Virus record (IMG/VR): IMGVR_UViG_3300003877_000001
Span: 186,001 to 250,000 of that record
Length of the DNA stretch: 64,000 bases
Strand: one strand, 5' to 3'
Numbering within the stretch: the first letter of the stretch is position 1; the number at the start of each line of letters is the position of its first letter. The notes below the pieces were generated by a model. That model was given only the letters and a program-made list of their open reading frames with translations. It was not told the DNA's origin and ran no database searches. The position numbers and the translations under genes were made by a program. Positions 1 to 64,000 of this stretch are shown one piece after another.

Positions 1-327
1 TATGAATACTTTAAAAAGGATGATGGTGTTTTTAATGAAAATTTCTTTCCAAGAAATCTAATACATAGTTTATCTGATTTTAAAAGGTATTGGAGTACAG
101 AAGCATTAGGAGAAGTTTTTGTACCGCCAATAGGGTCATTAACATTTGATTGCTATTTTGGTCGCACATCCAAACGTGCAATGCATCATATTGGTTTATA
201 CCTTGTTGATAATCACAAAGAAATTAAATCTGCATCGGGGAGTTATTCTGTATTTATTGAACGTGCAGGATTAAATGAACTTGAATTACTAATATTAGAA
301 AAAGCCAATAAACTTGATAATTTTTAA
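1..327 (+). CDS. Hypothetical protein, 5'-truncated by window edge
   Basis: Open frame from position 1 to TAA 325-327. Confidence 0.6.
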   Translation, partial: YEYFKKDDGVFNENFFPRNLIHSLSDFKRYWSTEALGEVFVPPIGSLTFDCYFGRTSKRAMHHIGLYLVDNHKEIKSASGSYSVFIERAGLNELELLILEKANKLDNF

Positions 328-419
328 ATAAAAATAATATGTTAGGACTATCAATAGATTTATTTCATACAGTTCAAGAAATACTTAATGTAGAATTTGG
401 TTTTTAAATATATTTGTTT

Positions 420-427
420 TACCTTTG
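420..427 (+). promoter_or_regulatory. Bacteroidota housekeeping-sigma -7 box (TAnnTTTG); other copies at 977, 1527, 1849, 3572, 6972 (+) and 13439, 16541, 34912, 50830 (-)
   Basis: TACCTTTG/TACATTTG/TATCTTTG/TATATTTG a short distance upstream of gene starts, often followed by the leader ACACTAAAACAAAAACA. Confidence 0.75.
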
Positions 428-655
428 AATTACACTAAAACAAAAACAATTATGGATGTTTACTTAAAAGATGTGGGAGATTTTATGACAATGGTTCTTA
501 ACTCCGATACTGCAAAAGAAGTATTAAATTCACAACCACAATCTGTAAGAAGCAAACTATATGCTGGTGGTACTAAGATGAACTTTGCATACGATTACAA
601 AGCAAAGATCAAAGGATTCCTAAAGAACAAATCACTTTCATTTCAAGAATTTTAA
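425..655 (+). CDS. Hypothetical early protein (real start probably ATG 452)
   Basis: ORF; conserved leader ends at ATG 452. Confidence 0.65.
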   Translation: MNYTKTKTIMDVYLKDVGDFMTMVLNSDTAKEVLNSQPQSVRSKLYAGGTKMNFAYDYKAKIKGFLKNKSLSFQEF

Positions 656-729
656 ATTAATAAATGAGAAATAATTAGGAATTCTTAATTATTATTTGTA
701 CCTTTACAATACACTAAAACAAAAACAAG

Positions 730-933
730 ATGGGAAAATTTAAAGTAGTATTAGAATTTCACTATGATAGTGAAGAAGATATTTCAGATTGGAATATTGA
801 TTGTGAAGTAAAAGCAGTAACAGATGCTGATAAAGCTATTGAAGTTGCACAAGCTGAACTAGAAGCTAACTCACCATACGAATTTTCATTTAATGTTTAT
901 GATGAAGATGGTGAATTTATAAAAAATTCTTAA
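730..933 (+). CDS. Hypothetical acidic early protein
   Basis: ORF with conserved leader. Confidence 0.7.
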   Translation: MGKFKVVLEFHYDSEEDISDWNIDCEVKAVTDADKAIEVAQAELEANSPYEFSFNVYDEDGEFIKNS

Positions 934-1007
934 TAAAAAATATGTACAAGTCCTTTGTTTTTAACATTGGACTTTGTACATTTGTTATACACTAAAACAA
1001 AAACACA

Positions 1008-1235
1008 ATGAAAAAAGTATTATATTATACAGTAGAAAAAGAATTACAAGACATAGACGGTTTTGAAGAAACAACGGGTAATAAAACAATTACTTGTTAT
1101 GATATAATTGATAATAAACCTAAAATCTTTTGTGAAATTGAAACACAAAATACTGAAAATTCAGAGGTTGAAATTCAAGAATATCTTGATAATAATGGGT
1201 ATGAAGATGAAGAATTTGAATTTATAATCCTTTAA
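1008..1235 (+). CDS. Hypothetical acidic early protein
   Basis: ORF with promoter and leader. Confidence 0.7.
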   Translation: MKKVLYYTVEKELQDIDGFEETTGNKTITCYDIIDNKPKIFCEIETQNTENSEVEIQEYLDNNGYEDEEFEFIIL

Positions 1236-1246
1236 TTAAAAATATT

Positions 1247-1447
1247 ATGACACGAACATTTGAAAACACATCCTTTGGAGATGTAGAAGTACGTAACGTA
1301 ATGATAGACTTAGATGGTACTAATCTTGAAGAAGGTCTTGAAATTACAGTAGATAACGTTGAGAAACCTATTGAAGTATATGGTTACTATGACGTTGAAG
1401 AAATGACAACAGATGAACTTGAAGATTTACTTGAAGATAATTATTAA
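1247..1447 (+). CDS. Hypothetical acidic protein
   Basis: ORF preceded by TTAATTAAAAATATTATG. Confidence 0.65.
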   Translation: MTRTFENTSFGDVEVRNVMIDLDGTNLEEGLEITVDNVEKPIEVYGYYDVEEMTTDELEDLLEDNY

Positions 1448-1686
1448 ATAAAAATATTAGTTGGTTGGATTAAATTCTTATTACCACTAGGTATTTTAAC
1501 GTATTTTATAATAAACAATAACTTTTTACCTTTGTATTAAGTATTTAAAAAAACAAAGAATTATGAAAAAAGTAGTAAAAATCGTAGTAGCATTCATAGT
1601 AATAGCACTAGGTTCATGTACAACTTATGCAAGGGTAGAAACACCTACAACAAATCTTTAATTAAAAATAATAACCATCTGAATTA

Positions 1687-1715
1687 AAACCTAGCAGAAA
1701 TGTTAGGTTTTTTAT
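1687..1715 (+). terminator. Intrinsic terminator-like hairpin
   Basis: AAAACCTAGC-AGAAAT-GTTAGGTTTT followed by T run; similar hairpin at 1793-1828. Confidence 0.6.
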
Positions 1716-1864
1716 TTAAAATGCTAATAGGTTTAGATTAGAATACATTAATAGAATATTAAATGATTAATCTTTAATTAAAAATATTATCTAAAAAAAA
1801 AGGTTACAGAAATGTAATCTTTTTTTTTGTATTGTCAAATATTAGTTTTATCTTTGTTGTGTAG

Positions 1865-2641
1865 ATGTTACTTATAGCCTACATATATTTCACACTAAAC
1901 AAAAACAATATGCGAATATCCTTTAAATTAGGTAATACTCTTCAAGTATTTAGATTAGGTAAAACTTCGAATGGTAAGATTAGTCAAGGTAAAGCTAAAA
2001 TACTCCAAACTTATATATTTTCAGTTGAGCAATTTAACTATGTTAAAAATTCTTTAGATAAGAAAACAAAAACTAGTTTCAAAGACTTTTTTGCATTAGA
2101 TGCTGCAAACTGTTTAGATTGTCCTTTTAGTTCGAATAGTGGTAATAGTAAATGTTATACTCATAAGTTTTTCCAGTATAGTGGTTTTGTTATGATGTTA
2201 AAATCTATTGTAAAGGAATTTGATACTATAGATAACGTCCCTGAATACTCAATTGATTTAGGTTTAAAAATCTTAAACATTGCAGAAAATGTTTATGTTA
2301 GGTTTGGCTCGTATGGTGAACCAACAATGCACCCAATTGAATTAGTCCAAGGCGTTGCAAATGTAGGTAATTCATGGACAGGGTACACTCACCAATATGT
2401 TCGTAAACCTGAATATAATAATTGGTTTATGGCTTCAACACATAACCAATTGCAAGCTAATACAGCTAGTGAAAAATTTGGTTTTAGGTCATTCATAGTA
2501 GTAAGAGATAACAACAATGTCCAAGGTGTTATATGTCCAGCATCAAACGAAAGCAAAGCAGATACCAATTGTTCTGATTGTGGGTTATGTTCAGGAGTTA
2601 TCGGTAAAGGTAAAAAAGATGTTGTTATCTTAGAACATTAG
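1865..2641 (+). CDS. Conserved Cys-rich phage protein (gp88-like/radical-SAM-related, probable Fe-S binding); real start probably 1910
   Basis: CLDCPF...CY, VRFGSYGEP, WTGYTHQ, CPAS...CSDCGLC motifs. Confidence 0.55.
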   Translation: MLLIAYIYFTLNKNNMRISFKLGNTLQVFRLGKTSNGKISQGKAKILQTYIFSVEQFNYVKNSLDKKTKTSFKDFFALDAANCLDCPFSSNSGNSKCYTHKFFQYSGFVMMLKSIVKEFDTIDNVPEYSIDLGLKILNIAENVYVRFGSYGEPTMHPIELVQGVANVGNSWTGYTHQYVRKPEYNNWFMASTHNQLQANTASEKFGFRSFIVVRDNNNVQGVICPASNESKADTNCSDCGLCSGVIGKGKKDVVILEH

Positions 2642-2761
2642 TACAATGTTCATTTAGAATATCCTAAACTTTCTAATTTAGGATATTATTTAAACTTTTA
2701 TTTATAAAATTAGGAATTGTAAATATCTTAATGTATTTTAGTAAAACAAAACAAAAACAAG

Positions 2762-3289
2762 ATGGAAAGATTTAATAAAATTTATGAAAATAACCATAGG
2801 ATAGTCTTAGGTTATGTTGCTCAAAAGCTAAATGATTATACATTAGCAGAAGAAATAACCAATGATGTATTCATTAAACTTAGCAAATGTTTAGATTCAT
2901 TCAATGAAGATAAAGCCTCTATGCGAACATGGATCATGACCTTTGCAAAAAATGCTGTTATTGACCAATATAGAAAACGTAATTTGAAAACAATATCTTT
3001 AAATAAAGATTCTGTGGATGGGGAAAACAAATCAATGACCTTGGAGAATAGGATTGTATGTGATATACCAACACCTTACGAAGCATTGAGTTCAAAAGAA
3101 ACTATGTTCAACTTAGATAATGCAATTGCAAATCTAAGTAAGACGGATTTCGATGTTGCTTATTATTTCTTTAAAGAAGAGTTATCTTACGAAGAAATAT
3201 CTAAAACAATGAATATTTCATTAGGTACTGTAAAAGGTAAAATATCGAGAGCAAGAAAATCATTACAAGCTAAATTAGTACACATATAA
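2762..3289 (+). CDS. ECF-type RNA polymerase sigma-70 factor
   Basis: Region 2 (AEEITNDVFIKL...SMRTWIMTFAKNAVIDQYRK) and region 4 HTH (LSYEEISKTMNISLGTVKGKISRARK). Confidence 0.93.
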   Translation: MERFNKIYENNHRIVLGYVAQKLNDYTLAEEITNDVFIKLSKCLDSFNEDKASMRTWIMTFAKNAVIDQYRKRNLKTISLNKDSVDGENKSMTLENRIVCDIPTPYEALSSKETMFNLDNAIANLSKTDFDVAYYFFKEELSYEEISKTMNISLGTVKGKISRARKSLQAKLVHI

Positions 3290-3306
3290 TTTAAATTAAA
3301 AATATC

Positions 3307-3531
3307 ATGACAGATTTTATGACAATAACTCAAGTAGTTGATGCAGCTAGAAATGATGTAAATAATCATATTGCCAATGGTACATTTAAGAAAGAAGGTG
3401 AAGATTGTGAAGACAATGAAGAGAACATCTATACAATTGATGCTCTTTATGCACAATGGGCAGAGAATGAAGAAGCTGCATCTAATGCAATTAGTACAAT
3501 GTTCGAAGAAGAATTTTCAGAATATATGTAA
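3307..3531 (+). CDS. Hypothetical protein
   Basis: ORF with A-rich leader. Confidence 0.65.
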   Translation: MTDFMTITQVVDAARNDVNNHIANGTFKKEGEDCEDNEENIYTIDALYAQWAENEEAASNAISTMFEEEFSEYM

Positions 3532-3554
3532 AATAAATTAAATATAATTAGGAT

Positions 3555-3830
3555 ATGTCAAATATCCTTTTTATATTTGTAGTACACAAAAACAAAAACA
3601 TTATGTCTAATAAAAGAACAATAGTAGAATCGGAAGAAGGTAAGAATCTATTACTCCATGCAGTTATCAATCAGTTAGAAACCGATTTTGATGATAATGA
3701 GTTTGATGCAATAGATGAACTCATTACTAAGCTAATGGAGAACATGGATAATCATGAGATACTTTATAATTATCTTAGTGATTCAGCACAACAAAACTGG
3801 ATGGAAGGTAAAACAACTATAAGATTTTAA
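3555..3830 (+). CDS. Hypothetical protein (real start probably 3603)
   Basis: ORF; promoter TATATTTG 3572 and leader lie inside the annotated 5' end. Confidence 0.65.
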   Translation: MSNILFIFVVHKNKNIMSNKRTIVESEEGKNLLLHAVINQLETDFDDNEFDAIDELITKLMENMDNHEILYNYLSDSAQQNWMEGKTTIRF

Positions 3831-3840
3831 TTAAAAAATT

Positions 3841-4089
3841 ATGGAATTTTATAAAACAACTGAAAAACTTTCTGATATTGTACAACCAAGTCAAGTTGTA
3901 TATGTTCCTGAAAATGCAGAAGATAATGATGATGTATTCTCAAAGCAAGATTTTCTTGATTTATGTAAAGGTGATAAATATATTGCACAAATCGTTTTAG
4001 ACCTTTGTGAATGGCAATCGCCTTATACTGTTATTGATGAATTGATAAGAGAAGAAGAGTTTGAAGAAAATCAATTTAATTTATTTTAA
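3841..4089 (+). CDS. Hypothetical protein
   Basis: ORF with A-rich leader. Confidence 0.65.
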   Translation: MEFYKTTEKLSDIVQPSQVVYVPENAEDNDDVFSKQDFLDLCKGDKYIAQIVLDLCEWQSPYTVIDELIREEEFEENQFNLF

Positions 4090-4243
4090 ATTAAAAATCA
4101 TGGATTTATTTGATAACCCCGAAGCATTATCTAACAATGTCCAAGATGTTCTTATGCATTTGAGGATGAACTTAATAATTTAGTACAAACTTAGAAGGCT
4201 TATTTGCTATATTTAGTGTTAGGCTTTCGTTAATTTTTGAAAT

Positions 4244-4465
4244 ATGGAAATAGATAAATCAAAACAAATTAAATCATTATTTGAAACTTATTTTGATGGT
4301 TGTTACGGAGTAGATGCACAACCAAACACTTCTAATACTTATGAAATGGGTATTTGTAAATTAGATTATGATGAAAAATCTAATATGTTAGATGTGCATT
4401 TACGTAGACCCGGATTGCTAATAGGTGAAGCAGGCTTTATAATAAATAAAGAATTGAATAAATAA
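4244..4465 (+). CDS. Small protein with KH-like motif
   Basis: VHLRRPGLLIG resembles the type II KH motif of ribosomal protein S3. Confidence 0.45.
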   Translation: MEIDKSKQIKSLFETYFDGCYGVDAQPNTSNTYEMGICKLDYDEKSNMLDVHLRRPGLLIGEAGFIINKELNK

Positions 4466-4519
4466 GAAAATGGATTTAATAAATAAGAAAATGGATTTAA
4501 TAAATAAGAAAATGGATTT
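4457..4519 (+). repeat. Perfect 21-bp tandem repeat x3 spanning a stop/start junction
   Basis: (AATAAATAAGAAAATGGATTT)x3. Confidence 0.95.
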
Positions 4520-4736
4520 AAATACTATTATTGAAAAATACGAAAAATCAGACCCAAAGATGGATTTTCTGTTATGGTTCACTCAAAATTACAAATCTAT
4601 CAAAGAAACACAAACTAAGGCATTAAATATAGCCGATGTTAGCAAATCGTTTACTGCGGAAGAAGTAGGAAATATGTTAGCAACAAAGTTTAGTACGATA
4701 GAAGAAGCAATACACTATTTTGATACAATAGATTAG
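4470..4736 (+). CDS. Hypothetical protein
   Basis: ORF; N-terminus MDLINKK repeated. Confidence 0.6.
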   Translation: MDLINKKMDLINKKMDLNTIIEKYEKSDPKMDFLLWFTQNYKSIKETQTKALNIADVSKSFTAEEVGNMLATKFSTIEEAIHYFDTID

Positions 4737-4795
4737 CAGTATATATTTGCTAACGTTGAGTGTAAACACAGTTTAATAACGATTAAATAAAACAG

Positions 4796-5047
4796 ATGAC
4801 AGATAAAGATATAAAAAAGCAATACATTAAAGAGTTTGGGTATAGTTCTTTTAATAAATACAATAATACGGACTATTCTAAATGGTTAGAATGCCAATTG
4901 ATTTCAGCACTAAATGAAGTTATTAAATTGGGTTTACATAGTGTTAGCCAACGAAGTGAACTGGTTTGCGAACACAATTATGTTTATAAAATATTGTATG
5001 ACCATACAGCAGCAGACGTTTGTACTAAATGTGGAAACATTAATTGA
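4796..5047 (+). CDS. Hypothetical protein with C-terminal Cys/His motif
   Basis: CEH...CTKCG. Confidence 0.6.
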   Translation: MTDKDIKKQYIKEFGYSSFNKYNNTDYSKWLECQLISALNEVIKLGLHSVSQRSELVCEHNYVYKILYDHTAADVCTKCGNIN

Positions 5048-5399
5048 TATGAAATTTGAAGTAGATTGTAAAAGTAAAATAAAATCATTTTCTATAATTA
5101 CTAAAAAAATGGAAATGATAATTAGATATTGGGGTGGATTAAATTTTGATATTGTGAGAGCATATAATACACCTAACCCTAATGCCACATAACGGATAGC
5201 AATATGAATAGTAAAATTACGATTTATTAAATTAAAACTTATATAAAATGACAAATGTAGAAAAATTAACACAGTTAGGAATAATAGGCGATGTTAGACA
5301 ATGCTTGGGTGCAGATGATGAAAATGACACATCAGTAGATGATAGAATAAATACAATGAGTAATTCAGGCTTAGTTAAGGCTTGATATAAAGAATTTAT

Positions 5400-5427
5400 G
5401 TAACCTTTAGGGTGTCCTAAACGTATA
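5400..5427 (+). promoter_or_regulatory. Phage ECF-type promoter GTAACC-N16-CGTATA with palindromic spacer; further + copies at 5957, 7806 (palindrome) and 6456, 10255, 11527 (no palindrome)
   Basis: GTAACC TTTAGGGTGTCCTAAA CGTATA upstream of a gene start; motif recurs about 19 times in correct orientation. Confidence 0.8.
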
Positions 5428-5481
5428 ACTAAAAGAATAATATTGAAACAAGTAAAAATAAATTTTTAAGGCATTAAAATT

Positions 5482-5967
5482 ATGGGATATACACATTATT
5501 GGACTTCGAAAGTAGTAAGCGAAGATAAGTTTAAAAAGTTTGCAGCTACTTGTAAGAAATTATATAAAGCATTACCAGATACTAGCGAAACTGCTAGTGG
5601 TTGTTATTCAGATGATGAAATAGTAATTTGTGGTGGTAATGGGAAAGGAAAACCATTGTTCAGAAATGATGAAGTTTGGTTTAACGGAGATGATAAAAGA
5701 GGTCTTGAAGCTTTTTGTATCGAACTAGAGGATAAAGATTATAATTCTTGTAAAACAGAAAGAAAACCCTATGACTTACTAGTTGTAGCCTGCTTAATTG
5801 CAGCACATGAAATTTTAGGGTATGAAATTACAAGTGATGGAGATTTTGAAGATTGGAAACTAGCAATAAATTATTATCTTCGTACATTATATACTAAGAT
5901 GCCAAACGATGAAGCAATTAAATTAATTTTACCAGAATTCATATATAAAGAATATTGTAACCTTTAG
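5482..5967 (+). CDS. Conserved hypothetical phage protein
   Basis: MGYTHYW start, CKTERKPYD motif. Confidence 0.75.
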   Translation: MGYTHYWTSKVVSEDKFKKFAATCKKLYKALPDTSETASGCYSDDEIVICGGNGKGKPLFRNDEVWFNGDDKRGLEAFCIELEDKDYNSCKTERKPYDLLVVACLIAAHEILGYEITSDGDFEDWKLAINYYLRTLYTKMPNDEAIKLILPEFIYKEYCNL

Positions 5968-6014
5968 GATGTCCTAAACGTATAAGTAAAAAACAAAGAC
6001 TAAAAGAAATTATT

Positions 6015-6308
6015 ATGGAACTAAAACATATTATTGATTATCGTTCTATTCACAATATTCTGATAGAGCCAATGAATCAAAAGGAATTAGCTGACAATGT
6101 ACGTAAAGATGGTAGTGTTCAAGCTAAAGTTCTAGTATCATTTGAAAGTATTCTAGCAAATAATATTGATGACTTAAATGATGACGTATCCGAAAAGATT
6201 ACTGGCTCTATCTCAGGATTAACAGATATCAGCTATTCAGTTGCAGGTAGAACAACTAATAACGAATTAATTCTGAAAGTAACAGGAGTACCTGAACTGG
6301 AAGACTAA
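6015..6308 (+). CDS. Hypothetical protein
   Basis: ORF after promoter 5957. Confidence 0.7.
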   Translation: MELKHIIDYRSIHNILIEPMNQKELADNVRKDGSVQAKVLVSFESILANNIDDLNDDVSEKITGSISGLTDISYSVAGRTTNNELILKVTGVPELED

Positions 6309-6414
6309 CAATGTCCAGCTTGACTAGCTGGTAAAATATTTAAGAATACTTTTCTAGGGGAAGGACTAATCAATGTCCATTCGTAGTACCCTAAGAATTG
6401 TTTTTGTTTAAAAT

Positions 6415-6445
6415 CGGGGGAGAGGTGTCTCCCCCATATTTTTTT
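6415..6445 (+). terminator. Intrinsic terminator-like hairpin
   Basis: GGGGAGA-GGTG-TCTCCCC followed by T-rich tract. Confidence 0.6.
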
Positions 6446-6507
6446 CACAATGTACGTAACCTTATTCATTTATATACGTATATACTATTACACAAAACAA
6501 AAACATT

Positions 6508-6921
6508 ATGAATTTTGAATTAAGAAAAATTAAGTACTTCGATGCAATGTCCAAAGAAACTCCTTGCTTTACAGCAGAGATATGGGAGAATGGTAAACAC
6601 GTAGCTGACGTTGAGAACGATGGTCATGGTGGTGGTAATATGGTACACAACATACATGGTGTTAATACCTATAAAGACGTAGCTAAGTTCGACAATATGG
6701 ACGTTGAAGCAAATATATTTGGTATGGTATGGGAAGACTTTGATGTGAAGAGATTACAAACTAAAAATTGGGTTTTGAAAAAAGATGATAAAATATATAC
6801 CGCTAAATTTCCAATGTCTGTTTCAAAAATAAAGAAACATAGTGATTTTGAAAATTGGAAACAAACTCAAATTGCTAACCATATTAGTCATGGATATCAA
6901 GTCTTAAACCGAAATCTTTAA
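6508..6921 (+). CDS. Hypothetical phage protein
   Basis: ORF with leader; ENDGHGG motif. Confidence 0.7.
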   Translation: MNFELRKIKYFDAMSKETPCFTAEIWENGKHVADVENDGHGGGNMVHNIHGVNTYKDVAKFDNMDVEANIFGMVWEDFDVKRLQTKNWVLKKDDKIYTAKFPMSVSKIKKHSDFENWKQTQIANHISHGYQVLNRNL

Positions 6922-7001
6922 TTAAAAATAAAATAAATCACATTCCATTTGGATTTGTGATTTATTCTTTTTACCTTTGAATTACACTAAACAAAAACAT
7001 T

Positions 7002-7295
7002 ATGATGAATCACATGGATGAACGAAATAGAACTGGTAGTGCATTTCGTAATGCAGAAAATCAAGCAAGAATAGACGAGTACGATCAAGGACTGTTCCTG
7101 CACTTAGGTATAGATACAGCTAACCTAACACAGAATCAGGTAGATACAATCCTGATACCTTCTCACGCACCTGAAAACTATATGTGTGATGGTGAGATAA
7201 CATCTAAGCAAGCTGAAACTCGTTGGTTTAAGCAACTGGTACAATCAGGACTTAAAACAAAAGATGTAGCAAGAGCAATGAAATTAGTACGATAA
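7002..7295 (+). CDS. Hypothetical phage protein
   Basis: ORF with promoter and leader; APENYMCDGE motif. Confidence 0.7.
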   Translation: MMNHMDERNRTGSAFRNAENQARIDEYDQGLFLHLGIDTANLTQNQVDTILIPSHAPENYMCDGEITSKQAETRWFKQLVQSGLKTKDVARAMKLVR

Positions 7296-7311
7296 TCTTT
7301 AATTAAAAATT

Positions 7312-7617
7312 ATGGAACTTGAAATAATAAAATCTAAACTTTGTTGGTACGATTTAAGAAATACAGATTCTTCTATGAATGAAGAAGATAAAAAAGAATT
7401 CAATAAAGAAAATGAAAAATGTAATTGTGATAACTGTTTTTATGGTAGACACGAATTAGCAAATGAATTACTTAAAGAACAAAAAGTAGTATTAATCAGT
7501 AAAAGTAAAATGGTGTTGATTGAAGAATTGAAACAAATAGAAGAACTATACTTACCTAACGGTGCTACTGGTGCAGTTTGGTTGGATGATGTTATTGATG
7601 TTATTATAAAACTTTAA
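7312..7617 (+). CDS. Hypothetical protein
   Basis: ORF; CNCDNCFYGR motif. Confidence 0.65.
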   Translation: MELEIIKSKLCWYDLRNTDSSMNEEDKKEFNKENEKCNCDNCFYGRHELANELLKEQKVVLISKSKMVLIEELKQIEELYLPNGATGAVWLDDVIDVIIKL

Positions 7618-7877
7618 ATTAAGAATTATGAGAGAGTATTTTATAGACTTTATTACTTCAGATGGTATTAATAGTCAACATGAAAAAATGGTAATAATTT
7701 TAGAAGAGGATGAAATTCTATCTAATGAATTATTAATTAAGAAATTTCAATCAAAAAGAAATACTACTTTAAAAGTATATATTTCTGATATAAAAAGAAT
7801 TTAATGTAACCTTTAGGATGTCCTAAACGTATAACATAATACGATACACAATTAATTATTCACTAAATCTCAATTAG

Positions 7878-10196
7878 ATGAAATTAGAAAAACAATTAAA
7901 TTCGAAAAACATTCAGTCAACTGGTACAGTTACTGCAATGAAATTAGATGAAGATGCTCACTCAACTATCTTCGAAATTTTTACTAGTGGTTTATACTCC
8001 GATCCTATTGGTAGTATCATTAGGGAAATAACATCAAACTGTTTTGACTCACATGTTGAAGCAGGTAAAGACAATCCTAAAAATCCTGTTGTTGTTAAGT
8101 TAACCAATGAGGTTTCAGGCACGTTCATATCTTTTATAGATAAAGGTGTAGGAATGTCTCCCGATAGAGTACACAACATCTATGGTACTTACTTCAAATC
8201 AACTAAGAACCAAACAAACGATCAAATTGGTGGTTTCGGTTTAGGTGGTAAAACTCCATTAGCTTATACTGATAGTTTCTTTCTTATCACACGTTTCGAA
8301 GGTGTAGAATACATCTACAATATCTTTATGGGCAATGATAGTCCAATGGTAGAATTGATGTCGCAGGAAACCACTAAGAAAGTTAATGGTAGTGAAGTAA
8401 AGATACTTATTAAACCTAACGACCTTACAGCTTTTGAAAAGAAAACATTACGTCAATTGTACTACTTCGAAAACATAGTGTTTGAAGGTTTTTCAGATTA
8501 TTATGTAACCAATGATTATACAATTGCCAAAGGTGATACATTTCTTTATAGAGGTGATACATACTCTAGAAGTATGCACGTTTGTTTAGGTAAAGTAGCC
8601 TATCCTATAAACTTTGAAGCACTGGATGTTGAAGAGTCTGATTATAACTTACCTGTTGCTATTAACATTGAAATTGGTGAGTTAGACAATGGTGGTGTAA
8701 CACGTTCAAGAGAAGAACTTAAATACACTGATAAGAATAAGAAGATCATCATAAACAAGATGAAAGCTGTTAAAGCAGAGTTGATGGAATTATTGTCTAA
8801 ACAACTTGACAATGTACAAACCATGCAAGACTATTATAAGGTTATAGATAATCTTGGTGAACTTCGTCTTGGTGATAAGGTATTGAATGTTGATAGCATA
8901 GATAAAAACGATGTTGTCTTTCCTAACTTCAAATACAATGATTTGAAGATGCCTAAGATAGGTGACTTGGTTACTACTTTCTACAACAAGAAAATGTTTG
9001 GTAAGAAAGAAAGTACTAGGTATGGTTATGGAAATTACAAAGGTACTTTTGAATCAATGAATGAAAAAGATAACGTATATTTTGTTGATGGTGAATTTAA
9101 AAGAGTTGTTTTAAAGCAATCATATTTACAATGGAAAAGTGATAGATTTTTTCTTCATACTCCAATTGAATTTACTGAAACTGGTATGGCTATCCTAAAG
9201 AAAGAACTAGGATTAACTACTTCTAAAGAAATTCCTTTTACTAAGAAGCAAATAGCAGCTAAAGAAAAAGCTAAAAAGAAAGCAGAAGATAAGGGTGAAT
9301 TTTACGTGATGGGTGATTTGTTTAATATAAGAACCATTAATGTAATTCCTAAAGCCAAAGGTGAGAAGTTAATTGCTGACTTACAAAAAGATGTTCATGC
9401 CTTAATGGTTAAACATGCTAAGAACTACGATGATTTAGTAGTACCTGATGATTACATTGCTCTTAGAAAGCAGAATAGAATGTCCGCAACTGTTCTTAAA
9501 ACTGGTATTCCTGTTAAAGATAAAGGTTACTACGGTTACAGAACCAAATTGAAGATGGAAGATTTTGTTAATCACAATGGTAAAATCTACTACGGTTTTG
9601 CAGATGATAGTTACGCACTTGAAAATGGAAGTAGTATTTTCGATGAAATTAGTGGTAGTGAAAACAAATCTAAAATAAATAGATATGGTGATAATGATAC
9701 TAAAGGTACAATGTTCATTCAAATATCTAAAGGTAATGAGAAGTACTTAAAGATGCTTGGTAAGAAAGCTGTACACATTAATTACTTCTACCAAACTTAT
9801 GTATCACGTAAAATTGATATGATTGTACAAAACAAAACCTATGCAAAAGCAGAAGAATTGTTTAATGAGAATGTACTGGGTGTTTTTAATAAAAGTATCT
9901 TTAAACAAATTGATGAAGATATTTACTCTATGGCTTGTAAAGTTAATGATAGTCTTGAAAGTCATAAGGTGTTCCACTACATTAGTACAAGTACAATACT
10001 GAACAAACTTAAAATTGATTTAGATGATGTACAGGTGGAGTTCAAACATAAAGAAGAACTTGAAAAACTAACTAAGATTAGTAATGGTTGTAGAGATAGA
10101 CTGAAATGGATTAGTTTTCCTTGGGAATTAAATCCTGAAACAGAAAATGCTGATAAAGAATTAATTGAGATGGTGAATTTGTGTATCGACAAGTAA
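7878..10196 (+). CDS. rIIA: RIIA-like protein (N-terminal GHKL/HATPase domain)
   Basis: LYSDPIGSIIREITSNCFDSH, DKGVGMS, STK..TNDQIGGFGLGGK; adjacent to an rIIB-like gene. Confidence 0.85.
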   Translation: MKLEKQLNSKNIQSTGTVTAMKLDEDAHSTIFEIFTSGLYSDPIGSIIREITSNCFDSHVEAGKDNPKNPVVVKLTNEVSGTFISFIDKGVGMSPDRVHNIYGTYFKSTKNQTNDQIGGFGLGGKTPLAYTDSFFLITRFEGVEYIYNIFMGNDSPMVELMSQETTKKVNGSEVKILIKPNDLTAFEKKTLRQLYYFENIVFEGFSDYYVTNDYTIAKGDTFLYRGDTYSRSMHVCLGKVAYPINFEALDVEESDYNLPVAINIEIGELDNGGVTRSREELKYTDKNKKIIINKMKAVKAELMELLSKQLDNVQTMQDYYKVIDNLGELRLGDKVLNVDSIDKNDVVFPNFKYNDLKMPKIGDLVTTFYNKKMFGKKESTRYGYGNYKGTFESMNEKDNVYFVDGEFKRVVLKQSYLQWKSDRFFLHTPIEFTETGMAILKKELGLTTSKEIPFTKKQIAAKEKAKKKAEDKGEFYVMGDLFNIRTINVIPKAKGEKLIADLQKDVHALMVKHAKNYDDLVVPDDYIALRKQNRMSATVLKTGIPVKDKGYYGYRTKLKMEDFVNHNGKIYYGFADDSYALENGSSIFDEISGSENKSKINRYGDNDTKGTMFIQISKGNEKYLKMLGKKAVHINYFYQTYVSRKIDMIVQNKTYAKAEELFNENVLGVFNKSIFKQIDEDIYSMACKVNDSLESHKVFHYISTSTILNKLKIDLDDVQVEFKHKEELEKLTKISNGCRDRLKWISFPWELNPETENADKELIEMVNLCIDK

Positions 10197-10199
10197 GCC

Positions 10200-10230
10200 T
10201 AAAGGGGAAGCGTGAGAAACTTCCCCTTTT
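10200..10230 (+). terminator. Intrinsic terminator-like hairpin
   Basis: AAAGGGGAAG...CTTCCCCTTTT. Confidence 0.65.
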
Positions 10231-10309
10231 ATTAGGTTTTGTCAAATACATTTTGTAACCTTGCAATAGAGAATTACGTATAATATAACATAAACAAAAA
10301 CACAAGATT

Positions 10310-11497
10310 ATGAATTTAATATTTGGAAACAAAGTTGGAACTAAAGTTAATCTGTTTATTAACGGTACACTTCATTCCAAAGAGTGTGGCACTGATGAAG
10401 GTGCTAATGTGTTCTTCAAAGAAATACTTAAAGTAAAAGCTGATCCTACTGATGAAAATGTAGATGGTCTTTATGTATTATTAAATAAGAATATTCGCAT
10501 TGCGAAAATGGCTGGTTTTGAATATGATGTTAAAACTGGTGAAACGTTCATGGATGGATTTAATACTCCTGTTCCTGAATTGCTTGTTGAAACTATTAAG
10601 GATTACCTAGATAATAACTTTCCAATTGAAAGTATTACTAACTTTTGGAAGCTGTTAATGGCTAATCCTGATCATAGAGTTAGAGAAGATTTATTTAAGT
10701 TCATTGCAACTCATGACTTCTCATTAACCGAGAAAGGTTATATGATTGTCTATAAGACTGTTGATTACATGAACATGAATACCAACGATGTTGCTTCATT
10801 CGTTTCTAATGCTTACCTGAAAGTACGTAAGGATTGGGGAACTTCTGCAAGTAAATATGTTGTGTATAAAAACTTCACAGAAGAAATTGGTGAAGATTTT
10901 GAATTAAAACTTACAAAGAAAGTTACCTTTAACAAATGGGATGTTGAAGCTAAAGGAGTAAAGTTAGTGGGCAACTTGAATGATCTACAAAAGAACCTTG
11001 ACAATTTGATAGAAGATAATAGTTCAGTCTTTACTGATCTACATACTCATAAGATGGAGATTAAACTTGGTGAACCTGTTAAGTTCGAAAGAACTGAATG
11101 TGATTCTGATCCTACAATTGATTGTTCTTATGGTTTGCATGTTGGTGCAACTAATTATGTACAGAGATTTGCTAATAGTGATTCAGTTGTACTTGTTTGC
11201 TTGGTTAATCCAATGAATGTAATGGCTGTACCACAATACGACCATAGTAAAATGAGAGTATGTGAGTACTACCCATTTGCACTTGCAACCTTTGAAGATC
11301 GTAAGATTGATATTATCGAGCAGAAATTCTTCGAGTACGATTATGTATCTCATGAAGAAGAAGAATTGAAACTGTTACTTGCTTCGAAAGAAGAAGATGT
11401 AAGAGAACGTTCTTATAATGCTCCCGAAGATGAAAGGGATTATGACGAGTACTTGACCATCCTAGAAGCTAGAGTTATTGATCTAGCAGGTGAATAG
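10310..11497 (+). CDS. rIIB: RIIB-like protein
   Basis: NFWKLLMANPD, DLFKFI...LTEKGYMIVYK, CSYGLHVG, VNPMNVMAVP..KMRVCEY. Confidence 0.88.
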   Translation: MNLIFGNKVGTKVNLFINGTLHSKECGTDEGANVFFKEILKVKADPTDENVDGLYVLLNKNIRIAKMAGFEYDVKTGETFMDGFNTPVPELLVETIKDYLDNNFPIESITNFWKLLMANPDHRVREDLFKFIATHDFSLTEKGYMIVYKTVDYMNMNTNDVASFVSNAYLKVRKDWGTSASKYVVYKNFTEEIGEDFELKLTKKVTFNKWDVEAKGVKLVGNLNDLQKNLDNLIEDNSSVFTDLHTHKMEIKLGEPVKFERTECDSDPTIDCSYGLHVGATNYVQRFANSDSVVLVCLVNPMNVMAVPQYDHSKMRVCEYYPFALATFEDRKIDIIEQKFFEYDYVSHEEEELKLLLASKEEDVRERSYNAPEDERDYDEYLTILEARVIDLAGE

Positions 11498-11580
11498 GAT
11501 AGCCTAAAATATATCATCCCCTTCTTGTAACATGGAAGGGGATTTTGTCGTATAATATAATATAAGAAAAACAATTAATT

Positions 11581-11841
11581 ATGAGTAAGATCACTGGACA
11601 GAAACTAAGTAAAGACTTAAAGGCAACCAAAATTAAATTGGATAACCTAGAAGCTAAAATTGAAAAGAAATTCCAATTAATACTTGATAATTATAGAGAG
11701 TATCTCACTGATGAAGATACTAATTACCTACATAAAATAGCTGTAAGTGATATGTCTATAAACTTTAAACTAGGTATCATCATTAGAACTGAAGATGCTT
11801 ATGTTAAAGCAACAGGTAACCAAGCTGAAATGTTTAATTAA
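11581..11841 (+). CDS. Hypothetical protein
   Basis: ORF after promoter 11527. Confidence 0.65.
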   Translation: MSKITGQKLSKDLKATKIKLDNLEAKIEKKFQLILDNYREYLTDEDTNYLHKIAVSDMSINFKLGIIIRTEDAYVKATGNQAEMFN

Positions 11842-12111
11842 AAATTATGATAGATTTAAATGAAGACAGCATATATACCGAAGATGAAATCATTATAATT
11901 GGTGATCATCTGAAGAGTCTTAAAGGAATGATCCTTCTAGATAATAATGGTGATTTCTTTGTACTAAAAACAGCATGATTAAGAAACCAGTAAGAATCTT
12001 ATATTCACTACTGGCTGTCCTACCTCTAGGAATTCCTATTATGATGTTGATTTATGGAATTAGAAATAGAATTGAGTTAATAAATAAATTAAAAAACTTT
12101 AAATTAAAATT

Positions 12112-12591
12112 ATGAATAAGATTAACTATGTAACTGGCGATGCTACTAACCCTCAAAGTGACGGCTTTAAAGTAATAGTGCACGTGTGTAATAACATTGG
12201 AGCATGGGGTGCAGGTTTCGTTATGGCACTGAGTAAGAAGTGGGATCAACCTGAACGTGAATATAGAGAGATGAACCACCGTGACTTAGGTATGATCGAT
12301 CTTGTGCAGGTTCAGGACGACATTGCTATATGTAATCTAATAGGTCAAGAAGGGACGATCAAACGTAATGTAACCCGTAACCTTCCACCAGTAAGATACG
12401 TAGCTATTGAGAAGGGTCTTCAAGAACTAGTCGCCATTAATTCTTATAGACATCCTAATGACAAACTATCTGTCCATATGCCAAGGATTGGTTCTGGACT
12501 TGCAGGTGGTAACTGGAAGATCATCGAGACTATCATAGAAGAAACTCTATGTGCAGCAGGTATTGAAGTAACAGTATACGACCTGCCATAG
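12112..12591 (+). CDS. Macro domain protein (Poa1p/DarG-like ADP-ribose processing)
   Basis: GDAT, VHVCNNIGAWGAGF, MPRIGSGLAGGNW. Confidence 0.9.
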   Translation: MNKINYVTGDATNPQSDGFKVIVHVCNNIGAWGAGFVMALSKKWDQPEREYREMNHRDLGMIDLVQVQDDIAICNLIGQEGTIKRNVTRNLPPVRYVAIEKGLQELVAINSYRHPNDKLSVHMPRIGSGLAGGNWKIIETIIEETLCAAGIEVTVYDLP

Positions 12592-12793
12592 GACATCCTA
12601 AATGAAAAACTCTCATGGGTGTGAGAGAATTATAAACTTTTAATTAATAATATTATGATAATAGGATTAATAATATTACTACTACTATCAGGTAAGATAA
12701 TTCATAACCTAATTAAGATTGAAAGAATTCATATAAACATTAAATCAATCATGGAAGAAACTCAAAAAAAAATCAATAACTTTAAATAAAAAT

Positions 12794-13177
12794 ATGACAA
12801 AACCAAATTTAAATATACCTAATCATACTGAAGAGTTAATGAACATCCTTACACTAAGTAAGAAGTCCTATGATAACTATTTATATGATAAGACCCTTGG
12901 ACATGTAACCTCAAGGAAACGTAAAACGTATAAGTATATCTTTGAGACTTATCTCTATGCAGTAGCTGATCTATCACTGAAAGTGAATGCTATCCAGAAA
13001 GACTTAGAGAACCACTACGCTAGGACGTACAAAGACTCACCAGCATTAGGTAATAAACTATACTATGAAGAGTACTTCGATCTACATAAAAAATATGATA
13101 AGGTGAAACGTTTCATCTGGAAAGCAATCTTTAAAATAGATGGAAACGAAAATATCCAACCAGATATTCTTATTTAA
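12794..13177 (+). CDS. Hypothetical protein
   Basis: ORF with A-rich leader. Confidence 0.65.
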   Translation: MTKPNLNIPNHTEELMNILTLSKKSYDNYLYDKTLGHVTSRKRKTYKYIFETYLYAVADLSLKVNAIQKDLENHYARTYKDSPALGNKLYYEEYFDLHKKYDKVKRFIWKAIFKIDGNENIQPDILI

Positions 13178-13202
13178 AAATATTATCTAGTGCGATCTAC
13201 CC

Positions 13203-13232
13203 AACCCCTTGCAGTTAATTTTGTAAGGGGTT
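13203..13232. terminator. Hairpin at end of the + strand gene block
   Basis: AACCCCTTGCA...TGTAAGGGGTT. Confidence 0.55.
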
Positions 13233-13382
13233 CTATTTGTCTACAATGTCCAACCTCATGATCACAATGTACATCATATTGTCCATGATAACATAGGATA
13301 GTCTTAACATTTCATTAACGAATCAATTCGTACCATATTGTATCATTATTAACACATTATTCTCCGCTAATGAAAAAACCCA

Positions 13383-14167
13383 TAGGACATCCTACGGGTT
13401 TAATCATTCCAAACATGCAAGTACGTTTTCGTACAATACAAACATACAAATAAAAAAAGTCATAAGCAAGAGAAGATGGGATTATTATTTTTAACTAAGA
13501 ATGTTAATACTCGTTGCTTACGACTAAGAGTGGACACCTAAAAATAAATACCCACACATTTCAAAACAATCTTAATTAAGGATATTGCTAGGGACATTGA
13601 TGTCCCGAACACCACATTGTCCAATCCATTAGACAACCCACATTGTACACTCTCATAGGATAGCCTACATAGTAATTGCAATAACTATCATAGCAACCAG
13701 TGCTATATAAATTATTGCTTTTCCATAGGATGTCCTAATTTTAGTTCATCATATATAATACATATCCCATACCAAAAACGTAACTCGTTGTTCCTATGGA
13801 ACTTAACTTTAGGATGTCCTAAGTAATTCCCATTATTGGAAGTTCTTTGTCCCATAATGGGACAAGACATGACGAATTTCATGGTCTTAAATTATTAGAG
13901 AATCGGCTTCGGGCATTTCTACCCTTTGTTGAGAAGCAAGTAAATTATTATGTTTATTTAGGTTATCCTAGCCTGACATTTTTAATTAAGAATATATAAT
14001 TTTTTATAAAATCGAGTTTGAAATTTTATAAAAGAGATTTTTAGTACATGTAGCGACCCAAAAGTGGGTGAAAGTGGTAGGATGTGTTTAATTGTGGTGT
14101 AGAATTAAAAATTTTATGTTATTTTGTTGTTTTATTTATATTTAAATACTCTTTTTAGGATGTCCTA
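13383..14167. repeat. Cluster of TAGGA-NN-(T/G)CCTA palindromes in a non-coding region
   Basis: Copies at 13383, 13656, 13726, 13810, 13959 (variant), 14156; also 11495 and 12589 overlapping TAG stop codons. Confidence 0.8.
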
Positions 14168-14270
14168 AAAGGAACAAAACAAAGGTGTTTTTAATAAAAA
14201 TGGAACATGAAAGAACCATAAAAGTACTACTTCATTTCTACATTAGTAGTTGTTAGGTCAGGGTAATTTA

Positions 14271-14693
14271 GTTGTGATCACCTTACAAAATGTGATAATA
14301 ACCAACCTTGTGCTCACGGTGATGTTTTATTTGACTTGTTGTGATCACCTTACAAAATATGATAATAACCAACAGAGTAGGTTTTATTTTGATAAGCAAG
14401 TAAGTTGTGATCACCTTACAAAATATGATAATAACCAACATATTCCTATTGTTATTATTGTTGTGATCACCTTACAAAATGTAATAATAACCAACCTATC
14501 TTATATACCAACATCTCTTGCCGAGGTTGTGACCACCTTACAAAATATAATAATAACCAACTCCAAGAGCCAACATTCGCAACCACGTACTGTTGTGATC
14601 ACCTTACAAAATATGATAATAACCAACGAGGATGTAGAGTTGGATTATTACCGCTTAGTTGTGATCACCTTACAAAATATGATAATAACCAAC
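14271..14693 (-). CRISPR. CRISPR array: 7 x 36-nt repeats, 6 spacers (31, 30, 20, 30, 30, 30 nt)
   Basis: Plus-strand consensus GTTGTGATCACCTTACAAAATATGATAATAACCAAC starting at 14271, 14338, 14404, 14460, 14526, 14592, 14658 with unique spacers; GTTG...CAAC ends; - orientation inferred from the adjacent gene and repeat-family similarity. Confidence 0.97.
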
Positions 14694-14919
14694 ATTATTA
14701 GAGATAAATCACTAATTATGAACAATTTATATTGTGAAATAATATTATAAATTTGTAAGGTTCTACCCCATTATCATATTATCAATCCATTTTCATGTTT
14801 CTAATACTAGAAGCTATATTTTACGTGGATATCACACTACCCAATCGTTAATTTATAATATTCAATAAGTTAAAGAACTTGTTATTACACTACAAATGTA
14901 GGTAAATAAATTGTAAATA
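14694..14919 (-). ncRNA. Candidate leader / tracrRNA-like (omegaRNA-derived) region
   Basis: Contains segments complementary to the repeat at 14752-14761, 14770-14780 and 14816-14836. Confidence 0.4.
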
Positions 14920-16515
14920 TCAAGAGTTTATATATTTATTTTTAATATTAATTGCAGCATTAAAATCTGCATTATCTTCATGACCACATTTAGTACATTT
15001 AAAATTTGATTGATTAGTTCTATTATTAGAATCTATATTACCACAAACAGAACAAGTTTGTGAAGTATATGCAGGATCAATAAGAATTACTTCTTTACCA
15101 AGTTCTTTAGCTTTATATTCTAATTGGGTTTTAATTGTATTCCAACCAATATCTAGTATAACTCTATTAAAGTTCTGTTTAGATTTACTACCTTTAATAG
15201 TCATATTTTTTATATTAAGGTCTTCAAGAACAAAAGTATTATTATTTTTATTTTTGGTAAGTGTTGAAGTTATATTATGTTGTTTATTATTTCTAATATT
15301 AGAAATTTTAGTATTTATTATACCTAATTTATGTTTTATTCTTTTATATGAATTAGTTAAATAAAAATCTATATCTGTTTTATTTTTTTTATAATAGTCA
15401 TATTTTTTATTAAGTATAGTAGATAGTTTTCTTTTTTCTTCAGCATATTTTAATAGAACATCAAATCTATTTGCAAATATTGGATTATTAAAATCATTAA
15501 TATTTGAAGTTGTTATAGGTCTTTCAACACCTAAATCAATTCCAATGGTTGTTTTATCATTAGTGTGTTTAATTGAATAATTTTCAATATTGGTAATTAC
15601 CTGTATAGATATGAAGTATTGATCTTGCGAATTTTTAGATATAGTATAAGAATTTAATTTAAAAACATTAACATCATTCCACATATTAATAAACAATTTA
15701 TTATGACAAACCATTTTAATTTTTTTTAATTTAGGAATATTAATAGTAACGAATTTACTACCATTACTTATTATTTTAAATGGGGAAATATTACCATTAT
15801 AATTATATAGTATTTGACCAGTAAAAGAGTATGTTGAATTTCTATTTTTAAATTTAGGATAACCTGAATGTGTTTTCCATATTTTAGTAAAAGCATTATC
15901 TAAATTTTGTAATGTATATGATCTAGTAGTAGCATCAACATTTTTTAAGAATCCATATTTAAGGATACCATTTTCATTAAGTTCATTAGAGTTAGCCAAT
16001 ACAGTTAGTTCTTTAGATGCTTTATATTTATTAAAATATAAATCATTATCTTTCATATATTTTCTTCTAGCAACACCAATATCCTTAATTAAAGATTTAT
16101 AGTAGAGCATATGATCTATATCACCAGACTCATTAATATATTTAAAGAAAGAAACAATAAGAGTATCTTCAGTATCTAATTCTATTTTATATTTTTTTAA
16201 ATAGTTGTTAAACTCTTTAGAATCATTTAAATACTTATTTGTAAATTCATCTGAAATATCTTGTTGTTGTCTTAGAAAAGTATTATAGATAAAATTAGAG
16301 GTTCTAACAGCATCATCAAAGTATTGTATTTGTTTTTTATTAGGATAAATCCTAAACTTCAAAGCCTTATTTATTTTTTTTAGTTTAAATGATTTAATAT
16401 CATCTAATATAATATTATCATTTGTTAGAGAAGTTCCAATACCCTTTTTATTTACTTTGATAATATTGTGTATTGTGTTATTTTGTAAAGTAACAATATC
16501 ATTAGGTTGTAGCAT
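14920..16515 (-). CDS. tnpB: CRISPR-associated TnpB/Cas12f-like RNA-guided nuclease (531 aa)
   Basis: KALKFRIYPN (HTH_OrfB), GYPKFK, RuvC-I IGIDLG, RuvC-II VLEDL, Zn finger CSVC...CTKC, RuvC-III NADFNAAINI. Confidence 0.9.
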   Translation of the reverse strand: MLQPNDIVTLQNNTIHNIIKVNKKGIGTSLTNDNIILDDIKSFKLKKINKALKFRIYPNKKQIQYFDDAVRTSNFIYNTFLRQQQDISDEFTNKYLNDSKEFNNYLKKYKIELDTEDTLIVSFFKYINESGDIDHMLYYKSLIKDIGVARRKYMKDNDLYFNKYKASKELTVLANSNELNENGILKYGFLKNVDATTRSYTLQNLDNAFTKIWKTHSGYPKFKNRNSTYSFTGQILYNYNGNISPFKIISNGSKFVTINIPKLKKIKMVCHNKLFINMWNDVNVFKLNSYTISKNSQDQYFISIQVITNIENYSIKHTNDKTTIGIDLGVERPITTSNINDFNNPIFANRFDVLLKYAEEKRKLSTILNKKYDYYKKNKTDIDFYLTNSYKRIKHKLGIINTKISNIRNNKQHNITSTLTKNKNNNTFVLEDLNIKNMTIKGSKSKQNFNRVILDIGWNTIKTQLEYKAKELGKEVILIDPAYTSQTCSVCGNIDSNNRTNQSNFKCTKCGHEDNADFNAAINIKNKYINS

Positions 16516-16680
16516 AAATATTTATTTAAAGATTAAAAGACAAATATAGAAATATAAATTGATTAATGCAATAATATTAAACATAATACTTTTCAATTAT
16601 AGTTTCTTAGGTATTATAAATTCTAAGGTAAACTCCAAAATATGTACTATTATATGCTCCCATATTAAAATGTAATAAAC

Positions 16681-16947
16681 TTAGGTACAATTATAATTAT
16701 ACACCAACCTATTGCTAAAGTATTTAATTTCACCCACACACCAATACTCATTCGCTCCGTTATACTCCTTTTCTAATCTTAGAGTTATACCGTTTTCAAT
16801 AGGTTCAATTAAAAAGCCTTTTACTTTTCTGTTATTATAAACAAACTCTACCGAAGAACCAACAGCACCTAACAATCTGTATAGTGCATTATTTACCTCT
16901 TCCATAGTTACTTTTTGTCTTGTGCTTTTAGGTTGGATTTTATTCAT
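16681..16947 (-). CDS. Hypothetical protein
   Basis: ORF on coding strand. Confidence 0.6.
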   Translation of the reverse strand: MNKIQPKSTRQKVTMEEVNNALYRLLGAVGSSVEFVYNNRKVKGFLIEPIENGITLRLEKEYNGANEYWCVGEIKYFSNRLVYNYNCT

Positions 16948-16993
16948 TTACGTTTAATTCAATAACAATAACTTTAGTTGTTTTCATAATTAA

Positions 16994-17254
16994 TTATTTT
17001 ATTGTATCACCAACATTAAAATTAGTATGACCACCGTACCATTCTCTAATAGTGCCTATACTATCTCTAACAAAAACACCATGTCTTTTTGAATCGAAAT
17101 TACCTAAATTATCTTCAGTACCAATAACAATAGTAGTACCTTCACAATCATTTATCATATTTGCAAAAGTATCGTATGTTATATTTTTTCGATTGCTTAC
17201 GGTGGTGCAACTAACAAATAGAAATGGAAGTATAATATATATTAATTTTTTCAT
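16994..17254 (-). CDS. Putative lipoprotein
   Basis: Signal peptide with lipobox FVSC. Confidence 0.65.
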   Translation of the reverse strand: MKKLIYIILPFLFVSCTTVSNRKNITYDTFANMINDCEGTTIVIGTEDNLGNFDSKRHGVFVRDSIGTIREWYGGHTNFNVGDTIK

Positions 17255-17261
17255 AATTTAT

Positions 17262-17501
17262 TTATTTAGTAAGTTCTTTCATTGTCATAACTGTTAAACT
17301 TCTAAACTTTTGTCTAACCATTCCTTTAATGAATACCTTTTCTTCTTCTTCATACATTCTACTAACATCAACAACCACTAATTGACCATGAGTGTTTAAT
17401 TTTAAAAATACTCCATCAATAAAGTTATCTCCTTTTACTGCTCCACCTTCCATTATAATTTCAAGTGCTTGATAAAAATTTAAATCATAATTTTTTTGCA
17501 T
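17262..17501 (-). CDS. Hypothetical protein
   Basis: ORF in operon-like run. Confidence 0.65.
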   Translation of the reverse strand: MQKNYDLNFYQALEIIMEGGAVKGDNFIDGVFLKLNTHGQLVVVDVSRMYEEEEKVFIKGMVRQKFRSLTVMTMKELTK

Positions 17502-17505
17502 AATA

Positions 17506-17706
17506 TTATTTATTTTTTAATGTTAGTAAACCAAATACAGAAGATAGATAATAGGAAGCACCTATTACATATACAATTATTTTTAACGTATCTTGATTTC
17601 TTAATACGGTAAAGATATTTATTTTAAAGAACAGATAAATCATTACAACTATAAAAGGAATAACGATTACGTTTGTGATACTAATATATGTGATTAATTT
17701 CTTCAT
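17506..17706 (-). CDS. Small 2-TM membrane protein (paralog of 19517..19717)
   Basis: Hydrophobic segments; near-identical to 19517..19717. Confidence 0.7.
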   Translation of the reverse strand: MKKLITYISITNVIVIPFIVVMIYLFFKINIFTVLRNQDTLKIIVYVIGASYYLSSVFGLLTLKNK

Positions 17707-17740
17707 ATTAAGTTATATGTAGAATAGTTAGTAAAGGTTA

Positions 17741-18049
17741 CTATTCCTTATTAAAAAGTGCTACAACTCTAAACATATCTATTTTAGTTGCCATTGCTTC
17801 TAATGATTCTTCTTCTGCAAGAAGTTCATTAGTTTTAATATCAATGAGAACTCTAGTCATGGGTGTTCTTTCACCATCCTTAACTTCCACTACATAGAAA
17901 CAAACAGCATCTAATTTAGGGTTGTCACTAATCATATCTCTAGTACACCATTGGGTAGTAGATTTATCTTCGTACCACTCATAACCATTCTCAGGATTAA
18001 CCCAATATGGTTTTATATTATTATCCCAAGGGAATAGTTTTAGTTTCAT
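17741..18049 (-). CDS. Hypothetical protein
   Basis: ORF in operon-like run. Confidence 0.7.
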   Translation of the reverse strand: MKLKLFPWDNNIKPYWVNPENGYEWYEDKSTTQWCTRDMISDNPKLDAVCFYVVEVKDGERTPMTRVLIDIKTNELLAEEESLEAMATKIDMFRVVALFNKE

Positions 18050-18342
18050 TAATTTATTCTTTTATTAAACCAATTAATTCTTGCTTGTCTATTAGAAGGT
18101 GTCCAACAAAAATCATCTCTATTATCTGTTTTTTCACCTAAATAATTAAAGAAAACATCTCTACCTCTAATAGAATTATTATATTCATTGGTAAACATTT
18201 CATATTCTTTAGTTGTAAGTATACTATCCATAAATAATTTATGCATGGCGATGCACATGCCTAAGTATTTTTGATTATCCTTAGTAGTTCTATTAACATA
18301 TTCTTCTTTACCAAGAATACAAATTTCACTTAATGTTTTCAT
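18049..18342 (-). CDS. Hypothetical protein
   Basis: Overlapping stop/start. Confidence 0.65.
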   Translation of the reverse strand: MKTLSEICILGKEEYVNRTTKDNQKYLGMCIAMHKLFMDSILTTKEYEMFTNEYNNSIRGRDVFFNYLGEKTDNRDDFCWTPSNRQARINWFNKRIN

Positions 18343-18557
18343 TATTCATTTACATTTAATTCTACAACAATAACTTCAACAGTATCTCTTTTTAAGTCGT
18401 AAAAGTTACTAGGATGTTTACTATTACAACATTTATCAACAAATGCATCAATATCATCTTGAGTAGGTTCATTTACGTAAACCTCTTTAGAATGAAATTT
18501 ACCTTTGTTTTCAAAGTTTTTATAAATTCCATGTACTACAATTTGAAATACTTTCAT
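18342..18557 (-). CDS. Hypothetical protein
   Basis: ORF after promoter 18565. Confidence 0.65.
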   Translation of the reverse strand: MKVFQIVVHGIYKNFENKGKFHSKEVYVNEPTQDDIDAFVDKCCNSKHPSNFYDLKRDTVEVIVVELNVNE

Positions 18558-18564
18558 ATTAAGT

Positions 18565-18592
18565 TATACGTATAGGATATCCTAAAGGTTAC
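18565..18592 (-). promoter_or_regulatory. Phage ECF-type promoter with palindromic spacer; further - copies at 21657, 22564, 25101, 27005, 28539, 47076 (palindrome) and 17714, 31186, 32572, 44621, 44974, 45799 (no palindrome)
   Basis: Reverse complement GTAACC TTTAGGATATCCTATA CGTATA just upstream of a start codon. Confidence 0.8.
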
Positions 18593-18925
18593 GTTAGAGG
18601 TTTAACTATTAATAGCATAAATAAAACCCAAGGTATAAGGAAGAATGTAAATATTTCAATTACATCTAAATTAGACACACCTTCTGGATTAGATTTTGTC
18701 CAGTATTTAGATGTTAAATGTTTTCTAAGTATATTCATAAAAAAAACCCATAAAGGGGTTTTGTTATTTGTGCTTGTTTATCAGAAGTTGGTTTAGTTGT
18801 ATTTTCACAACTTGAAGACATTAGTGTAAACATACCTAGTATGATTAGCACACTTAAAATTTTGTTTTTCATTTTTGTTTTAAATTAGACTACAATTATA
18901 ATATGTTATTTTTATATATGCAAGA

Positions 18926-19198
18926 TTATTTAATTCTTTTAAGGTTGCATTGTATAGAATCAGAAGAGTATAACCAATCTGAATTAGGTCTTTCTTTCCA
19001 TACTTTAGTTACTTTGAATATTTTTGTTTGATTATCTTCATTAAATTCAATAGTTAATCCTACTTCACAATCAATATAATCTTTATTTTCATCAAAGACT
19101 GTATAATTTGTATCTGACATATGAACAGCTCCATTATACCAGAAGTCTTTTTTTATTTCTGGAAAGAGTTTGAGTTTGATTTGTTTAAATAAGTTCAT
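18926..19198 (-). CDS. Hypothetical protein
   Basis: ORF on coding strand. Confidence 0.65.
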   Translation of the reverse strand: MNLFKQIKLKLFPEIKKDFWYNGAVHMSDTNYTVFDENKDYIDCEVGLTIEFNEDNQTKIFKVTKVWKERPNSDWLYSSDSIQCNLKRIK

Positions 19199-19516
19199 AA
19201 TTAATTATTTAATTCTTTTAATGCATCTAGTGATGATTGTTTCATAAACTCAATAGTTTCACTAGGGATTGTTTGATTATTTTCTCTTAGGAAGACTATT
19301 GCTTCTCTAATTTCTTTTTCTAATTGCTTTTTAGCATTTGATAAATCTTCCATTATAAACTATCTTTAACTTCTTGAATTGTTGGAAATATATCACCTCT
19401 TTGGCTACTTCTTTTAGGTAGGTATTGATAACCACCTTTAACATCCACTATACTACCAACATATTTATTGTCAAGATAGACATGTACTTGGGTTCTTTTT
19501 TTATATGTGAGCATAT

Positions 19517-19717
19517 TTATGATTTTTTGTATATAAATAAATTAAATACAGCAGATAGATAATAGGAAGCACCAATTAAATATATAATCATTTTTAATAT
19601 TTCTTGATTTCTTAATATAGTAAAGATATTTATTTTAAAGAACAGATAAATCATTACTACTATAAAAGGAATAACGATTACGTTTGTGATACTAATAATT
19701 TTAATAAATTTTTTCAT
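19517..19717 (-). CDS. Small 2-TM membrane protein (paralog of 17506..17706)
   Basis: Near-identical to 17506..17706. Confidence 0.7.
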   Translation of the reverse strand: MKKFIKIISITNVIVIPFIVVMIYLFFKINIFTILRNQEILKMIIYLIGASYYLSAVFNLFIYKKS

Positions 19718-19724
19718 AATATTT

Positions 19725-19988
19725 TTATTTAATAATTGGATAGTTCCAGAGTTTTACTAGAAATTCGGGTATACCTTTTACTATGATTAAATATAATATA
19801 CTTAAAGGAATTCCTACAATCATTATAATATAACCAAATGCAGCAGAGTAAATATATACACCACTAGGTTTTGATTCATTCCAAAAGTAGTTAAAACTAT
19901 ATTCATCTATGTACATAAAGAATACACTCACAAAATATATTGCTAATGTAATTAAAAAAATTGTTCCTAATGTTATTGGCTTTTTCAT
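19725..19988 (-). CDS. Membrane protein
   Basis: Two hydrophobic helices. Confidence 0.65.
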   Translation of the reverse strand: MKKPITLGTIFLITLAIYFVSVFFMYIDEYSFNYFWNESKPSGVYIYSAAFGYIIMIVGIPLSILYLIIVKGIPEFLVKLWNYPIIK

Positions 19989-20003
19989 ATTTTTAATTAA
20001 GAA

Positions 20004-20522
20004 TTAATATGGGTCAACCGACCAGTTTAACAAGTCATGTAGAACATCGTTTCTATCTACCATAAAATATTCCTTAAATGAATTAAAGGTATGTTCACCA
20101 GACCATCTCATGTGTTTGCTATTCATAATACAAGCGACACCTTCTTTATTTGCATTTGCGATTGAAACTAAGAATTCTGCTATTTGTTTCCAATGATCAT
20201 CAGAGAAATTATCTCTCATATAAGCATCTTTTGTTTCTTCTAGGATGTACTCAATATCATCAGAAGGTTTTTCGAAAGTGTTATTATCAAACACCACATC
20301 AAACTTTAACTCTACAATATGTTGCATACAGTTTTGTTTGATGATTGCTTGTTGATGTGTATATTCTTTAAAGTCTTTACACAACTGTTCTAATTGCATT
20401 ATATTGAGATTACCATCACCACTATAATAAGGCTGTTTAATAACAATTCCTTTATAGTGTATTGGTAGGTACATATCATCTGACATATATACCATGTGTT
20501 CTTTTTTTAGTTTATTAGCCAT
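20004..20522 (-). CDS. Hypothetical protein
   Basis: ORF on coding strand. Confidence 0.7.
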   Translation of the reverse strand: MANKLKKEHMVYMSDDMYLPIHYKGIVIKQPYYSGDGNLNIMQLEQLCKDFKEYTHQQAIIKQNCMQHIVELKFDVVFDNNTFEKPSDDIEYILEETKDAYMRDNFSDDHWKQIAEFLVSIANANKEGVACIMNSKHMRWSGEHTFNSFKEYFMVDRNDVLHDLLNWSVDPY

Positions 20523-20621
20523 AATTATTTAATTAATAATTTAAGAGTTCTTCAATAAAGTTAATTTGATGGTTAACTTTACGTATTTTTTTCTTATAAA
20601 TTTCATAATTTAGTTTTGATT

Positions 20622-21008
20622 TTAATTCACCAATTCTAATGAACGTCTTTTATAACCATCATCATAACCATCAGCATACTGTTTATCTTTTCTATACTCT
20701 TTAGTAATAGCATCAGCTAGGACTTGCTTTTGTTTTTTTAATTTAGTATTTCCCTCATGCCATTTAAATCTTTCATCATCTAATGCTTCTGCTTTCTTCC
20801 ATAGGTTTTCATTAAGAGAAAAGGTTACATTACCTGCCGAACCTAATAAGATGATTGCACCTGAAATATATACGAAATATTCAGCACGTCCTAGAATGCG
20901 TAACATTTCAGGGTCAGTAGTAGATGCAGCAATAACTGAAAATCCTACTATGAAGAATATTACTGCAAATATATTTAATATCGATACTATTTTAAAAAAC
21001 TTTCTCAT
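20622..21008 (-). CDS. Membrane protein
   Basis: Two N-terminal hydrophobic helices. Confidence 0.7.
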   Translation of the reverse strand: MRKFFKIVSILNIFAVIFFIVGFSVIAASTTDPEMLRILGRAEYFVYISGAIILLGSAGNVTFSLNENLWKKAEALDDERFKWHEGNTKLKKQKQVLADAITKEYRKDKQYADGYDDGYKRRSLELVN

Positions 21009-21010
21009 AA

Positions 21011-21649
21011 TTATTTAATTAATAGTTTATTTTGTTCTTGTAATTTTTCTAGACCTAGAACATTTACTTTATGCATGATTGCATTTTCAACTTCTTTTTT
21101 AGCATCTAGTACAACATCATCCATTGTTTCTTGAAATGTTTTCATAAAGAATGGTATATTACTTTTAACTTCTTGGCTAATTTTTTGTATAATAAATTTT
21201 AGTTCTTCTTGATCAGCTTTAGAAAGAGTTTTCTTCTTAACAAGTTCTTGTGCTCTTTTTTTACCATTAGTAAGTTCATTAGCAAACTCATTCATTCTAT
21301 CTTTCATTTTACGATGAACAAATTCTTTTTGACTTTCGGTTTTATCAATAGGTTCTACTTGTTTACCATCAACAAATTGTAAGGTACAAGGAACACCTGA
21401 ACCCATATTTATTGAGGTTATTAATTCACTAAATTGATTAGAGGTCATACGAAGTTGTAGAATCCTTTTCTTTGGAAAGTAATAATCTGAACTTAATGAT
21501 TTTTCATGTTCAGATTCACTAACTGTCATTGTGATGTAGTTACCTTGTTTAAGTTCACTACCATAAAATTCATCACCAACATTAGAAGATGTTCTAGTAA
21601 ATTCTATCTGTCCATAAGCAGGATGTTTGTATTTTTCTTTGTCTTTCAT
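21011..21649 (-). CDS. Conserved hypothetical phage protein
   Basis: HPAYGQI...FYGS...GVPCTL motifs; coiled-coil C-terminus. Confidence 0.75.
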   Translation of the reverse strand: MKDKEKYKHPAYGQIEFTRTSSNVGDEFYGSELKQGNYITMTVSESEHEKSLSSDYYFPKKRILQLRMTSNQFSELITSINMGSGVPCTLQFVDGKQVEPIDKTESQKEFVHRKMKDRMNEFANELTNGKKRAQELVKKKTLSKADQEELKFIIQKISQEVKSNIPFFMKTFQETMDDVVLDAKKEVENAIMHKVNVLGLEKLQEQNKLLIK

Positions 21650-22105
21650 AATATCTTATACGTATAGGATCTTCTAAAGGTTACGATTTATTTTTATAAT
21701 ATAATAAAATAACATTTAAATATGAAAACATTAACGCTAAATTCAAACTAGACGTTAAAGGGTTTGAATATTCAGGATTTGTTTTCAATAAATATAGAGA
21801 ATAGCATATAAATATTAAAGATATAAGTGATATTAATATTCTAAAATTTTTCATTTTTCTTCTTTTAAATTAAGATTCTGGATAATATTCTTTTATTTCT
21901 TTGCAGAAGTTGGGATATAAATCACGTTCATCTAAAAACGTCATAGTATCGTCAAAATCATATTCACCACCATAGACAGAGTAACCACTATATTTTACTT
22001 GTATGGTATGATAGTGCATCGGTTATAATATCAATATTCTTAAAGTCTTTAAGGAATTTGATAGTAAAGTGTATTATATTTTTATGAGTTACCTTCTTCA
22101 TAATT

Positions 22106-22480
22106 TTAATCTAGATTATATCTTTTTACACCATCCTCAATAACTATATTACACTGTATAAGACCACATAGTTCATTAATGGCTCTATCTATTGCTTGTC
22201 TTTGATCTCTCACTATACCCCTATTAAAAGCAGCAGAGAACACACTTTTGAGTTGGTGGTTAGAACCAGACCCATCATTCTGTATTTTCATATAGATATC
22301 AAGTAACTTATTAAACAATACGTTACGATATTCATTTCCTTTATACCACCCATAAAATTCTTTAAAGATTGGTTTTAAAGTAAGTGTCCAATTTCCAGTA
22401 TGTGGATGATCATTTCTATAATGACCTTTACACGCTAGAATGAATTTTACTTCGGCTTTAGATAGTTCTATCATAGTCAT
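22106..22480 (-). CDS. Hypothetical protein
   Basis: ORF on coding strand. Confidence 0.65.
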   Translation of the reverse strand: MTMIELSKAEVKFILACKGHYRNDHPHTGNWTLTLKPIFKEFYGWYKGNEYRNVLFNKLLDIYMKIQNDGSGSNHQLKSVFSAAFNRGIVRDQRQAIDRAINELCGLIQCNIVIEDGVKRYNLD

Positions 22481-22628
22481 TTGTTGTTATAATTTGAAAT
22501 ATTGTTTTATTATCTTTAACTGGTACTTTTTCGTATTTGTAGGTAGTGATTTTCATATTATCTTATACGTTTAGGACACCCTAAAGGTTACGATAAATAT
22601 ATTATTTTATATGATGTACTTTTATATT

Positions 22629-22877
22629 TTAGGAAACATACACCAATTCCCCACTATAAAATTCACATTCATATCTTTGGTATTTAGGTTTAACCATAAT
22701 GTAAGCACCATCTATATTTGTTACTTTACCTAATAATGGCTTAGGTTTGTCTTTTAATTGAAAAGGTATGTTTCCAACAATCGACACGGGGTCACCAACT
22801 TTTAATGGTCGTTTGTAAACATTACCTATACGTAATTTGCTTTCTATTTTATTTCTTTCGTTCATAAAGTCAATCAT
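22629..22877 (-). CDS. Hypothetical protein (SH3/KOW-like)
   Basis: LKVGDPV...GKVTNIDG pattern. Confidence 0.55.
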   Translation of the reverse strand: MIDFMNERNKIESKLRIGNVYKRPLKVGDPVSIVGNIPFQLKDKPKPLLGKVTNIDGAYIMVKPKYQRYECEFYSGELVYVS

Positions 22878-23143
22878 ATTATTTCATACATAAATTTTTC
22901 TTTAATTTGTATCATTGTATCTTCTAATATTTTCCCATGTGTTTTCATATCGTAAAGAACCATATTTAATAAATTCTTCATTTCACGAATTTTTATTGAT
23001 TGCCCATAGAAATGTGCAATTAAAACATCAACAGGTTCACTATTCTTTTCAATACCAAACCCACCAACATCTAGAAATGCTTGTCTTATTTTTTTATCCT
23101 GTTCTTCTTTGGTCATAATATTTTTAATTGAAAAGTTTACCAA
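22874..23143 (-). CDS. Hypothetical protein
   Basis: ORF in operon-like run. Confidence 0.6.
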   Translation of the reverse strand: MVNFSIKNIMTKEEQDKKIRQAFLDVGGFGIEKNSEPVDVLIAHFYGQSIKIREMKNLLNMVLYDMKTHGKILEDTMIQIKEKFMYEII

Positions 23144-23481
23144 TCGTCAGTAGGTTCGTAAGGAATTTTATTTTTTAAATCAAAAATAAGTAATTCACTT
23201 TCATCCCAACCACCATCTTCATCATGTGCCATAACAAAGAAAAGATCATTATTATTTCCACAAAATAATTCTTCTTGTTTTCTACCCAATGAGGATATTT
23301 CATATCTAGTATATTCCCACATATCACCTTGTTTATATCTATCAAAGTTAATATATTTACCATCATCTGAAATCGACCATTGCGTATCTAATTCAGGGCA
23401 AATTGGGGAATCATTACCAGTACCAATAACTTCCTTTATTTTATTTTGTAATGTTTCTAAACTTTTTATTAGTTCTCTCAT
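23137..23481 (-). CDS. Hypothetical protein
   Basis: ORF on coding strand. Confidence 0.65.
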   Translation of the reverse strand: MRELIKSLETLQNKIKEVIGTGNDSPICPELDTQWSISDDGKYINFDRYKQGDMWEYTRYEISSLGRKQEELFCGNNNDLFFVMAHDEDGGWDESELLIFDLKNKIPYEPTDDW

Positions 23482-23495
23482 AATATTTTTAATTT

Positions 23496-23754
23496 ACTTA
23501 ATTCATTTATAATATTTGGTTATCCTACACATTTTAGTAGAGCCGAAGATGAATACTTTATTATCTTTTGGTTCATAATCTGGAAGATCATCAACATGAT
23601 TAAAATCATTAGGAATAAGATTGATGTCAGTTATTTTATCTATAAATGGAAAAACCCTAACAGTAGTATGTTTGAGTCCTAATCTCTTTAAAGATTCATG
23701 AAGAAGATCATAGTGTTCTTCTCTAAATAAATTTTCCTATATAATATATTCCAC
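23496..23754 (-). pseudogene. Truncated remnant resembling the N-terminus of a phage ATP-grasp protein
   Basis: VEYII*ENLFREEHYDLL...VFIFGSTKM, with in-frame TAG and early end. Confidence 0.4.
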
Positions 23755-23912
23755 TATTTAAATAATTTACCACCAACAATATTAAAATCTTCATCGAATA
23801 TAATCTCCAAATTACAGTATTCACCATATTCGAAATTTTTTGATATTACTTCAGCATAAAATTTATCATGTAAATCATCCTCATTAAGTGTGTTGTTTTC
23901 TTTTTCATAATT

Positions 23913-24191
23913 CTATTCGTTATACCAATGTGTTATACCTTGTTCTTTTGCACCATAATACCAAGTATTATGGTCACCAACAATTGATTTACCTTCTTTA
24001 CCATTTTTAAATTTAACTTTATGGATAGTACCACCTGTTAATAAATCCATTGCATTCATCATAGGTAGATGATCTTCAATAGATAACCAACCTTTAGGTG
24101 TTTTATCTCTAAGGTCTTCAGCAATTTCTAGTTTTTCTTCATCAGTTAAACCTGCGAGATACTCTCTTAATTTTTCAATCATTTTACTCAT
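23913..24191 (-). CDS. Hypothetical protein
   Basis: GWLSIEDHLP...ITHW pattern (DUF551-like). Confidence 0.6.
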   Translation of the reverse strand: MSKMIEKLREYLAGLTDEEKLEIAEDLRDKTPKGWLSIEDHLPMMNAMDLLTGGTIHKVKFKNGKEGKSIVGDHNTWYYGAKEQGITHWYNE

Positions 24192-24215
24192 AATGTGATA
24201 TCTTTTATTAATATT

Positions 24216-24434
24216 TTATTTACAATAAAAGCAACAATCCAAATAAAAAAAAACACCAATAAATTGAATTATTCTAAAACCAATTACTTCTATTATTGTA
24301 TTACGTACATCATTATTAGACCACAATACTTCTTTAATTGGATCAAATAGTGTATCACCCAAAACAAGGGTTAATCCTAATGCTAATCCAAAAACAATAA
24401 AACCTACAATTAGTTTAACTATTAATTTTCTCAT
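24216..24434 (-). CDS. Membrane protein
   Basis: Hydrophobic helices. Confidence 0.6.
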   Translation of the reverse strand: MRKLIVKLIVGFIVFGLALGLTLVLGDTLFDPIKEVLWSNNDVRNTIIEVIGFRIIQFIGVFFYLDCCFYCK

Positions 24435-24440
24435 AATTTT

Positions 24441-24668
24441 TTAATATTTCCAATCGTTATAAATTGCTAAAACATAATAAGGATCAGCATAGTAAAACCA
24501 TCTTTCTCTATTTTTACTCCAACTACGATAGATTACTAATTTATTTTTTAATTCATTATCTTTATCAGCAGGATTATCTAAAATATAATCAATATGTATT
24601 TTAGATACACCATGATTATGAGGCGTATTTAACTGATAACTTTTAGCTGCTTTAATTTCTAATTCCAT
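24441..24668 (-). CDS. Hypothetical protein
   Basis: ORF in operon-like run. Confidence 0.65.
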   Translation of the reverse strand: MELEIKAAKSYQLNTPHNHGVSKIHIDYILDNPADKDNELKNKLVIYRSWSKNRERWFYYADPYYVLAIYNDWKY

Positions 24669-24670
24669 TA

Positions 24671-25093
24671 TTAATAGTTTTTATACTCATTCAAATCAAA
24701 GCATACAAGTTTACCTTCTTCAGTCCAACCAACTTCATCTCTACATGAAGAAGCAAACAACATTTGAGGTATTGTCATATTCCTATCATCAAATTTTATT
24801 GGATTACAGAATTCTTGTTCTATAAGCATTCCATCCAACGTTAACTTGGTTTCAGCCATTTCTTTTCTTACTTCATCAGAAGCATTTTCATATATTTCAA
24901 TTTCTTCAAGGTTATAGTCTTTAGAATCTTTTCTTATAAGTATTTTTATAACCTTAGTTTTAGAATTATTTACATATACATGACGAGTCAATCCTTCATC
25001 AAAGTAAGTATAAACCTCACCTTTATGGAAGATCGCATCATGTTTGACATCATCTCTGACCTCTTGCTGCAAAATAGTTTCTATTTTATTCAT
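24671..25093 (-). CDS. Hypothetical protein
   Basis: ORF after promoter 25101. Confidence 0.7.
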   Translation of the reverse strand: MNKIETILQQEVRDDVKHDAIFHKGEVYTYFDEGLTRHVYVNNSKTKVIKILIRKDSKDYNLEEIEIYENASDEVRKEMAETKLTLDGMLIEQEFCNPIKFDDRNMTIPQMLFASSCRDEVGWTEEGKLVCFDLNEYKNY

Positions 25094-25255
25094 ATTATCT
25101 TATACGTATAGGATATCCTAAAGGTTACAACCAAAGATATAATATAATACATAAACATCCCCAAGCAAGAATACCATATCCAATTTCCAAGCATCTAGGT
25201 ATATCTCTATGTGATGTTTGAATGGTTAATAATCTATAAAATCCAATTATTTTTT

Positions 25256-25558
25256 TTAGTTGTCTTTAAAAAAATCATGACTATCCATGTCAGTATATGT
25301 TTTTATTATTTTTTTAATATCTTCACCACATTTAATAACCATTTTCATACGTTCTTCCATTGGCATATCTTCTTCTTGTTGTAAGTTCCAAATCTTATCC
25401 ATCATAACGGATATGAATATCTTACTAGCATATTCTAAAGCAACATCATCATAATTAGGTTGTCCTAATTCATATGATTCAAATTCCCATATACCATCAG
25501 AAATTGATTCTAATACTGGTGTTAATTTCTTTCCGAATTCTGTTTTTAAATTTTCCAT
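25256..25558 (-). CDS. Hypothetical protein
   Basis: ORF on coding strand. Confidence 0.7.
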   Translation of the reverse strand: MENLKTEFGKKLTPVLESISDGIWEFESYELGQPNYDDVALEYASKIFISVMMDKIWNLQQEEDMPMEERMKMVIKCGEDIKKIIKTYTDMDSHDFFKDN

Positions 25559-25821
25559 GATTCTTCTTTTACTTCAAATCCACAATCTCTTAAAAACCCT
25601 TGTCCAACTGGTGAACCTAACCATTGAATTGTAGATATTACATTTTTTTTTTCTCTATCACTTAAATGGTCATTAGGAAAGTGATTATTATCATGTCCAA
25701 ATACTAATCTATCCATTGACTTATCACCATATTTTCGTTCAATAAAATCATTAACAAATTTCTCATGTAATTCTTTTTCTTTAGGATTATTTTTGTGTCT
25801 ATGTGTATTATATCCTTTCAT
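25546..25821 (-). CDS. Conserved hypothetical phage protein
   Basis: STIQWLGSPVGQGFL motif. Confidence 0.7.
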   Translation of the reverse strand: MKGYNTHRHKNNPKEKELHEKFVNDFIERKYGDKSMDRLVFGHDNNHFPNDHLSDREKKNVISTIQWLGSPVGQGFLRDCGFEVKEESWKI

Positions 25822-25823
25822 AA

Positions 25824-26276
25824 TTATTTATTAAACCATATAACATGAGTAGCACCTCTAGGTTCGGTTGAGAACACTTCATCATTACTTTTATATCCAT
25901 CTTTAACCCAATAACCATAACCATCATCAATAGTAATATCACAATTATTAATAGAATCTTCCCATTCTTCTATCGTATAAACATCATCTTTATTTGTAAT
26001 AATACCATTACTACCATAAACTCTTGCATTTGATTGCTGAAAAGATTCTTCATTACGTAAAATTGCAGATTTATGATAACAACTATCAATAGACATGTTA
26101 CTAATTTTACCATTGGGTGTTGCTATGATTAAACGTTGGTCTTGACTACCATTACCACCATCCATAGCACCAATTACTTCACCAAAATTTTCTTCTAGTT
26201 CATATAGAGGATTCTTATAATCATCTTCGCCAATTTTAATTTTAGGATATTTAGTTTGTTTCCAATATACTATCAT
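25824..26276 (-). CDS. Hypothetical protein
   Basis: DDGYGY...ATHVIWFNK motif. Confidence 0.7.
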   Translation of the reverse strand: MIVYWKQTKYPKIKIGEDDYKNPLYELEENFGEVIGAMDGGNGSQDQRLIIATPNGKISNMSIDSCYHKSAILRNEESFQQSNARVYGSNGIITNKDDVYTIEEWEDSINNCDITIDDGYGYWVKDGYKSNDEVFSTEPRGATHVIWFNK

Positions 26277-26278
26277 AA

Positions 26279-26476
26279 TTATTTATTTTCGTCTTTTATT
26301 CTCATATTATCTAGTCTTAAATCTAATATGATTTCTAATAATGCATCATCACTAAACTTTTCTGCACCTTCAACCTCTCTCATATCAACTAAAGAACCAC
26401 CCTTCAATCCTGCAAAACCTGATCTTGCAACTTTTAAAAGGTGGTTATTAACATTTAATTTTTCATCATCTCCCAT
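26279..26476 (-). CDS. Hypothetical protein
   Basis: Overlapping stop/start. Confidence 0.6.
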   Translation of the reverse strand: MGDDEKLNVNNHLLKVARSGFAGLKGGSLVDMREVEGAEKFSDDALLEIILDLRLDNMRIKDENK

Positions 26477-26997
26477 TATAACAATTCTATTTTTTTAATA
26501 TCGGCAACAAATTTAGCATCTTCCTTTTCACTATAAAAATACTGTTCATTATTGTTAAACGATGAATAACATCTAAGCAACTCATGTTTTACTAAATTAA
26601 AAGATTTTTTATTTGCTGTTGATTTAATTTTTTGTATCTTCTCTTCTCTTTTTTGTATCTTCTCTTCAATTGCTTCTATTTTAGAATCATACCCAACATT
26701 ACTACTAAGTCTATTAAAAGAAAGACCTAACAATGACATTTTAACATTTTCTATCATTGAAGATTGACTCAAGCTACTTCTTCTGAATAGACTAGCACCA
26801 TCTGTTTTATCATAAAGATAATTAATATGTGCATCAACCAATCCATTATCTTCCAAGAATTTTTCTATGAGTTTACCTGCACCTAACTTAGGATTAGGAA
26901 CATCATATACAAATGCATTAACTATCTCAACAATAGTAGCATCATCAATATCTTTGAAGTAATCAAATATGATTTTTTGTAATTGTTCTATTTGCAT
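26476..26997 (-). CDS. Hypothetical protein
   Basis: ORF after promoter 27005. Confidence 0.7.
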   Translation of the reverse strand: MQIEQLQKIIFDYFKDIDDATIVEIVNAFVYDVPNPKLGAGKLIEKFLEDNGLVDAHINYLYDKTDGASLFRRSSLSQSSMIENVKMSLLGLSFNRLSSNVGYDSKIEAIEEKIQKREEKIQKIKSTANKKSFNLVKHELLRCYSSFNNNEQYFYSEKEDAKFVADIKKIELL

Positions 26998-27265
26998 ATT
27001 ACCTTATACGTTTAGGATATCCTAAAGGTTACTCATATTTATATTTCTTTTTCATTTTAGCAACAAACTCTTCAATATCATCACAAATTTCTTCACGTTC
27101 ACCATGAGGAAGTTGATTTAAAATATCTTCTAACAATACCAGTTCTTGTTTGGCAACAACATAATCTACATCCATTCCCATAATTATATTTTTAATTTAA
27201 AGTGTCTAAAGGTTGTTTACTGCGATCTTATTGGTTATTTCAAGGTTTCAGACTTCCAACCACTA

Positions 27266-27460
27266 CTACAAACCCTTTTTCGTGACACTAGTATCTTTAT
27301 TTGGGCATTCTTTATAATCTTCACCATCTTCATCACTACCAATTGCACCAATGATTGATGCACCACAAAGGTATTCTATTTCCCAAATATGTAAAGAACC
27401 AGTACCTGCTTCTTCATTTATCTCTGCTCCACAATATTTACAATTATCACTATTCTCCAT
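27266..27460 (-). CDS. Small Zn-ribbon-like protein
   Basis: CKYC...C...C pattern. Confidence 0.55.
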   Translation of the reverse strand: MENSDNCKYCGAEINEEAGTGSLHIWEIEYLCGASIIGAIGSDEDGEDYKECPNKDTSVTKKGL

Positions 27461-27674
27461 TATATTTTTAATTAAAAATGTGGCTGAATGTATTTGAGTT
27501 TACCATTTAAATTAGTTTCAACGATATTTAAATCCCCTTTCGGTCATAGTTACCAAATCAACATCTAATCATGCTGTCCTCACCCAATTGCGAGTTAGAT
27601 TTATTTTGTGTCTACTAGTGTAATACTAGATTCATTTATCAACACGTTAATTAGACGTACTAATCACCACATTT

Positions 27675-27920
27675 TTATTCTTCAAATTTTACGAATTTAT
27701 ATAAATATTCCCTTCTCTCTCCTTTAGAATATTTATCTGCCCAAGCCTTAAACCAAGACTTTTTTACTATAATAACTTGCCATTTCTCATGATATTCAGC
27801 AGCTTGATCGCTATCAATAAGATTATCTGCTACCATTCTTTCAAGTACTAAATCTTTTACTTGATTAGCATTGGTTGTGTAATCTTCTATCTCCAATAAC
27901 ATTCCATCAATAGTTCCCAT
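27675..27920 (-). CDS. Hypothetical protein
   Basis: ORF on coding strand. Confidence 0.65.
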   Translation of the reverse strand: MGTIDGMLLEIEDYTTNANQVKDLVLERMVADNLIDSDQAAEYHEKWQVIIVKKSWFKAWADKYSKGERREYLYKFVKFEE

Positions 27921-27937
27921 AATTCTTAATTTAAAAT

Positions 27938-28195
27938 TTATACAAAACTTGCCATATAATCTTCATCTTCTACATGCCAACCGTACTTAGCTAACAGTAC
28001 AACCTCTTCTTCGGTTATACCACCTTCGATAAGTTCATCAATATCACAACCATATACTATGTCGTGTTCAGCAGCACCTAAAACATTATCTACATATTTA
28101 TGCATTATTTCTAATGCTAAAAATTTAAGATCACCTTCTAAACTTAACTCCATTTCAGTATTTTCGATTATTTCGAGAAATTCTTCTTTTTTCAT
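27938..28195 (-). CDS. Hypothetical acidic protein
   Basis: AAEHDIVYG motif. Confidence 0.7.
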   Translation of the reverse strand: MKKEEFLEIIENTEMELSLEGDLKFLALEIMHKYVDNVLGAAEHDIVYGCDIDELIEGGITEEEVVLLAKYGWHVEDEDYMASFV

Positions 28196-28213
28196 TTTGT
28201 AAATATAGTTAAA

Positions 28214-28531
28214 TTATTTATTATCTTCAACAAATTTGTTAACTTTATTTGTTAACTTGTTTAGTAAGTCAATACTTATATTGTTTTTAATTGAGTTGAT
28301 TGTAATAGTACAAGCAACAACATTTGAATCAATATATCCAATATTATTATCAACTCTATCTATTGACCTACGATTGGTGCTATTATTAAATTTAACACCA
28401 GTATAATAACAAGTTTTTCTTGTCATTAACTGCTTCATTTTATTAAAGCTAATTCCATACTGATATCCTCTAGTTGTAGCACTCTGTCTAGTTGCTACCA
28501 TTTTATATGCAATATCTATGTCTTTTACCAT
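28214..28531 (-). CDS. HNH/His-Me finger endonuclease-like protein
   Basis: CYYTG...SIDRVDNNIGY...NVVAC...N. Confidence 0.75.
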   Translation of the reverse strand: MVKDIDIAYKMVATRQSATTRGYQYGISFNKMKQLMTRKTCYYTGVKFNNSTNRRSIDRVDNNIGYIDSNVVACTITINSIKNNISIDLLNKLTNKVNKFVEDNK

Positions 28532-29385
28532 AATCTATTATACGTTAGGGTGTCCTAAAAGGTTACAATTCTTTATATTCAGTTAAATAATCAAGTAATT
28601 GTTTCTTTAATGTTTCAATTATAGTATTTAGAATTTCCATATTACCACCATGTCTAGTTAGAATAGTACCATCACCAGAATTATCACTATGTCTACCAAT
28701 AGTTATCGAATATAAACCATCATCATATTGATTTTCAGGGGTTCTTTTTTTATGTTCTTTTTTTATGTTCTTTTTCTGTGTTCGATTTAAATAATGTTAA
28801 ATCTTCTAAACTTTCTTTAGTTGTCTTAATTATTTTTTTTAAAACATTTGCTCTTTCTAATTTTATATCATCCATAATTTTTAATTAAATATTATCCATT
28901 CTTTTTTTCTCACCACAACTTCGAAACCCTTTTCATCATAACCTACAAACTTTTCACCATCCCATGTACCTTCTATAAGTATCTTCATAGCTTTTCCATG
29001 TGCCTTTGGATTAGGATTAGGTATTACTGTTTCGAACCATGCTTTTTCTTTTTTCATTCTATTCTATTCTTCAAATCCTAATTCAATAAAAAGCCAGATC
29101 ATCCAAATAGGAAAAAATATAAACTCTATAATTGTTTTTAAATTTATTGTAGTATGATCTATGGCTAACATCATTATGGCAATTCCATAGGATATGCCAC
29201 AATAAACCGAAATAACTACTATTAACCAAGTTGCCATTATTTTTCTGCTTTAAAGTAAAGAATAATACCTAGAACGATCGAAGGTATTGCTATAAGCCAG
29301 AACATTAGTTCATTAATCTCATAAGGCATGTTACTTCCAATAAATGAACCATATACTGCACTAAATAGGTGACTTCTTTTAATTT

Positions 29386-29640
29386 TCATAGTTCTTTTAC
29401 AAATTTATCGCACAATTCAATTACTGTTGTTCCTTCTTTAAGGTCTTCAATGGTAATCCCTATTTGATTCTGACTGAATTGAAAATTCTCACACCACTCA
29501 ACAAGATAACCCTCACCTTGCTCGTCTTTATCACTAGCAGCATAACGTTTATCCATTATATCAATGAATTGACCTAATACTTGATCACTACCATATGCAA
29601 TGTTAATGTTTTCGTTAACTTCGTATATTTTTCTGCTCAT
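29386..29640 (-). CDS. Hypothetical protein
   Basis: ORF on coding strand. Confidence 0.65.
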   Translation of the reverse strand: MSRKIYEVNENINIAYGSDQVLGQFIDIMDKRYAASDKDEQGEGYLVEWCENFQFSQNQIGITIEDLKEGTTVIELCDKFVKEL

Positions 29641-29806
29641 AATTTTTCTTTATAAAGTTATTAAAATAGTAATCAACATTAGATAAAAATACTTGTTTAT
29701 CTTCTGCTTTTACAAATTTAATTAAATTTTCTTGTAAAACAAGTTTAAGATTAAAAATTTTACGTTTATTATCTATTTTCTTCAATCCACTTGTTGGTTG
29801 CATCAT
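29615..29806 (-). CDS. Hypothetical protein
   Basis: ORF in run. Confidence 0.5.
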   Translation of the reverse strand: MMQPTSGLKKIDNKRKIFNLKLVLQENLIKFVKAEDKQVFLSNVDYYFNNFIKKNYEQKNIRS

Positions 29807-30071
29807 TAAATTTTTTCATTTTTTCAGATGTTGAAGCATATCCTAATTCGGCAGCAATTTCTGATACACAATATTAAGTATTATTAACCAAGTTGCCATA
29901 ATTATTTCTTTTTTTCTAATAATAAAATTGATATACCATTAACACTACGTAATGTCGTGATTACTTTCCAATTTTCTTTTTTTGTAAGTTCATTCAACGT
30001 ATCAATATGAAACTCTTTAGGTATTTGTGTAGATTGTGACACACCTGTCATTAATTTAAATGTTCTATATT

Positions 30072-30482
30072 TCATAATATTTTTAATTTAGATTCTAAAT
30101 TTTCATATTCTTCTTCAGTACCAATAAAAGATAGATACCAATCTTCATAATCTTTAATCACATAATCAGAAACATCAAATTCTTTCCATCCTTTCATTTC
30201 AATTATTTGACATATTGCTCTATCTTTTTTATATAATTCAATTTTAAGGGTAACTTTTTTCAATTCTTTTTCACTATTGGCTATAGCCCGATCCAAACCA
30301 ATGATTAGATTATTGGTTGTTTTATATGTATAAGCATATTTAGGATCATTACCAATTGCAATTCTTTTAAGATTATTATCAGCAAGAGATTTAGTTAAAA
30401 AATCTCTTAAATCCTTTTCAGATAATTCTTGATGTATTTCAGTGTTTTTCATCATTTTCATTTTTATTATTGACAGCTTCAA
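30072..30482 (-). CDS. Hypothetical protein
   Basis: ORF on coding strand. Confidence 0.65.
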   Translation of the reverse strand: MKLSIIKMKMMKNTEIHQELSEKDLRDFLTKSLADNNLKRIAIGNDPKYAYTYKTTNNLIIGLDRAIANSEKELKKVTLKIELYKKDRAICQIIEMKGWKEFDVSDYVIKDYEDWYLSFIGTEEEYENLESKLKIL

Positions 30483-30627
30483 AATATGCTATGTGAGTTT
30501 TAAACCCATGTGCTTTAGCTAACTTAGCTGTTTCGTATGTAATTCTAGTTTCCATTTCTATATTTTTTTTAATAAAAAAATCAATGAATTTATTATATTT
30601 CCAAGTATAAAGTAATTTGGTTTATAT

Positions 30628-30858
30628 TTAATTATATGCAAAAAATGTCATATATGCTAGAAAAAAAAGTAATCCAAATAATGCAGTTATTAATGTTTCT
30701 TTAAAACAAAATCTATCTTTATTAATATATTTATTACTGAGCATTGCAATTAAAAAATAGATTATAAAAACCAATCCACATAATTGATACATTTCTAATG
30801 TTTTTAGTAATTCTTCAATTTCTTTCATATTTTCATTTTTTACAAGAATTAAACCCAT
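30628..30858 (-). CDS. Membrane protein
   Basis: Two hydrophobic helices. Confidence 0.55.
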   Translation of the reverse strand: MGLILVKNENMKEIEELLKTLEMYQLCGLVFIIYFLIAMLSNKYINKDRFCFKETLITALFGLLFFLAYMTFFAYN

Positions 30859-31093
30859 AATTTAGGTTTAATTCTTCACAAGGTATCGATGTGTTTAAAT
30901 TATATTTTAATGTTTCATCAACAAACGAATATTTTTTTGGTTGATTCCATGTAAACATAGAAAATGTGCTACCAGTAACAATATATTCACTACTATCATT
31001 TAATAAATCTGTTTTACTGTTTACTATATATAGATTTGATTTTATTGTGCAGCTAAAACAACTTATTAAAATTAACAAAATTAAATATTTCAT
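30833..31093 (-). CDS. Putative lipoprotein
   Basis: Signal peptide with CFSC lipobox. Confidence 0.6.
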   Translation of the reverse strand: MKYLILLILISCFSCTIKSNLYIVNSKTDLLNDSSEYIVTGSTFSMFTWNQPKKYSFVDETLKYNLNTSIPCEELNLNYGFNSCKK

Positions 31094-31347
31094 ATTACCA
31101 CTTAGTTTTTAATTCACAATTTACTATTAGAAATATTACACCCAAATAAAGAATTTGAAATAATATATATGTTATCATATTAATTTATACGAAAATAATA
31201 ATAAAAGGTTACAATTACAAGTATTCATTACCAAATTTCTTTATTAATCTATGTATATATGTTGAATGTGCTTCTCTTAATGCACCATCAGCACGTTTAA
31301 TCCACCAGTGTTTATTTTTAATATTTAGTATTTATAATAAAATTAAT

Positions 31348-31983
31348 ATGAAAAAATGTATAACATGTAAGATTCCTAAAATTTTAAATGATTTTCATAA
31401 ATGGAAATTTGGTGCTGATGGTTATAAAAACCAATGTAAATCATGTGTTTTAATTAGACAAAATAAATATAGAGAAAAAAATCGAAATACATTAAATAAA
31501 AAACAAAAAAAATATTATGAATCTCATAAAGAAGAAAAAAAAGAATATGATTTAATTTATAGAAATGAAAATAAAGAAAAAATATCGGAATATCAAAAAA
31601 AATATGGTAAAAAAAATAGAAAGAAATTAAACACATATGCATATAATTATGGTAAAAAATATTCATACATTAAAGCATGGAGAGGTTTATTATATAGATC
31701 ATTAAAAAGAATGGGAAAAGAGAAAAATGGGAATACTATTAATATTTTAGGATATAGTTCTTTAGAATTTAAAAACCATATCGAATCTCAATTCACTGAA
31801 AAAATGACGTGGAATAATTATGGTGAATGGCATATTGATCATATTAAACCGTTAAGTTCTTTTAATAAGGAAACCCATCCATCTATTGTTAACGCATTAT
31901 CGAATATTCAACCATTATGGGCAACCACTAGGGAAATAAATAATATTATTTATGAAGGGAATATAAATAAAGGCACTAAATAA
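31348..31983 (+). CDS. HNH homing endonuclease
   Basis: N-terminal CxxC...CxxC, basic linker, WHIDHIKPL...NIQPLW; opposite strand to neighbours. Confidence 0.85.
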   Translation: MKKCITCKIPKILNDFHKWKFGADGYKNQCKSCVLIRQNKYREKNRNTLNKKQKKYYESHKEEKKEYDLIYRNENKEKISEYQKKYGKKNRKKLNTYAYNYGKKYSYIKAWRGLLYRSLKRMGKEKNGNTINILGYSSLEFKNHIESQFTEKMTWNNYGEWHIDHIKPLSSFNKETHPSIVNALSNIQPLWATTREINNIIYEGNINKGTK

Positions 31984-32542
31984 ATTTACCATTTTTATAT
32001 TTTAATACTCCTTTACTTATTAAAGTTTTTATATAAAATTTATTTGCAGAATTACCATCTTCATTAATTAATTTTTCAATATACTCATTGTGAATTAATT
32101 TTGATTCATTAATTCTTCCAATTGTTAGGTGAAATCCCCAATATGGTTTTGATTCTAATCCTGCTGCTAATCTAATTTTTTCAGCATCATCTGACTTCAC
32201 ACCTACCCACCAATTTTTATTTTTTATTCTAGGATCAACACTATATTCTAAATTAATAATTCTATTATTATATTTCTCTTTTGCGTATTGATATTTTTTA
32301 TTATCTGATACTTTATCATTAATAACTGTAAAGTGTACACCTCTTAATGGTCTTTGTAGTTCAAGATTGTATCTCTTCTTAATAAACCATGAGTAATATG
32401 CACAAAAATCTGGATCGTTTATTAAGACGATAGCAGACTTCTTCCATTCAGATTGTCTTACGTGTTTCTTTGTTAAATCAACAGGGTCAAAGACTATCTT
32501 ACCAGTTTGTTTGAATATATAGTTGTGATAATCATCAGTCAT
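31976..32542 (-). CDS. 2H phosphoesterase superfamily protein (possible Acb1/gp57B-like)
   Basis: Two HxT motifs: GVHFTVI and GFHLTIG. Confidence 0.65.
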   Translation of the reverse strand: MTDDYHNYIFKQTGKIVFDPVDLTKKHVRQSEWKKSAIVLINDPDFCAYYSWFIKKRYNLELQRPLRGVHFTVINDKVSDNKKYQYAKEKYNNRIINLEYSVDPRIKNKNWWVGVKSDDAEKIRLAAGLESKPYWGFHLTIGRINESKLIHNEYIEKLINEDGNSANKFYIKTLISKGVLKYKNGKFI

Positions 32543-32599
32543 TTTTACTAAATAAAGTTTATGTAATCTATTATACGGAAGATAATAGATATTGTTACA

Positions 32600-32908
32600 T
32601 TAATGAGTAACTACTTCTTTAACTCTATTAGCCTCTTGTATTGTTTGAAATTGAGTTGTTAATTCTGCAACTTCATTATATTCTGTTCTTGTTAATTGTT
32701 TTTCAATTTCTTTATTATTATCAATAAAATACATTTTAGCTTCTCCCTTTTTATCTACTTCAGGGTCAAACACATAAAGAATTCTTTTTTTTATGGTTGT
32801 AGTAGTTAAACCCATAAAACCCTTTTTTGTAGTCAAACATGTTATTAGTTTGAATTTTTGGTGTCCATTAAAATTATGTTCTAATCCGATTACTTTTTTA
32901 AAACTCAT
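32600..32908 (-). CDS. Hypothetical protein
   Basis: ORF on coding strand. Confidence 0.65.
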   Translation of the reverse strand: MSFKKVIGLEHNFNGHQKFKLITCLTTKKGFMGLTTTTIKKRILYVFDPEVDKKGEAKMYFIDNNKEIEKQLTRTEYNEVAELTTQFQTIQEANRVKEVVTH

Positions 32909-33056
32909 TCTTCTTCTTTTAAAATTTCAAATCCAAATATATTAGTCCAACAATATTTACCAAATAAACAAAATCCAATTACTGATCTATCTTTAGAATG
33001 ACCAAAAGATAAAACATAGTCTTCAAATATCAATAAATCTTCTGTTTCTGTTATAA

Positions 33057-33344
33057 TCATTTTTTCATTAATTCTTTTGCTCTCTTATATCTCATATCAC
33101 CCTTTTTCTTTGCTTCCTTTTTAGCATCCAAAGCATCTTCAACACCTTGAATTGTTTCTTCAAAAGTATCGAAAAGTTTATTATCAACAAAGATATCAGT
33201 TTTTACAGTAATCTTATTTTTTTTCATATCTGTTTTAGTGATAGTTTGAAATACACCATTTTTGTTTTTCTTTTTTCCATATGATGCAAACAATATCATT
33301 CCAAAAATGATTACAATTAATACTAATCCAATGTAATATGTCAT
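33057..33344 (-). CDS. Membrane-anchored hypothetical protein
   Basis: N-terminal TM helix. Confidence 0.65.
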   Translation of the reverse strand: MTYYIGLVLIVIIFGMILFASYGKKKNKNGVFQTITKTDMKKNKITVKTDIFVDNKLFDTFEETIQGVEDALDAKKEAKKKGDMRYKRAKELMKK

Positions 33345-33501
33345 AATTTTATTTTATACAATAATAAACATTAATTTTCAAATATGATAGTATAATCTTT
33401 ACAAACTTGCAAAAAAATACCACCCATACATAATAATTCCACCTGCAATAAGGAATATTACCATTTCTATAAATTTCTTTCTACTCATAATTATAAATAC
33501 T

Positions 33502-33545
33502 AAAAAAAAGGGGAGTGATTATGGGCAATCAAACCCTCTCCCCTT
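33502..33545 (-). terminator. Intrinsic terminator closing the large non-coding transcript
   Basis: Minus strand AAGGGGAG...CTCCCCTT followed by a U run. Confidence 0.75.
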
Positions 33546-34905
33546 ACCATTGCTGTCGTCACTTTCCCCTACAAAGAATCGTGTAAGATTCACCATCACC
33601 ATTTAATCTATAATTAAACCGCAATGTCAAAGGCGAATTTTCAGTTGGTTTTCTCGTCTTTAATATTTTAAGTGGAAACCGATAAGTACCTGACTTAGCA
33701 GTTTTCCACTAACACTTTGATTTTTCGGTAGCAGCATCACAGCGTTCCTACGTAGTCGTCTGTTTACCCCCTCAGTCTTATGTGTCCAAGTGACTGACTT
33801 CTTTAATGTCCTGCAAAGGGATTACCTTAATATCCTCATACCCACTCAGCGTGAGCAACTACTTTTCTAGCAAGGTAGTAGATTGCATACTAGATTTTTA
33901 ATATTTTAGAGAGTCAGTTCACCACCACTGACATAAAAGTGACCTAAAAGGCATTAAGCCGTATCACCTGCATATTTGTTAAGGGCATATGATCTCCGTA
34001 ACAGGTATTTTATGCTTTCTCTAATTTTTTAATATTCGCACCCTAGAAATGATAACCATGAGTTGACATTATTACTACTCATTCCTATATGGGTGACTGA
34101 CAGTTATTGTCGAGTATCATAGACCCTTCTGTTGCTAGGTGATATGGTTACACCCCATCATGCATTTAAGCAATATTTTAAAAATCTTTGTCCAAATTTC
34201 AGTGGAATATAATCTAGAGTTTGGCTTATTCCTGTTAATTCAGGGTTATACTCCACCTCTCGGAGTCCTCACATATATATCTACAATAAACCACTGCTGA
34301 TACAGTACAAACACAATCTCTTTTTTAAAGGAGTTGATTATCTAAACATTTCTCCTTGGTTATACCTTTATCGTACTTCGTTAACATTTCCACTGGCTTT
34401 CAACTATATCATCAACTTTCAAGACTATGACGGTTTATAAATAACCCATATATAGTCTAACCCTGAGTATTAATTGGTAGGTATCAGTAGAGGTTTAAGT
34501 TCGCATCTCATTTTATATCCTATTACCACTTTGTGGCTAGGCTGTCTAATGTTAATATACTAGCATGGTGCACCATATATTAGATAAGAATTCATGGCAG
34601 AATAACTAATGCTTTTTCCTGTATTGTCACGTTAACAATCATATATAGGTTTCAGTCCTACTATTATCTCGCTAAACAAATCAGTTATTCCCCTTACGTT
34701 ATCCTCTCTTAATATTTCAAAGACAGTTCCCATATCAGTTTGCCATTTATTTTAAATTTAATCGGAAAGTGTCTACCCTCAAACTTGCTTACTCTTGAGT
34801 AGTGTTACGATCATGCCTAGTACTGCAAAGTTATCCGTCTAGACTACGCTCCCACGCTAATGGCAACTTTCCTTGTTTTTTCAATATTTTTAAGAACGTT
34901 TTTCT
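33502..34905 (-). ncRNA. Candidate large structured ncRNA or ncRNA cluster (~1.4 kb)
   Basis: No ORF in track, GC-richer than flanks, many paired stems, upstream promoter at 34912 and terminator at 33502. Confidence 0.65.
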
Positions 34906-34941
34906 TATATACAAATATACGTTAAAATAAGTCTTTCATAA

Positions 34942-35211
34942 TTATTTACCTCTTGAACTTGCTCCAAGACCACCCATCCCCAACCAGAATCCGAAGTTGT
35001 ACCATCCACCAGAATTATTTACAGCGTACATAGCAATGTTATCCGAGAATAAACTACCAAAAAATGATATTGGTGCAATCATACCATACCATAATCCACC
35101 CCAAAATCCGTAAGGATCAGGCGTAAGACAAGCATCTACTACTGCTACATCAGCACATCCTGTAAATAATACGACTACCACTAATACTAATACTACTGTT
35201 GTTTTTTTCAT
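34942..35211 (-). CDS. Putative small lipoprotein / membrane protein
   Basis: Lipobox FTGC; YGFWGGLWYG...YNFGF. Confidence 0.7.
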   Translation of the reverse strand: MKKTTVVLVLVVVVLFTGCADVAVVDACLTPDPYGFWGGLWYGMIAPISFFGSLFSDNIAMYAVNNSGGWYNFGFWLGMGGLGASSRGK

Positions 35212-35271
35212 AATTCTATATATTTTACTTTTAATTTATTTTCAATTATTTCTATTTTCCTAATCATAATT

Positions 35272-35490
35272 TTATATGTTATTAATTATACTATCAACAT
35301 TTTGTTTTTCTTTTTCTAATCTTAATATTGCAACGGCTAAGTCTTTTAGGTGTTCATACCCATAGATTCCAAGACCGTTTAATCCACATAAATCATTTGG
35401 ATGTATAATATGTTCTTCACCATTACAATTAATATAGATTCTATCTCCCTTACCTTCACTAATTTTCCAAATTCCCTTTTCAGTTGTCAT
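35272..35490 (-). CDS. Hypothetical protein
   Basis: ORF in run. Confidence 0.6.
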   Translation of the reverse strand: MTTEKGIWKISEGKGDRIYINCNGEEHIIHPNDLCGLNGLGIYGYEHLKDLAVAILRLEKEKQNVDSIINNI

Positions 35491-35849
35491 AATTTTTCTA
35501 TTTTTGTTATATATTCTTCAATTACAGAGATTTGATCATCAATATGATATTTTTCATTGTGTAAATATACTTCTTTTATTTCTTTCTTTCCACCATAATC
35601 AGTATGAATTTTATATTGATTATCAGGATTAAATCTATTATAGAAATTTTGACAGTTATTATCGTTAATATCAAACTTATCTAATTTTATTATCCAACTA
35701 AACAAATTTTTTCTTTCATTATCAGTCATTTCATGATAATAAGAATTAGATACTCTTTGAAAAAACATTGCTCTTGCAATTGGTCTTGGTGGTATACACG
35801 CCTCAACCAAGAAACTAAATTCAAAAAAATCAATATTAAATTTACTCAT
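35487..35849 (-). CDS. Conserved hypothetical phage protein
   Basis: EACIPPRPIARAMF motif. Confidence 0.7.
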   Translation of the reverse strand: MSKFNIDFFEFSFLVEACIPPRPIARAMFFQRVSNSYYHEMTDNERKNLFSWIIKLDKFDINDNNCQNFYNRFNPDNQYKIHTDYGGKKEIKEVYLHNEKYHIDDQISVIEEYITKIEKL

Positions 35850-36147
35850 TATATTTTACTTCTAATTTTTTTATTTCTTCAACATAATAATTATACATTT
35901 CTTTTGCTGCTTCATCACACATTGGAAATGTATCACTACCACCATAGAAAGATACCATATCTTTATCCATTTGATGTTCATACCAAAATCCATTAATAAA
36001 AGATTTTAATCCAGAAAGTTCTTTTTTTAGTTTTCTTCTTTCTGTACCGAATATTTTAAATTGAGGATTATCATTTTCAAGAATATTTTTAATCCCTTTC
36101 ATCGATTGTTTTGACATTGCTTTTTTTAAATCTTTATCTGTTTTCAT
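35842..36147 (-). CDS. Hypothetical protein
   Basis: ORF in run. Confidence 0.65.
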   Translation of the reverse strand: MKTDKDLKKAMSKQSMKGIKNILENDNPQFKIFGTERRKLKKELSGLKSFINGFWYEHQMDKDMVSFYGGSDTFPMCDEAAKEMYNYYVEEIKKLEVKYNE

Positions 36148-36189
36148 AATTTAATATAATAGATTTTCTTTTTTTGTGGACAAATAAAT

Positions 36190-36858
36190 TTATTTCTCTT
36201 TTAATAAATACTTATTTGAAATAATTTTGAAACTAAAAGAACCATCCATAGCACGATATACAACACCTTCTCTTAGTGTATCATACAGTTCTGATCTACC
36301 ATCAGCATCTTTTAATAAGAAGTCGAAATCATCAGACAATGATACGTTCACATCTAAAACAGGAACAGTTTCTAATTCTAATTCATTAATAATTTCAATG
36401 AATTCATTATAATTAAGTCTCTTATTTTTACCATCTTGTGCAGTAAAGAACCTAATAGTCTTTTCTTTAAGATTATAGATATTACCTTGAATAGATGTTC
36501 CAATTAATTCACCTTGAAGAACTAAATCCTTATCATGTTTAGCACACCATGCTCTCATTTTCTCTTCCAACTTCATATTTCTTGCTGTTGTAACAAATTT
36601 GTTTTCAGATTGAACAAGTTTATTTGTGGTTAATGTATCTGGAACTTCTATTAATAATTTCAATTCAAGATTGCGTGAAGACACACCATAATCCCAAGTA
36701 GAATCAACATTATCCTGTTTAACACAATGTAAGGTAATTGATGAATTATGAACCAAAATATTATTTGCAAAAAAACAATTAGTATCCTCTACTTCTATAT
36801 CATATAAAAGTGAATCATTTTCAATCTCTTCAATTTTACTTATTTTTAACCGTTTCAT
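36190..36858 (-). CDS. Split-intein C-half (38 aa) fused to C-terminal part of RNA ligase
   Basis: MKRLKISKIE...YDIEVED...FFANNILVHN/S, then ligase motifs SSRN, LQGELIG, EGVV, FKIISNKYL. Confidence 0.9.
   Translation of the reverse strand: MKRLKISKIEEIENDSLLYDIEVEDTNCFFANNILVHNSSITLHCVKQDNVDSTWDYGVSSRNLELKLLIEVPDTLTTNKLVQSENKFVTTARNMKLEEKMRAWCAKHDKDLVLQGELIGTSIQGNIYNLKEKTIRFFTAQDGKNKRLNYNEFIEIINELELETVPVLDVNVSLSDDFDFLLKDADGRSELYDTLREGVVYRAMDGSFSFKIISNKYLLKEK
36745..36858 (-). mobile_element. IntC of naturally split intein
   Basis: Blocks F/G ending His-Asn, with Ser+1. Confidence 0.9.
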
Positions 36859-36947
36859 TTAATTTTTCTTTAAATAATTTATATATTGATTTATTTTTAT
36901 TATATTTAATATGATATTGTGGTATAAACTCAAAAGTTGGAAAAAAA

Positions 36948-37727
36948 CTATTCTTTTAATATGAAATCTTTTGTTGTTAATTCATCAGTTCTTCTATAAC
37001 AATTTAATTCTGGAAGCCAAACCATATGATTTCCAGTTAATTTAATTATTGTTCCATCTGATAATGTAAGTTTAAACCATTTTTTCTTTCCTCTTTTTGT
37101 TATTGAATGATTCTTTATCTTTTTATAACAAATTTCGTTTTTTACAATGTTATATGATTTAACATTTAATTCTAATTTTTTTTCACAAATATCTTTAATA
37201 GTTACGTTACCAATATCAGTATTAATTATAGTCTCTTCATCTAAACAACCTTCAAGTTTTTCAGACCTATACACTAATTTTTCTTTCCATTCTGGTAATT
37301 TATCAACCAAATTTTGGATTCTTTCCTCGCCACTTTTAGTACAGAAAGTTGGAAATCTACTTTTAGCACTCATATCTTCAGGAACGGGCGGTTCATATTT
37401 ATACACACCAATAGCTTCTGTTAAATCAGTATCTAATAACAAATTTAAAGGTAACATAAGTCCCTGACTTACAGTCCCTCTCAACTTAATTGTACGGATT
37501 CTAAGGAATCCCCTATCAATATCTTTTTGATTCTTGAATAGGTGATTAGACCAATCTTTATGTGGTATCATTGAGTCTATTTCAAAATAAATTCCCCATT
37601 CCCCTTCTTGGAATTCATCCTTTTTAACGACACATTCCCATCCATCTACTGTCGCTTTTTCGATTTTATCAGCATTAGGAATTGGCGTTAATTTACTTAC
37701 TTTTCTTAATGTTACTAATTTTCTCAT
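36948..37727 (-). CDS. N-terminal part of DRB0094-family RNA ligase fused to split-intein N-half (99 aa)
   Basis: IPNADKIE...GWECVVKK...YFEIDS, LRGTVSQGL, motif I EKLEG, then intein CLDEET...LTGNH. Confidence 0.9.
   Translation of the reverse strand: MRKLVTLRKVSKLTPIPNADKIEKATVDGWECVVKKDEFQEGEWGIYFEIDSMIPHKDWSNHLFKNQKDIDRGFLRIRTIKLRGTVSQGLMLPLNLLLDTDLTEAIGVYKYEPPVPEDMSAKSRFPTFCTKSGEERIQNLVDKLPEWKEKLVYRSEKLEGCLDEETIINTDIGNVTIKDICEKKLELNVKSYNIVKNEICYKKIKNHSITKRGKKKWFKLTLSDGTIIKLTGNHMVWLPELNCYRRTDELTTKDFILKE
36951..37247 (-). mobile_element. IntN of naturally split intein
   Basis: Block A Cys1 (codon 37247-37245) and block B TxxH (TGNH). Confidence 0.9.
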
Positions 37728-37729
37728 TA

Positions 37730-37996
37730 TTATTTTATTTTAACATAATATTCTACATTATCTTTAAGTTCACCACCCCATTCGTCTTTAAATGGAAACC
37801 ATAATCGTTCCATAGCATCCCATAAATCATTACCACTTTCCCATTCACCAAAAACCATAATAACAGTATCACCATCTTTATCATAAAATCTAGTATAATC
37901 ACTACTATGGTTGTGATCGCAATATAGTTCTACTATTTCAGTACTACCATAAGCACCTTCCACACTATATGTTGTCTTTACTCTTGTATGACTCAT
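37730..37996 (-). CDS. Hypothetical protein
   Basis: ORF in run. Confidence 0.65.
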   Translation of the reverse strand: MSHTRVKTTYSVEGAYGSTEIVELYCDHNHSSDYTRFYDKDGDTVIMVFGEWESGNDLWDAMERLWFPFKDEWGGELKDNVEYYVKIK

Positions 37997-38183
37997 TTTT
38001 TTTTATTTTAATGTCCTTTATCTATTACATTTAGTATTGTTTCTTCACCTGACACTACATTAACAACATCTTTAACAACTGCTAAAGGCGTTAGTGCTGT
38101 TTTTATTGTTGCACCCACAATACTACTAAAAAATCCCATAATTTTATTTTTTTGTAAATATACTATTATTATATTAATAATAC

Positions 38184-38283
38184 AAGCAATGGCATTGACA
38201 ACCTAACAATTGGACTTTCACCGTGTTTTTCGGGGTTATTGGTTTGTTGTCGATACTATTAACCCTTTTTCTCGCCACTGCCT
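38184..38283 (-). ncRNA. Candidate ~100-nt pseudoknotted small RNA
   Basis: 10-bp closing stem, 6-bp inner stem and 6-bp pseudoknot pairing in an intergenic region. Confidence 0.4.
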
Positions 38284-38423
38284 ATATTATTGTTTATGAT
38301 ATTGTTTATGATATTTTTATGTTTTTTTGTAAATATACTCAAATTATATTGGTAATGCTACGTAAATTTTAAAACTCAATTCTTTTTCTAACTTTTCGAG
38401 AGTTGATATGTACAACCACTACA

Positions 38424-38789
38424 TTAGTACTTCTTACCGTGTTTATGATCTCTAAGTGAGTTAAATCTTATTTTGGCTTTTATATGTTCTTCCAAGTCAA
38501 TGCCTTTAAAGGCAGCTAAGTCCATTACTCTAATCACCACATCCGCTAATTCATCCTCAAAAGAATCTTTTACGGTTTCTATAAAATGGGCTTTAAACGC
38601 TTCATCATCTTTCCAATCATTTACCTTTTTCATTTCCACTAAAGAGTATATTTCTTTTCTGTCAGCCTCTAACGCCTCACTAACTTCACTATGTATTAAG
38701 CATAGCATTTCTCCTATGTTTTTTTCACTATCAAAAAAGCCTTTATTTCGGGCGTTTTGATGTACTTCTTTTGCTAATTTGTTAATCAT
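38424..38789 (-). CDS. MazG-like nucleotide pyrophosphohydrolase
   Basis: LIHSEVSEALEA...EDELADVVIR. Confidence 0.88.
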   Translation of the reverse strand: MINKLAKEVHQNARNKGFFDSEKNIGEMLCLIHSEVSEALEADRKEIYSLVEMKKVNDWKDDEAFKAHFIETVKDSFEDELADVVIRVMDLAAFKGIDLEEHIKAKIRFNSLRDHKHGKKY

Positions 38790-39054
38790 TATTTTAGTTT
38801 TTTAATTAATAATTATTCTTAGTACATTAAACTCAAACATTACGTGTCCATTCTCAGTAAACTTGTTTTCTCGTTTCTTATATTTATATTCAATGCAATC
38901 CCCTTTATATATCTCGTTTATAATCATATTTATCATTTAATAATCAGTACTAGTGGTAACACTACCCATTACTTATATGTATTTATTTAACTATGCTTAC
39001 ATTTATTATGATTATTTTATCAATGTTTTATATTTAAACCGTTATGCACAAGCA

Positions 39055-39511
39055 CTACTCATCACTTACTAACCAACGTAAGTTCTGTACCAAATGTAAA
39101 GCAATAGTCATATATTGTTTAATTTTCTCTTCCTTTGGGTTATCATCTTCAATAATAGCAAGAAGAGTATCACAACCACTACAACACCCGTAATAATTAT
39201 CCGTAATTACATAATCACTTACACTTGGTTGGTAAGAGTCTTTTAGGTATTATATAAGTTGTTGTTCCTTGATCATCATCATCAATAACGGTCATTTTAC
39301 TTATGTCAAACTTTATAGTATATCCATCTTTATCTTTTAATTCTGTAATTACTAACTCAAATAACTTAACAACAATCGTTTGGTAATCACAATAATCTTC
39401 TTGCTTTGTGGTTGAGAAATACTCTTTTAACATATGCTTATTTTCATTCCATTGTTTTACAGCTTCTTTTATCATAATATCTATTTTAAATTTTCCTATT
39501 TCAAAGGGCAA
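39055..39511 (-). pseudogene. Frameshifted conserved phage gene
   Basis: ORF 39215..39511 continues in another frame (YQPSVSDY...CSGCDTL...LHLVQ) to about 39055. Confidence 0.55.
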
Positions 39512-39806
39512 GGATCAAAATTGAAATTAAATTCTTCGTTTATTTTATCATAAAAGTTTCGCAACGTTTCATATACAAATCTGTTATAGTGCAATTAAAA
39601 TTCAAGCACCAATCTTCTGCCCCATAAAGTTATTTCAATCACTTTGCTAAACCGTTTAAAAAATGGTGAGCCTTTATACTTAAAGATTCTAAAATACATA
39701 GGGTCATCGTCATCTCTACCCCAACTAACTACTAAAATTTTAAACTCTTTTGTTTTTAAATAATACATATCATTTGAATTTTAAAAGCACATAACATGGT
39801 ATATAA

Positions 39807-40194
39807 TTAATTTACTATCTTTCTCCCATCAAACACCACCAACATACTATCGTGCATACCTGCCTTGCCCTCTACATATTCGCCCTTTGTATTAACACCG
39901 CAAAACTTTATTCTCTTTTCTATAAAGCGGATCTCATTAGCGTTCGGCAATATATGTTTGTGGAATAATTGAGTGCTTGTACTTACAGGCAACAGCATCA
40001 CGCATAATTTACCTTTCTTGCTTTCTTCTATTGCCTTAATTACAAACGCTTCTTTAAGTTTTCTGCTGTAAGGTGGATTGATAAAGTTTCGCTCTTTCCA
40101 TTCTTCAATTTCAAGTCCGTCCCATTCTTCAATATTATGCTTATAATGGAGGTGTAGCCCAGTCATCTTTATGTGGTATGTTTCTATTTTTCAT
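39807..40194 (-). pseudogene. Phage N6-adenine DNA methyltransferase with internal deletion/frameshift
   Basis: MKNRNIPHKDDWATPP in one frame (ATG 40194) and FINPPYS in another; the FDPC segment is absent here but present at 39502-39555. Confidence 0.7.
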
Positions 40195-40240
40195 CTTTCG
40201 TTATTTTTGTCCGTAAATTAACTATTTATATACCTATTCG

Positions 40241-40606
40241 TTATACATCATTTAAAGAACCTCTTGTTTCCACCCAAAAAGTAACGTATTCATAATCACT
40301 TTTTTGTTTATCTTCTATTGGCAAATTATTATCTTCTCTATATTTGTAATAATCATATTTTTCTCTAATCATACGTTGTCTTTCAAGTTCCTTTTCTCTA
40401 TAAAACGCTTTTTGTTGAAAATCCATTAACCTTTTCATTCCATCACCATTGATGAACTCATCATATAGTTCTACCATTCTTTTTGATGATTTTCGTGTAA
40501 AAAAACGCTGTATAACACCACCAATAAATAATGGCTGTTTAATGCTTGATTCGGTAGTATGTGTGTTTTTATTTAGTTCTGTCATAATTTTAAATTTTAA
40601 TTTCAT
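40241..40606 (-). CDS. Hypothetical protein
   Basis: ORF; stop lies in TAAC motif. Confidence 0.6.
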   Translation of the reverse strand: MKLKFKIMTELNKNTHTTESSIKQPLFIGGVIQRFFTRKSSKRMVELYDEFINGDGMKRLMDFQQKAFYREKELERQRMIREKYDYYKYREDNNLPIEDKQKSDYEYVTFWVETRGSLNDV

Positions 40607-40631
40607 CTGTTGATATTTCCATTGTTATGCA

Positions 40632-40955
40632 TTACTGCAATCGCAACATTCTAAACCAATTCAATAAAACGTTTTTATCATTTAATGAATACCCCCATTT
40701 ACCTGTTATCAAAAAAGTAATTGGAAGTCCTACTAACATTATTACCATCATAATTATTGCCAATGGTAGAGTAAATCTTATTAAAACATTTACAGGTTCT
40801 TTTTCTTCTCTGTAAAAATCCATTCCAAGTTCAATAAATCTGTCTACCATTTCCTCGCTACTTAATTTTTTAAGTTCTGGAAACACTTTTTTTATTTGAT
40901 AGGTGTTATTAGCATATCCATTTGACCAAGTTCTTTTTATTTTTCTATATAACAT
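40632..40955 (-). CDS. Membrane protein
   Basis: One hydrophobic helix. Confidence 0.6.
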   Translation of the reverse strand: MLYRKIKRTWSNGYANNTYQIKKVFPELKKLSSEEMVDRFIELGMDFYREEKEPVNVLIRFTLPLAIIMMVIMLVGLPITFLITGKWGYSLNDKNVLLNWFRMLRLQ

Positions 40956-41097
40956 ATGTTTGTCCTAATTTATTTTTTACAAAAAGTTATTGTTCTTTTA
41001 TTTAACATTCTACAAAAATAGTTATTTTATCTAACATAAACAAATTTCAAGATAAAAATCTTTTCGTTCCATATACAAATTGTTACTAGCAATAGAA

Positions 41098-41463
41098 TTA
41101 GTAACTAGGCGTACATTTGGGGCAAGGGCAACTTAATCCGTGTACACACATTCCACCATCTCTCCTTATTCCAGTACCACAACAGTCTGTACATGCATCG
41201 TGCATACAAGGCTGCCAGTTAACTTCATATTGTCTTTGTATATTATCTAAATGTTCTTTTTGCTTCCTCTCCAAATCTTCCTCGTACTGTTTTCGGTTTA
41301 AGTTTAATGATATATAGGTTTTGTTATAATCAATAGCGGTATCTGTACTAGTCCTATCCGTTATTGTGTTAATTTTAATTTCTTCTTTTTTCATATTATT
41401 AATATTAGTGTTTTTACATTCTTTGTTTTTTACAAAACCATTGAGTAACAATAGCATCTGCAA
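41098..41463 (-). CDS. Cys-rich hypothetical protein
   Basis: CMHDACTDCCGTG...CVHGLSCPCPKC. Confidence 0.6.
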   Translation of the reverse strand: MQMLLLLNGFVKNKECKNTNINNMKKEEIKINTITDRTSTDTAIDYNKTYISLNLNRKQYEEDLERKQKEHLDNIQRQYEVNWQPCMHDACTDCCGTGIRRDGGMCVHGLSCPCPKCTPSY

Positions 41464-42193
41464 TTCCGGGAAATGTCTTACTTCTCAAACAGGCTCTTTC
41501 TTTTCCTGATAATTTTGCGGCATCAACATACCATTTAGCCATTCTTTTCCCACTTTTAAAGGTAACATATTCAGGCTCTACTATTTTAGTTGACTGTAAT
41601 TTAGAAAAGTTTTTAAGCCATAAACAAGTTTTTTTTGCGTGTGGGTCACCATATTCATACGGTTGTATTATTTGATTTGGTTTTCTTATTCTTGTGCTAA
41701 TAATACCAACAGGATTTTCTATAGCTATCTGTCGTATTGGAGCATTTAATAAGTCAGCAAAAAATTTTACTCCATCTTCTCTATCCTGTCGCCTATTAGG
41801 GAACTTTGGATGTGGTCGCCTTTCATTTGTAGGTAAATGTTTGTCGTCTGGATGAAAAAACCATTTATTTCCTGTTACTGTTAGGTAAGTGCAAGGTGGA
41901 TGAGCAATCATAGCAGTATATTTACCGCTGTATGCTTCCTTTATCGCATCGCCTTGTAGATGCCATTCTGGGTGTCCACCACTTGGTGGTAATATATCAC
42001 AAGAGTATGCCTCAAATCCTGCTCTTCTCAATGCTATTGTAATTGTTTGGCTTTCCTCACAAGCGACAAGGATTTTACCACCGCTAAAACAATAATCATT
42101 CATTTCAATTCTTTTTTTTTCTTGAACCATTTTTCTACGTGCATTTAGTATTTCACTCAATTTTCCATCTCCATCTAACCTACCACTATTCAT
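41414..42193 (-). CDS. Phage DNA cytosine methyltransferase-like protein (real start probably at MNDYCF)
   Basis: ILVACEES...AYSCDI, IAHPPCTYL (catalytic PC), IENP, KKTCLWL, RSKTFPGIA. Confidence 0.75.
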   Translation of the reverse strand: MNSGRLDGDGKLSEILNARRKMVQEKKRIEMNDYCFSGGKILVACEESQTITIALRRAGFEAYSCDILPPSGGHPEWHLQGDAIKEAYSGKYTAMIAHPPCTYLTVTGNKWFFHPDDKHLPTNERRPHPKFPNRRQDREDGVKFFADLLNAPIRQIAIENPVGIISTRIRKPNQIIQPYEYGDPHAKKTCLWLKNFSKLQSTKIVEPEYVTFKSGKRMAKWYVDAAKLSGKERACLRSKTFPGIADAIVTQWFCKKQRM

Positions 42194-42578
42194 AAAATTA
42201 CAAATAACAATCCTTAACTCAAAACCAATTATCTTTTGTTTCCTTTATGGTCTGTTGGTTCACCACCACACATTATTGTCATGCTGTCGTCAAGATCTAT
42301 TATTTTATATCCTTGTTGTCTCATAATTCAATTTTTAGATTCGTCAAAAGAACTACAGCTAACTGTGGGGGCTAAATCCAATGCTTGGAGTTTTTTACGT
42401 GCGATAGTTATTCTATCGCTTATCTCACCATGAATAATATCCTCTAATTCACGGAGAACATCATCAATAAATTCAATACTTTGATCTTTATTATTTTTCA
42501 TAATTTATTTTATTTTCAATTTCGTAATCTTACAATCGTTTTTTATTAACTTTATTATAATCAATCTTACTTCTAAAT

Positions 42579-43295
42579 TTATAATTTTTCATTTCTTTTA
42601 AATAACGGCAATATGTCTACATCATTATCAAGATAAAAGTAATGTGTATCTTCAAATTTTTTAAAGTTTAGTTTTTGCATTCGTGCAAATAGTTTATAAT
42701 CGATTTCTTCATCATATATTTTAGGTAATTCTTTTAATTTAAAATAATCACCAATTAATACTTTCGATTTATTATTATGACCATCAACAATTTCAATAGT
42801 ATAGTCATCATAAAAATATTCTAATTCATCTTCTATATGTTGCGCAGGAAATGAATTTAACAAAAATAATGAATTTTTTGTATAATGTGTTAAATAAATA
42901 TTTTTTATTAATTCATCTAACACATCTTTACCACGATTATCTGGATGAATTATTACGTTTTTTAAAAAAATTACTCTATCAGCATCCTTAAATTCTAGAT
43001 AATGATTATTAATTAGTTTATTGAAATTTGTAAATCTAGAATTATGCTCATGTGATAATTCACTAATCATTTCAATCATAGAATCAAATTGATTAAATTT
43101 CTTTGCTTTATCAAATTCATAAATCATTAATTCAAACATTCCAATTGTTTTTGGATAATCAGGAGAAAATAATGTAGTTATTTGACCTTCATAAAATAAT
43201 TCAAATGGTTCATCAGAATCAATAAATCCCCAATTTTTATGATTTATTGCATATTCAAAACTTAATCGACCTTCATACATATACATATTTTTCAT
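42579..43295 (-). CDS. Hypothetical protein, possible GNAT-like fold
   Basis: IIHPDNRGKD resembles acetyl-CoA binding motif A. Confidence 0.45.
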   Translation of the reverse strand: MKNMYMYEGRLSFEYAINHKNWGFIDSDEPFELFYEGQITTLFSPDYPKTIGMFELMIYEFDKAKKFNQFDSMIEMISELSHEHNSRFTNFNKLINNHYLEFKDADRVIFLKNVIIHPDNRGKDVLDELIKNIYLTHYTKNSLFLLNSFPAQHIEDELEYFYDDYTIEIVDGHNNKSKVLIGDYFKLKELPKIYDEEIDYKLFARMQKLNFKKFEDTHYFYLDNDVDILPLFKRNEKL

Positions 43296-43516
43296 TCTCT
43301 TATTTTTTCATCAAAACTTTCACCACCAATTCCTAAGATAATAACAGATAATAATTCATCCGTTTTCCCAACTAATTTATCTTTCCAATCATCACCAATA
43401 TCATAATTATTTAATACTGCATCATTCTTTTTTCCAAATAAAAAAAATGCACTTCCTGCAACTGGTGTAAAACCAACAGCTATTTTCATTAATAATTCTT
43501 TTGTTTTCTTTTTCAT
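43292..43516 (-). CDS. Hypothetical protein
   Basis: ORF in run. Confidence 0.6.
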   Translation of the reverse strand: MKKKTKELLMKIAVGFTPVAGSAFFLFGKKNDAVLNNYDIGDDWKDKLVGKTDELLSVIILGIGGESFDEKIRE

Positions 43517-43517
43517 A

Positions 43518-43958
43518 TTAAAATAATTCTAAAAATTTAATGTGTAAATGAAAGGTATTAATTATCAGAAATAAGTAAAAAGATATATTAAAAAATATCC
43601 AAAAAGTTGTCAAATATACAACTCCTTTACTATACTTTGGTTTCTTTGGTGATATTTTAGTTACAATCATCATTAATATAAAATAACTTAAAACAAATCC
43701 CCAATTAAAAGTAAGTAGTCCAATACCCATCCATATAAGTGTTAATATAAAATAAATCAATATTATTAACATATATGATTTTAACTCTTCAGGGGTATCT
43801 TCCCAATCAGTACTTTCACCTTTCTTTTTACGCATTTTTGTCCAACTAGAATAGTCTGTTATTTTTCTAACATATGATTCAACTTTTGATAACTTAGCCA
43901 ATTCAATGAATACAAAAATTAATCCTATGAAATAATATACTACTTTAAAAAACATCAT
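43518..43958 (-). CDS. Multi-pass membrane protein
   Basis: Four hydrophobic segments. Confidence 0.7.
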   Translation of the reverse strand: MMFFKVVYYFIGLIFVFIELAKLSKVESYVRKITDYSSWTKMRKKKGESTDWEDTPEELKSYMLIILIYFILTLIWMGIGLLTFNWGFVLSYFILMMIVTKISPKKPKYSKGVVYLTTFWIFFNISFYLFLIINTFHLHIKFLELF

Positions 43959-44359
43959 GTTTTATCTATTTTAATTAATAATTCTTTGTTATAATTTTCA
44001 ATTTCTAATTGATCCATGAATATAATTCTATTCATTTCTTCAACAATATCTTCTCGCCACTGTAAATCTACGAAACATCTATGACAATCGCAAATAAATT
44101 GATCAAGATTCTTAGGATATGGTAATGTAAAACTCTTATCACCAATCAGTTTTGGGTTTTTTATTTTATATGGATTACCCTTACCATAAAATTCAAATAT
44201 TACTTTATCTTCATGATTGAAGAACTTAGTCCATCCTATCATATCTTTTTCATTCCAATTTTGAAACTTTAATAAAATGTCTTCTTGAGTGAATTCTTTT
44301 AAAACAAAAACACGATACTCATAATCAAGCATCGTGTTTATAAATGACACTACTTTCAT
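43955..44359 (-). CDS. Hypothetical protein
   Basis: ORF in run. Confidence 0.65.
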   Translation of the reverse strand: MKVVSFINTMLDYEYRVFVLKEFTQEDILLKFQNWNEKDMIGWTKFFNHEDKVIFEFYGKGNPYKIKNPKLIGDKSFTLPYPKNLDQFICDCHRCFVDLQWREDIVEEMNRIIFMDQLEIENYNKELLIKIDKT

Positions 44360-44360
44360 G

Positions 44361-44594
44361 TTATGCTTTTAAAAATTTAACTAATTGTGCAACAGTCATC
44401 TCTTTCTCTTCAAAATAGTAAGCTAAAAGTCTTATTGCATCCAATTTTCCATTTTCAACATTTTGTACGTCTTTACGTGAAAGTATTGAATTTATTTTTT
44501 GAAGTGTCTTGTCAGTCTCGACACCAATACTATTGTCATTAACAATTCTATTAATTTGAGCATTGGACATTTTACTATTTTTTAGCTTAAACAT
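44361..44594 (-). CDS. Hypothetical protein
   Basis: ORF after promoter 44621. Confidence 0.65.
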   Translation of the reverse strand: MFKLKNSKMSNAQINRIVNDNSIGVETDKTLQKINSILSRKDVQNVENGKLDAIRLLAYYFEEKEMTVAQLVKFLKA

Positions 44595-44663
44595 AATGTT
44601 TTTCGTTTGATTTACTATATTATACGTAAAAATTAATCTAAGGTTACAGTATCTACACTGTTT

Positions 44664-44942
44664 TTACTTTTTCTTTACACTATCAGCATCACTTACAGCA
44701 TCACTTACAGCATCATTTACTTTTGCAATACCATCTTTAGCTTCTTTGGCTACTACTTCAACATTTTCTTTACCAAATGCATTGTAAAGAAGTTTAGGTT
44801 TTATTAAATATGTGCCTGTACCGATAACAATCACAACAATAAGTAATTTGATTAGATTACCGACCATATTCCAGAGGAATTTCAAAAGTAAGTACCCTAC
44901 TATTACCACACTGATTAACATTAAAATTTCATTAGTTTCCAT
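44664..44942 (-). CDS. Membrane protein
   Basis: Two TM helices; 12-bp tandem repeat encoding DAVS. Confidence 0.7.
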   Translation of the reverse strand: METNEILMLISVVIVGYLLLKFLWNMVGNLIKLLIVVIVIGTGTYLIKPKLLYNAFGKENVEVVAKEAKDGIAKVNDAVSDAVSDADSVKKK

Positions 44943-45254
44943 ACTTTTTATTTTATAGTTTGATTTGTTATACTATACGTGAATTACCAATTAAAGGTTA
45001 CGATTTTATTAATATTATTTGAAGTAATTTTATTGGGCTAATGATTATAAATACAAATCTACTGAAAGTAGACGATTTTTCTTTTGATGATTCCTTTGTT
45101 AGGAAAAAATAACATCCCATTCCAATAATTAAATATGTTGCGATTAATATCATATATATATTCATAATTTTTTTTGTTTAAAGAAAAGTAGTTTATTACC
45201 ATAACACCTCAAACACACACACAAAAATCTTTGTATTATGTTGAAAAGTTATAT

Positions 45255-45791
45255 TTAATTCAATTTTATTTTATAAATATGATTATAGTTTTTATCAATT
45301 GGATTACCACCTTTCCCTTTTCTCTTCTTATCTAGAATAATTTCGGTTTCTTTAAAAAACTCTTTCATCTTAAAAGTATAGATTACATCAATTGGGTCAT
45401 TTTTTTTTGGTAATATCTTCACTATTTGCTTTGATTCAATATCATATTCATAAACAGCAACATAATTACCAAAATAAATTTTATTGTTAAATCCTTCTTG
45501 GCGTGGTAGCATATATTGGGTAAACCATCTAGTTCCTCTCCAATATACATTCTTATCATTTAATGTATATGGTAAAAGATCAATAGTATTATATAAATTT
45601 TTTGTACCACCATAATATATATATATTGTGGTATGGTAAGCATTTGCTTTCAGAGTATCAGTTTCAGTATAGATATCTTTTTGATTTCTTATCATCACTA
45701 AATCAAAATTACCTACTTCTCTCTTTACTTGAGAAAAACCTAAAATGTTTAGTGTTAATAATACGATTAATATTGTTAATATACGTTTCAT
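45255..45791 (-). CDS. Secreted hypothetical protein
   Basis: N-terminal signal peptide. Confidence 0.65.
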   Translation of the reverse strand: MKRILTILIVLLTLNILGFSQVKREVGNFDLVMIRNQKDIYTETDTLKANAYHTTIYIYYGGTKNLYNTIDLLPYTLNDKNVYWRGTRWFTQYMLPRQEGFNNKIYFGNYVAVYEYDIESKQIVKILPKKNDPIDVIYTFKMKEFFKETEIILDKKRKGKGGNPIDKNYNHIYKIKLN

Positions 45792-45822
45792 AATTCTATA
45801 TACGTATATTGTTTAGAATAGG

Positions 45823-46089
45823 TTACAAATTTCTAAAATATGATCTTACTTCTTTATCGATGTCTTTATCGCAGAAACATATATAATATCCAGAATCTTC
45901 AATTATTTGGGCAATCCTATCTAATTCGGTTTTATGCTTCTTTAGATAATCACCACTAAGTATTATCTTTTTTCTCCATTTAGCCATTTTAAGGATTTCA
46001 TCATATTCTTGTATGATTTCATTAACAGCCTCAATGGGGTGTGAAGTTGTCATAGCATTTTTTAGTTTCTTAATTAAAGCATTATCCAT
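45823..46089 (-). CDS. Hypothetical protein
   Basis: ORF on coding strand. Confidence 0.6.
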   Translation of the reverse strand: MDNALIKKLKNAMTTSHPIEAVNEIIQEYDEILKMAKWRKKIILSGDYLKKHKTELDRIAQIIEDSGYYICFCDKDIDKEVRSYFRNL

Positions 46090-46144
46090 AACGATAAATA
46101 CTTTTTTTAAAACATAAGAAAGCCACTTTTCAGTGGCTTTCTTT

Positions 46145-46969
46145 TTAAAATAAATCTATATTTTTTCTTAAATCTAGATATATTTTAAGATGATCCTTTT
46201 TTTTATTAAAGTCAGCAGCATTACGGATTTTCCACCCATCGACTTTCATAAGATATCTTCCTTGTTTCATAAAGACTCTTTCATCACCCTTTTCTATTAG
46301 TGATTTACCCACATCATTATTAAGACGTTTATCAATTGGTTCTTTAACAACCATTCGACCTCTTTTCTTTCCAGCATCTAAATCATTCCAATTAATACCT
46401 TTCTTCCAAGACATTTCCTGCATTTCATTAGCAGACTTCTTATATAATTCTTTATGTGAATAAAGAGATTGTGCAACCATTGAAATTGAATTTCTTACAG
46501 CATCTTGTTGTCTCGCAATGAAATAATTAATTACTTCAGTTCGTTCTGGTATTGTAAATACTCTTGAATCAAAAAATGCTAGATTATCATTTTTTAGATT
46601 AGGTTTTTTTGCAACAATTCTATTAAAATATCCAGTTGCTATTGATGCTGATATTGAACTCATTTTTTGAATATTACCATCAAACCATGCATCAGTAGAT
46701 AATTTATCATAATCTTGTAAAACTAAACTAATTTCATCTGATTGAACATATGCCATAACCGCACCTTGAATATTTTTACATAGTTCAAGTGCTGTTTCGT
46801 CCATAACTTCCATTAAATTACTATCAAACGGTTTTTCAAAGTTTTTAGTATAAGTATGAAAACTTTTCCCATCACAACGTATGATAGTATTAGTTCTTCT
46901 TGGAAGATAGTATCTTGTTCTATCTTCATAATTAACTTTCATTCTATTATTTATACTATCTTTTTTCAT
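46145..46969 (-). CDS. thg1: tRNA(His) guanylyltransferase Thg1-like protein (3'-5' polymerase)
   Basis: IIRCDGKSFH, PFD, YVQSDEISL, FDGNIQK, FDSRVF, RQQDAVRNSI. Confidence 0.93.
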   Translation of the reverse strand: MKKDSINNRMKVNYEDRTRYYLPRRTNTIIRCDGKSFHTYTKNFEKPFDSNLMEVMDETALELCKNIQGAVMAYVQSDEISLVLQDYDKLSTDAWFDGNIQKMSSISASIATGYFNRIVAKKPNLKNDNLAFFDSRVFTIPERTEVINYFIARQQDAVRNSISMVAQSLYSHKELYKKSANEMQEMSWKKGINWNDLDAGKKRGRMVVKEPIDKRLNNDVGKSLIEKGDERVFMKQGRYLMKVDGWKIRNAADFNKKKDHLKIYLDLRKNIDLF

Positions 46970-47256
46970 ATTTTCTATTTAAATAAATTTTACTTTCAAA
47001 ATATATGTGATCCAATACTTTATTGGCATTTTTACCTTGAAGGAACTACCATTATATAAATGTATCATACTACAATATACGTTTAGGATATCCTAAAGGT
47101 TACAAAACAACTTTTAATATTTTACTTCCATTAGAATTTAGACTTAAATCAAATTCTTTATAAATTCCATTCATTAAGATAAGCCAACAAAGGATCATTA
47201 ATATTTAAAATATCATCACAATTTTTTATTGGTTTAATGTATAAAGGAGATTCCAT

Positions 47257-47481
47257 TTATACAATTCTTTGAAATTCACCAGTAACTAGTACTAATATAT
47301 TGTCTGGTAAGTTTTGTTCTTTAATTGATTGATTGATTAATGCACTTACATATGTATCGGAAAACATTTCACCTACATTCATATGATCTCTGTCATTAAC
47401 TTCAAATAATACTTTAGATGTATCATTACCATCTAAAAATTTCACATTTAATCTTGGTAGTGCTTTTTTATATTTACCCAT
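47257..47481 (-). CDS. Hypothetical protein
   Basis: ORF in run. Confidence 0.65.
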   Translation of the reverse strand: MGKYKKALPRLNVKFLDGNDTSKVLFEVNDRDHMNVGEMFSDTYVSALINQSIKEQNLPDNILVLVTGEFQRIV

Positions 47482-47758
47482 TTTCTTGTTCGTTTAATTG
47501 TTCTTTATAATTATCAAAAGATTCTTGTACATTAACAGATTTCCATAGGACTGCCGTAATTTTAATTAAAAGTACTAAACCTGTAATATCTATGTAATTT
47601 AATACAGGTGCACCAAATTTAGTTACAAATGTAAAATTATAAATTAATAATACAGGTAATCCAAATATTATTGAATCAAACAGTATTGATACTAATATTG
47701 TTACATATGTAATTGCCATTGTTAATGCTTGTGTAATCATTCCGAATACATGTCTCAT
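47474..47758 (-). CDS. Membrane protein
   Basis: Hydrophobic helices. Confidence 0.65.
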   Translation of the reverse strand: MRHVFGMITQALTMAITYVTILVSILFDSIIFGLPVLLIYNFTFVTKFGAPVLNYIDITGLVLLIKITAVLWKSVNVQESFDNYKEQLNEQENG

Positions 47759-48300
47759 AATTTTCTTTTATTTAATACTTTTAATATTTTTTCCTTTATT
47801 CCTGTTTGTTTAATTCCTTCAAAATCACCTCTAGAACAATGAACAAAATTATCATAGTCAATTACGCCAGTATCATTCCAATCTTTATATGATCTTATAT
47901 CTAAATCATCAATAATAACATAATGTTCAAATTCATTAGGATGGTATGCAATATATTCATCAATTGAATATCCTCTATTGGTTGAATTATGTGTTGACAT
48001 CTTCAATGCTAATTGTTTAACCATATCGTATGGTGATTTAATCAAACCATTATGTTTGAAAATATCATCCATTTGTTCTAATGTATAATATAGTGACCAA
48101 TCAGATGAAAGTATAATTTCAGCATCTGTTTCTTCAATAATTTCATTTAAGATTTTTACACATTTTTCATCATAAGGATAAACATTATATTCACTTAAAT
48201 AATAGAGTGAAGATTTTTTAGTTCTATATTGTTTATGGGTTGCTAGAACACCATCAATATCTAAAAAGATCACTTTTTCTTTCATAATACAATGATACAA
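47755..48300 (-). CDS. HAD-superfamily phosphatase (Swiss Army Knife RNA repair-like)
   Basis: IFLDIDGVL, IILSSDW, YVIIDD. Confidence 0.82.
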   Translation of the reverse strand: MYHCIMKEKVIFLDIDGVLATHKQYRTKKSSLYYLSEYNVYPYDEKCVKILNEIIEETDAEIILSSDWSLYYTLEQMDDIFKHNGLIKSPYDMVKQLALKMSTHNSTNRGYSIDEYIAYHPNEFEHYVIIDDLDIRSYKDWNDTGVIDYDNFVHCSRGDFEGIKQTGIKEKILKVLNKRKL

Positions 48301-48324
48301 AAAAAGGATTTAAATGTCAATAAA

Positions 48325-48652
48325 TTAAAAATTAAATAAATATATTTTCTCAACCCAATTTAAAAATTCCTTCTTATTCATCATGTGTTTTGCATAATTA
48401 CATTTTGAACAACACGATACTACATTATTAATTTCATAACCAATATTAGAGTTTATTCTATCCACACCATTAACTTTTAATGGTTCAATAATTTTTACCA
48501 TATAATTTTTATTTGGTTTTTCAATTGGTTCACCACCACAATACTCACAATTTGAAATAATTAATTTATTAAATAGTTCAAATTCAATATTAAAACTTAA
48601 ACCCCTATTTTTTGCACCCTTTTTATATTCTTTAAATAATCTATTTTTCCAT
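48325..48652 (-). pseudogene. HNH-like endonuclease with a 1-nt frameshift after ATG (not in ORF track)
   Basis: CEYCG...GVDRINSNIGYEINNVVSCCSKCNYAK; ATG 48652 is out of frame by one A in an A5 run. Confidence 0.65.
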
Positions 48653-48748
48653 AACTTTGCTTTATCTTATATTTAATATATACTATGATAAAGCAAAAAA
48701 AAACCAGAAATCTAATTTCTGGTTTTATATATTATTTATAATAAATTT

Positions 48749-50146
48749 TTATTTATTAGGTAAATGACCAACATCATCTAAAGATTTTTGTGCCATCATC
48801 ATCATGAGAATTTGAGACATCATATCAGTGCTATTACCACTTTTACCGCTTTCACCAGACATATACATTTGAGGAAGAGTTAGACCGTTAGGACCTGCCA
48901 TTGCTTTAGCAACACCAATTTGAGTTTCTTTCCAAATTTTAGCGGATTCTTGAGGTGTTAAACCTGCTGTTACTAATTTCTTATTAGCATATGCTTCAGC
49001 ATCTTTCTTAACTTTCAATGCTTGAGAATTAAGTTTCTGTGTTTCAAGTGCAATTGCTGCAAGTTCTTTCTTAGTGATTTCCTCTTTTCTTTTAGTTTCG
49101 ATAGCAATAAGAGTTTTCACTTGAGCAAGTTCTTGTGTAACCTTTTCTTTAGCTTTATCTCTTTCACCTTCAGCAACAACACGTTGTTGAGTTGATTTTG
49201 CTGTCTCAATCTTTTGTTGCTCAAGTTGACGTTTTGCCGATTCATCTCTTTGTGCTTCAAGACGTTGCTTAAAGGTTGCTTCTAAATTGATATTATCAAC
49301 AATTACTTGTGAAACAATGATATTGTTTTTAGTTATTTCATGAGGAATTCTTTTTGGAATACCGTTAACCAATACTTTTTCAACTAAGTAACTTGTTTGA
49401 ATTTCTTTAACCATTCTTTGACCTTTAATTTGAATTTCACTAAATATAGTGTCTTTAATTTCAGTCTTTTTCACTACATAAGTTCCACTTTTAAGAGTTT
49501 CTTCAAATGTTTGTCTAAATGATTGTGCAGAACCTGAAATATAATCTTGTGCAGCAAACATATATCCTGTTTGTTTCAACTGTTCCGATATTGTAGGAAT
49601 AAGAGTATTATATACTAAGTTTTCCATTGAACGAAATTCAATTGCCATATCAATAAACGATTGTTTATCGTTAGGTAATTGAAAACGTATTGAAACAATA
49701 CCATTTGCAGTTACTTGATCAATAAAACGAATACCAATTGGAGACATAAGACCTTCAATTTCATCGTATTCTGCATCTTGACCTTCTTCAACTGCCTTAA
49801 CATCAATAAATTGTTGCCAAGGGTCAACACGTGCAAACCATTTAACTTTAATTCCCGGTGACATAATTGCATCAACAGTACCATTAGGATAAACTAACAG
49901 ATATTGATGACCTCTTTCACCATACATAAACAGTCCATCACTTAACATAAGTACTAAACCTAATACCATAACTGCAATAGATTTTAAAGGACTAAACCAT
50001 AACAACATAGGATGTGCAGCACTTTGTACTTCTTTGTCACCCCATCTATTTTCTTCGACTACAACCTCTTCAGTATTTAAAGTAGGTCGGATGATTAACA
50101 TAGCAATCCCTGTTATGATGATCAATATTCCAAATATAATAAACAT
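48749..50146 (-). CDS. SPFH/Band 7 domain membrane protein
   Basis: Two N-terminal TM helices, SPFH-like core, Ala/Glu/Lys-rich coiled coil. Confidence 0.8.
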   Translation of the reverse strand: MFIIFGILIIITGIAMLIIRPTLNTEEVVVEENRWGDKEVQSAAHPMLLWFSPLKSIAVMVLGLVLMLSDGLFMYGERGHQYLLVYPNGTVDAIMSPGIKVKWFARVDPWQQFIDVKAVEEGQDAEYDEIEGLMSPIGIRFIDQVTANGIVSIRFQLPNDKQSFIDMAIEFRSMENLVYNTLIPTISEQLKQTGYMFAAQDYISGSAQSFRQTFEETLKSGTYVVKKTEIKDTIFSEIQIKGQRMVKEIQTSYLVEKVLVNGIPKRIPHEITKNNIIVSQVIVDNINLEATFKQRLEAQRDESAKRQLEQQKIETAKSTQQRVVAEGERDKAKEKVTQELAQVKTLIAIETKRKEEITKKELAAIALETQKLNSQALKVKKDAEAYANKKLVTAGLTPQESAKIWKETQIGVAKAMAGPNGLTLPQMYMSGESGKSGNSTDMMSQILMMMMAQKSLDDVGHLPNK

Positions 50147-50175
50147 AATCTTTAATATTTTTAGTTAAACAAAAT

Positions 50176-50790
50176 TTAATATTTTTTTCTCATTACTCTT
50201 ACAACATCCCATGCATCTAGCAATGCATTATGAGTTACTTCATCAGTGATTTGTGCTCTTTCTAAGCAAGTATTTAATGATGGTATTTCCATATCGTGTT
50301 CAAAATCTATATATAAATTAGCTGGATCAATAGTTCTATGTCCAAAATCTATATATTTTTTTAAGTTAGGTAATTTTTCTAAAAATTGTTTATCAAATGC
50401 ACCGAAGTTTTTACCTGCTACAATAATTTTAATTTGACCATTATCTGCTTTATATCCGTTTGATTCTAAAAAACAATAAAATGATAATGCAAAATCTTGA
50501 GGTAATATGATATTATGTTTTTTTAAATAATTACTTTTTTGTTGAAAAGTATCACCATCAATATGTTTTGGGATTTTTGCTAAAATTTCTAAAATTCTTG
50601 TATTTAGACTTAATGCATATGCACTACCCGATATTCTATTATAATTAAGAATTGCTTTGTATTTTGGTATTTCATCAAAATCTAGTTGTTTATCAGTATC
50701 TTCGATAACTGCCGCAATTTCTAATATTCGATCATTTTCACTATCTAAACCACTTGTTTCGATATCAATACTTAAATATTTAAGTCCCAT
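50176..50790 (-). CDS. DEDD-family 3'-5' exonuclease (DnaQ-like)
   Basis: SIDIETSG, AGKNFGAFD, HNALLDA. Confidence 0.88.
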   Translation of the reverse strand: MGLKYLSIDIETSGLDSENDRILEIAAVIEDTDKQLDFDEIPKYKAILNYNRISGSAYALSLNTRILEILAKIPKHIDGDTFQQKSNYLKKHNIILPQDFALSFYCFLESNGYKADNGQIKIIVAGKNFGAFDKQFLEKLPNLKKYIDFGHRTIDPANLYIDFEHDMEIPSLNTCLERAQITDEVTHNALLDAWDVVRVMRKKY

Positions 50791-50889
50791 TTTTTATTTT
50801 TATTAAAGTTAATATATTAATTTTTGATGCAAATATAATAAATCAATTCTAAAGTTACAAGTTATTTAAAATTTTATTTTTAGCAATTT

Positions 50890-50921
<32 letters not shown>

Positions 50922-50968
50922 GGTATGAAATAATTTAAAAATCAATAGAATAATATTTCATTACTAGT

Positions 50969-51652
50969 TTAGAGCTTATCATATTCAAATTTTTTTAGTT
51001 CTAAATTCAATTTCTGTATTTTGTCTAATCTATCTAGTCGATATCTAGAAATTATATATTTTAATTTATATGAGTATCTTGGATCAGTAGCGTATCCATG
51101 TGAAACAATCGTATCTATCCAATCAAGGTAGTTATCACCTTTAACACCATAGTTCTTTATAATTGCAAAATGCCTTTCAAAGGCATGTTTTTGTGATTTA
51201 ATAAATTGAAATTCGGACTTTATGACGACATATTTACCGTTAATATATTCTTTAGTCTTCGATCTTATTCCCTTACCTTTTATACCAAAAATATTATGTT
51301 TTAATTTATTAGACGTGCCATATCCTGTTTCAATTGCAGCTTGTGAAATTGATATTGATGGTAATGATTTAGCATCTAATGCACCACACATTAAATTCTC
51401 CATAAATTTTTTAGTGAAAGAGGGTCTTGTTATAGTATCTAAATTTAAGTAGAATAATTTATATTCTTCTTCAATTGATTTATTTAAGGTATTTAACTTT
51501 TTTCTATATTCTAAATTTTTAGTCATTTCAGAAAATCTATTATATATTTCAATTGAAATTTCACCTGATACATCTACACCTGATGTCGTAACATGATGTG
51601 GATCTATCATTAAAAATAATATAAGAAATATTATATATATGTTTTTTTTCAT
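50969..51652 (-). CDS. Glucosaminidase/muramidase (GH73, FlgJ-like) with N-terminal TM anchor
   Basis: SQAAIETGYG, HNIFGIKG, GYATDPRY. Confidence 0.88.
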   Translation of the reverse strand: MKKNIYIIFLILFLMIDPHHVTTSGVDVSGEISIEIYNRFSEMTKNLEYRKKLNTLNKSIEEEYKLFYLNLDTITRPSFTKKFMENLMCGALDAKSLPSISISQAAIETGYGTSNKLKHNIFGIKGKGIRSKTKEYINGKYVVIKSEFQFIKSQKHAFERHFAIIKNYGVKGDNYLDWIDTIVSHGYATDPRYSYKLKYIISRYRLDRLDKIQKLNLELKKFEYDKL

Positions 51653-51775
51653 ACACTATGTGTTTACGTAAAATTAAATAAAATTATTACAAAGTTAAGA
51701 CAATTTAATTAGATTCACCATCTTTTTTATAAATTCTTTAATTTCATGTGAATCAACAAATATTGTGTAAGGTGA

Positions 51776-51797
51776 ATATATATATATATATATATAT
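51776..51797. repeat. (AT)11 microsatellite
   Basis: Direct reading. Confidence 0.9.
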
Positions 51798-51916
51798 TGA
51801 ACCCAATACACTGAAAAATATTAATGTTGTTGTTACTGAGAGAAGTAAACTAGCATAGGGCATTAGTAAATTTTTATTTACTAATTCACCGTCATTGTTT
51901 TCTACACCATCATAAT

Positions 51917-52855
51917 TTATTTTTTAGCTTCAAATCTTAATATTCTATTTTCATCGAATGCTGTATTATATCCTTCTTCCCACCATTCTTTCATTTGTTT
52001 TTTATTAAATATCATTGCATTGTTAGATAATTTTCTTGGTAAAAAATATATATTAGTTGTTGTATTTCTTCTATGTGCAAAATATTTTGCTTTCTCAATT
52101 AAATACTCGAATTCAATATCATATCTCATTGCATCAATACTTCTATTTAAATTATCTATTAACGTATATGCATCTCCAACATCATAATTTGGTGTTGGCT
52201 TTATTTTATGTACAATCACATCAATCTCCTTTGCTCCCATTTTAAATACTTCATCCATTGCAACTAATTCGGTTAATCCACCATCAGTCCATTGACCCAT
52301 ATGTGTATTTCCATTTTCATCTGTCCATTCTTTATTACCTAAAGAAGTGTAAAAAGGTGCAGAAGCAGATGCCCACATCCAATCTTTAAAGTCTTCAAAT
52401 GTACTTTTTTGAACATCAAAATAATGTATTTTAGATGGTTTTTCTCTTAAATTTTGAGCACCAACAATAACAATTTTACCTTCATCAATTAATCTATCAT
52501 AATGTTCTTGTTTTACAAAAGCATCAATTGTTTTTCTCATTGCATTAGTTGTAGCTAATGAATTTTTTTTAAACATTAATGAATATATAACTGCAAAAAT
52601 ATTTACCTTACCCTTTTTTGTAATAGGTTTTGGTCTATACCATTTGTGATCAAATATATTTTTATCATTAACAGATGTATAGGCTTCTCTTAAAGCATCA
52701 TGTTCACCTAATGCAGCTAATGGTGACATCATAGCACCAGTAGATATACCTGCAACAATGTCATATTTTTTATCTAATCGTGCAAGTGTACCTACACCAA
52801 ATGCTCCCCATGCACCACCAGTGCTAAGAACTAAACCCTTTTTCACATCAGTCAT
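51917..52855 (-). CDS. Patatin-like phospholipase
   Basis: GGAWGAF glycine-rich loop, GISTG nucleophile elbow, DGG motif. Confidence 0.9.
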   Translation of the reverse strand: MTDVKKGLVLSTGGAWGAFGVGTLARLDKKYDIVAGISTGAMMSPLAALGEHDALREAYTSVNDKNIFDHKWYRPKPITKKGKVNIFAVIYSLMFKKNSLATTNAMRKTIDAFVKQEHYDRLIDEGKIVIVGAQNLREKPSKIHYFDVQKSTFEDFKDWMWASASAPFYTSLGNKEWTDENGNTHMGQWTDGGLTELVAMDEVFKMGAKEIDVIVHKIKPTPNYDVGDAYTLIDNLNRSIDAMRYDIEFEYLIEKAKYFAHRRNTTTNIYFLPRKLSNNAMIFNKKQMKEWWEEGYNTAFDENRILRFEAKK

Positions 52856-52857
52856 AT

Positions 52858-55215
52858 TTATTTATTTTCAAGTATTTTTATTCTTCCTTCTAATTCCTTA
52901 ATAGCTTCAACCAATACTGGAACTAATTCTCTATATTCAACAGTTTTATATAAACCATCATCAAATTGTAAGTTATTATTTACAACTAATGGGAATCTCT
53001 CTTCTACTTCTTGTGCTAATAAACCATATCTTTTCTTACCAACCATAGCTTTTGGTTGCATCTTTTCATTGAATTCATATTCATAACCATTTAATGCAAT
53101 AATACCTTCTAATGGATTTTGAATAGGTTGAATAATTGTCTTCAATCTTCTATCTGAAACTGATGCTTGAGTTACTTTTTTAACTGTTCCAATTCCTGTT
53201 GAACCCGTTTCCCATGTTAATAAATCATTTGCACCACCAGCAGAAGGTGTATTCATTATTGCTAAATTACTTACTGCTGTTGTATTAACATATGTAGCAC
53301 CAGTAAGTTTAATATTATTACCACCAATAATCGTTGCACCACTATTACCAATTTCTATGTTATGATTTCTACCACCTAAGATTGCTGACCAGTTTGCTAA
53401 AGCACCATGACCAGATGTTTGAGAATTTGTATTATATGAGTGATTAAATGCACCATTACCACAAGCATAAATATAATAATTACCATCATAACCAAATCCA
53501 CCAACATGTACACCATCATTTCCTGCACAAGTATATCTACCTTCAGCATGTGATGAAGGTGCAGCAGGAGTTGTTCTTGTTTTATATCCTTCTGTATGTG
53601 AATGACTACCAAATGCATATGTTTGATTACCTTCAGCATGTGATGATGTTGATTGTGCAAAAGTTGATTCACCTTCGGTATGTGATGAAGCACCTAATGC
53701 ACATGTTTGATTACCTTCAGCATGTGAATAATTACCAACTGCTATACTAAAAAATCCTTCAGAATGTGAAGCAGTACCACATGCTTCAGATTGTCTACCT
53801 ATTGCATGTGAACCATGACCACATGCTTTAGTTAAACATCCAAATGCTTGTGAAAAATTACCTAAAGCACAAGTATCTAAACCCATGCCAACAGAATAAT
53901 CACCTTCTACAACACCCAATCTTTTACCTAATGTAAAACTTTGACTTGCTGTTATAAATGTAAATCCAGTATTTGCACCAAATAAACCAGCATTATTAAA
54001 TTGAATTTCTGTATTTGCACCTGCTGGATTCGTTGTACCACCAGTTCCACCTGATAAAGCACTTAAATCTATATTTACATCTCCAAGTCCTTCTGTTCTA
54101 GCTAATGCTAATTGAGCAGAACCGTCTAATGTACCACCAGATACAACTCCATCATTTGTATTAATTGATGCTAAATCAACCGTTACATCTGGTTGACCTT
54201 CTGATCTAGCTAACTCTAATGTGGTTACATTTAAAGTTGCACCAGATACATAAATATCTGTTGTTCCACCTGATAAAGCACTTAAATCTATATTTACATC
54301 TGGTTGACCTTCTGATCTTGCTAATGCTAATTGAGCAGAACCATCTAATGTACCACCAGATACATATATGTCTGTTGCACCTATTGATGCTTTACTAATA
54401 TATTCTATAATACCAGTTGATGTATTTCTTACTAATACTTGATCTGTTGTTGTATTATTAGTTGGTGATGTAATTAATGCTAATTTACCAACACCTGTTG
54501 TATCTATATATGATGTACCAGTTAAATCAATATTACTTCCACCAATGATTGCTGCATTAGTATTACCAACTGCTATATTATTTTGATATCCACCTACAAT
54601 AGCTGAATTATCACTTAAAGCAGTGTTGTTTTTACCTTGTGAGAATGATGCATAACCACAAGCAATTGAACTTTGACCACCAGCATGAGAATAATCACCT
54701 ATTGCAACATTTGAATTTCCTTGAGTTGATGAATATTTACCTTCAACACTAGCACTTCTATTTCCTAATGTAAAACTTTGAGTTGCTTCTACGAATGTAA
54801 AACCACTATTAGCACCTAATGTATTTCCACTACTATTATTATATTGAATTTCGGTAATATTACCAGCAGCATTTGCTTCTGTACCTGCACTAATAATAAT
54901 ATCATCACCAGATGTTGTAATACCAACACTACCTGATGGTAATAAGCGTTTAAATCTTAAAACAGTACCTAAATTATCTTTATAAATTCCAATACCAGTA
55001 CCCACATTAGTACCCGTATTTGCCTCACCACTAGCAGTAGAAGCAGATATTATAAGTTCACTTGTACCGCTTACAACTTCTATTGCACCAGCACCAACTA
55101 ATGATTTGAAATTTAATGTATTAAAGGGATTTACTGAATCGTAAATTGTAGTTCCACTACCTAAATTATTCCCTTTAAATTGTGTTGTTTGTATGTTTAT
55201 TGAAGAATTACTCAT
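52858..55215 (-). CDS. Tail fibre/spike with autotransporter-like head repeats and C-terminal intramolecular chaperone (peptidase S74)
   Basis: Repeated SHAEG-type motifs, internal duplications, SDRRLKT...YGLLAQEVEE...LVPVLVEAIKEL. Confidence 0.85.
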   Translation of the reverse strand: MSNSSINIQTTQFKGNNLGSGTTIYDSVNPFNTLNFKSLVGAGAIEVVSGTSELIISASTASGEANTGTNVGTGIGIYKDNLGTVLRFKRLLPSGSVGITTSGDDIIISAGTEANAAGNITEIQYNNSSGNTLGANSGFTFVEATQSFTLGNRSASVEGKYSSTQGNSNVAIGDYSHAGGQSSIACGYASFSQGKNNTALSDNSAIVGGYQNNIAVGNTNAAIIGGSNIDLTGTSYIDTTGVGKLALITSPTNNTTTDQVLVRNTSTGIIEYISKASIGATDIYVSGGTLDGSAQLALARSEGQPDVNIDLSALSGGTTDIYVSGATLNVTTLELARSEGQPDVTVDLASINTNDGVVSGGTLDGSAQLALARTEGLGDVNIDLSALSGGTGGTTNPAGANTEIQFNNAGLFGANTGFTFITASQSFTLGKRLGVVEGDYSVGMGLDTCALGNFSQAFGCLTKACGHGSHAIGRQSEACGTASHSEGFFSIAVGNYSHAEGNQTCALGASSHTEGESTFAQSTSSHAEGNQTYAFGSHSHTEGYKTRTTPAAPSSHAEGRYTCAGNDGVHVGGFGYDGNYYIYACGNGAFNHSYNTNSQTSGHGALANWSAILGGRNHNIEIGNSGATIIGGNNIKLTGATYVNTTAVSNLAIMNTPSAGGANDLLTWETGSTGIGTVKKVTQASVSDRRLKTIIQPIQNPLEGIIALNGYEYEFNEKMQPKAMVGKKRYGLLAQEVEERFPLVVNNNLQFDDGLYKTVEYRELVPVLVEAIKELEGRIKILENK

Positions 55216-55269
55216 TTCTCTTTGTTTTTCTTTATATATAAATACAAGAAAAGAAAAGAGAATTTAATT

Positions 55270-55803
55270 TTATTTGATTCTTCTTAAATTAATTATCATA
55301 TCGTGAGTTGCAGTTCTATTACCACCAAAGTAAGGATAAAGTAAATAGTGAAACAAAAACCAATCTTTTCGTTTTTTATCTTTAGCTACAATATGGCTAT
55401 TGGGATCATTAAGTTTTTCAAATGTATAAGTGTATGCATCCTCTTCATCTGTAATTGAACAAACAAATTCTTCATTTGGATATACTTCACCCAATACATC
55501 AATATCATCTAATGATCTAACACCATCATTATATGAATATGTCACTATTTGTATTTTTTTACTATCAATACATCTCCAACCTACCCTTCCTGATTGAATA
55601 TGATGAAACCACGTAGTAGAAAATCCATAAAGTTTATTTACATCATAATTATCATTATCACCTAAATCATATAAACATGATTCATCAAATGAACATATAA
55701 ATTTTATTGATTTTTTAAATGTAATATCTAGATGTAAACCTTTGGGGTTGTGTTTATTTTTCTTTATTAAATATTTTTTCATTAAAATAATTGTCGCAAC
55801 CAA
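55270..55803 (-). CDS. Hypothetical protein
   Basis: YDVNKLYGF, LYPYFGGN motifs. Confidence 0.7.
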   Translation of the reverse strand: MVATIILMKKYLIKKNKHNPKGLHLDITFKKSIKFICSFDESCLYDLGDNDNYDVNKLYGFSTTWFHHIQSGRVGWRCIDSKKIQIVTYSYNDGVRSLDDIDVLGEVYPNEEFVCSITDEEDAYTYTFEKLNDPNSHIVAKDKKRKDWFLFHYLLYPYFGGNRTATHDMIINLRRIK

Positions 55804-55997
55804 CTAATAACTGGTGATAAAACTAATGCAATGAAAATAATGAAAAATAAATATATACTTGTTTGACCCCACCAAGTCATTTCTGTAATTGATCTAGCAT
55901 CAGTAAAACCAATTACATCAACAAAACCAATTAGTAAAAAAAAAATACCAATTCCCAATAATACATTTAAATCTAATAATTTTTTTAACCATTTCAT
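55782..55997 (-). CDS. Small membrane protein
   Basis: Two TM helices. Confidence 0.65.
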   Translation of the reverse strand: MKWLKKLLDLNVLLGIGIFFLLIGFVDVIGFTDARSITEMTWWGQTSIYLFFIIFIALVLSPVISWLRQLF

Positions 55998-56020
55998 AAT
56001 AAATTTCTTTATTATAAATA

Positions 56021-56776
56021 CTACATATTTTTTAATTTATTATAAAGTTCAATTAAAGTATAAATATGTGCTTCTGATTTTACTTTAATCCAAGGCATAA
56101 TTTCATTATCAGTTGCATTCCAATACATATGACTAATACTTTCATTATCAGGAAGTTCATCATATTTTAAATTAAGAAATTCAGCAATTAATTTAAGTGG
56201 CATGTATTCATTACCTGTAAATTTCCATAAATCAAGACTATCAAATATACCATTCTCCCAAGGTTTAGCCATAAGATTGCTTTTAAGAATCTTAGGTATT
56301 TTTATTTCATATTTTAAACCTCTTTTAATTAAAAAGGGTATATCAAATTTTGTGATATTATGACCAAAAATATATCCATCAAGTTTTTTTTGTTGAAAAC
56401 TATTTAAGATATTAAAAAATTTTTTAAGAATTTCACTTTCATCATTATCATTAATGGTAAGAGTATATGTATTTTTTTTATCTGGTTTATAACCACCTAA
56501 TGTTATTGATATTATTTTTGTGAATTCAGCCATGTTACCTGCTCTAGTTAAATATGTATTATCATCTAATACACCAAATCTTTTTTGTGATATATTACTC
56601 CAAATATAAAAAAGTGTTTCATTTTTTTTTTCAAATTGATTAATGTTACTATATTCTGTTGCTGTTTTTACTGTAAAAAACATAGTATCATATATTGATA
56701 TACTATTAAAAATGTGCTTAAATTGATCCATATATTTTTTCTTTTCACAAAGATACAAAGTATTTATATAAAACAC
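56021..56776 (-). CDS. PolB-like 3'-5' exonuclease homolog, apparently catalytically degenerate
   Basis: GHNITKFDIPFL, DSLDLWKF; ExoI DxE position reads TVK. Confidence 0.7.
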   Translation of the reverse strand: MFYINTLYLCEKKKYMDQFKHIFNSISIYDTMFFTVKTATEYSNINQFEKKNETLFYIWSNISQKRFGVLDDNTYLTRAGNMAEFTKIISITLGGYKPDKKNTYTLTINDNDESEILKKFFNILNSFQQKKLDGYIFGHNITKFDIPFLIKRGLKYEIKIPKILKSNLMAKPWENGIFDSLDLWKFTGNEYMPLKLIAEFLNLKYDELPDNESISHMYWNATDNEIMPWIKVKSEAHIYTLIELYNKLKNM

Positions 56777-56783
56777 AACTACG

Positions 56784-57080
56784 ATGAAAAGATTTTTTTA
56801 CGATATTTTAAGGGATAAAGGATCGGTTAAGTTTAGCATAACTAAAGTTTTAGCATTAACATGTTTTATATTCTTTACAGGATATTTAGCATATTATTTA
56901 TTATGGTTAAATAAAGATGTTGATCATACATTAATTGTTGAACTTATTGGTTTTATGTTAACACTACTTGGGTTTAAGAATGGTTGGGGTGTTAATAAAG
57001 AAAAGAAAGGAATCGATACATCAACTACTTTTGAGGCACAAGCTATGGATTCTAAAACCGAGGATGAAGCAGATTTTTAA
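56784..57080 (+). CDS. Putative holin-like membrane protein
   Basis: Two TM helices, charged C-terminus, near lysis genes. Confidence 0.5.
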   Translation: MKRFFYDILRDKGSVKFSITKVLALTCFIFFTGYLAYYLLWLNKDVDHTLIVELIGFMLTLLGFKNGWGVNKEKKGIDTSTTFEAQAMDSKTEDEADF

Positions 57081-57466
57081 TTAAGACTAGTTAATGCTAA
57101 TGGCTGCATATTATTTTCTCTAGTTTTACAAAATAAATAACTTTTACCCCAATCATCAATAAGTAAATGTGTTTCTCCTACAATATTAAACTTTTTAATA
57201 TAAAATTCTATTGGATTTAATGCTTTGGTAAAGCTGATATCATAATCATATATATCTAAACTATCTAATCTATATACATAAGCTAAATTTACAGGTACAA
57301 TCAGATCATCAATTAAAACATTAACAATATATGTAACATAATGTTGACTTGAGGTGAACATTATTTTTTTTATAATACCAATTTTATTATTGATTTCTAC
57401 GAAATCTTTACCACATAAACCACTAATTAAAACTTTATCCCCAATTTCAATATTTGTATCTACCAT
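57077..57466 (-). CDS. Hypothetical protein
   Basis: ORF on coding strand. Confidence 0.6.
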   Translation of the reverse strand: MVDTNIEIGDKVLISGLCGKDFVEINNKIGIIKKIMFTSSQHYVTYIVNVLIDDLIVPVNLAYVYRLDSLDIYDYDISFTKALNPIEFYIKKFNIVGETHLLIDDWGKSYLFCKTRENNMQPLALTSLN

Positions 57467-57849
57467 CCCATTAAAAACTCAAAAAATATTCTAATCCAAG
57501 ATTTATTATAATCTTGTGCTTTTATATAATAACTATTAACTTCTTCAATGGACATGTCATATAGGTATTTTGATCTAACAAGCTTTTCTTTTGTTTTATC
57601 TATGATGAAATCAATCATATTTAATCTTTCTTGTTCTTTTAACTTATTTTTATTGTCGATTTCTTCTAGATATTGCACACCCATTCTTTCAATCTCTCTT
57701 GCAATTCTATTTTTTTTTTGTTCAGTTTGTTCTCTTTCTTGTCTTTCATAATCAGACAATTGACGATATAAATCACTAGTTGTTGCTAGTGACTCTGTTT
57801 CATTTTGTGAATCGGGATCTATTTTAATTTTTTTTGTTGTAACAGTCAT
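57460..57849 (-). CDS. Hypothetical coiled-coil protein
   Basis: ORF in run. Confidence 0.7.
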   Translation of the reverse strand: MTVTTKKIKIDPDSQNETESLATTSDLYRQLSDYERQEREQTEQKKNRIAREIERMGVQYLEEIDNKNKLKEQERLNMIDFIIDKTKEKLVRSKYLYDMSIEEVNSYYIKAQDYNKSWIRIFFEFLMGW

Positions 57850-58328
57850 TATGATAGTTTTTGGGCTAATTCATCATCATCTATAAATTCATTACTATCA
57901 TTTAATAAATTAACTTTTTTTTTTGAAATCTTTTCTTCTTGGATTTCACAATCAAGTGAAGAATTTTTATATTTTTCTATTTTTTCATCAAACTCTAAAA
58001 TTTGATTTTCTATTTCTTTCTTTTTATCTTCAAGCTGTTTATCAAACTCTGCTTGCATATCTGTTATTCTTTGATTTGTTTCAATAACTTTATTCACATA
58101 AACCACTAAATCATCAACACTAACTTCATCATGTTTCCCAGAAATAATTACCATCAATCCCGAATCACCTTCAATACTAATATCGCAATTAATGTCCTCT
58201 GTTGATTTAAAAACCCAATTTTTTCTAAAACCAACTTCTAATTCGTATTTACCTGTTTCAATATTTCTACTGATTGACATCAAGTATCCGTCTAATTTTC
58301 CTAATATTCTTTCTAAAGTATTTTCCAT
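57849..58328 (-). CDS. Hypothetical coiled-coil protein
   Basis: ORF in run. Confidence 0.7.
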   Translation of the reverse strand: MENTLERILGKLDGYLMSISRNIETGKYELEVGFRKNWVFKSTEDINCDISIEGDSGLMVIISGKHDEVSVDDLVVYVNKVIETNQRITDMQAEFDKQLEDKKKEIENQILEFDEKIEKYKNSSLDCEIQEEKISKKKVNLLNDSNEFIDDDELAQKLS

Positions 58329-58331
58329 AAT

Positions 58332-58526
58332 TTAAAATATGTTTGTCAATATATAACTAATCGCTATAAGTAATATAGATTTTTCCACATTACTTATTGC
58401 GAATTTAGTTTCATTACCGAATTTAAATCGACCAACTAATTTAGTTAAAAAATTTATTACAACAAATATAATATAAATTATTGATAATAAAAATCCAAAT
58501 TGTGATAATTCATTAAGTATTTCCAT
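58332..58526 (-). CDS. Small membrane protein
   Basis: Two TM helices. Confidence 0.65.
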   Translation of the reverse strand: MEILNELSQFGFLLSIIYIIFVVINFLTKLVGRFKFGNETKFAISNVEKSILLIAISYILTNIF

Positions 58527-58528
58527 TT

Positions 58529-58894
58529 TTATTCTGAATGTGTTTGTCCTTGTTGATTTAATTTACCTAATGGTGCTTCATCATTTGAAGCATCTTCTAC
58601 AATATTTGTAGGTATTGATTCTTTTTGTGTGGGTTCTTCATTACCAATTATTGGTTCACTAGGTGCAGGTACTTGAACTTGTGGTGTTGTATCTACAAAT
58701 ATTGCATCAACTAAACTAATTTTATTTTCAATTTCAACCATTTCACCTGCTAATTCAATAATTGCCTCAACCTTTTCTCTTTGACTTAATGAGACATCAT
58801 CAACTCTTTGTTTTAATTCATCTTGTGCGTAATACTTTTGATTTCTAAGTTCATTAAGAACATCAGTTTTTAACCTTAATACATCATTTGCCAT
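58529..58894 (-). CDS. Hypothetical protein
   Basis: ORF in run. Confidence 0.7.
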   Translation of the reverse strand: MANDVLRLKTDVLNELRNQKYYAQDELKQRVDDVSLSQREKVEAIIELAGEMVEIENKISLVDAIFVDTTPQVQVPAPSEPIIGNEEPTQKESIPTNIVEDASNDEAPLGKLNQQGQTHSE

Positions 58895-59003
58895 AATTTC
58901 TTTTCTTTTTAAATTTAATTATAATTTTTTATATTTTTTTATAAGTTATTTATAAATACTACACTTTTATAAAAAACATAAAAAAATAATAATTAAATTT
59001 AAA

Positions 59004-59495
59004 TTAAAACACTTCTTCTTCAATATGCTTTTTATGAAGTGATTTATCAAAGATTTGATATAATTCTATTAAGACATCTAATTTGTTTTTGGATTTATTT
59101 GATTTATTATGACTAAATATATCATTCCACAATTTTTTATAATGATTAATTGTTTGTGGTTTATTTAATCTATAAAATTGGTCATAATAATATCCTAAAA
59201 AATAATTATAAAGTTCATCGTTACCATAAAAATCAATTTCTTGATCGTAAAATTCTTCTAATACTTTACCAAAACACCAATTATAATGTCCAATTATATC
59301 ATATTTTGTATTAATATAATCCTTACCTAAATAAGTGTCAAAAATATGGTGCAATAGGTTAATTGAAAAGTCTCCATATAAATCTACACGTTCTTTTAAT
59401 ATGTTTTGTGATTTAATTTTTTTCACTATTTCAAATTCTTTTATTAGATTTTCCTCATTAAGGTTTTCTTCTAATTCTGTTCTTCCCATATTCAT
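59004..59495 (-). CDS. Hypothetical protein
   Basis: ORF on coding strand. Confidence 0.7.
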   Translation of the reverse strand: MNMGRTELEENLNEENLIKEFEIVKKIKSQNILKERVDLYGDFSINLLHHIFDTYLGKDYINTKYDIIGHYNWCFGKVLEEFYDQEIDFYGNDELYNYFLGYYYDQFYRLNKPQTINHYKKLWNDIFSHNKSNKSKNKLDVLIELYQIFDKSLHKKHIEEEVF

Positions 59496-59520
59496 AATAT
59501 TAAAGATATGAAAATTTATT

Positions 59521-60414
59521 TTAAATTGTAAGCTTATTTTTAAAATCTTTTAGGTTAAATGCTGGACTTAAATCCCATTTGTTTTTTCTTGCTGGATATA
59601 CTCTCACGTTAGCATGATTGTATATACCTTCAAAAGTACCACTAATAATTTCTTCATGATAATCATGGTCAGCAATTATTTCTTTCTTAATATTATATTT
59701 ATTACATAGGTAATTTACCAACCATAAGGTTGAATCTACTTGCTCTGTTGGGTATGGTGCAAAGTAATAATATCCTCTCCATCCTTTTTTTATATGTACA
59801 GGTTCATATTGTAATCTATTATAAGGTATAAGTCCATCAGCATCATCACCTAACACCCAATAAAATTTATCGTTCTTTTTAACCATATGACCTTCATTTA
59901 CTAATTCAATCCCTATTGATTGTTTATCTAAATATTTTCTTCTACTCCCAATACCTAAATGATATGCCCACATTTGAGGGTCAAAGTGTTGATATATATT
60001 TCCTTTATGATCTATTGAAAATGCTGTTGATACGTGTCCATTGGTTGATTTCCACCAATTAAAGTGATTCATTGAGGGTCTGTCCTTAGTACCTTTTCTT
60101 ACTGTCCATCCGTTTGTATGGTGTAAAACAATATTCTTTTTAGCTATTGGTTCTGCAAAATATTTTTTAGTTGTAAGTACATATTTATCATCAATAATCC
60201 TTTTTTCGTTTTTATTATTTAATAATAATCCCCATGTAGATTTACCTACAATACCATCAGTACTAAGATTGTTTTTCTTTTGAAATTCAATAACTAAATC
60301 TTCAGTACCATTACCAAATATCCCATCAACACCCGTATGAAATCCATGATTATTTAATAAGATTTGTAATGATCTTACTCCATAGCCTCTACTTCCTATT
60401 CTTAACATTTCCAT
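59521..60414 (-). CDS. Endolysin: PG-binding domain plus N-acetylmuramoyl-L-alanine amidase (Amidase_2)
   Basis: LQILLN...VDGIFG...DGIVGKSTW; IVLHHT, WAYHLG, SIGIELVN, HANV. Confidence 0.88.
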   Translation of the reverse strand: MEMLRIGSRGYGVRSLQILLNNHGFHTGVDGIFGNGTEDLVIEFQKKNNLSTDGIVGKSTWGLLLNNKNEKRIIDDKYVLTTKKYFAEPIAKKNIVLHHTNGWTVRKGTKDRPSMNHFNWWKSTNGHVSTAFSIDHKGNIYQHFDPQMWAYHLGIGSRRKYLDKQSIGIELVNEGHMVKKNDKFYWVLGDDADGLIPYNRLQYEPVHIKKGWRGYYYFAPYPTEQVDSTLWLVNYLCNKYNIKKEIIADHDYHEEIISGTFEGIYNHANVRVYPARKNKWDLSPAFNLKDFKNKLTI

Positions 60415-60440
60415 ATTAAAATTCTTTTATATAAAATACT

Positions 60441-63400
60441 TTATAAATTACCAGTAAATTTAAATTTTGCATTTTTTCTAGTTGCAGAAGTATCTACATA
60501 ATCAGAAGGTTTATAACCAGCAAGTTTTATCATTTTCTGAACATGTTCATTAATTTGTGGTTTTTTATTACCTTCACATATTGTTTGTTTTCCTTTAGCA
60601 ACTTTACTTACTTTACCACCATTAATGTAAAAATCAAACGAATTCATCATATTTCTCATTTCAACATTTTCATTAACTTTTTGAGTATATAAATTACCCA
60701 TACCTTCAACAATTAATTTAGTTCCTTCTGGTTTTAATTTAATTGGTGTTTCGTTAACGTTAAAACTTATAAATTCTGTTTTATTCATAACATTAATAAA
60801 TTTACCAGCAACAATATGATTTTCTTTTATACCTTTAGGATTGTTAAATTTACTGATGTTTTTATCAAATTGAGTTTTTTGAACAGTATCTTCTTCAACA
60901 GGCATAGTATCTTTATTATACATTGGTGCATTTGCTCTGAATTTCATTTTTTCTTGACGTTGATCGTAGATGGTTTCACCCATATCTTTCTTCATTCTTT
61001 CTTCAAATCTTTCATCTGGTTTATTATCATAAACAATATCTTGCATACCTAGACCACGATTTAACATGATATCATCAGCTTCTTCATCTGTAGAATTTCT
61101 CTTAGGAATATCTTTGTTGGTATCATTGGTTGAATTACCATCATTTTTTAATGCATTGAATCCATGTTGTTTCATTTTATCCTTTTCAATTTTTTCAGCT
61201 AGTTCATAAGGATTTTCAGAAACTTCTTCAATTTGCTCTTTAGCAGTTAATTCATCTTGCTCTGTTGCTAATTCAGCACTATTACTATTTTTTACATCTG
61301 CTTTGAAGTTCTTAGAATTATCTTTATGGAGTCTATCCATTTGTACAAGTGCTGATGGTCTTTTATCTTCTTTCAATGTTTCAATACCACCAACCATTTC
61401 TTTTAATTTTTTCATATGCTTTTTATTTTGCTCTAATTCCTTTTTATAATCGGTATGTTTCTTTTCGATTTTATTTTCTCTTTCTTTTTCTTTTTTATTT
61501 CTAAACTCAACATTAAATTTATTATCACTTGCTTTAGAATTTTTAGATTTTTTATTTTTCTTTTCACAAGCACCCTTTTCACCTGCTAATTTACCTGCAA
61601 CAGGTTTTTCATCTCTTCTACATTGTCCTTCTTCATCTAATTGTGAACCACAATTTTCACATACTTGTTCTTTAACTGTTATACTATTATATTTACCCAA
61701 ATCTTTGTTTTTAGGTGCACCAGTTTTTTCTGGTTTCTTATATTCTGGATAATACCCATCACTTCTATTATTAAACCCAGTTAAACCACCATGAGACGTA
61801 CCAACTTCAGCAAAATCATTATTATTATCAAAACTCACATCATCCTTTCTACCATGATTATTTAAATCAAATTCAGGACCGTTCTCATTCATTCCCATAT
61901 TAATATCACCACTCGAACCTTGCACATCTTTCATCGTGTTAACCATAGTTGTTGGATTATCACCAATAATACTATCTTCAGTACCTGATACAATACCCTC
62001 ATCAACTCTTTTCACTGGAAGTCCTTTATGTTTGGTTGATGCAAAATCTTCAACATCATCTGGTTTCATTTCTTTTGCAACCTTTTCAACCGATGCACTA
62101 GGGTTTTCTAATTCACCCTTTTGTGCAGCATGAACCATACCCATAAATTGTTGTTGTTTTTTAGATTTTGCTTTTTCATTTAAATCATCAGCTTCACCCA
62201 TTGGATTAATTGCTGTTTGATTTCTCATTACTTGTTGAAAAATTCTATCAATATCTATATTAGGTAAATGACTTAACATTTGTACATCACCAAATTTATT
62301 TTTACCCTTTTGTATAATTTTCTTAATTTTTTCTTCTTTAGAATTAATTCCACCTAATAAATTATCCATTGAACCTCTAACATCCCCAATACCATCTTCA
62401 CGTAATTCACCCTCACCGATTCCAAAACCACGTTTTAATTTACTAAACATACCTCTTTTTTCAGGATCATTAAATTTCTGACCTAATTGTTTGCTAATAT
62501 TTTGTGCAACATTTTTAATATTATCATATGCTTTTTTTGCATTAGGATCGGTTGGTATTCTTTTTAGTAGAGTATCCATTTGTTGATATGCATTTTTCAA
62601 TTGGTGTTGCTGCATTTGTTTATTATCTGTCATATCAAATTCAGCCATAGGAACACGACTCATATCATTTGGAGAATCCATACCCTCATTTAAACTATTA
62701 TAAATATCTTTGAACATATTGGTGTTAACTATATAATTTTCACCAATAATTTCACCACCTTTCCAAGCTGGTTTATTTGTTACATTGTCTTTACTCTTTT
62801 TACGGAAAGGACCTTCATAAGCACCTGAACTTGCACTAGTTGTGGTTTCATCTAATTGTTCTTCACAATCCTCACAATTATCGCAACCACAATCTTCATC
62901 AACGATGTTTTTTGGTTTATTGTCTTTAGATGATGTAAATGCACCTAATGATTTATTTTCATATACATTATTTTTTGCACCTAATGCTGTTGAAAATGCA
63001 CCTGATGATGCTGCACCAGTAGTTTCTTTTATTTCATATTCATATTGATTTTCTACATATTCATCATCAACATTAATACTAACAGTATTATACTTTTTAT
63101 TTTTTTTGTCATAATCACCAACTTTAAGAGGATCAGTATCATTCATAGCCATTTTATTTGCTTGAGTAATTGATGCATCACTATTTGAAAAGTTATCATG
63201 TTGTTTAGTGATACCACCCTTTATATCTTCATTAGTATTATTCATTGTATCATATTTTTTATTTATTCTATGAGTTAAGTATTCTCTATCATCAAAAGTA
63301 CCACTACCATCTGTATTAAGATTATTATCCATTATACCATCTTCTTCAATCACACCAGTAAGTGAATTATTATGTGTTGGAGCATCACCTTCAGTTCTAG

Positions 63401-63833
63401 CTTTAGGTGCTGCTGAATTTTTTTGCATTTTTTCTTTACCCTTTTGTTGTAATTGGTTAATACCTGATTTGTCTCTACGTTCTTTTTCAGCAGGAATTGC
63501 ATTTAAATATTTTTGTCTATAACCAGCATCATTAGTAACATATTCATTAAACAACATATTCATAATTGTTTCATTATAATGATACCCATATTTTTCCTGC
63601 CCATCTTCAGACATCTCATTATATTTCGCATTTAGTTTTGGATCACTAAATACTAAACTTTCCATTTTACTTAAATCCCAAACCTTTTTCTTAAATGATT
63701 GTTCTTTTTCTGTTAAAACAGAATTTATTTCTGTGAGATTTACATTACCTTTACCTAATTGAGATGTAAAATCTTTTTCAATTGCTTTACCTGCCTTACC
63801 CAATGGTTTTTCATTTGTTGATTTAAAGTCCAT
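60441..63833 (-). CDS. Large hydrophilic low-complexity protein (1130 aa), function unknown
   Basis: Long ORF rich in D/E/K/N; no catalytic motif recognised. Confidence 0.8.
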   Translation of the reverse strand: MDFKSTNEKPLGKAGKAIEKDFTSQLGKGNVNLTEINSVLTEKEQSFKKKVWDLSKMESLVFSDPKLNAKYNEMSEDGQEKYGYHYNETIMNMLFNEYVTNDAGYRQKYLNAIPAEKERRDKSGINQLQQKGKEKMQKNSAAPKARTEGDAPTHNNSLTGVIEEDGIMDNNLNTDGSGTFDDREYLTHRINKKYDTMNNTNEDIKGGITKQHDNFSNSDASITQANKMAMNDTDPLKVGDYDKKNKKYNTVSINVDDEYVENQYEYEIKETTGAASSGAFSTALGAKNNVYENKSLGAFTSSKDNKPKNIVDEDCGCDNCEDCEEQLDETTTSASSGAYEGPFRKKSKDNVTNKPAWKGGEIIGENYIVNTNMFKDIYNSLNEGMDSPNDMSRVPMAEFDMTDNKQMQQHQLKNAYQQMDTLLKRIPTDPNAKKAYDNIKNVAQNISKQLGQKFNDPEKRGMFSKLKRGFGIGEGELREDGIGDVRGSMDNLLGGINSKEEKIKKIIQKGKNKFGDVQMLSHLPNIDIDRIFQQVMRNQTAINPMGEADDLNEKAKSKKQQQFMGMVHAAQKGELENPSASVEKVAKEMKPDDVEDFASTKHKGLPVKRVDEGIVSGTEDSIIGDNPTTMVNTMKDVQGSSGDINMGMNENGPEFDLNNHGRKDDVSFDNNNDFAEVGTSHGGLTGFNNRSDGYYPEYKKPEKTGAPKNKDLGKYNSITVKEQVCENCGSQLDEEGQCRRDEKPVAGKLAGEKGACEKKNKKSKNSKASDNKFNVEFRNKKEKERENKIEKKHTDYKKELEQNKKHMKKLKEMVGGIETLKEDKRPSALVQMDRLHKDNSKNFKADVKNSNSAELATEQDELTAKEQIEEVSENPYELAEKIEKDKMKQHGFNALKNDGNSTNDTNKDIPKRNSTDEEADDIMLNRGLGMQDIVYDNKPDERFEERMKKDMGETIYDQRQEKMKFRANAPMYNKDTMPVEEDTVQKTQFDKNISKFNNPKGIKENHIVAGKFINVMNKTEFISFNVNETPIKLKPEGTKLIVEGMGNLYTQKVNENVEMRNMMNSFDFYINGGKVSKVAKGKQTICEGNKKPQINEHVQKMIKLAGYKPSDYVDTSATRKNAKFKFTGNL

Positions 63834-63837
63834 ATTC

Positions 63838-64000
63838 TTATTTTATATCACTTTGCCAAACTCCTTTTCTCACCCATAAAAATTCTGCTAGTTTGCTTAA
63901 ACCATTTTTTACTATGTTATTAACTTCTTTTCTAGCATCACTCCCTTGTTTAGAAAGCATCTTCTTTACTTCTCTTTCTAATTCGTTTTTTACGAATGAT
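63838..64000 (-). CDS. Hypothetical protein, truncated by window edge
   Basis: Open frame ending ...WQSDIK* at 63838. Confidence 0.6.
   Translation of the reverse strand, partial: SFVKNELEREVKKMLSKQGSDARKEVNNIVKNGLSKLAEFLWVRKGVWQSDIK

Follow-up and report, generated by a model that had tools for sequence, protein, structure and literature searches.

The region analyzed here is a 64,000-nucleotide window covering positions 186001 to 250000 of the 325,854-bp IMG/VR phage record IMGVR_UViG_3300003877_000001, which has a GC content of about 28% and whose DNA is present in a hydrothermal-vent metagenome. The features of interest lie in a plus-strand block of small genes, downstream of a phage-encoded ECF-type sigma factor (Sigma70_r2 plus r4_2; 2762-3289) and upstream of a 772-aa protein (7878-10196) that is 30% identical to rIIA of T4-like Klebsiella phages over its first 355 residues. 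The open reading frame (ORF) following rIIA (10310-11497; 395 aa) may be rIIB, although this was not tested. Within this block, the stretch from 3830 to 5385 is a replaceable island of small early genes between the conserved ORFs 3555-3830 and 5482-5967, as a related 11.7-kb contig in a sister sample matches 3569-3829 and 5385-6444 but holds 872 nt of other DNA in between. The island contains ORF 4470 (4470-4736; 88 aa), ORF 4796 (4796-5047; 83 aa), a 47-aa ORF (5049-5192) and ORF 5248 (5248-5385; 45 aa). At the start of ORF 4470, three tandem 21-bp units (4448-4521) encode MDLINKK repeats; the contigs of the source sample break at this point and two tiny contigs at double depth bridge the gap, so that the copy number in the assembly is uncertain. 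The small ORFs have no usable Pfam or PHROG match and are not paralogs of one another or of anything else in the genome. A megablast search of the phage collection returned no close relatives of the phage, and a search of IMG/VR with rIIA as an anchor found nothing.

The initial annotation described a cluster of attC-like boxes at this locus and proposed that several ORFs are fusions across a crossover site. Its observation is confirmed, in that every sequence statement holds. GTTAGCAAAT (4638-4647) and ATTTGCTAAC (4745-4754) form a perfect inverted pair, and TAAC-GTTGAG-TGTAAAC (4751-4767) faces GTTTACA-TAGT-GTTA (4932-4946), with a pairing that extends to 4761-4780 and 4919-4938 (18 of 20 positions). 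An ORF (5049/4914..5192) stops at the TAA inside CACATAAC, the box GATGTTAG occurs at 4635 and 5290, and the four similar junction peptides (IADVSKS, LHSVSQR, IGDVRQC and IGGVIQR) are present, the last on the minus strand at 40525-40505. Taken alone, however, these features are at chance level. We counted 91 perfect 10-mer inverted pairs within 10 to 200 nt in the window against 64 +- 11 in simulations, and 14 against 11.4 when at least 3 G/C were required; GATGTTAG occurs 5 times against 2.1 expected; folding of 4630-4762 or 4745-4950 as single-stranded DNA gave z values between -1.0 and -1.2; and the loose peptide pattern occurs at the background rate (24 in 144 k residues). Significance comes only from comparison with other sequences, which shows that most of the features are real.

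The last 33 codons of ORF 4470, its stop codon TAG (4734-4736) and its 3' tail constitute a module, here referred to as M1 (4637-4755), that recurs at 74 to 92% DNA identity in at least 9 unrelated contexts (L009, L010, L012, L013, L014, L015/21, L019, L022 and L023, where L numbers denote related loci recovered in our searches). Most local alignments start at 4637 or 4644, although a few run up to 35 nt upstream, to 4612-4629, into the shared junction, and they end between 4725 and 4761, mostly at 4748. Similarity thus usually begins at T/GTT and ends at or a few bases short of AAC/G, where the slash marks the joint. Six protein homologs of ORF 4470 share only the C-terminal 33 residues (VSKSFTAEEVG..HYFDT) and have unalignable N-halves. 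A search of 1.84 billion cluster representatives with the C-module alone found 20 proteins, 18 of which are 74 to 88 aa long with the module at the C terminus, whereas none was found in 185 k prokaryote genomes. Substitutions inside M1 appear to fall mostly at third codon positions, as judged by eye from the alignments and not tabulated, and hence the segment looks translated and under purifying selection. An AF2 model of ORF 4470 of low confidence (pLDDT 64) suggests only that the joint lies in a linker and that the C-module forms two helices (pLDDT of about 80). One M1-bearing gene, in L009 (JGI Ga0164313_10011957), sits at the end of a contig whose other genes look bacterial (sulfatase, sigma-70, NAD-binding), and may mark a prophage edge or a chimeric contig.

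The 10-bp inverted pair is the outer part of a 19-bp stem that encloses M1. The left arm (T/GTTAGCAAATCGTTTACTGC; 4637-4657) is read in frame as Val-Ser-Lys-Ser-Phe-Thr-Ala, and the right arm (GCAGTATATATTTGCTAAC/G; 4736-4755) ends at the cassette joint AAC/GTT at 4754/4755. In detail, T-GTTAGCAAA-(T)-CGT-(T)-TACTGC pairs with GCAGTA-(T)-ATA-TTTGCTAAC-G. Over ten M1 copies, 96.8% of cells are paired and four pairs are changed on both sides, including A-U to G-C, G-C to U-A and C-G to G-U, and one in the inner helix; 0 of 500 shuffles reached this score, and slid controls gave 19 to 52% paired. The arm alleles AGCAAA/TTTGCT, GTGAAA/TTTTAC and GTAAAA/TTTAC covary. The window's own copy does not fold better than shuffles. 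Three G.U positions within M1 suggest folding of the sense strand, and a G.T excess was also seen in a biased scan, but an unbiased scan gave 12 G.T against 12 A.C, and this is therefore only suggestive. A further outer helix (TTATACA/TGTATAA) was rejected, since there was no consistent diagonal over 27 modules and only the closing T.G pair was found, at 90%. No Rfam family matched in the window or in 9 related loci.

Upstream of the left arm lies a junction motif (4602-4637; consensus aagcAATTa..TATAca.ngT, encoding [KQ]-L-x-[IL]-x-x before Val), which together with the left arm is about 84 to 89% identical over 50 to 57 nt to the same region of other cassettes (L010:383-432 and L023). Over 28 modules, the consensus is aagcAATTa..TATAca.ngT/GTT-N3-aaaTCGTTTa on the left and Ta.ATGttT..yAAC/G on the right. 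AATCGTT is kept even when the reading frame differs (L004 compared with M1), so the conservation is at the nucleotide level, while the GTT is always read as a Val codon, which explains the similar peptides. Unrelated cargos carry the same design with their own complementary arms, among them the modules designated M1b and x1 to x8, a 170-nt module in L010 and L014 that has either arm allele and a covarying inner helix, and the C-halves of three homologs of ORF 4796 (P0002 to P0004); several others enclose a whole small ORF whose ATG follows the left arm. In L025:770-972, one protein carries an M1-like module followed, in the same hairpin, by a Cys-rich module like the C-half of ORF 4796 (..QLVCDDNELDCPYEF..CCCK); two C-modules have been stacked. 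"Empty" 29-nt hairpins, made of the two arms with only CGTTTAAATG between them, occur at L026:2235-2263 and L030:2725-2753, one of them directly after a full-length ORF 5248 homolog. As the empty hairpin starts GTTG and ends CAAC, CRISPR-repeat mimicry was considered, but the pattern had no match in 185 k prokaryote genomes and only 1 in IMG/VR, and the idea was dropped. In 73 kb of related loci, we found 22 hairpins with an in-frame stop in the arm against 1.2 +- 0.8 simulated, a figure that is inflated because the loci were ascertained through M1.

ORF 4796 is a true mosaic. Its leader and N-half form module M2 (4755-4946), which ends in the junction VIKLGLHS/V, and its Cys/His-rich C-half belongs to module M3 (4942-5043), which begins with the left arm T/GTTAGCCAAC. 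The homologs P0002 to P0004 share residues 1 to 53, ending LGLHSVS, and have three different Cys-rich C-halves, whereas P0005 and P0006 share the C-half (CEHN..YKILYDHTAADVCTKCG) and have other N-halves. At the DNA level, L004, L007 and L008 are 88 to 92% identical to the window from a point between 4735 and 4755, which in L004 and L008 is just after TTGCTAAC, while L007 also shares the end of M1. Identity ends at 4946-4948 (..ATAGTGTTAG), where it switches from about 92% to random at the GTGTTAG box. L005/L006 match only from about 4952 to 5037, contig L004 begins exactly at GTTGAG, and a separate contig in a sister sample (X2, record 12) covers only 4942-5043. Residues 4 to 41 (4796-4920) are also 47% identical to the N terminus of a 106-aa protein of the cultured jumbo phage Tenacibaculum phage PTm1 (ORF-182; L003), whose remainder is unrelated, and which is thus another partner for this N-module. 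M3 has lost its right arm in this genome, while an M3-like module at L010:1789-1912 keeps both arms. In the place where relatives carry the right arm, the 47-aa ORF (5049-5192) starts 1 nt after the stop of ORF 4796; it has no homolog or family match, and only a 37-nt similarity to another contig of the source sample.

Two of the boxes listed in the initial annotation fail. GCCACATAAC (5184-5193) complements the left arm at 4943 in only 5 of 10 positions and is not an arm. For the GATGTTAG box at 5290-5297, end-to-end conservation of homologs across the box had been set out in advance as the outcome that would count against a crossover site, and this is what we observed for ORF 5248: it is a truncated copy of a 72-aa family with 21 homologs that are conserved end to end across IGDVRQ, and a homolog reads GAT GTA CGC at this point, so that the box reflects peptide conservation only and is not a DNA site. 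The window's copy is truncated at codon 45, exactly at the right border of the island. Sigma genes homologous to the one upstream of the island sit next to the ORF 5248 homologs in L027 to L029. In contrast, the 40.5-kb site marks a second complete hairpin cassette on the minus strand (40240-40606), comprising ORF 40241-40606 with the junction KQPLFIGG/V, a left arm GTTATACAGC from 40516 and a right arm GATGTATAAC that ends at 40240 with the stop codon TAA inside it, for a span of 277 nt. This ORF has no homolog in the phage collection. A strict scan found only these two complete hairpins in the 326-kb genome, against 0.8 expected, so nothing shows activity in this phage, and neither TGCTAAC nor AGCAA..TTGCT is enriched as a genome-wide repeat or promoter.

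The junction plus left arm also matches Baltic Flavobacterium siphoviruses. In hemulen6-1, the hairpin T/GTTAGCAAATCGTTG ... CAATGTTTGCTAAC/G encloses the whole of gene gp018. Relatives that are about 99% identical differ at one site: mumin6-1 reads ..CTTATAAC/GTATGTGG.. and is empty, hemulen has a 469-nt insert that starts with GTT and ends with AAC, and lillamy9-1 has a different, 720-nt, four-gene insert that also runs from GTT to AAC. The joints lie in a TAACGT repeat, at TAAC/GT. Stinky9-1 has a further cassette bounded by an 81-nt direct repeat of right arm plus leader plus GC-rich stem-loop, and every gene end examined there reads ..TTTNNNAAC/GT. The paper describing these phages does not mention hairpins, inverted repeats, cassettes or integrases (PMC7077304). 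Profile searches for tyrosine and serine recombinases or resolvases, Y1 transposases and reverse transcriptases (PF00589, PF00239, PF01797 and PF00078) returned no match in the genome under study, while the control genomes were positive (14 of 14 for PF00589), and no integrase was found in hemulen, mumin or lillamy.

Taken together, the interpretation given in the initial annotation is partly supported. ORFs 4470 and 4796 are fusions across a conserved joint, as it predicted, and the reassortment of N- and C-halves that it had named as the check is seen in both gene families, but the attC/integron label is not supported. We consider it somewhat more likely than not that the boxes are the two ends of a conserved long-range hairpin that defines exchangeable units in small early genes of phages of Flavobacteriia-like hosts, with the grammar T/GTT-N7-(C)GTTTA ... 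cargo ... TAAATG-N7'-AAC/G. The seven inner bases vary between cassettes but stay complementary, the stop codon of the gene lies in the right arm, the cargo is the C-terminal domain of the gene or, in other phages, a whole small gene, and whole gene cassettes abut at AAC/GTT. In this window, ORF 4470 is a unique N-half plus the imported module M1, and ORF 4796 is N-module M2 plus C-module M3. We think that the arms are regulatory sequence. The 3' end of M1 contains a candidate promoter for ORF 4796 (4719-4749), consisting of TTTG (4719-4722), 19 nt and TATATTTG (4742-4749), with the cassette joint where transcription would start; this arrangement, read by eye, resembles the Bacteroidota TTTG/TAnnTTTG consensus, a fit that was not tested, and also scores as sigma-70-like (TTGATA-16-TATATT). 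The right arm overlaps this candidate promoter's -7 box and start site for the next gene, and in the Flavobacterium phages it is followed by a GC-rich stem-loop. Many otherwise unrelated genes share the arms and the junction before them (20 to 80 nt), and phage recombination, or copy-choice at the stem base during coinfection, would therefore swap cassettes there, with the in-frame crossover in the left arm producing chimeric proteins. While the modules, their borders, the covariation of the arms and the natural empty and filled alleles are demonstrated by our data, the regulatory role and a homology- or structure-guided recombination without a dedicated recombinase are deduced from them. No RNA data set contains this DNA, so that promoter, terminator and RNA roles are untested, and the TAnnTTTG reading fits M1 and a few other cassettes but not all right arms. 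In addition, plain homologous recombination does not explain why the two borders of a module are complementary to each other, which has to be attributed to a separate function of the stem. Translational bypass of the T4 gene 60 type was rejected because the loop looks translated and under selection and the codon after AAC is not always GTT.

It is possible, though in our view unlikely, that the elements form a structure-specific cassette system related in logic to integron attC recombination, in which a host- or phage-encoded enzyme recognizes the folded hairpin and cuts and joins at the stem base (T/GTT and AAC/G). This would better explain the pairing of the two borders, and is in line with the constancy of only the GTT and AAC triplets in otherwise covarying arms, the location of both M1 borders at or within about 10 nt of the stem base in at least 9 contexts, the GTT...AAC inserts at TAAC/GT, where the crossover ambiguity resembles that at G/TT, the empty 29-nt hairpins, and the assembly breaks that fall on the joints (the start of L004 and X2 record 12 at 4942). 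However, no tyrosine or serine recombinase or HUH enzyme was found in this genome or in the Flavobacterium phages, the polarity is mirrored relative to attC, the loop is coding, there is no attI or Pc equivalent, and in the isolates 6-nt to 81-nt direct repeats flank the indels, which ordinary recombination or slippage can use. If this reading is nevertheless true, phages of Flavobacteriia carry a previously undescribed, integrase-independent cassette system, a mirror-image analogue of attC that moves whole genes between AAC/GTT joints, swaps C-terminal domains in frame at the in-ORF arm and builds chimeric early proteins, and it would be a new class of structure-guided cassette exchange outside integrons. 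Less likely still is a selfish miniature palindromic element (MITE-like, similar to the Rickettsia palindromic elements) that inserts in frame and adds a peptide tail. M1 is about 117 bp with terminal inverted repeats, lies in frame and is found in many unrelated genes, and in-frame palindromic elements in coding genes are known (reviewed in PMC10969869). However, there is one copy per genome rather than many, no target-site duplication (the flanks are T and G), the inner arm bases differ between cassettes, which does not fit one transposase binding site, the peptide appears to be under purifying selection, the module lies at the C terminus in the short proteins noted above, and none was found in the prokaryote genomes searched. 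An invertible segment of the shufflon or Gin-Cin type is very unlikely: although the arms are inverted repeats at an N/C joint inside the ORF and the reverse complement of M1 reads open for 27 codons from the box (minus-strand ORF 4677-4769), no invertase is encoded, the spans (117, 170, 124, 112, 157, 160, 277 nt and others) do not keep to multiples of three, substitutions in M1 appear to fit only the forward frame, and no inverted form is seen in the contigs of the source sample. A diversity-generating retroelement does not fit, as there is neither a reverse transcriptase nor a second copy of M1 in the genome, and chance repeats in AT-rich DNA plus ordinary domain conservation, although consistent with the single-genome statistics, are contradicted by the arm covariation, the enrichment in related loci, the coincidence of module borders with the arms and the allelic indels at the joints.

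This work provides a concrete, sequence-defined joint at which small early phage genes, the "ORFan" pool that includes many host-takeover and antidefense candidates, are exchanged. Half-genes are exchanged there too, so that new two-domain proteins arise by a single crossover. Since the same joints occur in cultured Flavobacterium phage/host pairs, which already show empty, filled and replaced alleles, mechanism and function can be tested directly at the bench.

The elements most resemble the promoter-early stem-loop cassettes (PeSLs) of T4-type phages (Arbiol et al. 2010, PMC2839356; Comeau et al. 2014, PMC4122927), in which short conserved regulatory repeats with a stem-loop flank small, nonessential early genes in hyperplastic regions, and recombination between them inserts, deletes and replaces genes between close relatives without a dedicated recombinase. 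The phage described here is T4-like at least in encoding rIIA, and the mumin, hemulen, lillamy and stinky alleles, bounded by TAAC/GT and by the 81-nt repeat, as well as the replaced island 3830-5385, agree with this arrangement. In contrast to PeSLs, one arm of the stem lies inside the coding sequence, up to 350 nt from its partner, so that the loop is the cargo and crossovers at that arm make in-frame protein chimeras, the arms vary and covary rather than being one repeated sequence, the two hairpins in this genome are not the many copies of one motif expected of PeSLs, and the hosts are of the Bacteroidota type. Similar to integron gene cassettes, cassettes abut at an AAC/GTT joint, only those triplets are invariant while the rest of the imperfect palindrome keeps its structure rather than its sequence, loop length is variable, and empty and filled alleles occur. 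However, there is no IntI, attI or Pc; instead of the attC polarity 5'-RYYYAAC...GTTRRRY-3', with AAC and GTT at the inner end of the R box, the hairpins read 5'-GTT...AAC-3' with the triplets outermost; the hairpin encloses the gene or gene half instead of lying between genes; and the elements are found in lytic-type phage genomes. Rickettsia palindromic elements and bacterial MITEs (PMC10969869) likewise include a palindromic element of about 100 to 150 bp that is translated in frame as part of host proteins, but the present module is single copy per genome, is C-terminal and carries the stop codon, encodes a conserved peptide and shows no target duplication. Finally, in polymorphic toxins (the CdiA VENN and Rhs PxxxxDPxGL joints), a short conserved peptide and DNA motif also marks the point where variable C-terminal modules are exchanged in frame, whereas the proteins described here are phage early proteins of 75 to 130 aa and of unknown function, their joint is tied to a hairpin, and their N-halves vary as much as their C-halves.

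What the first reader, a model, noticed from the sequence alone, without database searches (positions are those of the whole stretch)
5400..47103. A 16-bp palindrome fills the -35/-10 spacer in 10 promoters and also occurs free
Seen: in 10 promoters the spacer is TTTAGGA(TG/TA)TCCTAAA or a close variant, while the other 9 have unrelated spacers. The core TAGGA-NN-(T/G)CCTA also overlaps the TAG stops of rIIB (11495) and the macro gene (12589) and occurs six times in 13383-14167 without promoter boxes. Known: MerR-type regulators and many repressors bind dyads between -35 and -10. Inference: an unidentified phage DNA-binding protein controls a sub-regulon. Alternatively the 28-bp unit is a recombination hotspot that shuffles promoter-gene modules.
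Basis: partly seen in the sequence, partly recalled or inferred. Interest (0 to 1): 0.6.

Follow-up and report, generated by a model that had tools for sequence, protein, structure and literature searches.

The report
Operator-like dyad inside phage ECF promoters
A 16-bp symmetric DNA motif fills the spacer of about a quarter of the phage-sigma-factor promoters of an uncultivated 326-kb jumbo phage and also sits at gene ends; it looks like the binding site of a still unidentified regulator that controls a subset of phage genes.

Summary
The core TAGGANNKCCTA occurs at 16 places in the window against 0.07 expected. It fills the spacer of 10 promoters, overlaps the TAG stops of rIIB and a macro-domain gene, and occurs six times in 13383-14167.

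The "-35/-10" boxes are not sigma-70 type. They form an ECF-sigma-type promoter, GTAAC-N16/17-CGTAT, found about 43 times in the 325,854-bp phage genome. The phage encodes two ECF sigmas, one at window 2762-3289. The host is probably a Bacteroidota.

Several results favour a site read on double-stranded DNA by a symmetric dimer:
- It is the most over-represented inverted repeat in the genome.
- The arms TAGG/CCTA never vary, and 88% of sites have a pyrimidine-purine central step.
- It shows no strand preference and keeps a fixed register in 17-nt spacers.
- Sequences flanking the promoters are unrelated.
- Sites are conserved at matching positions in relatives. Sister lineages keep the promoters and the non-coding region but lack the dyad, through same-length substitutions.

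No binder was found. MerR, Cro-like and Xis-like domains are absent. An NrtR/AraR-like regulator was tested and rejected.

Repression of a sub-regulon is inferred, not shown.

The parts
5400..5428 (+). ECF-type promoter with the dyad TTTAGGGTGTCCTAAA in its spacer; upstream of the 161-aa ORF 5482-5967
5957..5985 (+). ECF-type promoter with the dyad TTTAGGATGTCCTAAA. The TAG of the dyad is the stop of ORF 5482-5967. It drives the 97-aa ORF 6015-6308.
7806..7834 (+). ECF-type promoter with the dyad, upstream of rIIA (7878-10196). The synteny break with relative L018 falls at its upstream edge.
18564..18592 (-). ECF-type promoter with the dyad (TTTAGGATATCCTATA in promoter orientation). The ATG lies 8 nt after CGTAT, so the mRNA is probably leaderless.
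21656..21684 (-). ECF-type promoter with a degenerate dyad (TTTAGAAGATCCTATA); leaderless arrangement
22563..22591 (-). ECF-type promoter with the dyad TTTAGGGTGTCCTAAA; leaderless arrangement
25100..25128 (-). ECF-type promoter with the dyad; drives the 140-aa ORF 24671-25093, whose orthologue in L035 is also under a dyad promoter
27004..27032 (-). ECF-type promoter with a perfect dyad TTTAGGATATCCTAAA; drives the 173-aa ORF 26476-26997
28538..28566 (-). ECF-type promoter with the dyad shifted 1 nt towards the -10 box; drives a 105-aa basic protein with a degenerate HNH, Srd-like domain (28214-28531)
47075..47103 (-). ECF-type promoter with a perfect dyad; the first long ORF downstream is a Thg1-like tRNA-His guanylyltransferase (46145-46969)
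2653..2688 (.). Free dyad TTTAGAATATCCTAAA plus a half site TTTAGGATAT. It starts 12 nt after the stop of ORF 1865-2641 and about 75-110 nt upstream of the sigma gene's ATG. It is conserved in L018, L021 and L024 and absent in L022.
2762..3289 (+). Phage ECF-type sigma factor gene, the presumed reader of the GTAAC-N16/17-CGTAT promoters. It is expressed from a host-type (TAnnTTTG-like) early promoter.
11493..11508 (.). Free dyad AATAGGATAGCCTAAA; its TAG is the rIIB stop. It starts 34 nt upstream of the -35 box (GTAAC, 11527) of promoter 11527-11555 and 8 nt before the terminator hairpin 11516-11543.
   Evidence: orthologous site L018 16593
12587..12602 (.). Free dyad CATAGGACATCCTAAA; its TAG is the stop of the macro-domain gene 12112-12591
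   Evidence: orthologous site L018 17959
13376..13401 (-). Intrinsic terminator hairpin on the - strand whose tip is the dyad at 13383. The lower stem shows compensatory changes among relatives. The hairpin, but not the exact core, is kept in the dyad-less lineage L040.
13654..13669 (.). Free dyad CATAGGATAGCCTACA in the conserved non-coding region. In relatives its TAG is the stop of a 30-aa membrane-peptide ORF on the - strand.
13724..13739 (.). Free dyad CATAGGATGTCCTAAT. Its CAT is the start codon (- strand) of the 30-aa ORF, which a 31-nt deletion has broken in the window.
13808..13823 (.). Free dyad TTTAGGATGTCCTAAG, conserved in L018, L043, L044 and L045; replaced by unrelated bases of the same length in L040
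13957..13972 (.). Free degenerate dyad TTTAGGTTATCCTAGC
14154..14169 (.). Free perfect dyad TTTAGGATGTCCTAAA at the right edge of the conserved non-coding region, next to the CRISPR-like array

Best explanation
The element is a lineage-specific 16-bp dyad. Its consensus is (T/C)(T/A)-TAGG-A-Y-R-T-CCTA-(A/T)A, and in promoters it reads TTTAGGAYRTCCTAAA. The genome is a 326-kb T4-like jumbo phage whose host is probably a Bacteroidota.

I read it as the operator of an unidentified homodimeric protein that binds double-stranded DNA. The proposed circuit is:
1. Early genes, including a phage ECF sigma factor (window 2762-3289), are read from host-type TAnnTTTG promoters.
2. That sigma then drives about 43 GTAAC-N16/17-CGTAT promoters.
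3. In 11-12 of these, nearly all within window 5.4-47.1 kb, the operator fills the 17-nt spacer exactly. A bound dimer would block the polymerase and switch this subset off, or gate it.
4. Copies at gene ends (upstream of the sigma gene, at the rIIB and macro stops, in the non-coding region) would act as roadblocks, as feedback sites, or as a sink for the protein.

Shown: the motif, its enrichment, its register in the spacer, its conservation, and its lineage-specific presence and absence.
Inferred: that a protein binds it, that the effect is repression, and the timing.

Because the promoter cassettes are repeated, they also serve as crossover points for gain and loss of genes.
For: 1. Enrichment: 16 sites against 0.07 expected. 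It is the top inverted repeat in an unbiased census of the whole genome.
2. Promoter class: AAC / CGT boxes with 16-17 nt spacing occur 43 times, and two ECF sigma genes are present.
3. Register: all 11 strict dyad promoters have a 17-nt spacer with the dyad in one register. The only exception is shifted by 1 nt.
4. Not hitch-hiking: spacer identity among dyad promoters is 0.82, while their flanks are at background (0.35-0.37, against 0.38-0.39 for other promoters).
5. Recognition of sequence, not of pairing: among 89 perfect-core sites in this genome and its relatives, the centre varies but the central step is pyrimidine-purine in 78 (88%, against 24% background). The exceptions are mostly coding coincidences. 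Arm variants are not compensated.
6. No strand preference: in promoter orientation, NTGT and ACAN centres are about equally common. This is expected for reading of duplex DNA, not for reading of an RNA loop.
7. Independence from promoters: free copies exist, and a full site plus half site upstream of the sigma gene is conserved in relatives whose sigma is 51-79% identical.
8. Lineage contrast: L040/L041 and L022/L023 keep the promoters and the non-coding region but have no dyad. The sites differ by substitution at equal length, not by insertion. A complete 362.6-kb relative has none.
9. Turnover: the promoter before the 66-aa gene carries the dyad in L034 but not in this genome.
10. Geometry: the half sites are 8-10 bp apart centre to centre, about one helical turn.
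Against: - No candidate binder was found. HTH_3, MerR_1 and HTH_17 are absent.
- A Pfam scan of 335 open reading frames (114 ORFs of 40 aa or more from window 1-48.5 kb, 221 ORFs of 45-230 aa outside the window) found only two sigmas and an NrtR-like regulator. A separate scan of promoter-proximal genes found a 545-aa Ros/MucR-GNAT protein. ORFs longer than 230 aa outside the window were not scanned as a set.
- The NrtR-like protein has its own canonical box elsewhere, and it is present in a complete genome that lacks the dyad.
- There are no RNA data, so promoter use, start sites and timing are untested.
- Genes behind dyad and non-dyad promoters show no clear functional split. RNA-repair genes occur behind both.
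- Several free sites sit exactly at gene ends, and one is the tip of a true terminator hairpin. This also fits a role in RNA.
Confidence: 0.5

Rival explanations
1. The dyad acts in RNA. The transcribed hairpin UUUAGG-NNNN-CCUAAA at cistron borders would be bound or cut by a phage protein (processing, 3'-end protection, or nut/boxB-like antitermination). Its presence in promoter spacers would then simply reflect the tight intergenic space.
For: - Many copies lie at gene ends or overlap stop codons.
- The copy at 13383 is the tip of a - strand intrinsic terminator with covarying lower stem.
- In the non-coding region, dyads flank a small - strand ORF at its start and stop.
- A small hairpin can form (-4 to -5.8 kcal/mol).
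- The phage is rich in RNA-repair and RNA-processing enzymes.
Against: - The arms are conserved as sequence, with no compensatory changes.
- Loop sequences occur in both orientations relative to transcription.
- The central step is constrained symmetrically.
- A fixed register between the -35 and -10 boxes in 11 promoters is not needed for an RNA element.
- The half site next to the sigma-gene dyad cannot form a hairpin.
- The hairpin is weak and has no U tract.
Confidence: 0.15
2. The primary role is recombination. The roughly 28-50-bp promoter-plus-dyad unit would be a mobile regulatory cassette, like the PeSLs of T4-type phages, kept because it mediates shuffling of promoter-gene modules.
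For: - The 161-aa gene (5482-5967) is present here and in L021 but absent in L018.
- L018's single promoter joins the left flank of copy 5400 to the right flank of copy 5957. This is what a crossover between two direct repeats would leave.
- Synteny with L018 resumes exactly at 7790-7798.
- PeSL cassettes play this role in T4-type phages (PMC2839356, PMC4122927).
Against: - Only the three + strand copies share extended homology (about 45-100 bp). The other copies have unrelated flanks.
- Free dyads have no promoter.
- Dyads appear and disappear by in-place substitution in otherwise aligned sequence.
- Non-dyad and host-type promoter cassettes are also repeated at module borders.
- Homologous recombination does not need dyad symmetry, invariant arms or a pyrimidine-purine centre.
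Confidence: 0.12
3. There is no trans-acting factor. The G+C-rich symmetric spacer would tune these promoters by itself, through DNA shape, stiffness or response to supercoiling, for the phage ECF sigma holoenzyme.
For: The other spacers are A+T-rich and variable, while the dyad adds a GG..CC core at a fixed place. All dyad promoters use the 17-nt spacing.
Against: This does not explain the free copies, the half site, the cluster in the non-coding region, or the strict symmetry. ECF sigma factors are not known to read the spacer (own knowledge).
Confidence: 0.07
4. The dyad is the operator of the phage's NrtR/AraR-like Nudix-winged-helix regulator (genome 133793-134458). This would tie the sub-regulon to ADP-ribose or NAD status during host NAD-depleting defence.
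For: - It is the only classical dimeric transcription factor recognised in the genome.
- Its match to BtAraR (5BS6) has E = 1e-42, and its Nudix signature is degraded, as in true regulators.
- In the BtAraR-DNA complex the two recognition helices lie about 30 A apart (PMC4666351), which fits the dyad's half-site spacing.
- A macro-domain gene ends in a dyad.
Against: - Family operators are 21-bp odd palindromes with a GT-N7-AC core (PMC2330246), or GTGT-N7-ACAC for AraR (PMC4666351).
- Such a box sits upstream of the nadM-Nudix gene here (genome 140290) and in L077.
- A complete relative encodes the regulator with almost the same recognition helix but has no dyad.
- In relatives the gene is linked to Nampt, Prs and NMNAT genes, its classical regulon.
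Confidence: 0.05

Closest known systems
Repressor operators that overlap a promoter (lambda CI/Cro, 434 and P22 c2 operators; P1 C1 with many dispersed operators)
   Same: A short dyad with half sites about one helical turn apart. There are many copies with conserved arms and a looser centre. They are placed where a bound dimer would exclude RNA polymerase, and they are dispersed over many transcription units.
   Different: The promoters are read by a phage ECF-type sigma, not by the host's main sigma. The dyad lies entirely inside the spacer. Further copies lie at gene ends and in a non-coding cluster. No cognate repressor gene is recognisable, and the phage looks strictly lytic (T4-like).
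MerR-family spacer operators
   Same: A dyad located between the -35 and -10 elements.
   Different: MerR promoters have over-long 19-20-bp spacers that the activator twists into register (own knowledge). Here the spacer is the normal 17 nt, and the genome has no MerR-family gene.
PeSL cassettes (promoter-early stem-loop) of T4-type phages (PMC2839356, PMC4122927)
   Same: Short repeated promoter-plus-palindrome units between small genes in variable regions of T4-like genomes. At least one indel and one synteny break are bounded by them.
   Different: PeSLs combine a sigma-70 early promoter with a terminator stem-loop beside it. Here the palindrome is inside the spacer of an ECF-type promoter, is not a terminator, also occurs alone, and most copies share no flanking homology.
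Phage-encoded sigma-driven middle/late transcription (phiEco32 gp36 and phage 7-11; PMC8948821, PMC12276001)
   Same: A lytic phage brings its own small sigma factor that redirects host core polymerase to a phage-specific promoter class.
   Different: In those phages, known control is through a protein that binds RNA polymerase (gp79). A DNA operator inside a subset of the sigma's promoters has not been described there, as far as I could find.
NrtR/AraR operators (PMC2330246, PMC4666351)
   Same: A palindromic site bound by a dimeric winged-helix regulator; the phage encodes a family member.
   Different: Family sites are 21-bp odd palindromes with a GT-N7-AC core. The dyad is even (16 bp) with TAGG/CCTA arms. 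The regulator occurs in a complete genome without the dyad.

Membership tests
ECF-sigma-dependent promoter (the frame that holds the dyad) | -35 element with an AAC motif and -10 element with a CGT motif, 16-17 nt apart (own knowledge: B. subtilis sigma-W TGAAAC-N16-CGTA, sigma-X TGTAAC-N17-CGAC) | tested here: met
   GTAAC-N16/17-CGTAT occurs 43 times in the genome, mostly just upstream of ORFs.
ECF-sigma-dependent promoter (the frame that holds the dyad) | A cognate group-4 sigma factor is available | tested here: met
   Two ORFs carry Sigma70_r2 plus r4_2 and are 175-193 aa long: window 2762-3289 and genome 260272-260475.
ECF-sigma-dependent promoter (the frame that holds the dyad) | Transcription starts 6-8 nt after the -10 element and depends on that sigma | not testable with these tools
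   No RNA run holds this phage.
Repressor operator overlapping a promoter | A dyad-symmetric site with conserved half sites about one helical turn apart, present in several copies | tested here: met
   The TAGG-N4-CCTA arms were required by the search pattern that defined the 89 sites, so their constancy there is not independent evidence. The central step, which was free to vary, is YR in 88% of them, and the flanks prefer TT/AA or CA/TG.
Repressor operator overlapping a promoter | A position that excludes RNA polymerase | tested here: met
   The dyad fills the 17-nt spacer in 11 promoters, in one register.
Repressor operator overlapping a promoter | A cognate DNA-binding protein, with binding demonstrated | tested here: inconclusive
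   No recognisable repressor was found in Pfam or PHROGs scans of 335 ORFs. Binding cannot be tested here.
MerR-type spacer operator | An over-long (19-20 bp) spacer that needs remodelling by the activator | tested here: not met
   Dyad promoters have 17 nt between GTAAC and CGTAT; other promoters have 16-17.
MerR-type spacer operator | A MerR-family regulator is encoded | tested here: not met
   PF13411 gives no match in the 326-kb genome. A host-encoded one cannot be excluded.
PeSL mobile regulatory cassette | Located at indel or replacement borders between related genomes | tested here: met
   The indel of 5482-5967 lies between two copies, and there is a break at 7790-7798.
PeSL mobile regulatory cassette | A composite of an early sigma-70 promoter and an adjacent terminator stem-loop, with homology along the whole cassette | tested here: not met
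   The promoter is ECF-type, the palindrome lies inside the spacer, its hairpin is weak (-4 kcal/mol) without a U tract, and the flanks of most copies are unrelated.
NrtR/AraR operator | A 21-bp odd palindrome with a GT-N7-AC core | tested here: not met
   The dyad is even and lacks the core. A canonical box lies elsewhere, at genome 140290 (PMC2330246).
Intrinsic terminator | A G+C-rich stem followed by a U tract | tested here: not met
   Only the copy at 13383 qualifies, because of its extra GGG/CCC stem and T run.
REP- or MITE-like mobile palindrome | Present as an insertion relative to empty sites | tested here: not met
   Sites with and without the dyad align base for base at equal length.

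The most novel reading that the evidence does not exclude
The dyad is the operator of a new, unrecognised family of phage transcription factor. That factor closes a three-tier cascade in Bacteroidota jumbo phages: host sigma-A early genes, then phage ECF-sigma genes, then a dyad-binding repressor. The repressor would switch off a subset of ECF promoters and feed back on the sigma gene. The whole layer would have been gained or lost in one phage lineage by in-place conversion of many spacers.
Probability: 0.3. Interest if true: 0.6.

Novelty: new variant of a known kind. Interest (0 to 1): 0.45.

Why it matters
Almost nothing is known about how jumbo phages of Bacteroidota time their gene expression.

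This locus gives a concrete circuit that can be tested: host-type early promoters, a phage ECF sigma with a clear promoter consensus, and a second layer marked by one sharply defined 16-bp operator.

Sister lineages keep the promoters but lack the operator. The cognate factor could therefore be found by comparing which genes are present in which lineages.

The operator and promoter pair could also be useful as orthogonal control parts in Bacteroidota.

The same cassettes illustrate how repeated regulatory sequences double as crossover points for exchange of gene modules.

Tried and rejected
**Close relatives by DNA.**
- Phage GenBank records gave no match.
- IMG/VR gave only a near-identical fragment, G001.
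- A looser promoter pattern in IMG/VR gave chance-level single hits.

**Known RNA families and tRNAs.** No tRNA and no Rfam family was found in the window or in the non-coding region.

**Expression data.** The only holders are DNA runs from one hydrothermal-vent study.

**Classical repressor families.** HTH_3, MerR_1 and HTH_17 are absent from the genome.

**NrtR/AraR-like regulator as the binder: rejected.**
- A canonical GTGT-N7-ACAY box lies at the nadM-Nudix gene.
- The regulator is present, with the same recognition helix, in a complete 362.6-kb genome that has zero dyads.

**67-aa basic early protein (452-655), conserved in dyad-bearing relatives.** The model is confident (pLDDT 90), but it is a beta-alpha fold, not a helix-turn-helix, and has no clear PDB match. 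The protein atlas gave nothing, and it has only 4 relatives in 1.84 billion representatives.

**105-aa protein under a dyad promoter (28214-28531).** Its PHROG hits are Srd-like and HNH-like. The motif reads as an HNH with the catalytic His replaced. The single-sequence model is poor (pLDDT 44), so nothing can be concluded.

**Other proteins considered.**
- The acidic 74-aa protein next to the sigma gene (pI 4.1) is not a DNA binder; it may target a sigma factor.
- The 258-aa Cys-rich protein upstream of the sigma gene is absent from its usual position in dyad-bearing L021.
- A Ros/MucR-GNAT protein of 545 aa (genome 75826-77463) was noted but not pursued. That family binds A+T-rich DNA (own knowledge).

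**Other searches.**
- Literature search for the motif strings found nothing relevant.
- Searching whole ENA/JGI records behind the loci was not possible.
- Complex prediction was not used, because no protein pair is claimed.

Full report
**What the window is.** The window is bases 186001-250000 of a single 325,854-bp virus record with 27.5% G+C. It comes from a hydrothermal-vent metagenome, and only DNA runs hold it. It encodes rIIA and rIIB, and its relatives carry the Pfam rIIB family.

Genes in window 1-5000 are preceded by boxes of the form TAnnTTTG and by an A-rich leader, ACACTAAAACAAAAACA..ATG, with no Shine-Dalgarno sequence. That is the signature of Bacteroidota sigma-A promoters and translation starts (PMC6847099, PMC9723704). 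The host is therefore probably a Bacteroidota. This is an inference from sequence signals only.

TAGGANNKCCTA occurs at 16 places against 0.07 expected, and the 16-mer with up to 2 mismatches occurs 15 times against 0.6 expected.
- 10 promoters with the dyad and 9 of the same class without it;
- overlap with the TAG stops of rIIB and of ORF 12112-12591;
- six copies in 13383-14167, five perfect and one with a mismatch.

ORF 12112-12591 is a macro domain by its match to solved structures. In an unbiased census of all inverted repeats with 5-6-nt arms and 0-11-nt gaps over the whole genome, TTTAGG-N4-CCTAAA and TAGGA-N2-TCCTA rank first. The other high scorers are tRNA T-arms (the tRNA genes lie near genome position 133,450).

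**The promoter frame.** The boxes are GTAAC(C)-N16/17-CGTAT(A). An AAC motif paired with a CGT motif at this spacing marks ECF-type sigma factors (own knowledge of B. subtilis sigma-W and sigma-X promoters). With strict boxes there are 43 such promoters in the genome, and 11 carry the dyad. A twelfth has a variant -10 box.

The phage encodes two ECF-size sigma factors, one in the window at 2762-3289. That gene sits behind a host-type promoter. This gives a plausible order: early host-driven genes, then the phage sigma, then the GTAAC..CGTAT genes. The order is inferred.

The general promoter consensus extends to GTAACCTTT...ACGTATA. The outer TTT and the last A of the 16-mer therefore belong to the promoter as well.

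**Arguments that the dyad is selected for itself.**
- Spacers of the 11 dyad promoters are 82% identical to each other. Their upstream flanks (35-37%) are no more alike than those of other promoters (38-39%). The spacer was therefore not simply copied along with a duplicated cassette.
- All dyad promoters use the 17-nt spacing and one register, with one copy shifted by a base.
- Copies exist without promoters.
- A full site followed by a half site (TTTAGGATAT) lies between the 258-aa gene and the sigma gene. It is kept in contigs whose sigma is 79%, 78% and 51% identical.
- Orthologous positions in relatives keep the dyad: before rIIA, at the rIIB stop, at the macro stop, and through the non-coding region.

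**Duplex DNA or RNA?**
- I collected 89 sites with the perfect TAGG-N4-CCTA core from this genome and its relatives. The arms were fixed by the search. The centre was free, yet its middle step is TG, CA or TA in 78 of them (88%), against 24% for such steps genome-wide. The exceptions are mainly coding coincidences, such as GGAATTCC at 12027, which also exists in a lineage without the dyad.
- When an arm or flank departs from symmetry, the partner does not compensate.
- Read in the direction of the promoter, centres of the form NTGT and their complements ACAN are about equally frequent.
- A symmetric constraint, no strand preference and no covariation are what a twofold-symmetric protein on duplex DNA would produce. 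They are not what a protein reading an RNA loop would produce.
- The RNA hairpin is weak (-4 kcal/mol) and lacks a U tract.
- The RNA reading is not excluded. Many copies sit at cistron ends. The copy at 13383 is the tip of a genuine - strand terminator whose lower stem covaries among relatives.

**The lineage contrast.** Contigs L040/L041 carry a homologue of the 127-aa protein at 57% identity, and L022/L023 carry a sigma at 44% identity. Both groups use the same promoter boxes. L040 aligns through the whole non-coding region, including its most conserved block. None of them has the dyad.

At each site the dyad-bearing and dyad-less sequences have equal length and differ by substitutions. A complete 362.6-kb relative with terminal repeats has no copy, while the reversed control pattern gives four per strand.

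There is also turnover within the dyad-bearing clade. The promoter of the 66-aa gene carries the dyad in L034 but not here. This pattern fits binding sites that evolve together with a lineage-specific factor. It does not fit a mobile inserted element.

**Search for the factor.** HTH_3, MerR_1 and HTH_17 are absent. I scanned 114 window ORFs and 221 ORFs of 45-230 aa from the rest of the genome against Pfam. The window set was also scanned against PHROGs. The only sequence-specific DNA-binding proteins these scans found are the two sigmas and an NrtR/AraR-like regulator. A separate scan of promoter-proximal genes found a 545-aa Ros/MucR-GNAT protein.

The NrtR-like protein (genome 133793-134458) matches BtAraR at E = 1e-42 and has a degraded Nudix signature. 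I tested it as the binder and reject it, for four reasons:
- Family operators are 21-bp odd palindromes with a GT-N7-AC core (PMC2330246, PMC4666351).
- Such a box (GTGT-N7-ACAY) lies just upstream of the nadM-Nudix gene, both here and in L077.
- In relatives the gene is linked to Nampt, Prs and NMNAT genes.
- The dyad-less complete genome encodes it with nearly the same recognition helix.

Two further candidates led nowhere. The 67-aa early basic protein folds confidently but is not a helix-turn-helix. The 105-aa degenerate HNH protein, which sits under a dyad promoter, could not be modelled. The factor remains unknown and could also be host-encoded.

**Recombination.** Against L018, the window carries an extra gene (5482-5967) flanked by dyad promoters at 5400 and 5957. 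L018's single promoter combines the left flank of the first with the right flank of the second. L021 has the gene. Synteny before rIIA resumes exactly at the promoter edge, 7790-7798. So these cassettes do mark module borders, as PeSLs do in T4-type phages (PMC2839356, PMC4122927). However, the host-type early cassettes are also repeated at borders, and most dyad promoters share no flanking homology. I take recombination to be a consequence of having repeated regulatory DNA, not the reason the dyad is kept.

**No clear functional split between the two promoter sets.**
- Dyad promoters drive rIIA, an RNA ligase (the single copy outside the window, at genome 136960), a Thg1-like enzyme and many small unknown ORFs.
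- Non-dyad promoters drive rIIB, a CCA-adding enzyme, a 2H phosphoesterase, NMNAT-Nudix and others.

The split is mainly positional: 10 of the 11 strict dyad promoters lie in window 5.4-47.1 kb.

**Verdict.** The most likely reading (about 0.5) is an operator for an unidentified dimeric DNA-binding protein that gates a subset of phage ECF-sigma promoters and probably feeds back on the sigma gene. An RNA-level role (0.15) and a primarily recombinational role (0.12) are the main rivals. It is a new variant of a familiar kind of element in an unexplored phage group. Interest is moderate.

Noticed in passing
window 14271-14693 (array) and 14920-16515 (- strand gene): A CRISPR-like array of seven 36-bp repeats (GTTGTGATCACCTTACAAAATRTGATAATAACCAAC). 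Five spacers are 30-31 nt and one is 20 nt. It lies next to a 531-aa TnpB/Cas12f-like protein (Pfam Cas12f1-like TNB, HTH_OrfB_IS605; PDB hits to Cas12f and TnpB). The spacers match nothing else in this genome or in the fetched loci. Relatives L044 and L040 lack the cassette at this position, so it is a recent gain of this phage.
   Followed up: partly
window 13445-13590, - strand: A block of about 140 nt is almost invariant among six lineages whose neighbouring proteins are only 57-80% identical. On the - strand it folds into a 13-bp hairpin followed by a 15-bp stem with a large loop and a run of seven U. This suggests a small RNA gene. There is no Rfam match.
   Followed up: partly
window 18557, 21649, 22556, 25093, 26997, 28531 (- strand ATGs); genome 136995, 108613, 149318, 165743, 169470: In 7 of the 11 strict dyad promoters and about 7 other ECF-type promoters, the start codon of a called ORF (30 aa or more) lies exactly 8-9 nt after CGTAT, so these mRNAs would be leaderless or nearly so; the dyad promoter at window 47103 also has an ATG at +8, but that ORF is shorter than 30 aa. 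Only about 5.5% of mRNAs are leaderless in Flavobacterium psychrophilum (PMC9723704).
   Followed up: partly
window 381-454, 652-727, 3529-3605, 6911-7005 and others: Repeated cassettes of about 70 bp, each holding a Bacteroidota-type promoter (TAnnTTTG) and a conserved A-rich leader. They match many places in relatives and sit between small early genes, as PeSL cassettes do.
   Followed up: partly
genome 133793-134458 and 140290-140310 (outside the window); L077 13618: The phage encodes an NrtR/AraR-family Nudix-winged-helix regulator. A candidate canonical operator (GTGT-N7-ACAY) lies upstream of its NMNAT-Nudix gene. In relatives the regulator is linked to Nampt and Prs genes. A phage-borne NAD-salvage regulon with its own ADP-ribose-type sensor may be worth a separate look.
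   Followed up: partly
window 13243-13272, 13600-13650; also 2514, 4134, 6094, 6308, 6447, 8809: A second recurrent motif, ACA(A/T)TGT(A/C)C: 8 copies against 1.3 expected. In relatives it forms tandem arrays with a period of 13-16 nt in the non-coding region. It also occurs next to, or inside the spacers of, some ECF-type promoters (L018 11635, L024 7862, L040 2571).
   Followed up: partly
window 13656-13740, - strand: Relatives encode a 30-31-aa hydrophobic peptide here, with a dyad at its start and another at its stop. In the window a 31-nt deletion has broken the frame.
   Followed up: partly
window 11516-11543; genome 77483, 159004; L022 promoters: Composite terminator-promoters. In some, the -35 box lies in the loop of a terminator hairpin (11516-11543). 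In others, the -35 box GTAACCTTTT is the descending arm plus T run of a hairpin AAAAGGTTRC...GTAACCTTTT.
   Followed up: no
window 3307-3531: A very acidic 74-aa protein (pI 4.1) lies immediately after the sigma gene. It is conserved at 69-85% identity in all dyad-bearing relatives seen. It could be an anti-sigma or a partner that acts on the host sigma.
   Followed up: no
window 12905-12933 inside ORF 12794-13177: A full ECF-type promoter sequence lies inside a coding region. It is conserved at the same place in L018 (18246) and L040 (10115).
   Followed up: no
window 28214-28531 and 48325-48501: Two small proteins carry an HNH-like motif in which the catalytic His is replaced (SIDRVDNNIGY...N). 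Their best PHROG hits are 'Srd anti-sigma factor' and 'decoy of host sigma70'. The first is the first gene behind a dyad promoter.
   Followed up: partly
window 31979-32542, 46148-46969; genome 136995-137627, 290256-291446 and others: A large set of RNA-repair and tRNA-repair genes: Thg1-like, several RNA ligases, 2H phosphoesterase, HAD-SAK, CCA-adding enzyme and Tpt1. Several of them (Thg1-like, one RNA ligase, 2H phosphoesterase, CCA-adding enzyme) are the first ORF behind ECF-type promoters. An Acb3-like CBASS inhibitor is also present.
   Followed up: no

Follow-up and report, generated by a model that had tools for sequence, protein, structure and literature searches.

The window analyzed here, a 64,000-nucleotide stretch of a 325,854-bp phage contig, carries a cassette that is probably an adaptation-less, TnpB-like type V (V-U/TranC-like) CRISPR-Cas system of a jumbo phage. 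A gene for a TnpB-like RuvC nuclease, a conserved interval, and a CRISPR array lie in that order on the minus strand (Table 1). Because the cassette recurs as a unit in related phages, the coupling of gene and array is not a product of chance. These phages form a rare group, and the locus represents a truly new lineage among miniature type V systems, a class that was known before. The phage context of the window includes rIIA/rIIB, tail fibre, and endolysin genes; the closest cultured-phage counterpart of this rIIA, at 30% identity, belongs to T4-like phages of Klebsiella. Related loci are found on IMG/VR contigs of 321 to 640 kb.

Table 1. Positions of the cassette features within the window
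Feature	Positions	Strand	Remarks
Candidate Bacteroidota-type −7 box (TAnnTTTG), TATATTTG, for effector gene	16541-16548	minus	25 nt before ATG
Effector ORF, 531 aa, TnpB-like RuvC nuclease with zinc finger	14920-16515	minus	ORF call and profile matches
Degenerate inverted repeat copy, codons 6-17 of N-terminal extension	16465-16500	minus	24/36 matches
−7 box TACATTTG of putative tracrRNA promoter	14893-14900	minus	20 nt past stop codon
Putative tracrRNA core, conserved GTTCTTT to T-run	14747-14878	minus	Aligns across 13-14 loci
Conserved hairpin, loop TGTGAT at 14831-14836	14827-14842	minus	Loop predicted to pair with repeat nt 30-34 (pseudoknot)
Putative anti-repeat CCTTACAAA	14752-14760	minus	Predicted to pair with repeat nt 18-26
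Leader, T-run to first repeat	14694-14746	minus	Poorly conserved
CRISPR array, 7 repeats of 36 nt and 6 spacers	14271-14693	minus	
Repeat copies	14658-14693, 14592-14627, 14526-14561, 14460-14495, 14404-14439, 14338-14373, 14271-14306	minus	

The effector gene is present once in the window. In Pfam, its product matched HTH_OrfB_IS605 (residues 49 to 86) and Cas12f1-like_TNB (residues 458 to 524), with a weak match to OrfB_IS605, and it scored 213 bits against the NCBIfam guided_TnpB model, which has a cutoff of 100. Residues D327, E431, and D517, together with C488, C491, C507, and C510, were invariant in 23 relatives. All features of the TnpB superfamily are therefore present (an HTH/WED N terminus, a split RuvC D/E/D site, and a zinc-ribbon TNB), bearing out the TnpB signature that a preliminary description had assigned to this ORF from the letters of the DNA. 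Most relatives have 430 to 440 aa and an intact active site. Measured against them, the window effector is an atypical clade member, with an N-terminal extension of 47 aa and some 50 aa inserted at roughly residues 103 to 152; extra sequence in both places had likewise been recognized earlier. A canonical start codon is absent at the usual position. An AF2 model had a mean pLDDT of 81.5, with residues 1 to 43 disordered and the insertion modelled at low confidence. Within the extension, the degenerate inverted copy of the repeat is the best inverted match in the window, at borderline significance, and is absent from the homolog loci. The window effector mRNA also has, near its 5' end, a stretch complementary to repeat nucleotides 15 to 26.

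The preliminary description placed a host-type promoter just upstream of this gene. The box is there, and it occupies the same position in 5 of 14 loci, but its motif is not enriched: TAnnTTTG occurs 119 times in the window versus 122 expected. Since the motif count is at chance level, this single box is no evidence by itself, and its role as the effector promoter is plausible. The same motif was found within 70 nt past the effector stop codon in 11 of 14 loci, compared to 5.7% expected, and the weight of the motif evidence comes from this conserved position only. A Bacteroidota host, for which the promoter motif is the sole basis, would be a guess.

The array was found as first described, with seven 36-nt repeats on the strand of the effector gene, separated from its stop codon by 226 nt so that the first repeat begins 227 nt past the stop. 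Five of the seven repeats are identical; numbering from the gene side, mismatches fall in the third, fourth, and seventh copies. Spacers are 30, 30, 30, 20, 30, and 31 nt long. In homologs, the last repeat of the array, farthest from the gene, is degenerate, consistent with a gene-proximal leader. The array was missed by Tandem Repeats Finder, as expected with unrelated spacers. An ORF at 14250-14750 on the plus strand was rejected as a gene, being merely the array read through in frame. Searches of the 31 other window ORFs of at least 150 aa, using one or more of Pfam, PHROGs, and PADLOC for each, gave no match to Cas1, Cas2, Cas4, Cas13, or TnpA, nor did a Pfam scan of the eight small ORFs adjoining the locus. 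The absence of tnpA and of cas1, cas2, and cas4 noted in the preliminary description thus holds among the ORFs scanned.

Relatives of the effector form 23 protein clusters in one clade, with 38 to 49% BLASTP identity to the window effector. Clade members matched at E values of 1e−68 or lower, versus 1e−35 or higher for ordinary TnpBs, and the clade was monophyletic (SH-aLRT, 98). In all nine relatives whose contigs continue beyond the gene (loci L005, L006/L009, L007, L168, L170, L171, L172, and L010), one or more 36-nt repeats lie on the same strand 165 to 265 nt past the stop codon. Every assessable close homolog accordingly has a repeat or array of its own, in the same place and orientation, which is the reverse of the array-less, ordinary IS TnpB homologs that would have refuted the preliminary description. 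Full arrays with a 66-nt period were present in eight of the nine, while L170 has a single repeat; arrays of the other clade members contain 4 to 12 repeats. Five further contigs (L169 and L173 to L176) stop inside or just past the first repeat. Repeat sequences differ between the loci of related phages. By this link to an array, kept among relatives of a TnpB-derived RuvC effector, the locus belongs with type V, V-U included. The link predates the divergence of the 38 to 49% identity clade and reaches L010 at 31%; the suggestion that the system was "possibly recently evolved" was not borne out.

As a background, about 240 other TnpB loci yielded one array of its own kind. Three of them (L127, L129, and L179) adjoin arrays with short G+C-rich repeats, which we take to be type I-like by their repeat patterns. 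An apparent array at L089 proved to be a coding 63-nt protein repeat. No clade members were found in 185,579 species genomes and 50,697 GenBank phage records. Scans of metagenomes and genomes returned ordinary TnpBs only, at 24 to 33% identity with one partial match at 39%, and so added no members to the clade.

We read the conserved interval between gene and array as a putative tracrRNA, two segments of which would pair with the repeat and change together with it between loci. The stem of the conserved hairpin was 98% paired, with compensatory changes. Pairing was also 98% in the helix between its loop and the repeat, where both partners varied at three of five pairs in a MAFFT alignment and at four of five in a hand-set register. 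For the anti-repeat, duplexes with the cognate repeat averaged −7.6 kcal/mol versus −4.2 for noncognate combinations, and 0 of 100,000 permutations were as extreme in this site-specific test; pairs 1 to 6 were formed in 69 of 72 cells, many with double changes. The covariation score between repeat and tracrRNA was 0.376 versus 0.193 in shuffles (0 of 500 reached the observed value), and the proposed repeat-tracrRNA structure was 82% paired versus 38 to 52% for slid controls. Pairing in the window, a perfect 9-bp anti-repeat and a 6-bp pseudoknot, was the best in the locus set on both counts. A covariance model built without L010 recovered the L010 copy directly past its stop codon, and had no match in about 190 ordinary TnpB loci. 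That a conserved putative RNA is predicted to pair with each locus's own repeat supports the original proposal of a TnpB coupled to the array as a CRISPR system. With an anti-repeat that covaries with the repeat, encoded in the noncoding interval that separates effector from array, the locus has the V-F-like architecture of tracrRNA-dependent type V systems.

Duplex energies of the whole 200-nt downstream region with the repeat did not separate cognate from noncognate pairs in these AU-rich sequences. Folded as a single sequence, the window tracrRNA region did no better than shuffles (z = −1.2), the pseudoknot hairpin was all that RNAalifold returned from the tracrRNA alignment, and Rfam had no match between positions 12 and 18 kb of the window. 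In L006/L009, a partial repeat and then a 30-nt guide still come after the putative tracrRNA; the partial repeat has 10 of 12 matches and lies exactly 30 nt ahead of repeat 1 (P < 0.001). A relic "repeat 0" in every leader was considered and rejected, as the match was significant in L006/L009 only and not in other loci, including the window.

Spacers of the window gave no targets. For spacers 1, 2, 3, 5, and 6 (30 to 31 nt), exact 22- to 24-mers in IMG/VR matched the array itself only, and no spacer matched inside the window with up to five mismatches. When the arrays of the window, L007, and L171 were compared with GenBank phages by BLAST, matches stayed at chance level. No window spacer thus showed a target that would bear out the preliminary proposal of use against competing phages or host DNA. 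Relatives provided three matches, all to their own effector genes: spacer 5 of L010 is a perfect match to an intact gene, spacer 3 of L010 has one mismatch, and spacer 2 of L005 has two. ATATTW lies 5' of the DNA matched by three spacers of L005 and L010, including the perfect site, and occurs at a frequency of 0.0045 to 0.0078 per position. From three sites in two relatives only, we infer that ATATTW is a candidate 5' adjacent motif.

The nearest solved folds to the effector model were the IS200/IS605 TnpBs of ISFba1 and ISDra2 (Foldseek; 8IAZ, and 8H1J with a TM of 0.66 on the target). Domain order is shared with this group, guided_TnpB gave the best family score, and in both cases RNA is encoded downstream of the gene with a scaffold 3' end that is pseudoknotted (here by prediction) just ahead of the guide. 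IS200/IS605 elements have tnpA or defined ends, are usually multicopy, and take the guide of their one omegaRNA from the flank. The window locus differs: neither a transposase nor transposon ends nor further copies were found, its guide RNA appears split into a putative tracrRNA and an array of exchangeable guides, and sequence identity is about 19%. In the HMM comparison, guided_TnpB passed its cutoff, while more specific models stayed below theirs. The IS200_TnpB equivalog model gave 180 bits (cutoff, 425), outside the transposon-borne class; Cas12f2 gave 94 bits (cutoff, 450), outside Cas12f; and C2c8 (V-U2) gave 84 bits (cutoff, 350), outside that family as well. The best PADLOC models were Cas12u4 (135 bits) and Cas12f (124 bits). 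Like Cas12f (V-F) and Cas12n (V-U4), the system is miniature, has a predicted tracrRNA, and would pair repeat and tracrRNA in two segments. By contrast, solved Cas12f structures were 16 to 18% identical to the effector in structural alignment, and by sequence alone most matched its C-terminal part only. Cas12f works as an asymmetric homodimer on one guide.

TranC effectors use both crRNA plus tracrRNA and a one-piece transposon-derived RNA. The fused partial repeat and guide of L006/L009 is suggestive of that one-piece RNA, but the same test was nonsignificant elsewhere. In V-U* candidate systems and TranC, TnpB-derived effectors use tracrRNA and crRNA that appear to come from a split transposon RNA (PMC10691335; bioRxiv 10.64898/2026.03.27.714800). 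The window clade resembles them in its TnpB-sized effectors of 430 to 530 aa, in its downstream array, in that no adaptation genes were found, and in a tracrRNA and crRNA that appear derived from splitting a transposon RNA. LaTranC matched only the C-terminal 130 residues of the effector (E = 1e−8); the window clade may be one of the published V-U6-45 or TranC clades. A further parallel is Cas12p, the phage-encoded, thioredoxin-activated "Cas12 hacker," described as an early TnpB-to-Cas12 intermediate without an adaptation module, which has a 185-nt tracrRNA, a 37-nt repeat whose 3' end pseudoknots with the tracrRNA, and a reported GTN PAM (bioRxiv 10.1101/2025.01.20.633832). The window cassette is also phage borne, with no adaptation module found and a predicted repeat-tracrRNA pseudoknot. 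The proteins themselves are distant, at 12 to 14% identity in structural alignment and Foldseek ranks 13 and 21, and phmmer found no match between the effector and Cas12p 9JFS at E ≤ 0.01. Membership in Cas12p would call for sequence kinship with its 12 described proteins and a thioredoxin-binding insert in REC; the similarity seen was at fold level only, and the REC insertion of the window effector is modelled at low confidence.

Transcription, processing, DNA cleavage, the adjacent motif, and the biological role of the cassette we infer as follows. The phage would make the TnpB-like RuvC nuclease, a tracrRNA of roughly 130 to 170 nt transcribed from its own promoter just past the end of the effector gene, and, from the array of seven repeats, a pre-crRNA. 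Each repeat would dock on the tracrRNA twice through its 3' half: nucleotides 17 to 26 with the anti-repeat at the tracrRNA 3' end, and nucleotides 30 to 34 with the conserved hairpin loop to form a pseudoknot. Together, these dockings would rebuild the scaffold that TnpB omegaRNA has in one piece, with the 20 to 30 nt 3' of each repeat as the guide. The complex would then find DNA with a 5' adjacent motif (candidate, ATATTW), and RuvC would cut. The most likely use would be against rival phages sharing the host.

Several other explanations could account for parts of these data. An ordinary IS200/IS605 TnpB could sit beside an unrelated array, for instance one borrowing a host Cas protein, and the protein is formally of the TnpB family. 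The repeat, with its GTTG start, CAAC end, and 30-nt spacers, presumably resembles type VI-B repeats, if only superficially. Against such an accident, the repeats vary by locus yet keep a constant position and covary with the RNA beside the TnpB-like gene; neither tnpA nor a second gene copy was found in the window; and the gene closely follows an upstream phage ORF, starting 2 to 4 nt past it in five loci and no more than 60 nt past it in most of the rest. Large ORFs matched no Cas13 or other Cas protein, and the clade was absent from all 185,579 cellular genomes. An orphan array served by a host effector is similarly at odds with a cognate putative tracrRNA in cis and with repeats that differ between related phages. 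This explanation is already close to refuted, and we give it almost no credence. A decaying relic in the window phage, in which a 5' rearrangement replaced the normal start and left protein or array nonworking, is very improbable: the N-terminal extension is unique, predicted to be disordered, and carries the inverted repeat-like fragment, one spacer is shortened to 20 nt, and no targets were found, but an unbroken reading frame of 531 codons retains all catalytic residues, most repeats are identical, and both predicted RNA pairings are the best in the set.

The remaining alternatives concern what a working cassette does. TnpB promotes retention of its transposon, and a chiefly selfish cassette, whose nuclease cuts co-infecting relatives so that repair copies the cassette in, would behave like a homing endonuclease. 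Cassette neighborhoods do differ between related phages (a patatin/glucosaminidase/RNase_T trio starts 2.4 kb from the effector stop in L005, whereas in the window the distance is about 35 kb), the cassette has RNR and VWA genes on its flanks in L006, L173, and L176, HNH, LAGLIDADG, and intein genes are nearby, and spacers of relatives match the effector gene itself. Such selfishness is nonetheless unlikely to be the main function, as neither an empty-site allele nor a flank-matching spacer was seen, and several unrelated spacers per array fit defense or competition better than single-site homing. Guided binding, rather than cutting, would silence transcription or regulate the cassette itself through effector-matching spacers, in the manner of Cas12m or the Cas9 long tracrRNA. 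The perfect, motif-flanked match of L010 spacer 5, the near matches of L010 spacer 3 and L005 spacer 2, and the repeat complementarity at the window effector mRNA 5' end all point this way. We consider binding a minor prospect: the three RuvC residues and zinc finger are invariant in the clade, which sets it apart from Cas12m and Cas12k, effectors that only bind; none of the window spacers has a match in the window; and the self-matches could stem from assemblies merging two strains.

With a DNA-cutting type V system as the preferred reading, a more tentative idea is that this rare clade, seen in phages only, preserves successive stages in the split of omegaRNA into tracrRNA and crRNA (the fused form in L006/L009, the single repeat of L170, and the longer arrays of other members), and aims motif-flanked spacers at the effector gene; we regard this as possible but doubtful. 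If true, effector-aimed spacers would mean that phages disable one another's CRISPR systems, or that the nuclease controls expression of the gene encoding it.

The general principle that TnpB became Cas12 many times, phages included, is already known: roughly 50 separate origins of CRISPR systems from TnpB have been documented, phage cases among them (PMC10691335; PMC12669027; bioRxiv 10.1101/2025.01.20.633832). To these transitions the present locus contributes one more lineage, well supported and restricted to phages, with a predicted guide-RNA architecture (promoter, pseudoknot loop, and anti-repeat) that can be read directly from comparative data. A size of only 430 to 440 aa and an intact active site make most clade members realistic candidates for miniature editors, which could be tried at once with the tracrRNA predicted here and the candidate 5' motif. 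Finally, the self-matching spacers in two relatives pose a concrete question about the aims of phage-borne CRISPR systems.

The window lies on IMG/VR contig 3300003877_000001 (325,854 bp), which we regard as a jumbo phage because rIIA, rIIB, tail fibre, endolysin, and RNA-repair genes are encoded there. After the stop codon of the TnpB-like effector come 226 nt of noncoding DNA and an array of seven 36-nt repeats, with six spacers of 30, 30, 30, 20, 30, and 31 nt. The preliminary description had read this arrangement as a phage minimal CRISPR system coupling a TnpB-derived nuclease to the array; its coordinates were all correct, the observation was confirmed, and the interpretation was supported in its core. 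A 166-aa ORF called over the array was rejected as an artefact of in-frame read-through of the repeats. Elsewhere, the window encodes an apparently intein-split RNA ligase, an ECF-type sigma factor, and an RNA-repair set (Thg1-like, HAD-SAK, and 2H-SAK).

A search of 5.8 billion proteins returned 22 relatives at E values of ≤1e-68 (38 to 49% BLASTP identity, mostly 430 to 440 aa), separated by a gap from ordinary TnpBs (≥1e-35), and the 23 proteins form one clade (SH-aLRT 98). Flanking DNA was examined for twelve clade members and two IMG/VR relatives, one of which, locus L010, has 31% identity and resides on a contig of 640 kb. Wherever the downstream sequence sufficed, one or more same-strand 36-nt repeats began 165 to 265 nt past the stop (L005, L006, L007, L168, L171, L172, and L010, with L009 identical downstream to L006). 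A single repeat is present in L170, whose effector has its catalytic residues intact, and the contigs of L169 and L173 to L176 end in or just past repeat 1; repeats are where assemblers break contigs. Repeat sequence varies among loci, nearly all of which share a terminal ACAAC. As background, about 240 loci of other TnpBs included only one with an array of its own kind and another three adjoining arrays that we take, from their repeat patterns, to be type I-like. Locus L094 encodes an unrelated TnpB relative with 27% identity and its own 37-nt-repeat array about 160 nt past the gene, and is probably another V-U-type lineage. In four loci (the window, L005, L171, and L010) a mid-array spacer is shortened to 18 to 20 nt, giving a period of 54 to 56 there instead of 66, and at least L171 and L010 also show changes at the 5′ end of the repeat that follows.

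Searches of 185,579 species, each represented by one genome, turned up no clade member (best matches, 33% for a partial match and 28% for the top hit), nor did a search of 50,697 GenBank phage records (best, 24 to 28%), and only about a dozen proteins among 1.84 billion 50%-identity representatives fell below 1e-45. These numbers mark the clade as rare, and within the present data its members occur only on phage-like contigs.

Genes for tnpA, cas1, cas2, cas4, and cas13 were not found among the 31 other ORFs of at least 150 aa and eight small adjoining ORFs, and the effector gene is single-copy within the window. At the majority of loci, no more than 60 nt separates the effector start from the upstream phage ORF (2 to 4 nt in five), so that a transposon left end would have scarcely any space there, if any. 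A patatin/glucosaminidase/RNase_T trio begins 2.4 kb from the effector stop in L005, but in the window some 35 kb separates it from the cassette, so the position of the cassette differs in related phages. The palindromic 12-mer TAGGNNNNCCTA occurs in 19 copies versus 0.33 expected. For several copies the start coincides precisely with the TAG stop codon of an ORF on the plus strand (5965, 11495, and 12589), and six fall in an ORF-poor stretch just past the gene-distal end of the array; a role as a regulatory or terminator motif of the phage is probable.

Residues D327, E431, and D517 and both CxxC pairs are invariant in the clade. The AlphaFold model of the effector (mean pLDDT, 81.5) is nearest to the solved folds of ISFba1 and ISDra2 TnpB, then Cas12f, Cas12p, and LaTranC, all at 12 to 20% identity, and sequence-level matches to most solved structures cover only the C-terminal RuvC/zinc-ribbon part. 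The effector passed the NCBIfam guided_TnpB threshold and fell short of the curated thresholds for IS200_TnpB, IS607_TnpB, Cas12f2, and C2c8. Within the clade it is an outlier on two counts: an N-terminal extension of 47 aa with predicted disorder, and roughly 50 aa inserted into a helical REC-like region. Codons 6 to 17 of the extension, unique to this protein, contain the window's best match to the repeat in inverted orientation (24/36), where the mRNA is complementary to repeat nt 15 to 26; this match is absent from homolog loci.

The 165 to 265 nt past the stop could be aligned across loci. The order is a TAnnTTTG box, a conserved GTTCTTTGA, a hairpin, a 9- to 10-nt stretch immediately behind a conserved GAA, and a T-run. 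In 11 of 14 loci the box, which we take to be the −7 promoter consensus of Bacteroidota, is no more than 70 nt from the stop (expected, 5.7%), and the 5-bp hairpin stem shows 98% pairing and compensatory changes. The 9- to 10-nt stretch is complementary to nt 17 to 26 of the repeat of the same locus, with a mean duplex energy of −7.6 kcal/mol for cognate versus −4.2 for noncognate combinations, and none of 100,000 permutations was as extreme. Its inner six pairs hold in 69 of the 72 cells and show exchanges among GC, CG, TA, and AT. In a hand register, the hairpin loop paired with repeat nt 30 to 34 in 59 of 60 cells, with both-sided changes at four of five pairs. In the untouched MAFFT alignment the whole structure was 82% paired, versus 72% after shuffling and 38 to 52% with partners slid, and the covariation score (0.376 versus 0.193) was reached by none of 500 shuffles. 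A covariance model built with L010 left out recovered the L010 copy immediately past its stop codon and had no matches in 1.5 Mb around about 190 ordinary TnpB genes. We read the region as a putative tracrRNA whose two contacts with the repeat would recreate the 3′ part of the TnpB omegaRNA, including the pseudoknot, an architecture also reported for TnpB, Cas12f, and Cas12p (bioRxiv 10.1101/2025.01.20.633832).

No targets of the window spacers could be identified. In L010, spacer 5 matches the locus's own intact effector gene perfectly and spacer 3 matches it with one mismatch. In L005, spacer 2 corresponds, at two mismatches, to the final codons of that locus's own effector gene. In type V and TnpB systems the adjacent motif is recognized on the 5′ side, and ATATTA or ATATTT lies immediately 5′ of all three protospacers on the spacer-identical strand, a motif with a per-position frequency of only 0.0045 to 0.0078. 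This points to DNA as the target and to selection of the spacers together with this candidate motif. That a phage carries a spacer perfectly matching its own nuclease gene could possibly reflect rivalry between related phages; self-regulation is also possible, as is an assembly that merged two strains.

Coordinates of features in the window and in other loci
Feature	Location	Strand	Remark
Effector ORF	14920-16515	minus	531 aa, TnpB-family protein
Array end	14271		
Shortened spacer	14440-14459		
Rejected ORF	14250-14750	plus	
Inverted repeat match	16465-16500		
RNA ligase, sigma factor, RNA-repair genes	36190-37727, 2762-3289, 46145-48300, 31976-32542		
Patatin/glucosaminidase/RNase_T trio	50176-52855; L005:9664-13299		
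TAGGNNNNCCTA copies	5408-47095		dense at 12589-14167
ORF-poor stretch	13383-14167		
Self-matching protospacers	L010:5738-5767, L010:5968-5987; L005:7276-7305		
T-run and partial repeat	L006:7489-7541 (= L009)		
Single repeat	L170:5586-5621		
TnpB with 37-nt-repeat array	L094:2320-2807		

Phage-borne examples of TnpB-to-CRISPR systems include Cas12p, caudovirus TranC9, CasPhi, and CasLambda. About 50 independent origins are on record, with more expected (PMC10691335, PMC12669027), and they are proposed to arise when the transposon RNA splits to yield a tracrRNA and a crRNA (bioRxiv 10.64898/2026.03.27.714800). In L006 and L009, a partial repeat (10/12 matches to the repeat's 3′ end) comes after the T-run of the tracrRNA, and a guide of exactly 30 nt then leads to repeat 1. 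This partial repeat and guide fused behind the tracrRNA fit the splitting model; the relic was not significant in other loci. By the tests applied, the cassette falls outside Cas12f and C2c8 and probably also outside Cas12p. Judged from its sequence, the cassette belongs with the known TnpB-to-CRISPR systems as one of their kind and is predicted to work as they do, and a credible tracrRNA model together with a candidate adjacent motif makes bench tests straightforward.

Follow-up and report, generated by a model that had tools for sequence, protein, structure and literature searches.

The window analysed here is a 64,000-nucleotide stretch covering positions 186001-250000 of a 325,854-bp virus record, and a search of sequencing runs matched this record to hydrothermal vent metagenome contigs. 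The locus under study appeared in that search only in DNA contigs of one hydrothermal-vent study, and 0 RNA runs carried the sequence. The 326-kb phage genome holds one TnpB-like gene and one CRISPR array; a search of the genome found neither Cas1 nor Y1 TnpA, and a phage GenBank collection gave 0 matches to the locus, the array or the spacers. Gene and array adjoin, and everything at the locus is read on the minus strand, in the order effector, promoter-like element, candidate tracrRNA, short leader and seven-repeat array. The features are as follows:

14920-16515, minus strand: effector gene (P0001), 531 aa, TnpB-like RuvC nuclease
14893-14925, minus strand: candidate Bacteroidota-type promoter, with -7 box TACATTTG (14900->14893) and a -33-like TTGA about 21 nt upstream
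14744-14889, minus strand: candidate tracrRNA of about 140-146 nt, its putative 5' end placed from the promoter, with a conserved core at 14865->14746
14869-14880, minus strand: conserved 5' motif AAGUUCUUUAAC (family consensus AAGUUCUUUGAA), from the alignment
14827-14842, minus strand: hairpin GGGUA-GUGUGA-UAUCC with a covarying stem, carrying anti-repeat AR-1 in its loop
14799-14812, minus strand: small internal hairpin UUCUA-GUAU-UAGAA, from alignment and MFE structure only
14770-14780, minus strand: fragment 2, AAUAUGAUAAU, 11/11 complement of repeat positions 9-19
14752-14761, minus strand: anti-repeat AR-2, ACCUUACAAA (also written CCUUACAAA), complementary to repeat positions 18-27 (UUUGUAAGGU)
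14744-14751, minus strand: U-rich tail UUUAUAAU (AUUUUUAUAAAU in relatives), 3' of AR-2, possible tracrRNA 3' end
14694-14743, minus strand: leader from tracrRNA to first repeat, poorly conserved between loci
14271-14693, minus strand: CRISPR array with 7 repeats of 36 nt (GUUGGUUAUUAUCAUAUUUUGUAAGGUGAUCACAAC on the minus strand) and 6 spacers

Judged from its sequence, the effector is TnpB-like with intact RuvC residues. It contains HTH_OrfB (N-terminal region), OrfB_IS605 and Cas12f1-like TNB domains, the RuvC residues D327/E431/D517 and a CxxC...CxxC zinc finger, and both D327, E431 and D517 and the zinc-finger cysteines are invariant across 22-23 homologs in the clade alignment. Against the NCBIfam models, it scored 213.4 bits for guided_TnpB (NF040570), above the cut-off of 100, and fell below the cut-offs of the IS200/IS605 TnpB equivalog NF038281 (180 bits vs 425) and of Cas12f2 (NF049972; 94 bits vs 450). 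The best PADLOC match was Cas12u4 (E 1.2e-39, residues 45-526), and the PADLOC Cas12f HMMs, which carry no curated cut-off, matched at 1e-36. For an AF2 model of the effector (pLDDT 81.6), the best Foldseek matches were the TnpB structures 8iaz and 8h1j, followed by Cas12f (E 1e-16). Two regions of the protein are missing from nearly all 22 homologs: an N-terminal extension of about 47 aa (residues 1-47), where pLDDT is below 50, and, behind the first long helix, some 50 inserted residues (about 100-150). A single RuvC effector adjoining a CRISPR array is the generic arrangement of a type V system.

The repeat copies start at 14271, 14338, 14404, 14460, 14526, 14592 and 14658 and enclose spacers of 31, 30, 20, 30, 30 and 30 nt; the array was not reported by Tandem Repeats Finder. 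On the minus strand, the repeat RNA ends in ...GAUCACAAC and is followed by the spacer. The effector-proximal repeat equals the consensus and the distal repeat (14271) carries one substitution, so a leader on the effector side fits. None of the 30-31 nt spacers matched elsewhere in the phage genome with up to 6 mismatches allowed, and the PAM-proximal 22-mers of spacers 6 and 5 had no exact match in IMG/VR. Spacer 3 (14440-14459) is 20 nt long, vs 30-31 nt for the others, and the arrays of the related loci L011, L014 and L173 likewise contain units that are short or irregular, which suggests internal deletions. Beyond the distal end of the array lies an ORF-poor stretch of about 1.1 kb in which five copies of a 12-nt palindrome, TAGGAYRTCCTA, cluster (12589-14170; copies at 12589, 13383, 13726, 13810 and 14156). 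The palindrome has 9 copies in the 326-kb genome, including two more in the window at 5965 and 7814, and could act in regulation, in termination or as a site for protein binding.

A second vent sample (run X2) contained DNA contigs of a strain about 90-97% identical to window positions 13900-16600. Flanks, effector, leader and AR-2 are present in this strain, and across the leader and AR-2 region (14667-14772) it differs at 1 of 106 positions. The window's spacers had no coverage in X2, as might follow from spacer turnover; missing contig coverage is no proof, however, and this is weak evidence at best.

We gathered related loci with a word-index protein search, which gave a clade of 22 proteins of 425-487 aa with 38-49% identity to the window effector. 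DNA was available for 12 clade members, and to these we added L013, which is the same phage as L010, and L014, whose 31%-identical effector lies on a 640-kb viral contig. The comparison set comprises 13 related loci, or 14 with the window, with effector identities of 31-49%. Scans of IMG/VR, metagenomes and GTDB with the family alignment returned mostly ordinary TnpBs at 24-39% identity, and only L013 and L014 were useful. Among the 185,579 species genomes of the GTDB no relative was as close, the best being Bacillota TnpBs at about 28-33% identity.

The 13 relatives and the window share one layout, on one strand: a TnpB-like RuvC nuclease of 430-530 aa, about 200-260 nt of noncoding sequence, and 36-nt repeats. 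Nine loci have several repeats, L175 has one, and the remaining four contigs break off within the first repeat or shortly beyond it, two of the set stopping inside it. Several Logan contigs stop inside the first repeat, as expected at an array. The relatives' arrays lie on the same strand as the effector and have a period of 66 nt, and their repeats end in ACAAC, GCAAC or ATAAC. Because gene order and strand are common to all relatives, we read the window's array and candidate RNA on the minus strand. The earlier note on this DNA had allowed that any transcript running through the interval could pair with the repeat; the relatives narrow this to the effector strand.

That note had drawn attention to 14694-14919 on the basis of three matches to the reverse complement of the 36-nt repeat, proposing a tracrRNA there. 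The matches are as described: on the plus strand they read TTTGTAAGGT (14752-14761), ATTATCATATT (14770-14780), and ATATTTT (14816-22) followed, after 8 nt, by ATCACA (14831-36). An inverted-repeat scan independently listed the first two as 100% complementary to repeat copies. Since the interval has a GC content of only 22.6%, a chance test was required. Of 5000 dinucleotide-preserving shuffles, 7 produced two exact matches of at least 10 nt within 226 nt, and 78 produced a longest match of 11 nt or more. When other 226-nt windows of the 64-kb window were examined in both orientations, none of 1112 had two matches of at least 10 nt, and 43 had one. The interval contains no same-sense match to the repeat of at least 8 nt. 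The two exact matches thus exceed chance despite the AT-richness; the note had called the clustering notable.

The simplest alternative is that the matches are chance products of AT-rich sequence in an interval with no RNA function. The low GC content speaks for it, as do the lack of conservation of the 11/11 match and of the ATATTTT half-match and a duplex energy no better than that of shuffled sequence. The shuffle and window counts speak against it, and above all the interval is conserved and covaries with the repeat in 14 loci whose effector identities of 31-49% show that they are not assembly copies of one sequence. We consider a pure chance origin extremely improbable.

The 14 loci align over about 140-160 nt of noncoding sequence. 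A leave-one-out nhmmer profile built from the 13 other loci had a single match in the 326-kb genome, at 14865->14746 on the minus strand (E 7.6e-11). Landmarks conserved across the loci include the 5' motif, the AR-1 hairpin and an AUUGAU. The GUUCU of the 5' motif may pair with AGAAC (14762-14766) and so close the RNA, a candidate pairing taken from the MFE structure; both sides are conserved, so the pair shows no covariation. The hairpin at 14812->14799 is a shortened version of a longer stem-loop in relatives. Rfam gave no credible family at E <= 10, and a consensus terminator scan found no hairpin-type terminator.

Folding of the window's sequence by itself said little. The candidate tracrRNA has a fold z-score of only -1.45, and RNAalifold on the MAFFT alignment recovered the AR-1 hairpin as the only stem. 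Co-folding with the repeat, proposed earlier as a check, proved uninformative for one AT-rich sequence: tracrRNA and crRNA gave 0 predicted intermolecular pairs, and the best tracrRNA-repeat duplex energy was matched by 282 of 1000 shuffles. Because the sequence is so AT-rich, these nulls are no argument against a tracrRNA.

AR-2, about 10 nt long, lies directly 3' of a conserved GGGGUAGAA motif (14761-14769). Over the 14 loci, its duplex with the repeat of its own locus averages -9.2 kcal/mol, vs -4.7 kcal/mol with foreign repeats, and 0 of 20000 permutations did as well. For 13 of the 14 loci, the best AR-2 duplex maps to positions 17-28 of the own repeat or directly beside them. Both partners have changed between loci, from ACCUUACAAA/UUUGUAAGGU in the window to ACAUCUCAA/UUGAGAUGU in L174 and ACCACUCA/UGAGUGGU in L014 (AR-2/repeat).

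AR-1 is the hairpin loop UGUGA (14836->14832, plus U at 14831), complementary to repeat positions 34-30 (29), AUCACA. This contact is of pseudoknot type and sits just upstream of the spacer, two nucleotides away. The stem that presents it has 0 non-pairs in 70 cells and compensatory changes at pairs 4 and 5, where the inner pairs switch among UA/CG/GU and among AU/GC/UA/CG/GU. In the 12 loci with a complete repeat, loop nucleotides 2-6 form 59 of 60 possible pairs with repeat positions 34-30. There are 8 distinct loop/repeat combinations, including UGUGA/UCACA, UGUCA/UGACA, UAUAG/CUAUA, UGCAG/CUGCA and UGUAA/UUACA; the pair types UA/AU and GC/CG/GU switch together, and 1 of 50000 permutations reached the total. 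The loci are related, so some of the agreement would be shared descent, but the 8 AR-1 combinations argue against descent as its sole cause. The interval thus holds a noncoding element whose anti-repeats are conserved together with the repeat, as is generic for a tracrRNA, and both AR-1 and AR-2 change with their own repeat across the 14 loci, in a covariation analysis such as the earlier note had proposed.

The proposal of three anti-repeats stood in part. The first match (14752-61, AR-2) and the ATCACA half of the third (14831-36, AR-1) are family-wide; the second match and the ATATTTT half are not conserved. In relatives, the counterpart of fragment 2 pairs with its own repeat at -5.67 kcal/mol vs -5.44 kcal/mol with foreign repeats (p = 0.35), and that of the ATATTTT half does no better with own than with foreign repeats (p = 0.41); we rejected both as conserved anti-repeats. 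Fragment 2 is predicted in the MFE structure to be paired inside the tracrRNA, with 14855-14869. It could form no continuous duplex together with AR-2, because it lies 5' of AR-2 and its target in the repeat also lies 5' of that of AR-2. Chance or internal structure probably accounts for fragment 2 and for the ATATTTT half-match. The strongest-looking anti-repeat, with 11 of 11 positions, can therefore be the wrong one, while the conserved contact is a 5-bp loop.

Another alternative is a nuclease that needs no tracrRNA, its repeats folding on themselves as in Cas12a or Cas12j, with the intergenic element a leader or regulatory region. In most repeats of the family the 5' and 3' ends are indeed complementary to each other and an inner stem can form, giving hairpins predicted at -3 to -9.5 kcal/mol, and leaders are often conserved between related arrays. 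A leader leaves unexplained why two segments that lie apart, one within the loop of a hairpin, covary with the repeat, and because this covariation would stay unexplained we disfavour a crRNA-only mechanism. In the window, L174 and L014, moreover, AR-2 does not copy the 5' half of the repeat itself, and the nearest structural relatives (TnpB, Cas12f, Cas12p and TranC) all use long scaffold RNAs. We consider this alternative very unlikely. In the pre-crRNA, such self-hairpins would nonetheless be in competition with the pairing to AR-1 and AR-2: repeats that self-fold using the same nucleotides have more possible structures than tracrRNA pairing.

The stretch between the candidate tracrRNA and the first repeat is itself variable among the loci. 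In L010 (4476-4541, the same in L013) and L012 (4520-4566), a degenerate 'repeat 0' that keeps the repeat 3' tail directly follows the tracrRNA U-run, and is itself followed by a 30-nt spacer-like segment and then the first full repeat. The window's counterpart is faint, consisting of a UCACAAU in the leader (14736->14730) that resembles the repeat 3' tail. L175 (3405-3621) has a full tracrRNA-like element and a single repeat with no array, and its contig reads straight through. It resembles a split guide carrying a single fixed spacer and may represent a stage between omegaRNA and CRISPR array.

A further alternative is that the scaffold is not transcribed independently but belongs to the effector mRNA as its 3' UTR, or to a long effector-scaffold-array transcript, from which the nuclease would process it, with the same pairing. 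TnpB is reported to process its own mRNA into omegaRNA (PMC10278001), and the consensus scan found no hairpin terminator separating gene, scaffold and array. In L014, the most distant of the relatives that have an array, the stop codon of the effector lies inside the conserved 5' motif, GUUCUUUGA (L014:3878-3889), a layout nearer to the overlapping gene and omegaRNA of TnpB. In most loci, by contrast, some 40 nt separate the stop codon from the start of the scaffold, and a TAnnTTTG box between the two is kept in 10 of 13 loci. Processing from a longer transcript is, on balance, unlikely, while deserving more weight than the crRNA-only alternative.

The count of 13 leaves out L014; in the 10 loci the exact TAnnTTTG lies 29-64 nt upstream of the hairpin and is aligned in most, and six loci have a TTTG or TTGA about 21 nt further upstream. 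The window's candidate promoter reaches into the effector stop codon. In the X2 strain, the changes close to the -7 box hit an 'n' position or lie immediately beyond the box. PMC4747536 cites TAnnTTTG at -7 as the consensus of Bacteroides promoters, and the conserved box hints at an independent promoter, its function inferred from this resemblance, and at a Bacteroidota host. The host inference is weak because TAnnTTTG is only modestly enriched upstream of the phage's ORFs (43 vs 25 in control orientation).

Taken together, 14744-14889 on the minus strand very probably encodes a tracrRNA of about 140 nt, belonging to a stand-alone type V CRISPR system on the 326-kb phage. This reading rests on two short segments that change in step with the repeat across 14 loci. 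The proposal of a tracrRNA between effector and array is thus supported by a conserved noncoding element, two covarying anti-repeats and a TnpB-like effector. In the model that we propose, the tracrRNA would make two contacts with each crRNA repeat, both within its 3' two-thirds. AR-2, at its 3' terminus, would form a 10-bp duplex with repeat positions 18-27, and AR-1, in the loop of the 5'-proximal hairpin, a pseudoknot-type helix of 5-6 bp with repeat positions 30-34 (29). The two contacts together would rebuild an omegaRNA-like scaffold, and the spacer would serve as 3' guide for RuvC cleavage of complementary DNA. The comparisons show the conserved element and its strand, the hairpin, and the covariation of both contacts with the repeat, whereas we infer where transcription starts and ends, crRNA processing, nuclease binding, DNA cleavage and the PAM.

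To place the system among known ones, we compared effector, locus and guide RNA with each of its nearest relatives. The layout, a duplex with the middle of the repeat (R:AR-2) and a short pseudoknot (PK) helix at the repeat 3' end by the guide (R:AR-1/PK), is of a known kind, shared with the guides of Cas12f, Cas12p and TnpB (omegaRNA). PK pairing with the repeat 3' end is described as characteristic of Cas12 tracrRNAs and of TnpB omegaRNA (10.1101/2025.01.20.633832). Like Cas12f (AsCas12f 7wju, 8j12; Un1Cas12f1 7c7l), the phage system pairs a miniature RuvC and zinc-finger effector with a tracrRNA between effector and array that would have a terminal anti-repeat and a pseudoknot at the repeat 3' end. 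Unlike Cas12f, its effector resembles the solved Cas12f structures only in the C-terminal RuvC/Zn region, and TnpB structures match it better by Foldseek. Cas12n (V-U4) likewise has a miniature TnpB-like effector with a tracrRNA, and Cas12u4 was the best PADLOC match. The Cas12n structure 9j09 matches only effector residues 285-525 (E 7e-15) and lies outside the top 50 Foldseek hits; the Cas12n tracrRNA lies in the region of its unstructured C-terminal tail, whereas the phage scaffold starts after the stop codon.

Cas12p ('Cas12 hacker') is phage-encoded and has a 118-nt tracrRNA with a PK (R:AR-1) at the repeat 3' end (10.1101/2025.01.20.633832). The two systems are alike as phage-borne, early TnpB-like intermediates (Cas12p being 500-700 aa) with a PK at the repeat 3' end. 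The Cas12p structure (9jfs), however, shares 12-14% identity with the effector by Foldseek and gave no phmmer match at E <= 1 in a PDB search. The Cas12p PK is a conserved AAAC:UUUG at crRNA -1 to -4, whereas that of the phage system would be UGUGA:UCACA, of CACA type, at -3 to -7. An effector with no phmmer match to 9jfs, repeats ending in ACAAC and a different PK motif place the phage system outside Cas12p.

TranC comprises TnpB-like effectors associated with a CRISPR array, as defined in PMC13565253, and its 'functional RNA splitting' refers to tracrRNA and crRNA as a split omegaRNA (Jin et al., Cell 2025, as summarised in PMC13565253 and 10.64898/2026.03.27.714800). The phage system is alike in having a TnpB-like, TnpB-sized effector adjoining an array with no other cas genes, and in a guide made, by our reading, of tracrRNA and crRNA; according to the same sources, TranC repeats are 32-38 nt long and some TranC members lie in phage genomes. 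The effector is nearer to TnpB than to the established Cas12 subtypes and comes with an array, which is the operational definition of TranC, the clades being compared here via LaTranC alone. LaTranC itself (9jfo/9jfq) is distant, with a phmmer E of 1e-8 over the C-terminus and 14-16% identity by Foldseek.

TnpB (ISDra2 8h1j; ISFba1 8iaz) provides the best structural matches and also carries its scaffold at the gene's 3' end or downstream of it. The phage system differs from TnpB in that its terminal stem would be made in trans by two RNAs and its guide would come from an array; unlike a transposon-borne TnpB, it lacks TnpA, and the 326-kb genome holds no further TnpB copy. The nearest cellular TnpBs, from Bacillaceae (L183, L190, L184, L196, L208 and L210, at about 2560-2760 in each), have a sharply bounded omegaRNA, conserved right up to ...GAGUAGUUCAA and no further. 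It closes with UAGGAAU, then a strong terminal stem-loop and then an 8-nt tail that leads into the guide, and its fold z-score is -5.45. The phage order of GUAGAA, AR-2 (in trans with the middle of the repeat), repeat tail and spacer parallels this omegaRNA end, and by this analogy the phage layout fits a split within the terminal stem-loop of an omegaRNA, as proposed for TranC. Because the tracrRNA profile found no related element beside about 160 viral and metagenomic and 80 GTDB TnpB loci, the parallel is one of architecture and not of shown sequence homology. The idea of a split omegaRNA, raised in the earlier note, thus fits at the level of architecture only.

In the collections searched, members of the clade were confined to metagenomic contigs of phage or viral type, of which some measure 320-640 kb. 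The system behaves like a TnpB-derived type V system of TranC or Cas12f type and is a further example of a known sort of system. More tentatively, it may belong to an undescribed clade of TnpB-derived type V effectors of 430-530 aa, each with its own promoter-driven tracrRNA, in which several stages of omegaRNA splitting are preserved; we hold this as a possibility short of an even chance. Those stages, if true, would be the solo repeat-guide of L175, the degenerate 'repeat 0' of L010/L013 and L012, and the full arrays, as in the window. The analysis yields a testable guide-RNA design for phage nucleases of about 430-530 aa, comprising the limits of the tracrRNA, its two anti-repeat contacts and the orientation of the crRNA, and such a design is usually missing when small effectors are mined for genome editing. 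With the Bacillaceae TnpB loci as a useful outgroup for reconstructing the split, the phage loci form a natural set for studying the passage from TnpB omegaRNA to tracrRNA and crRNA.
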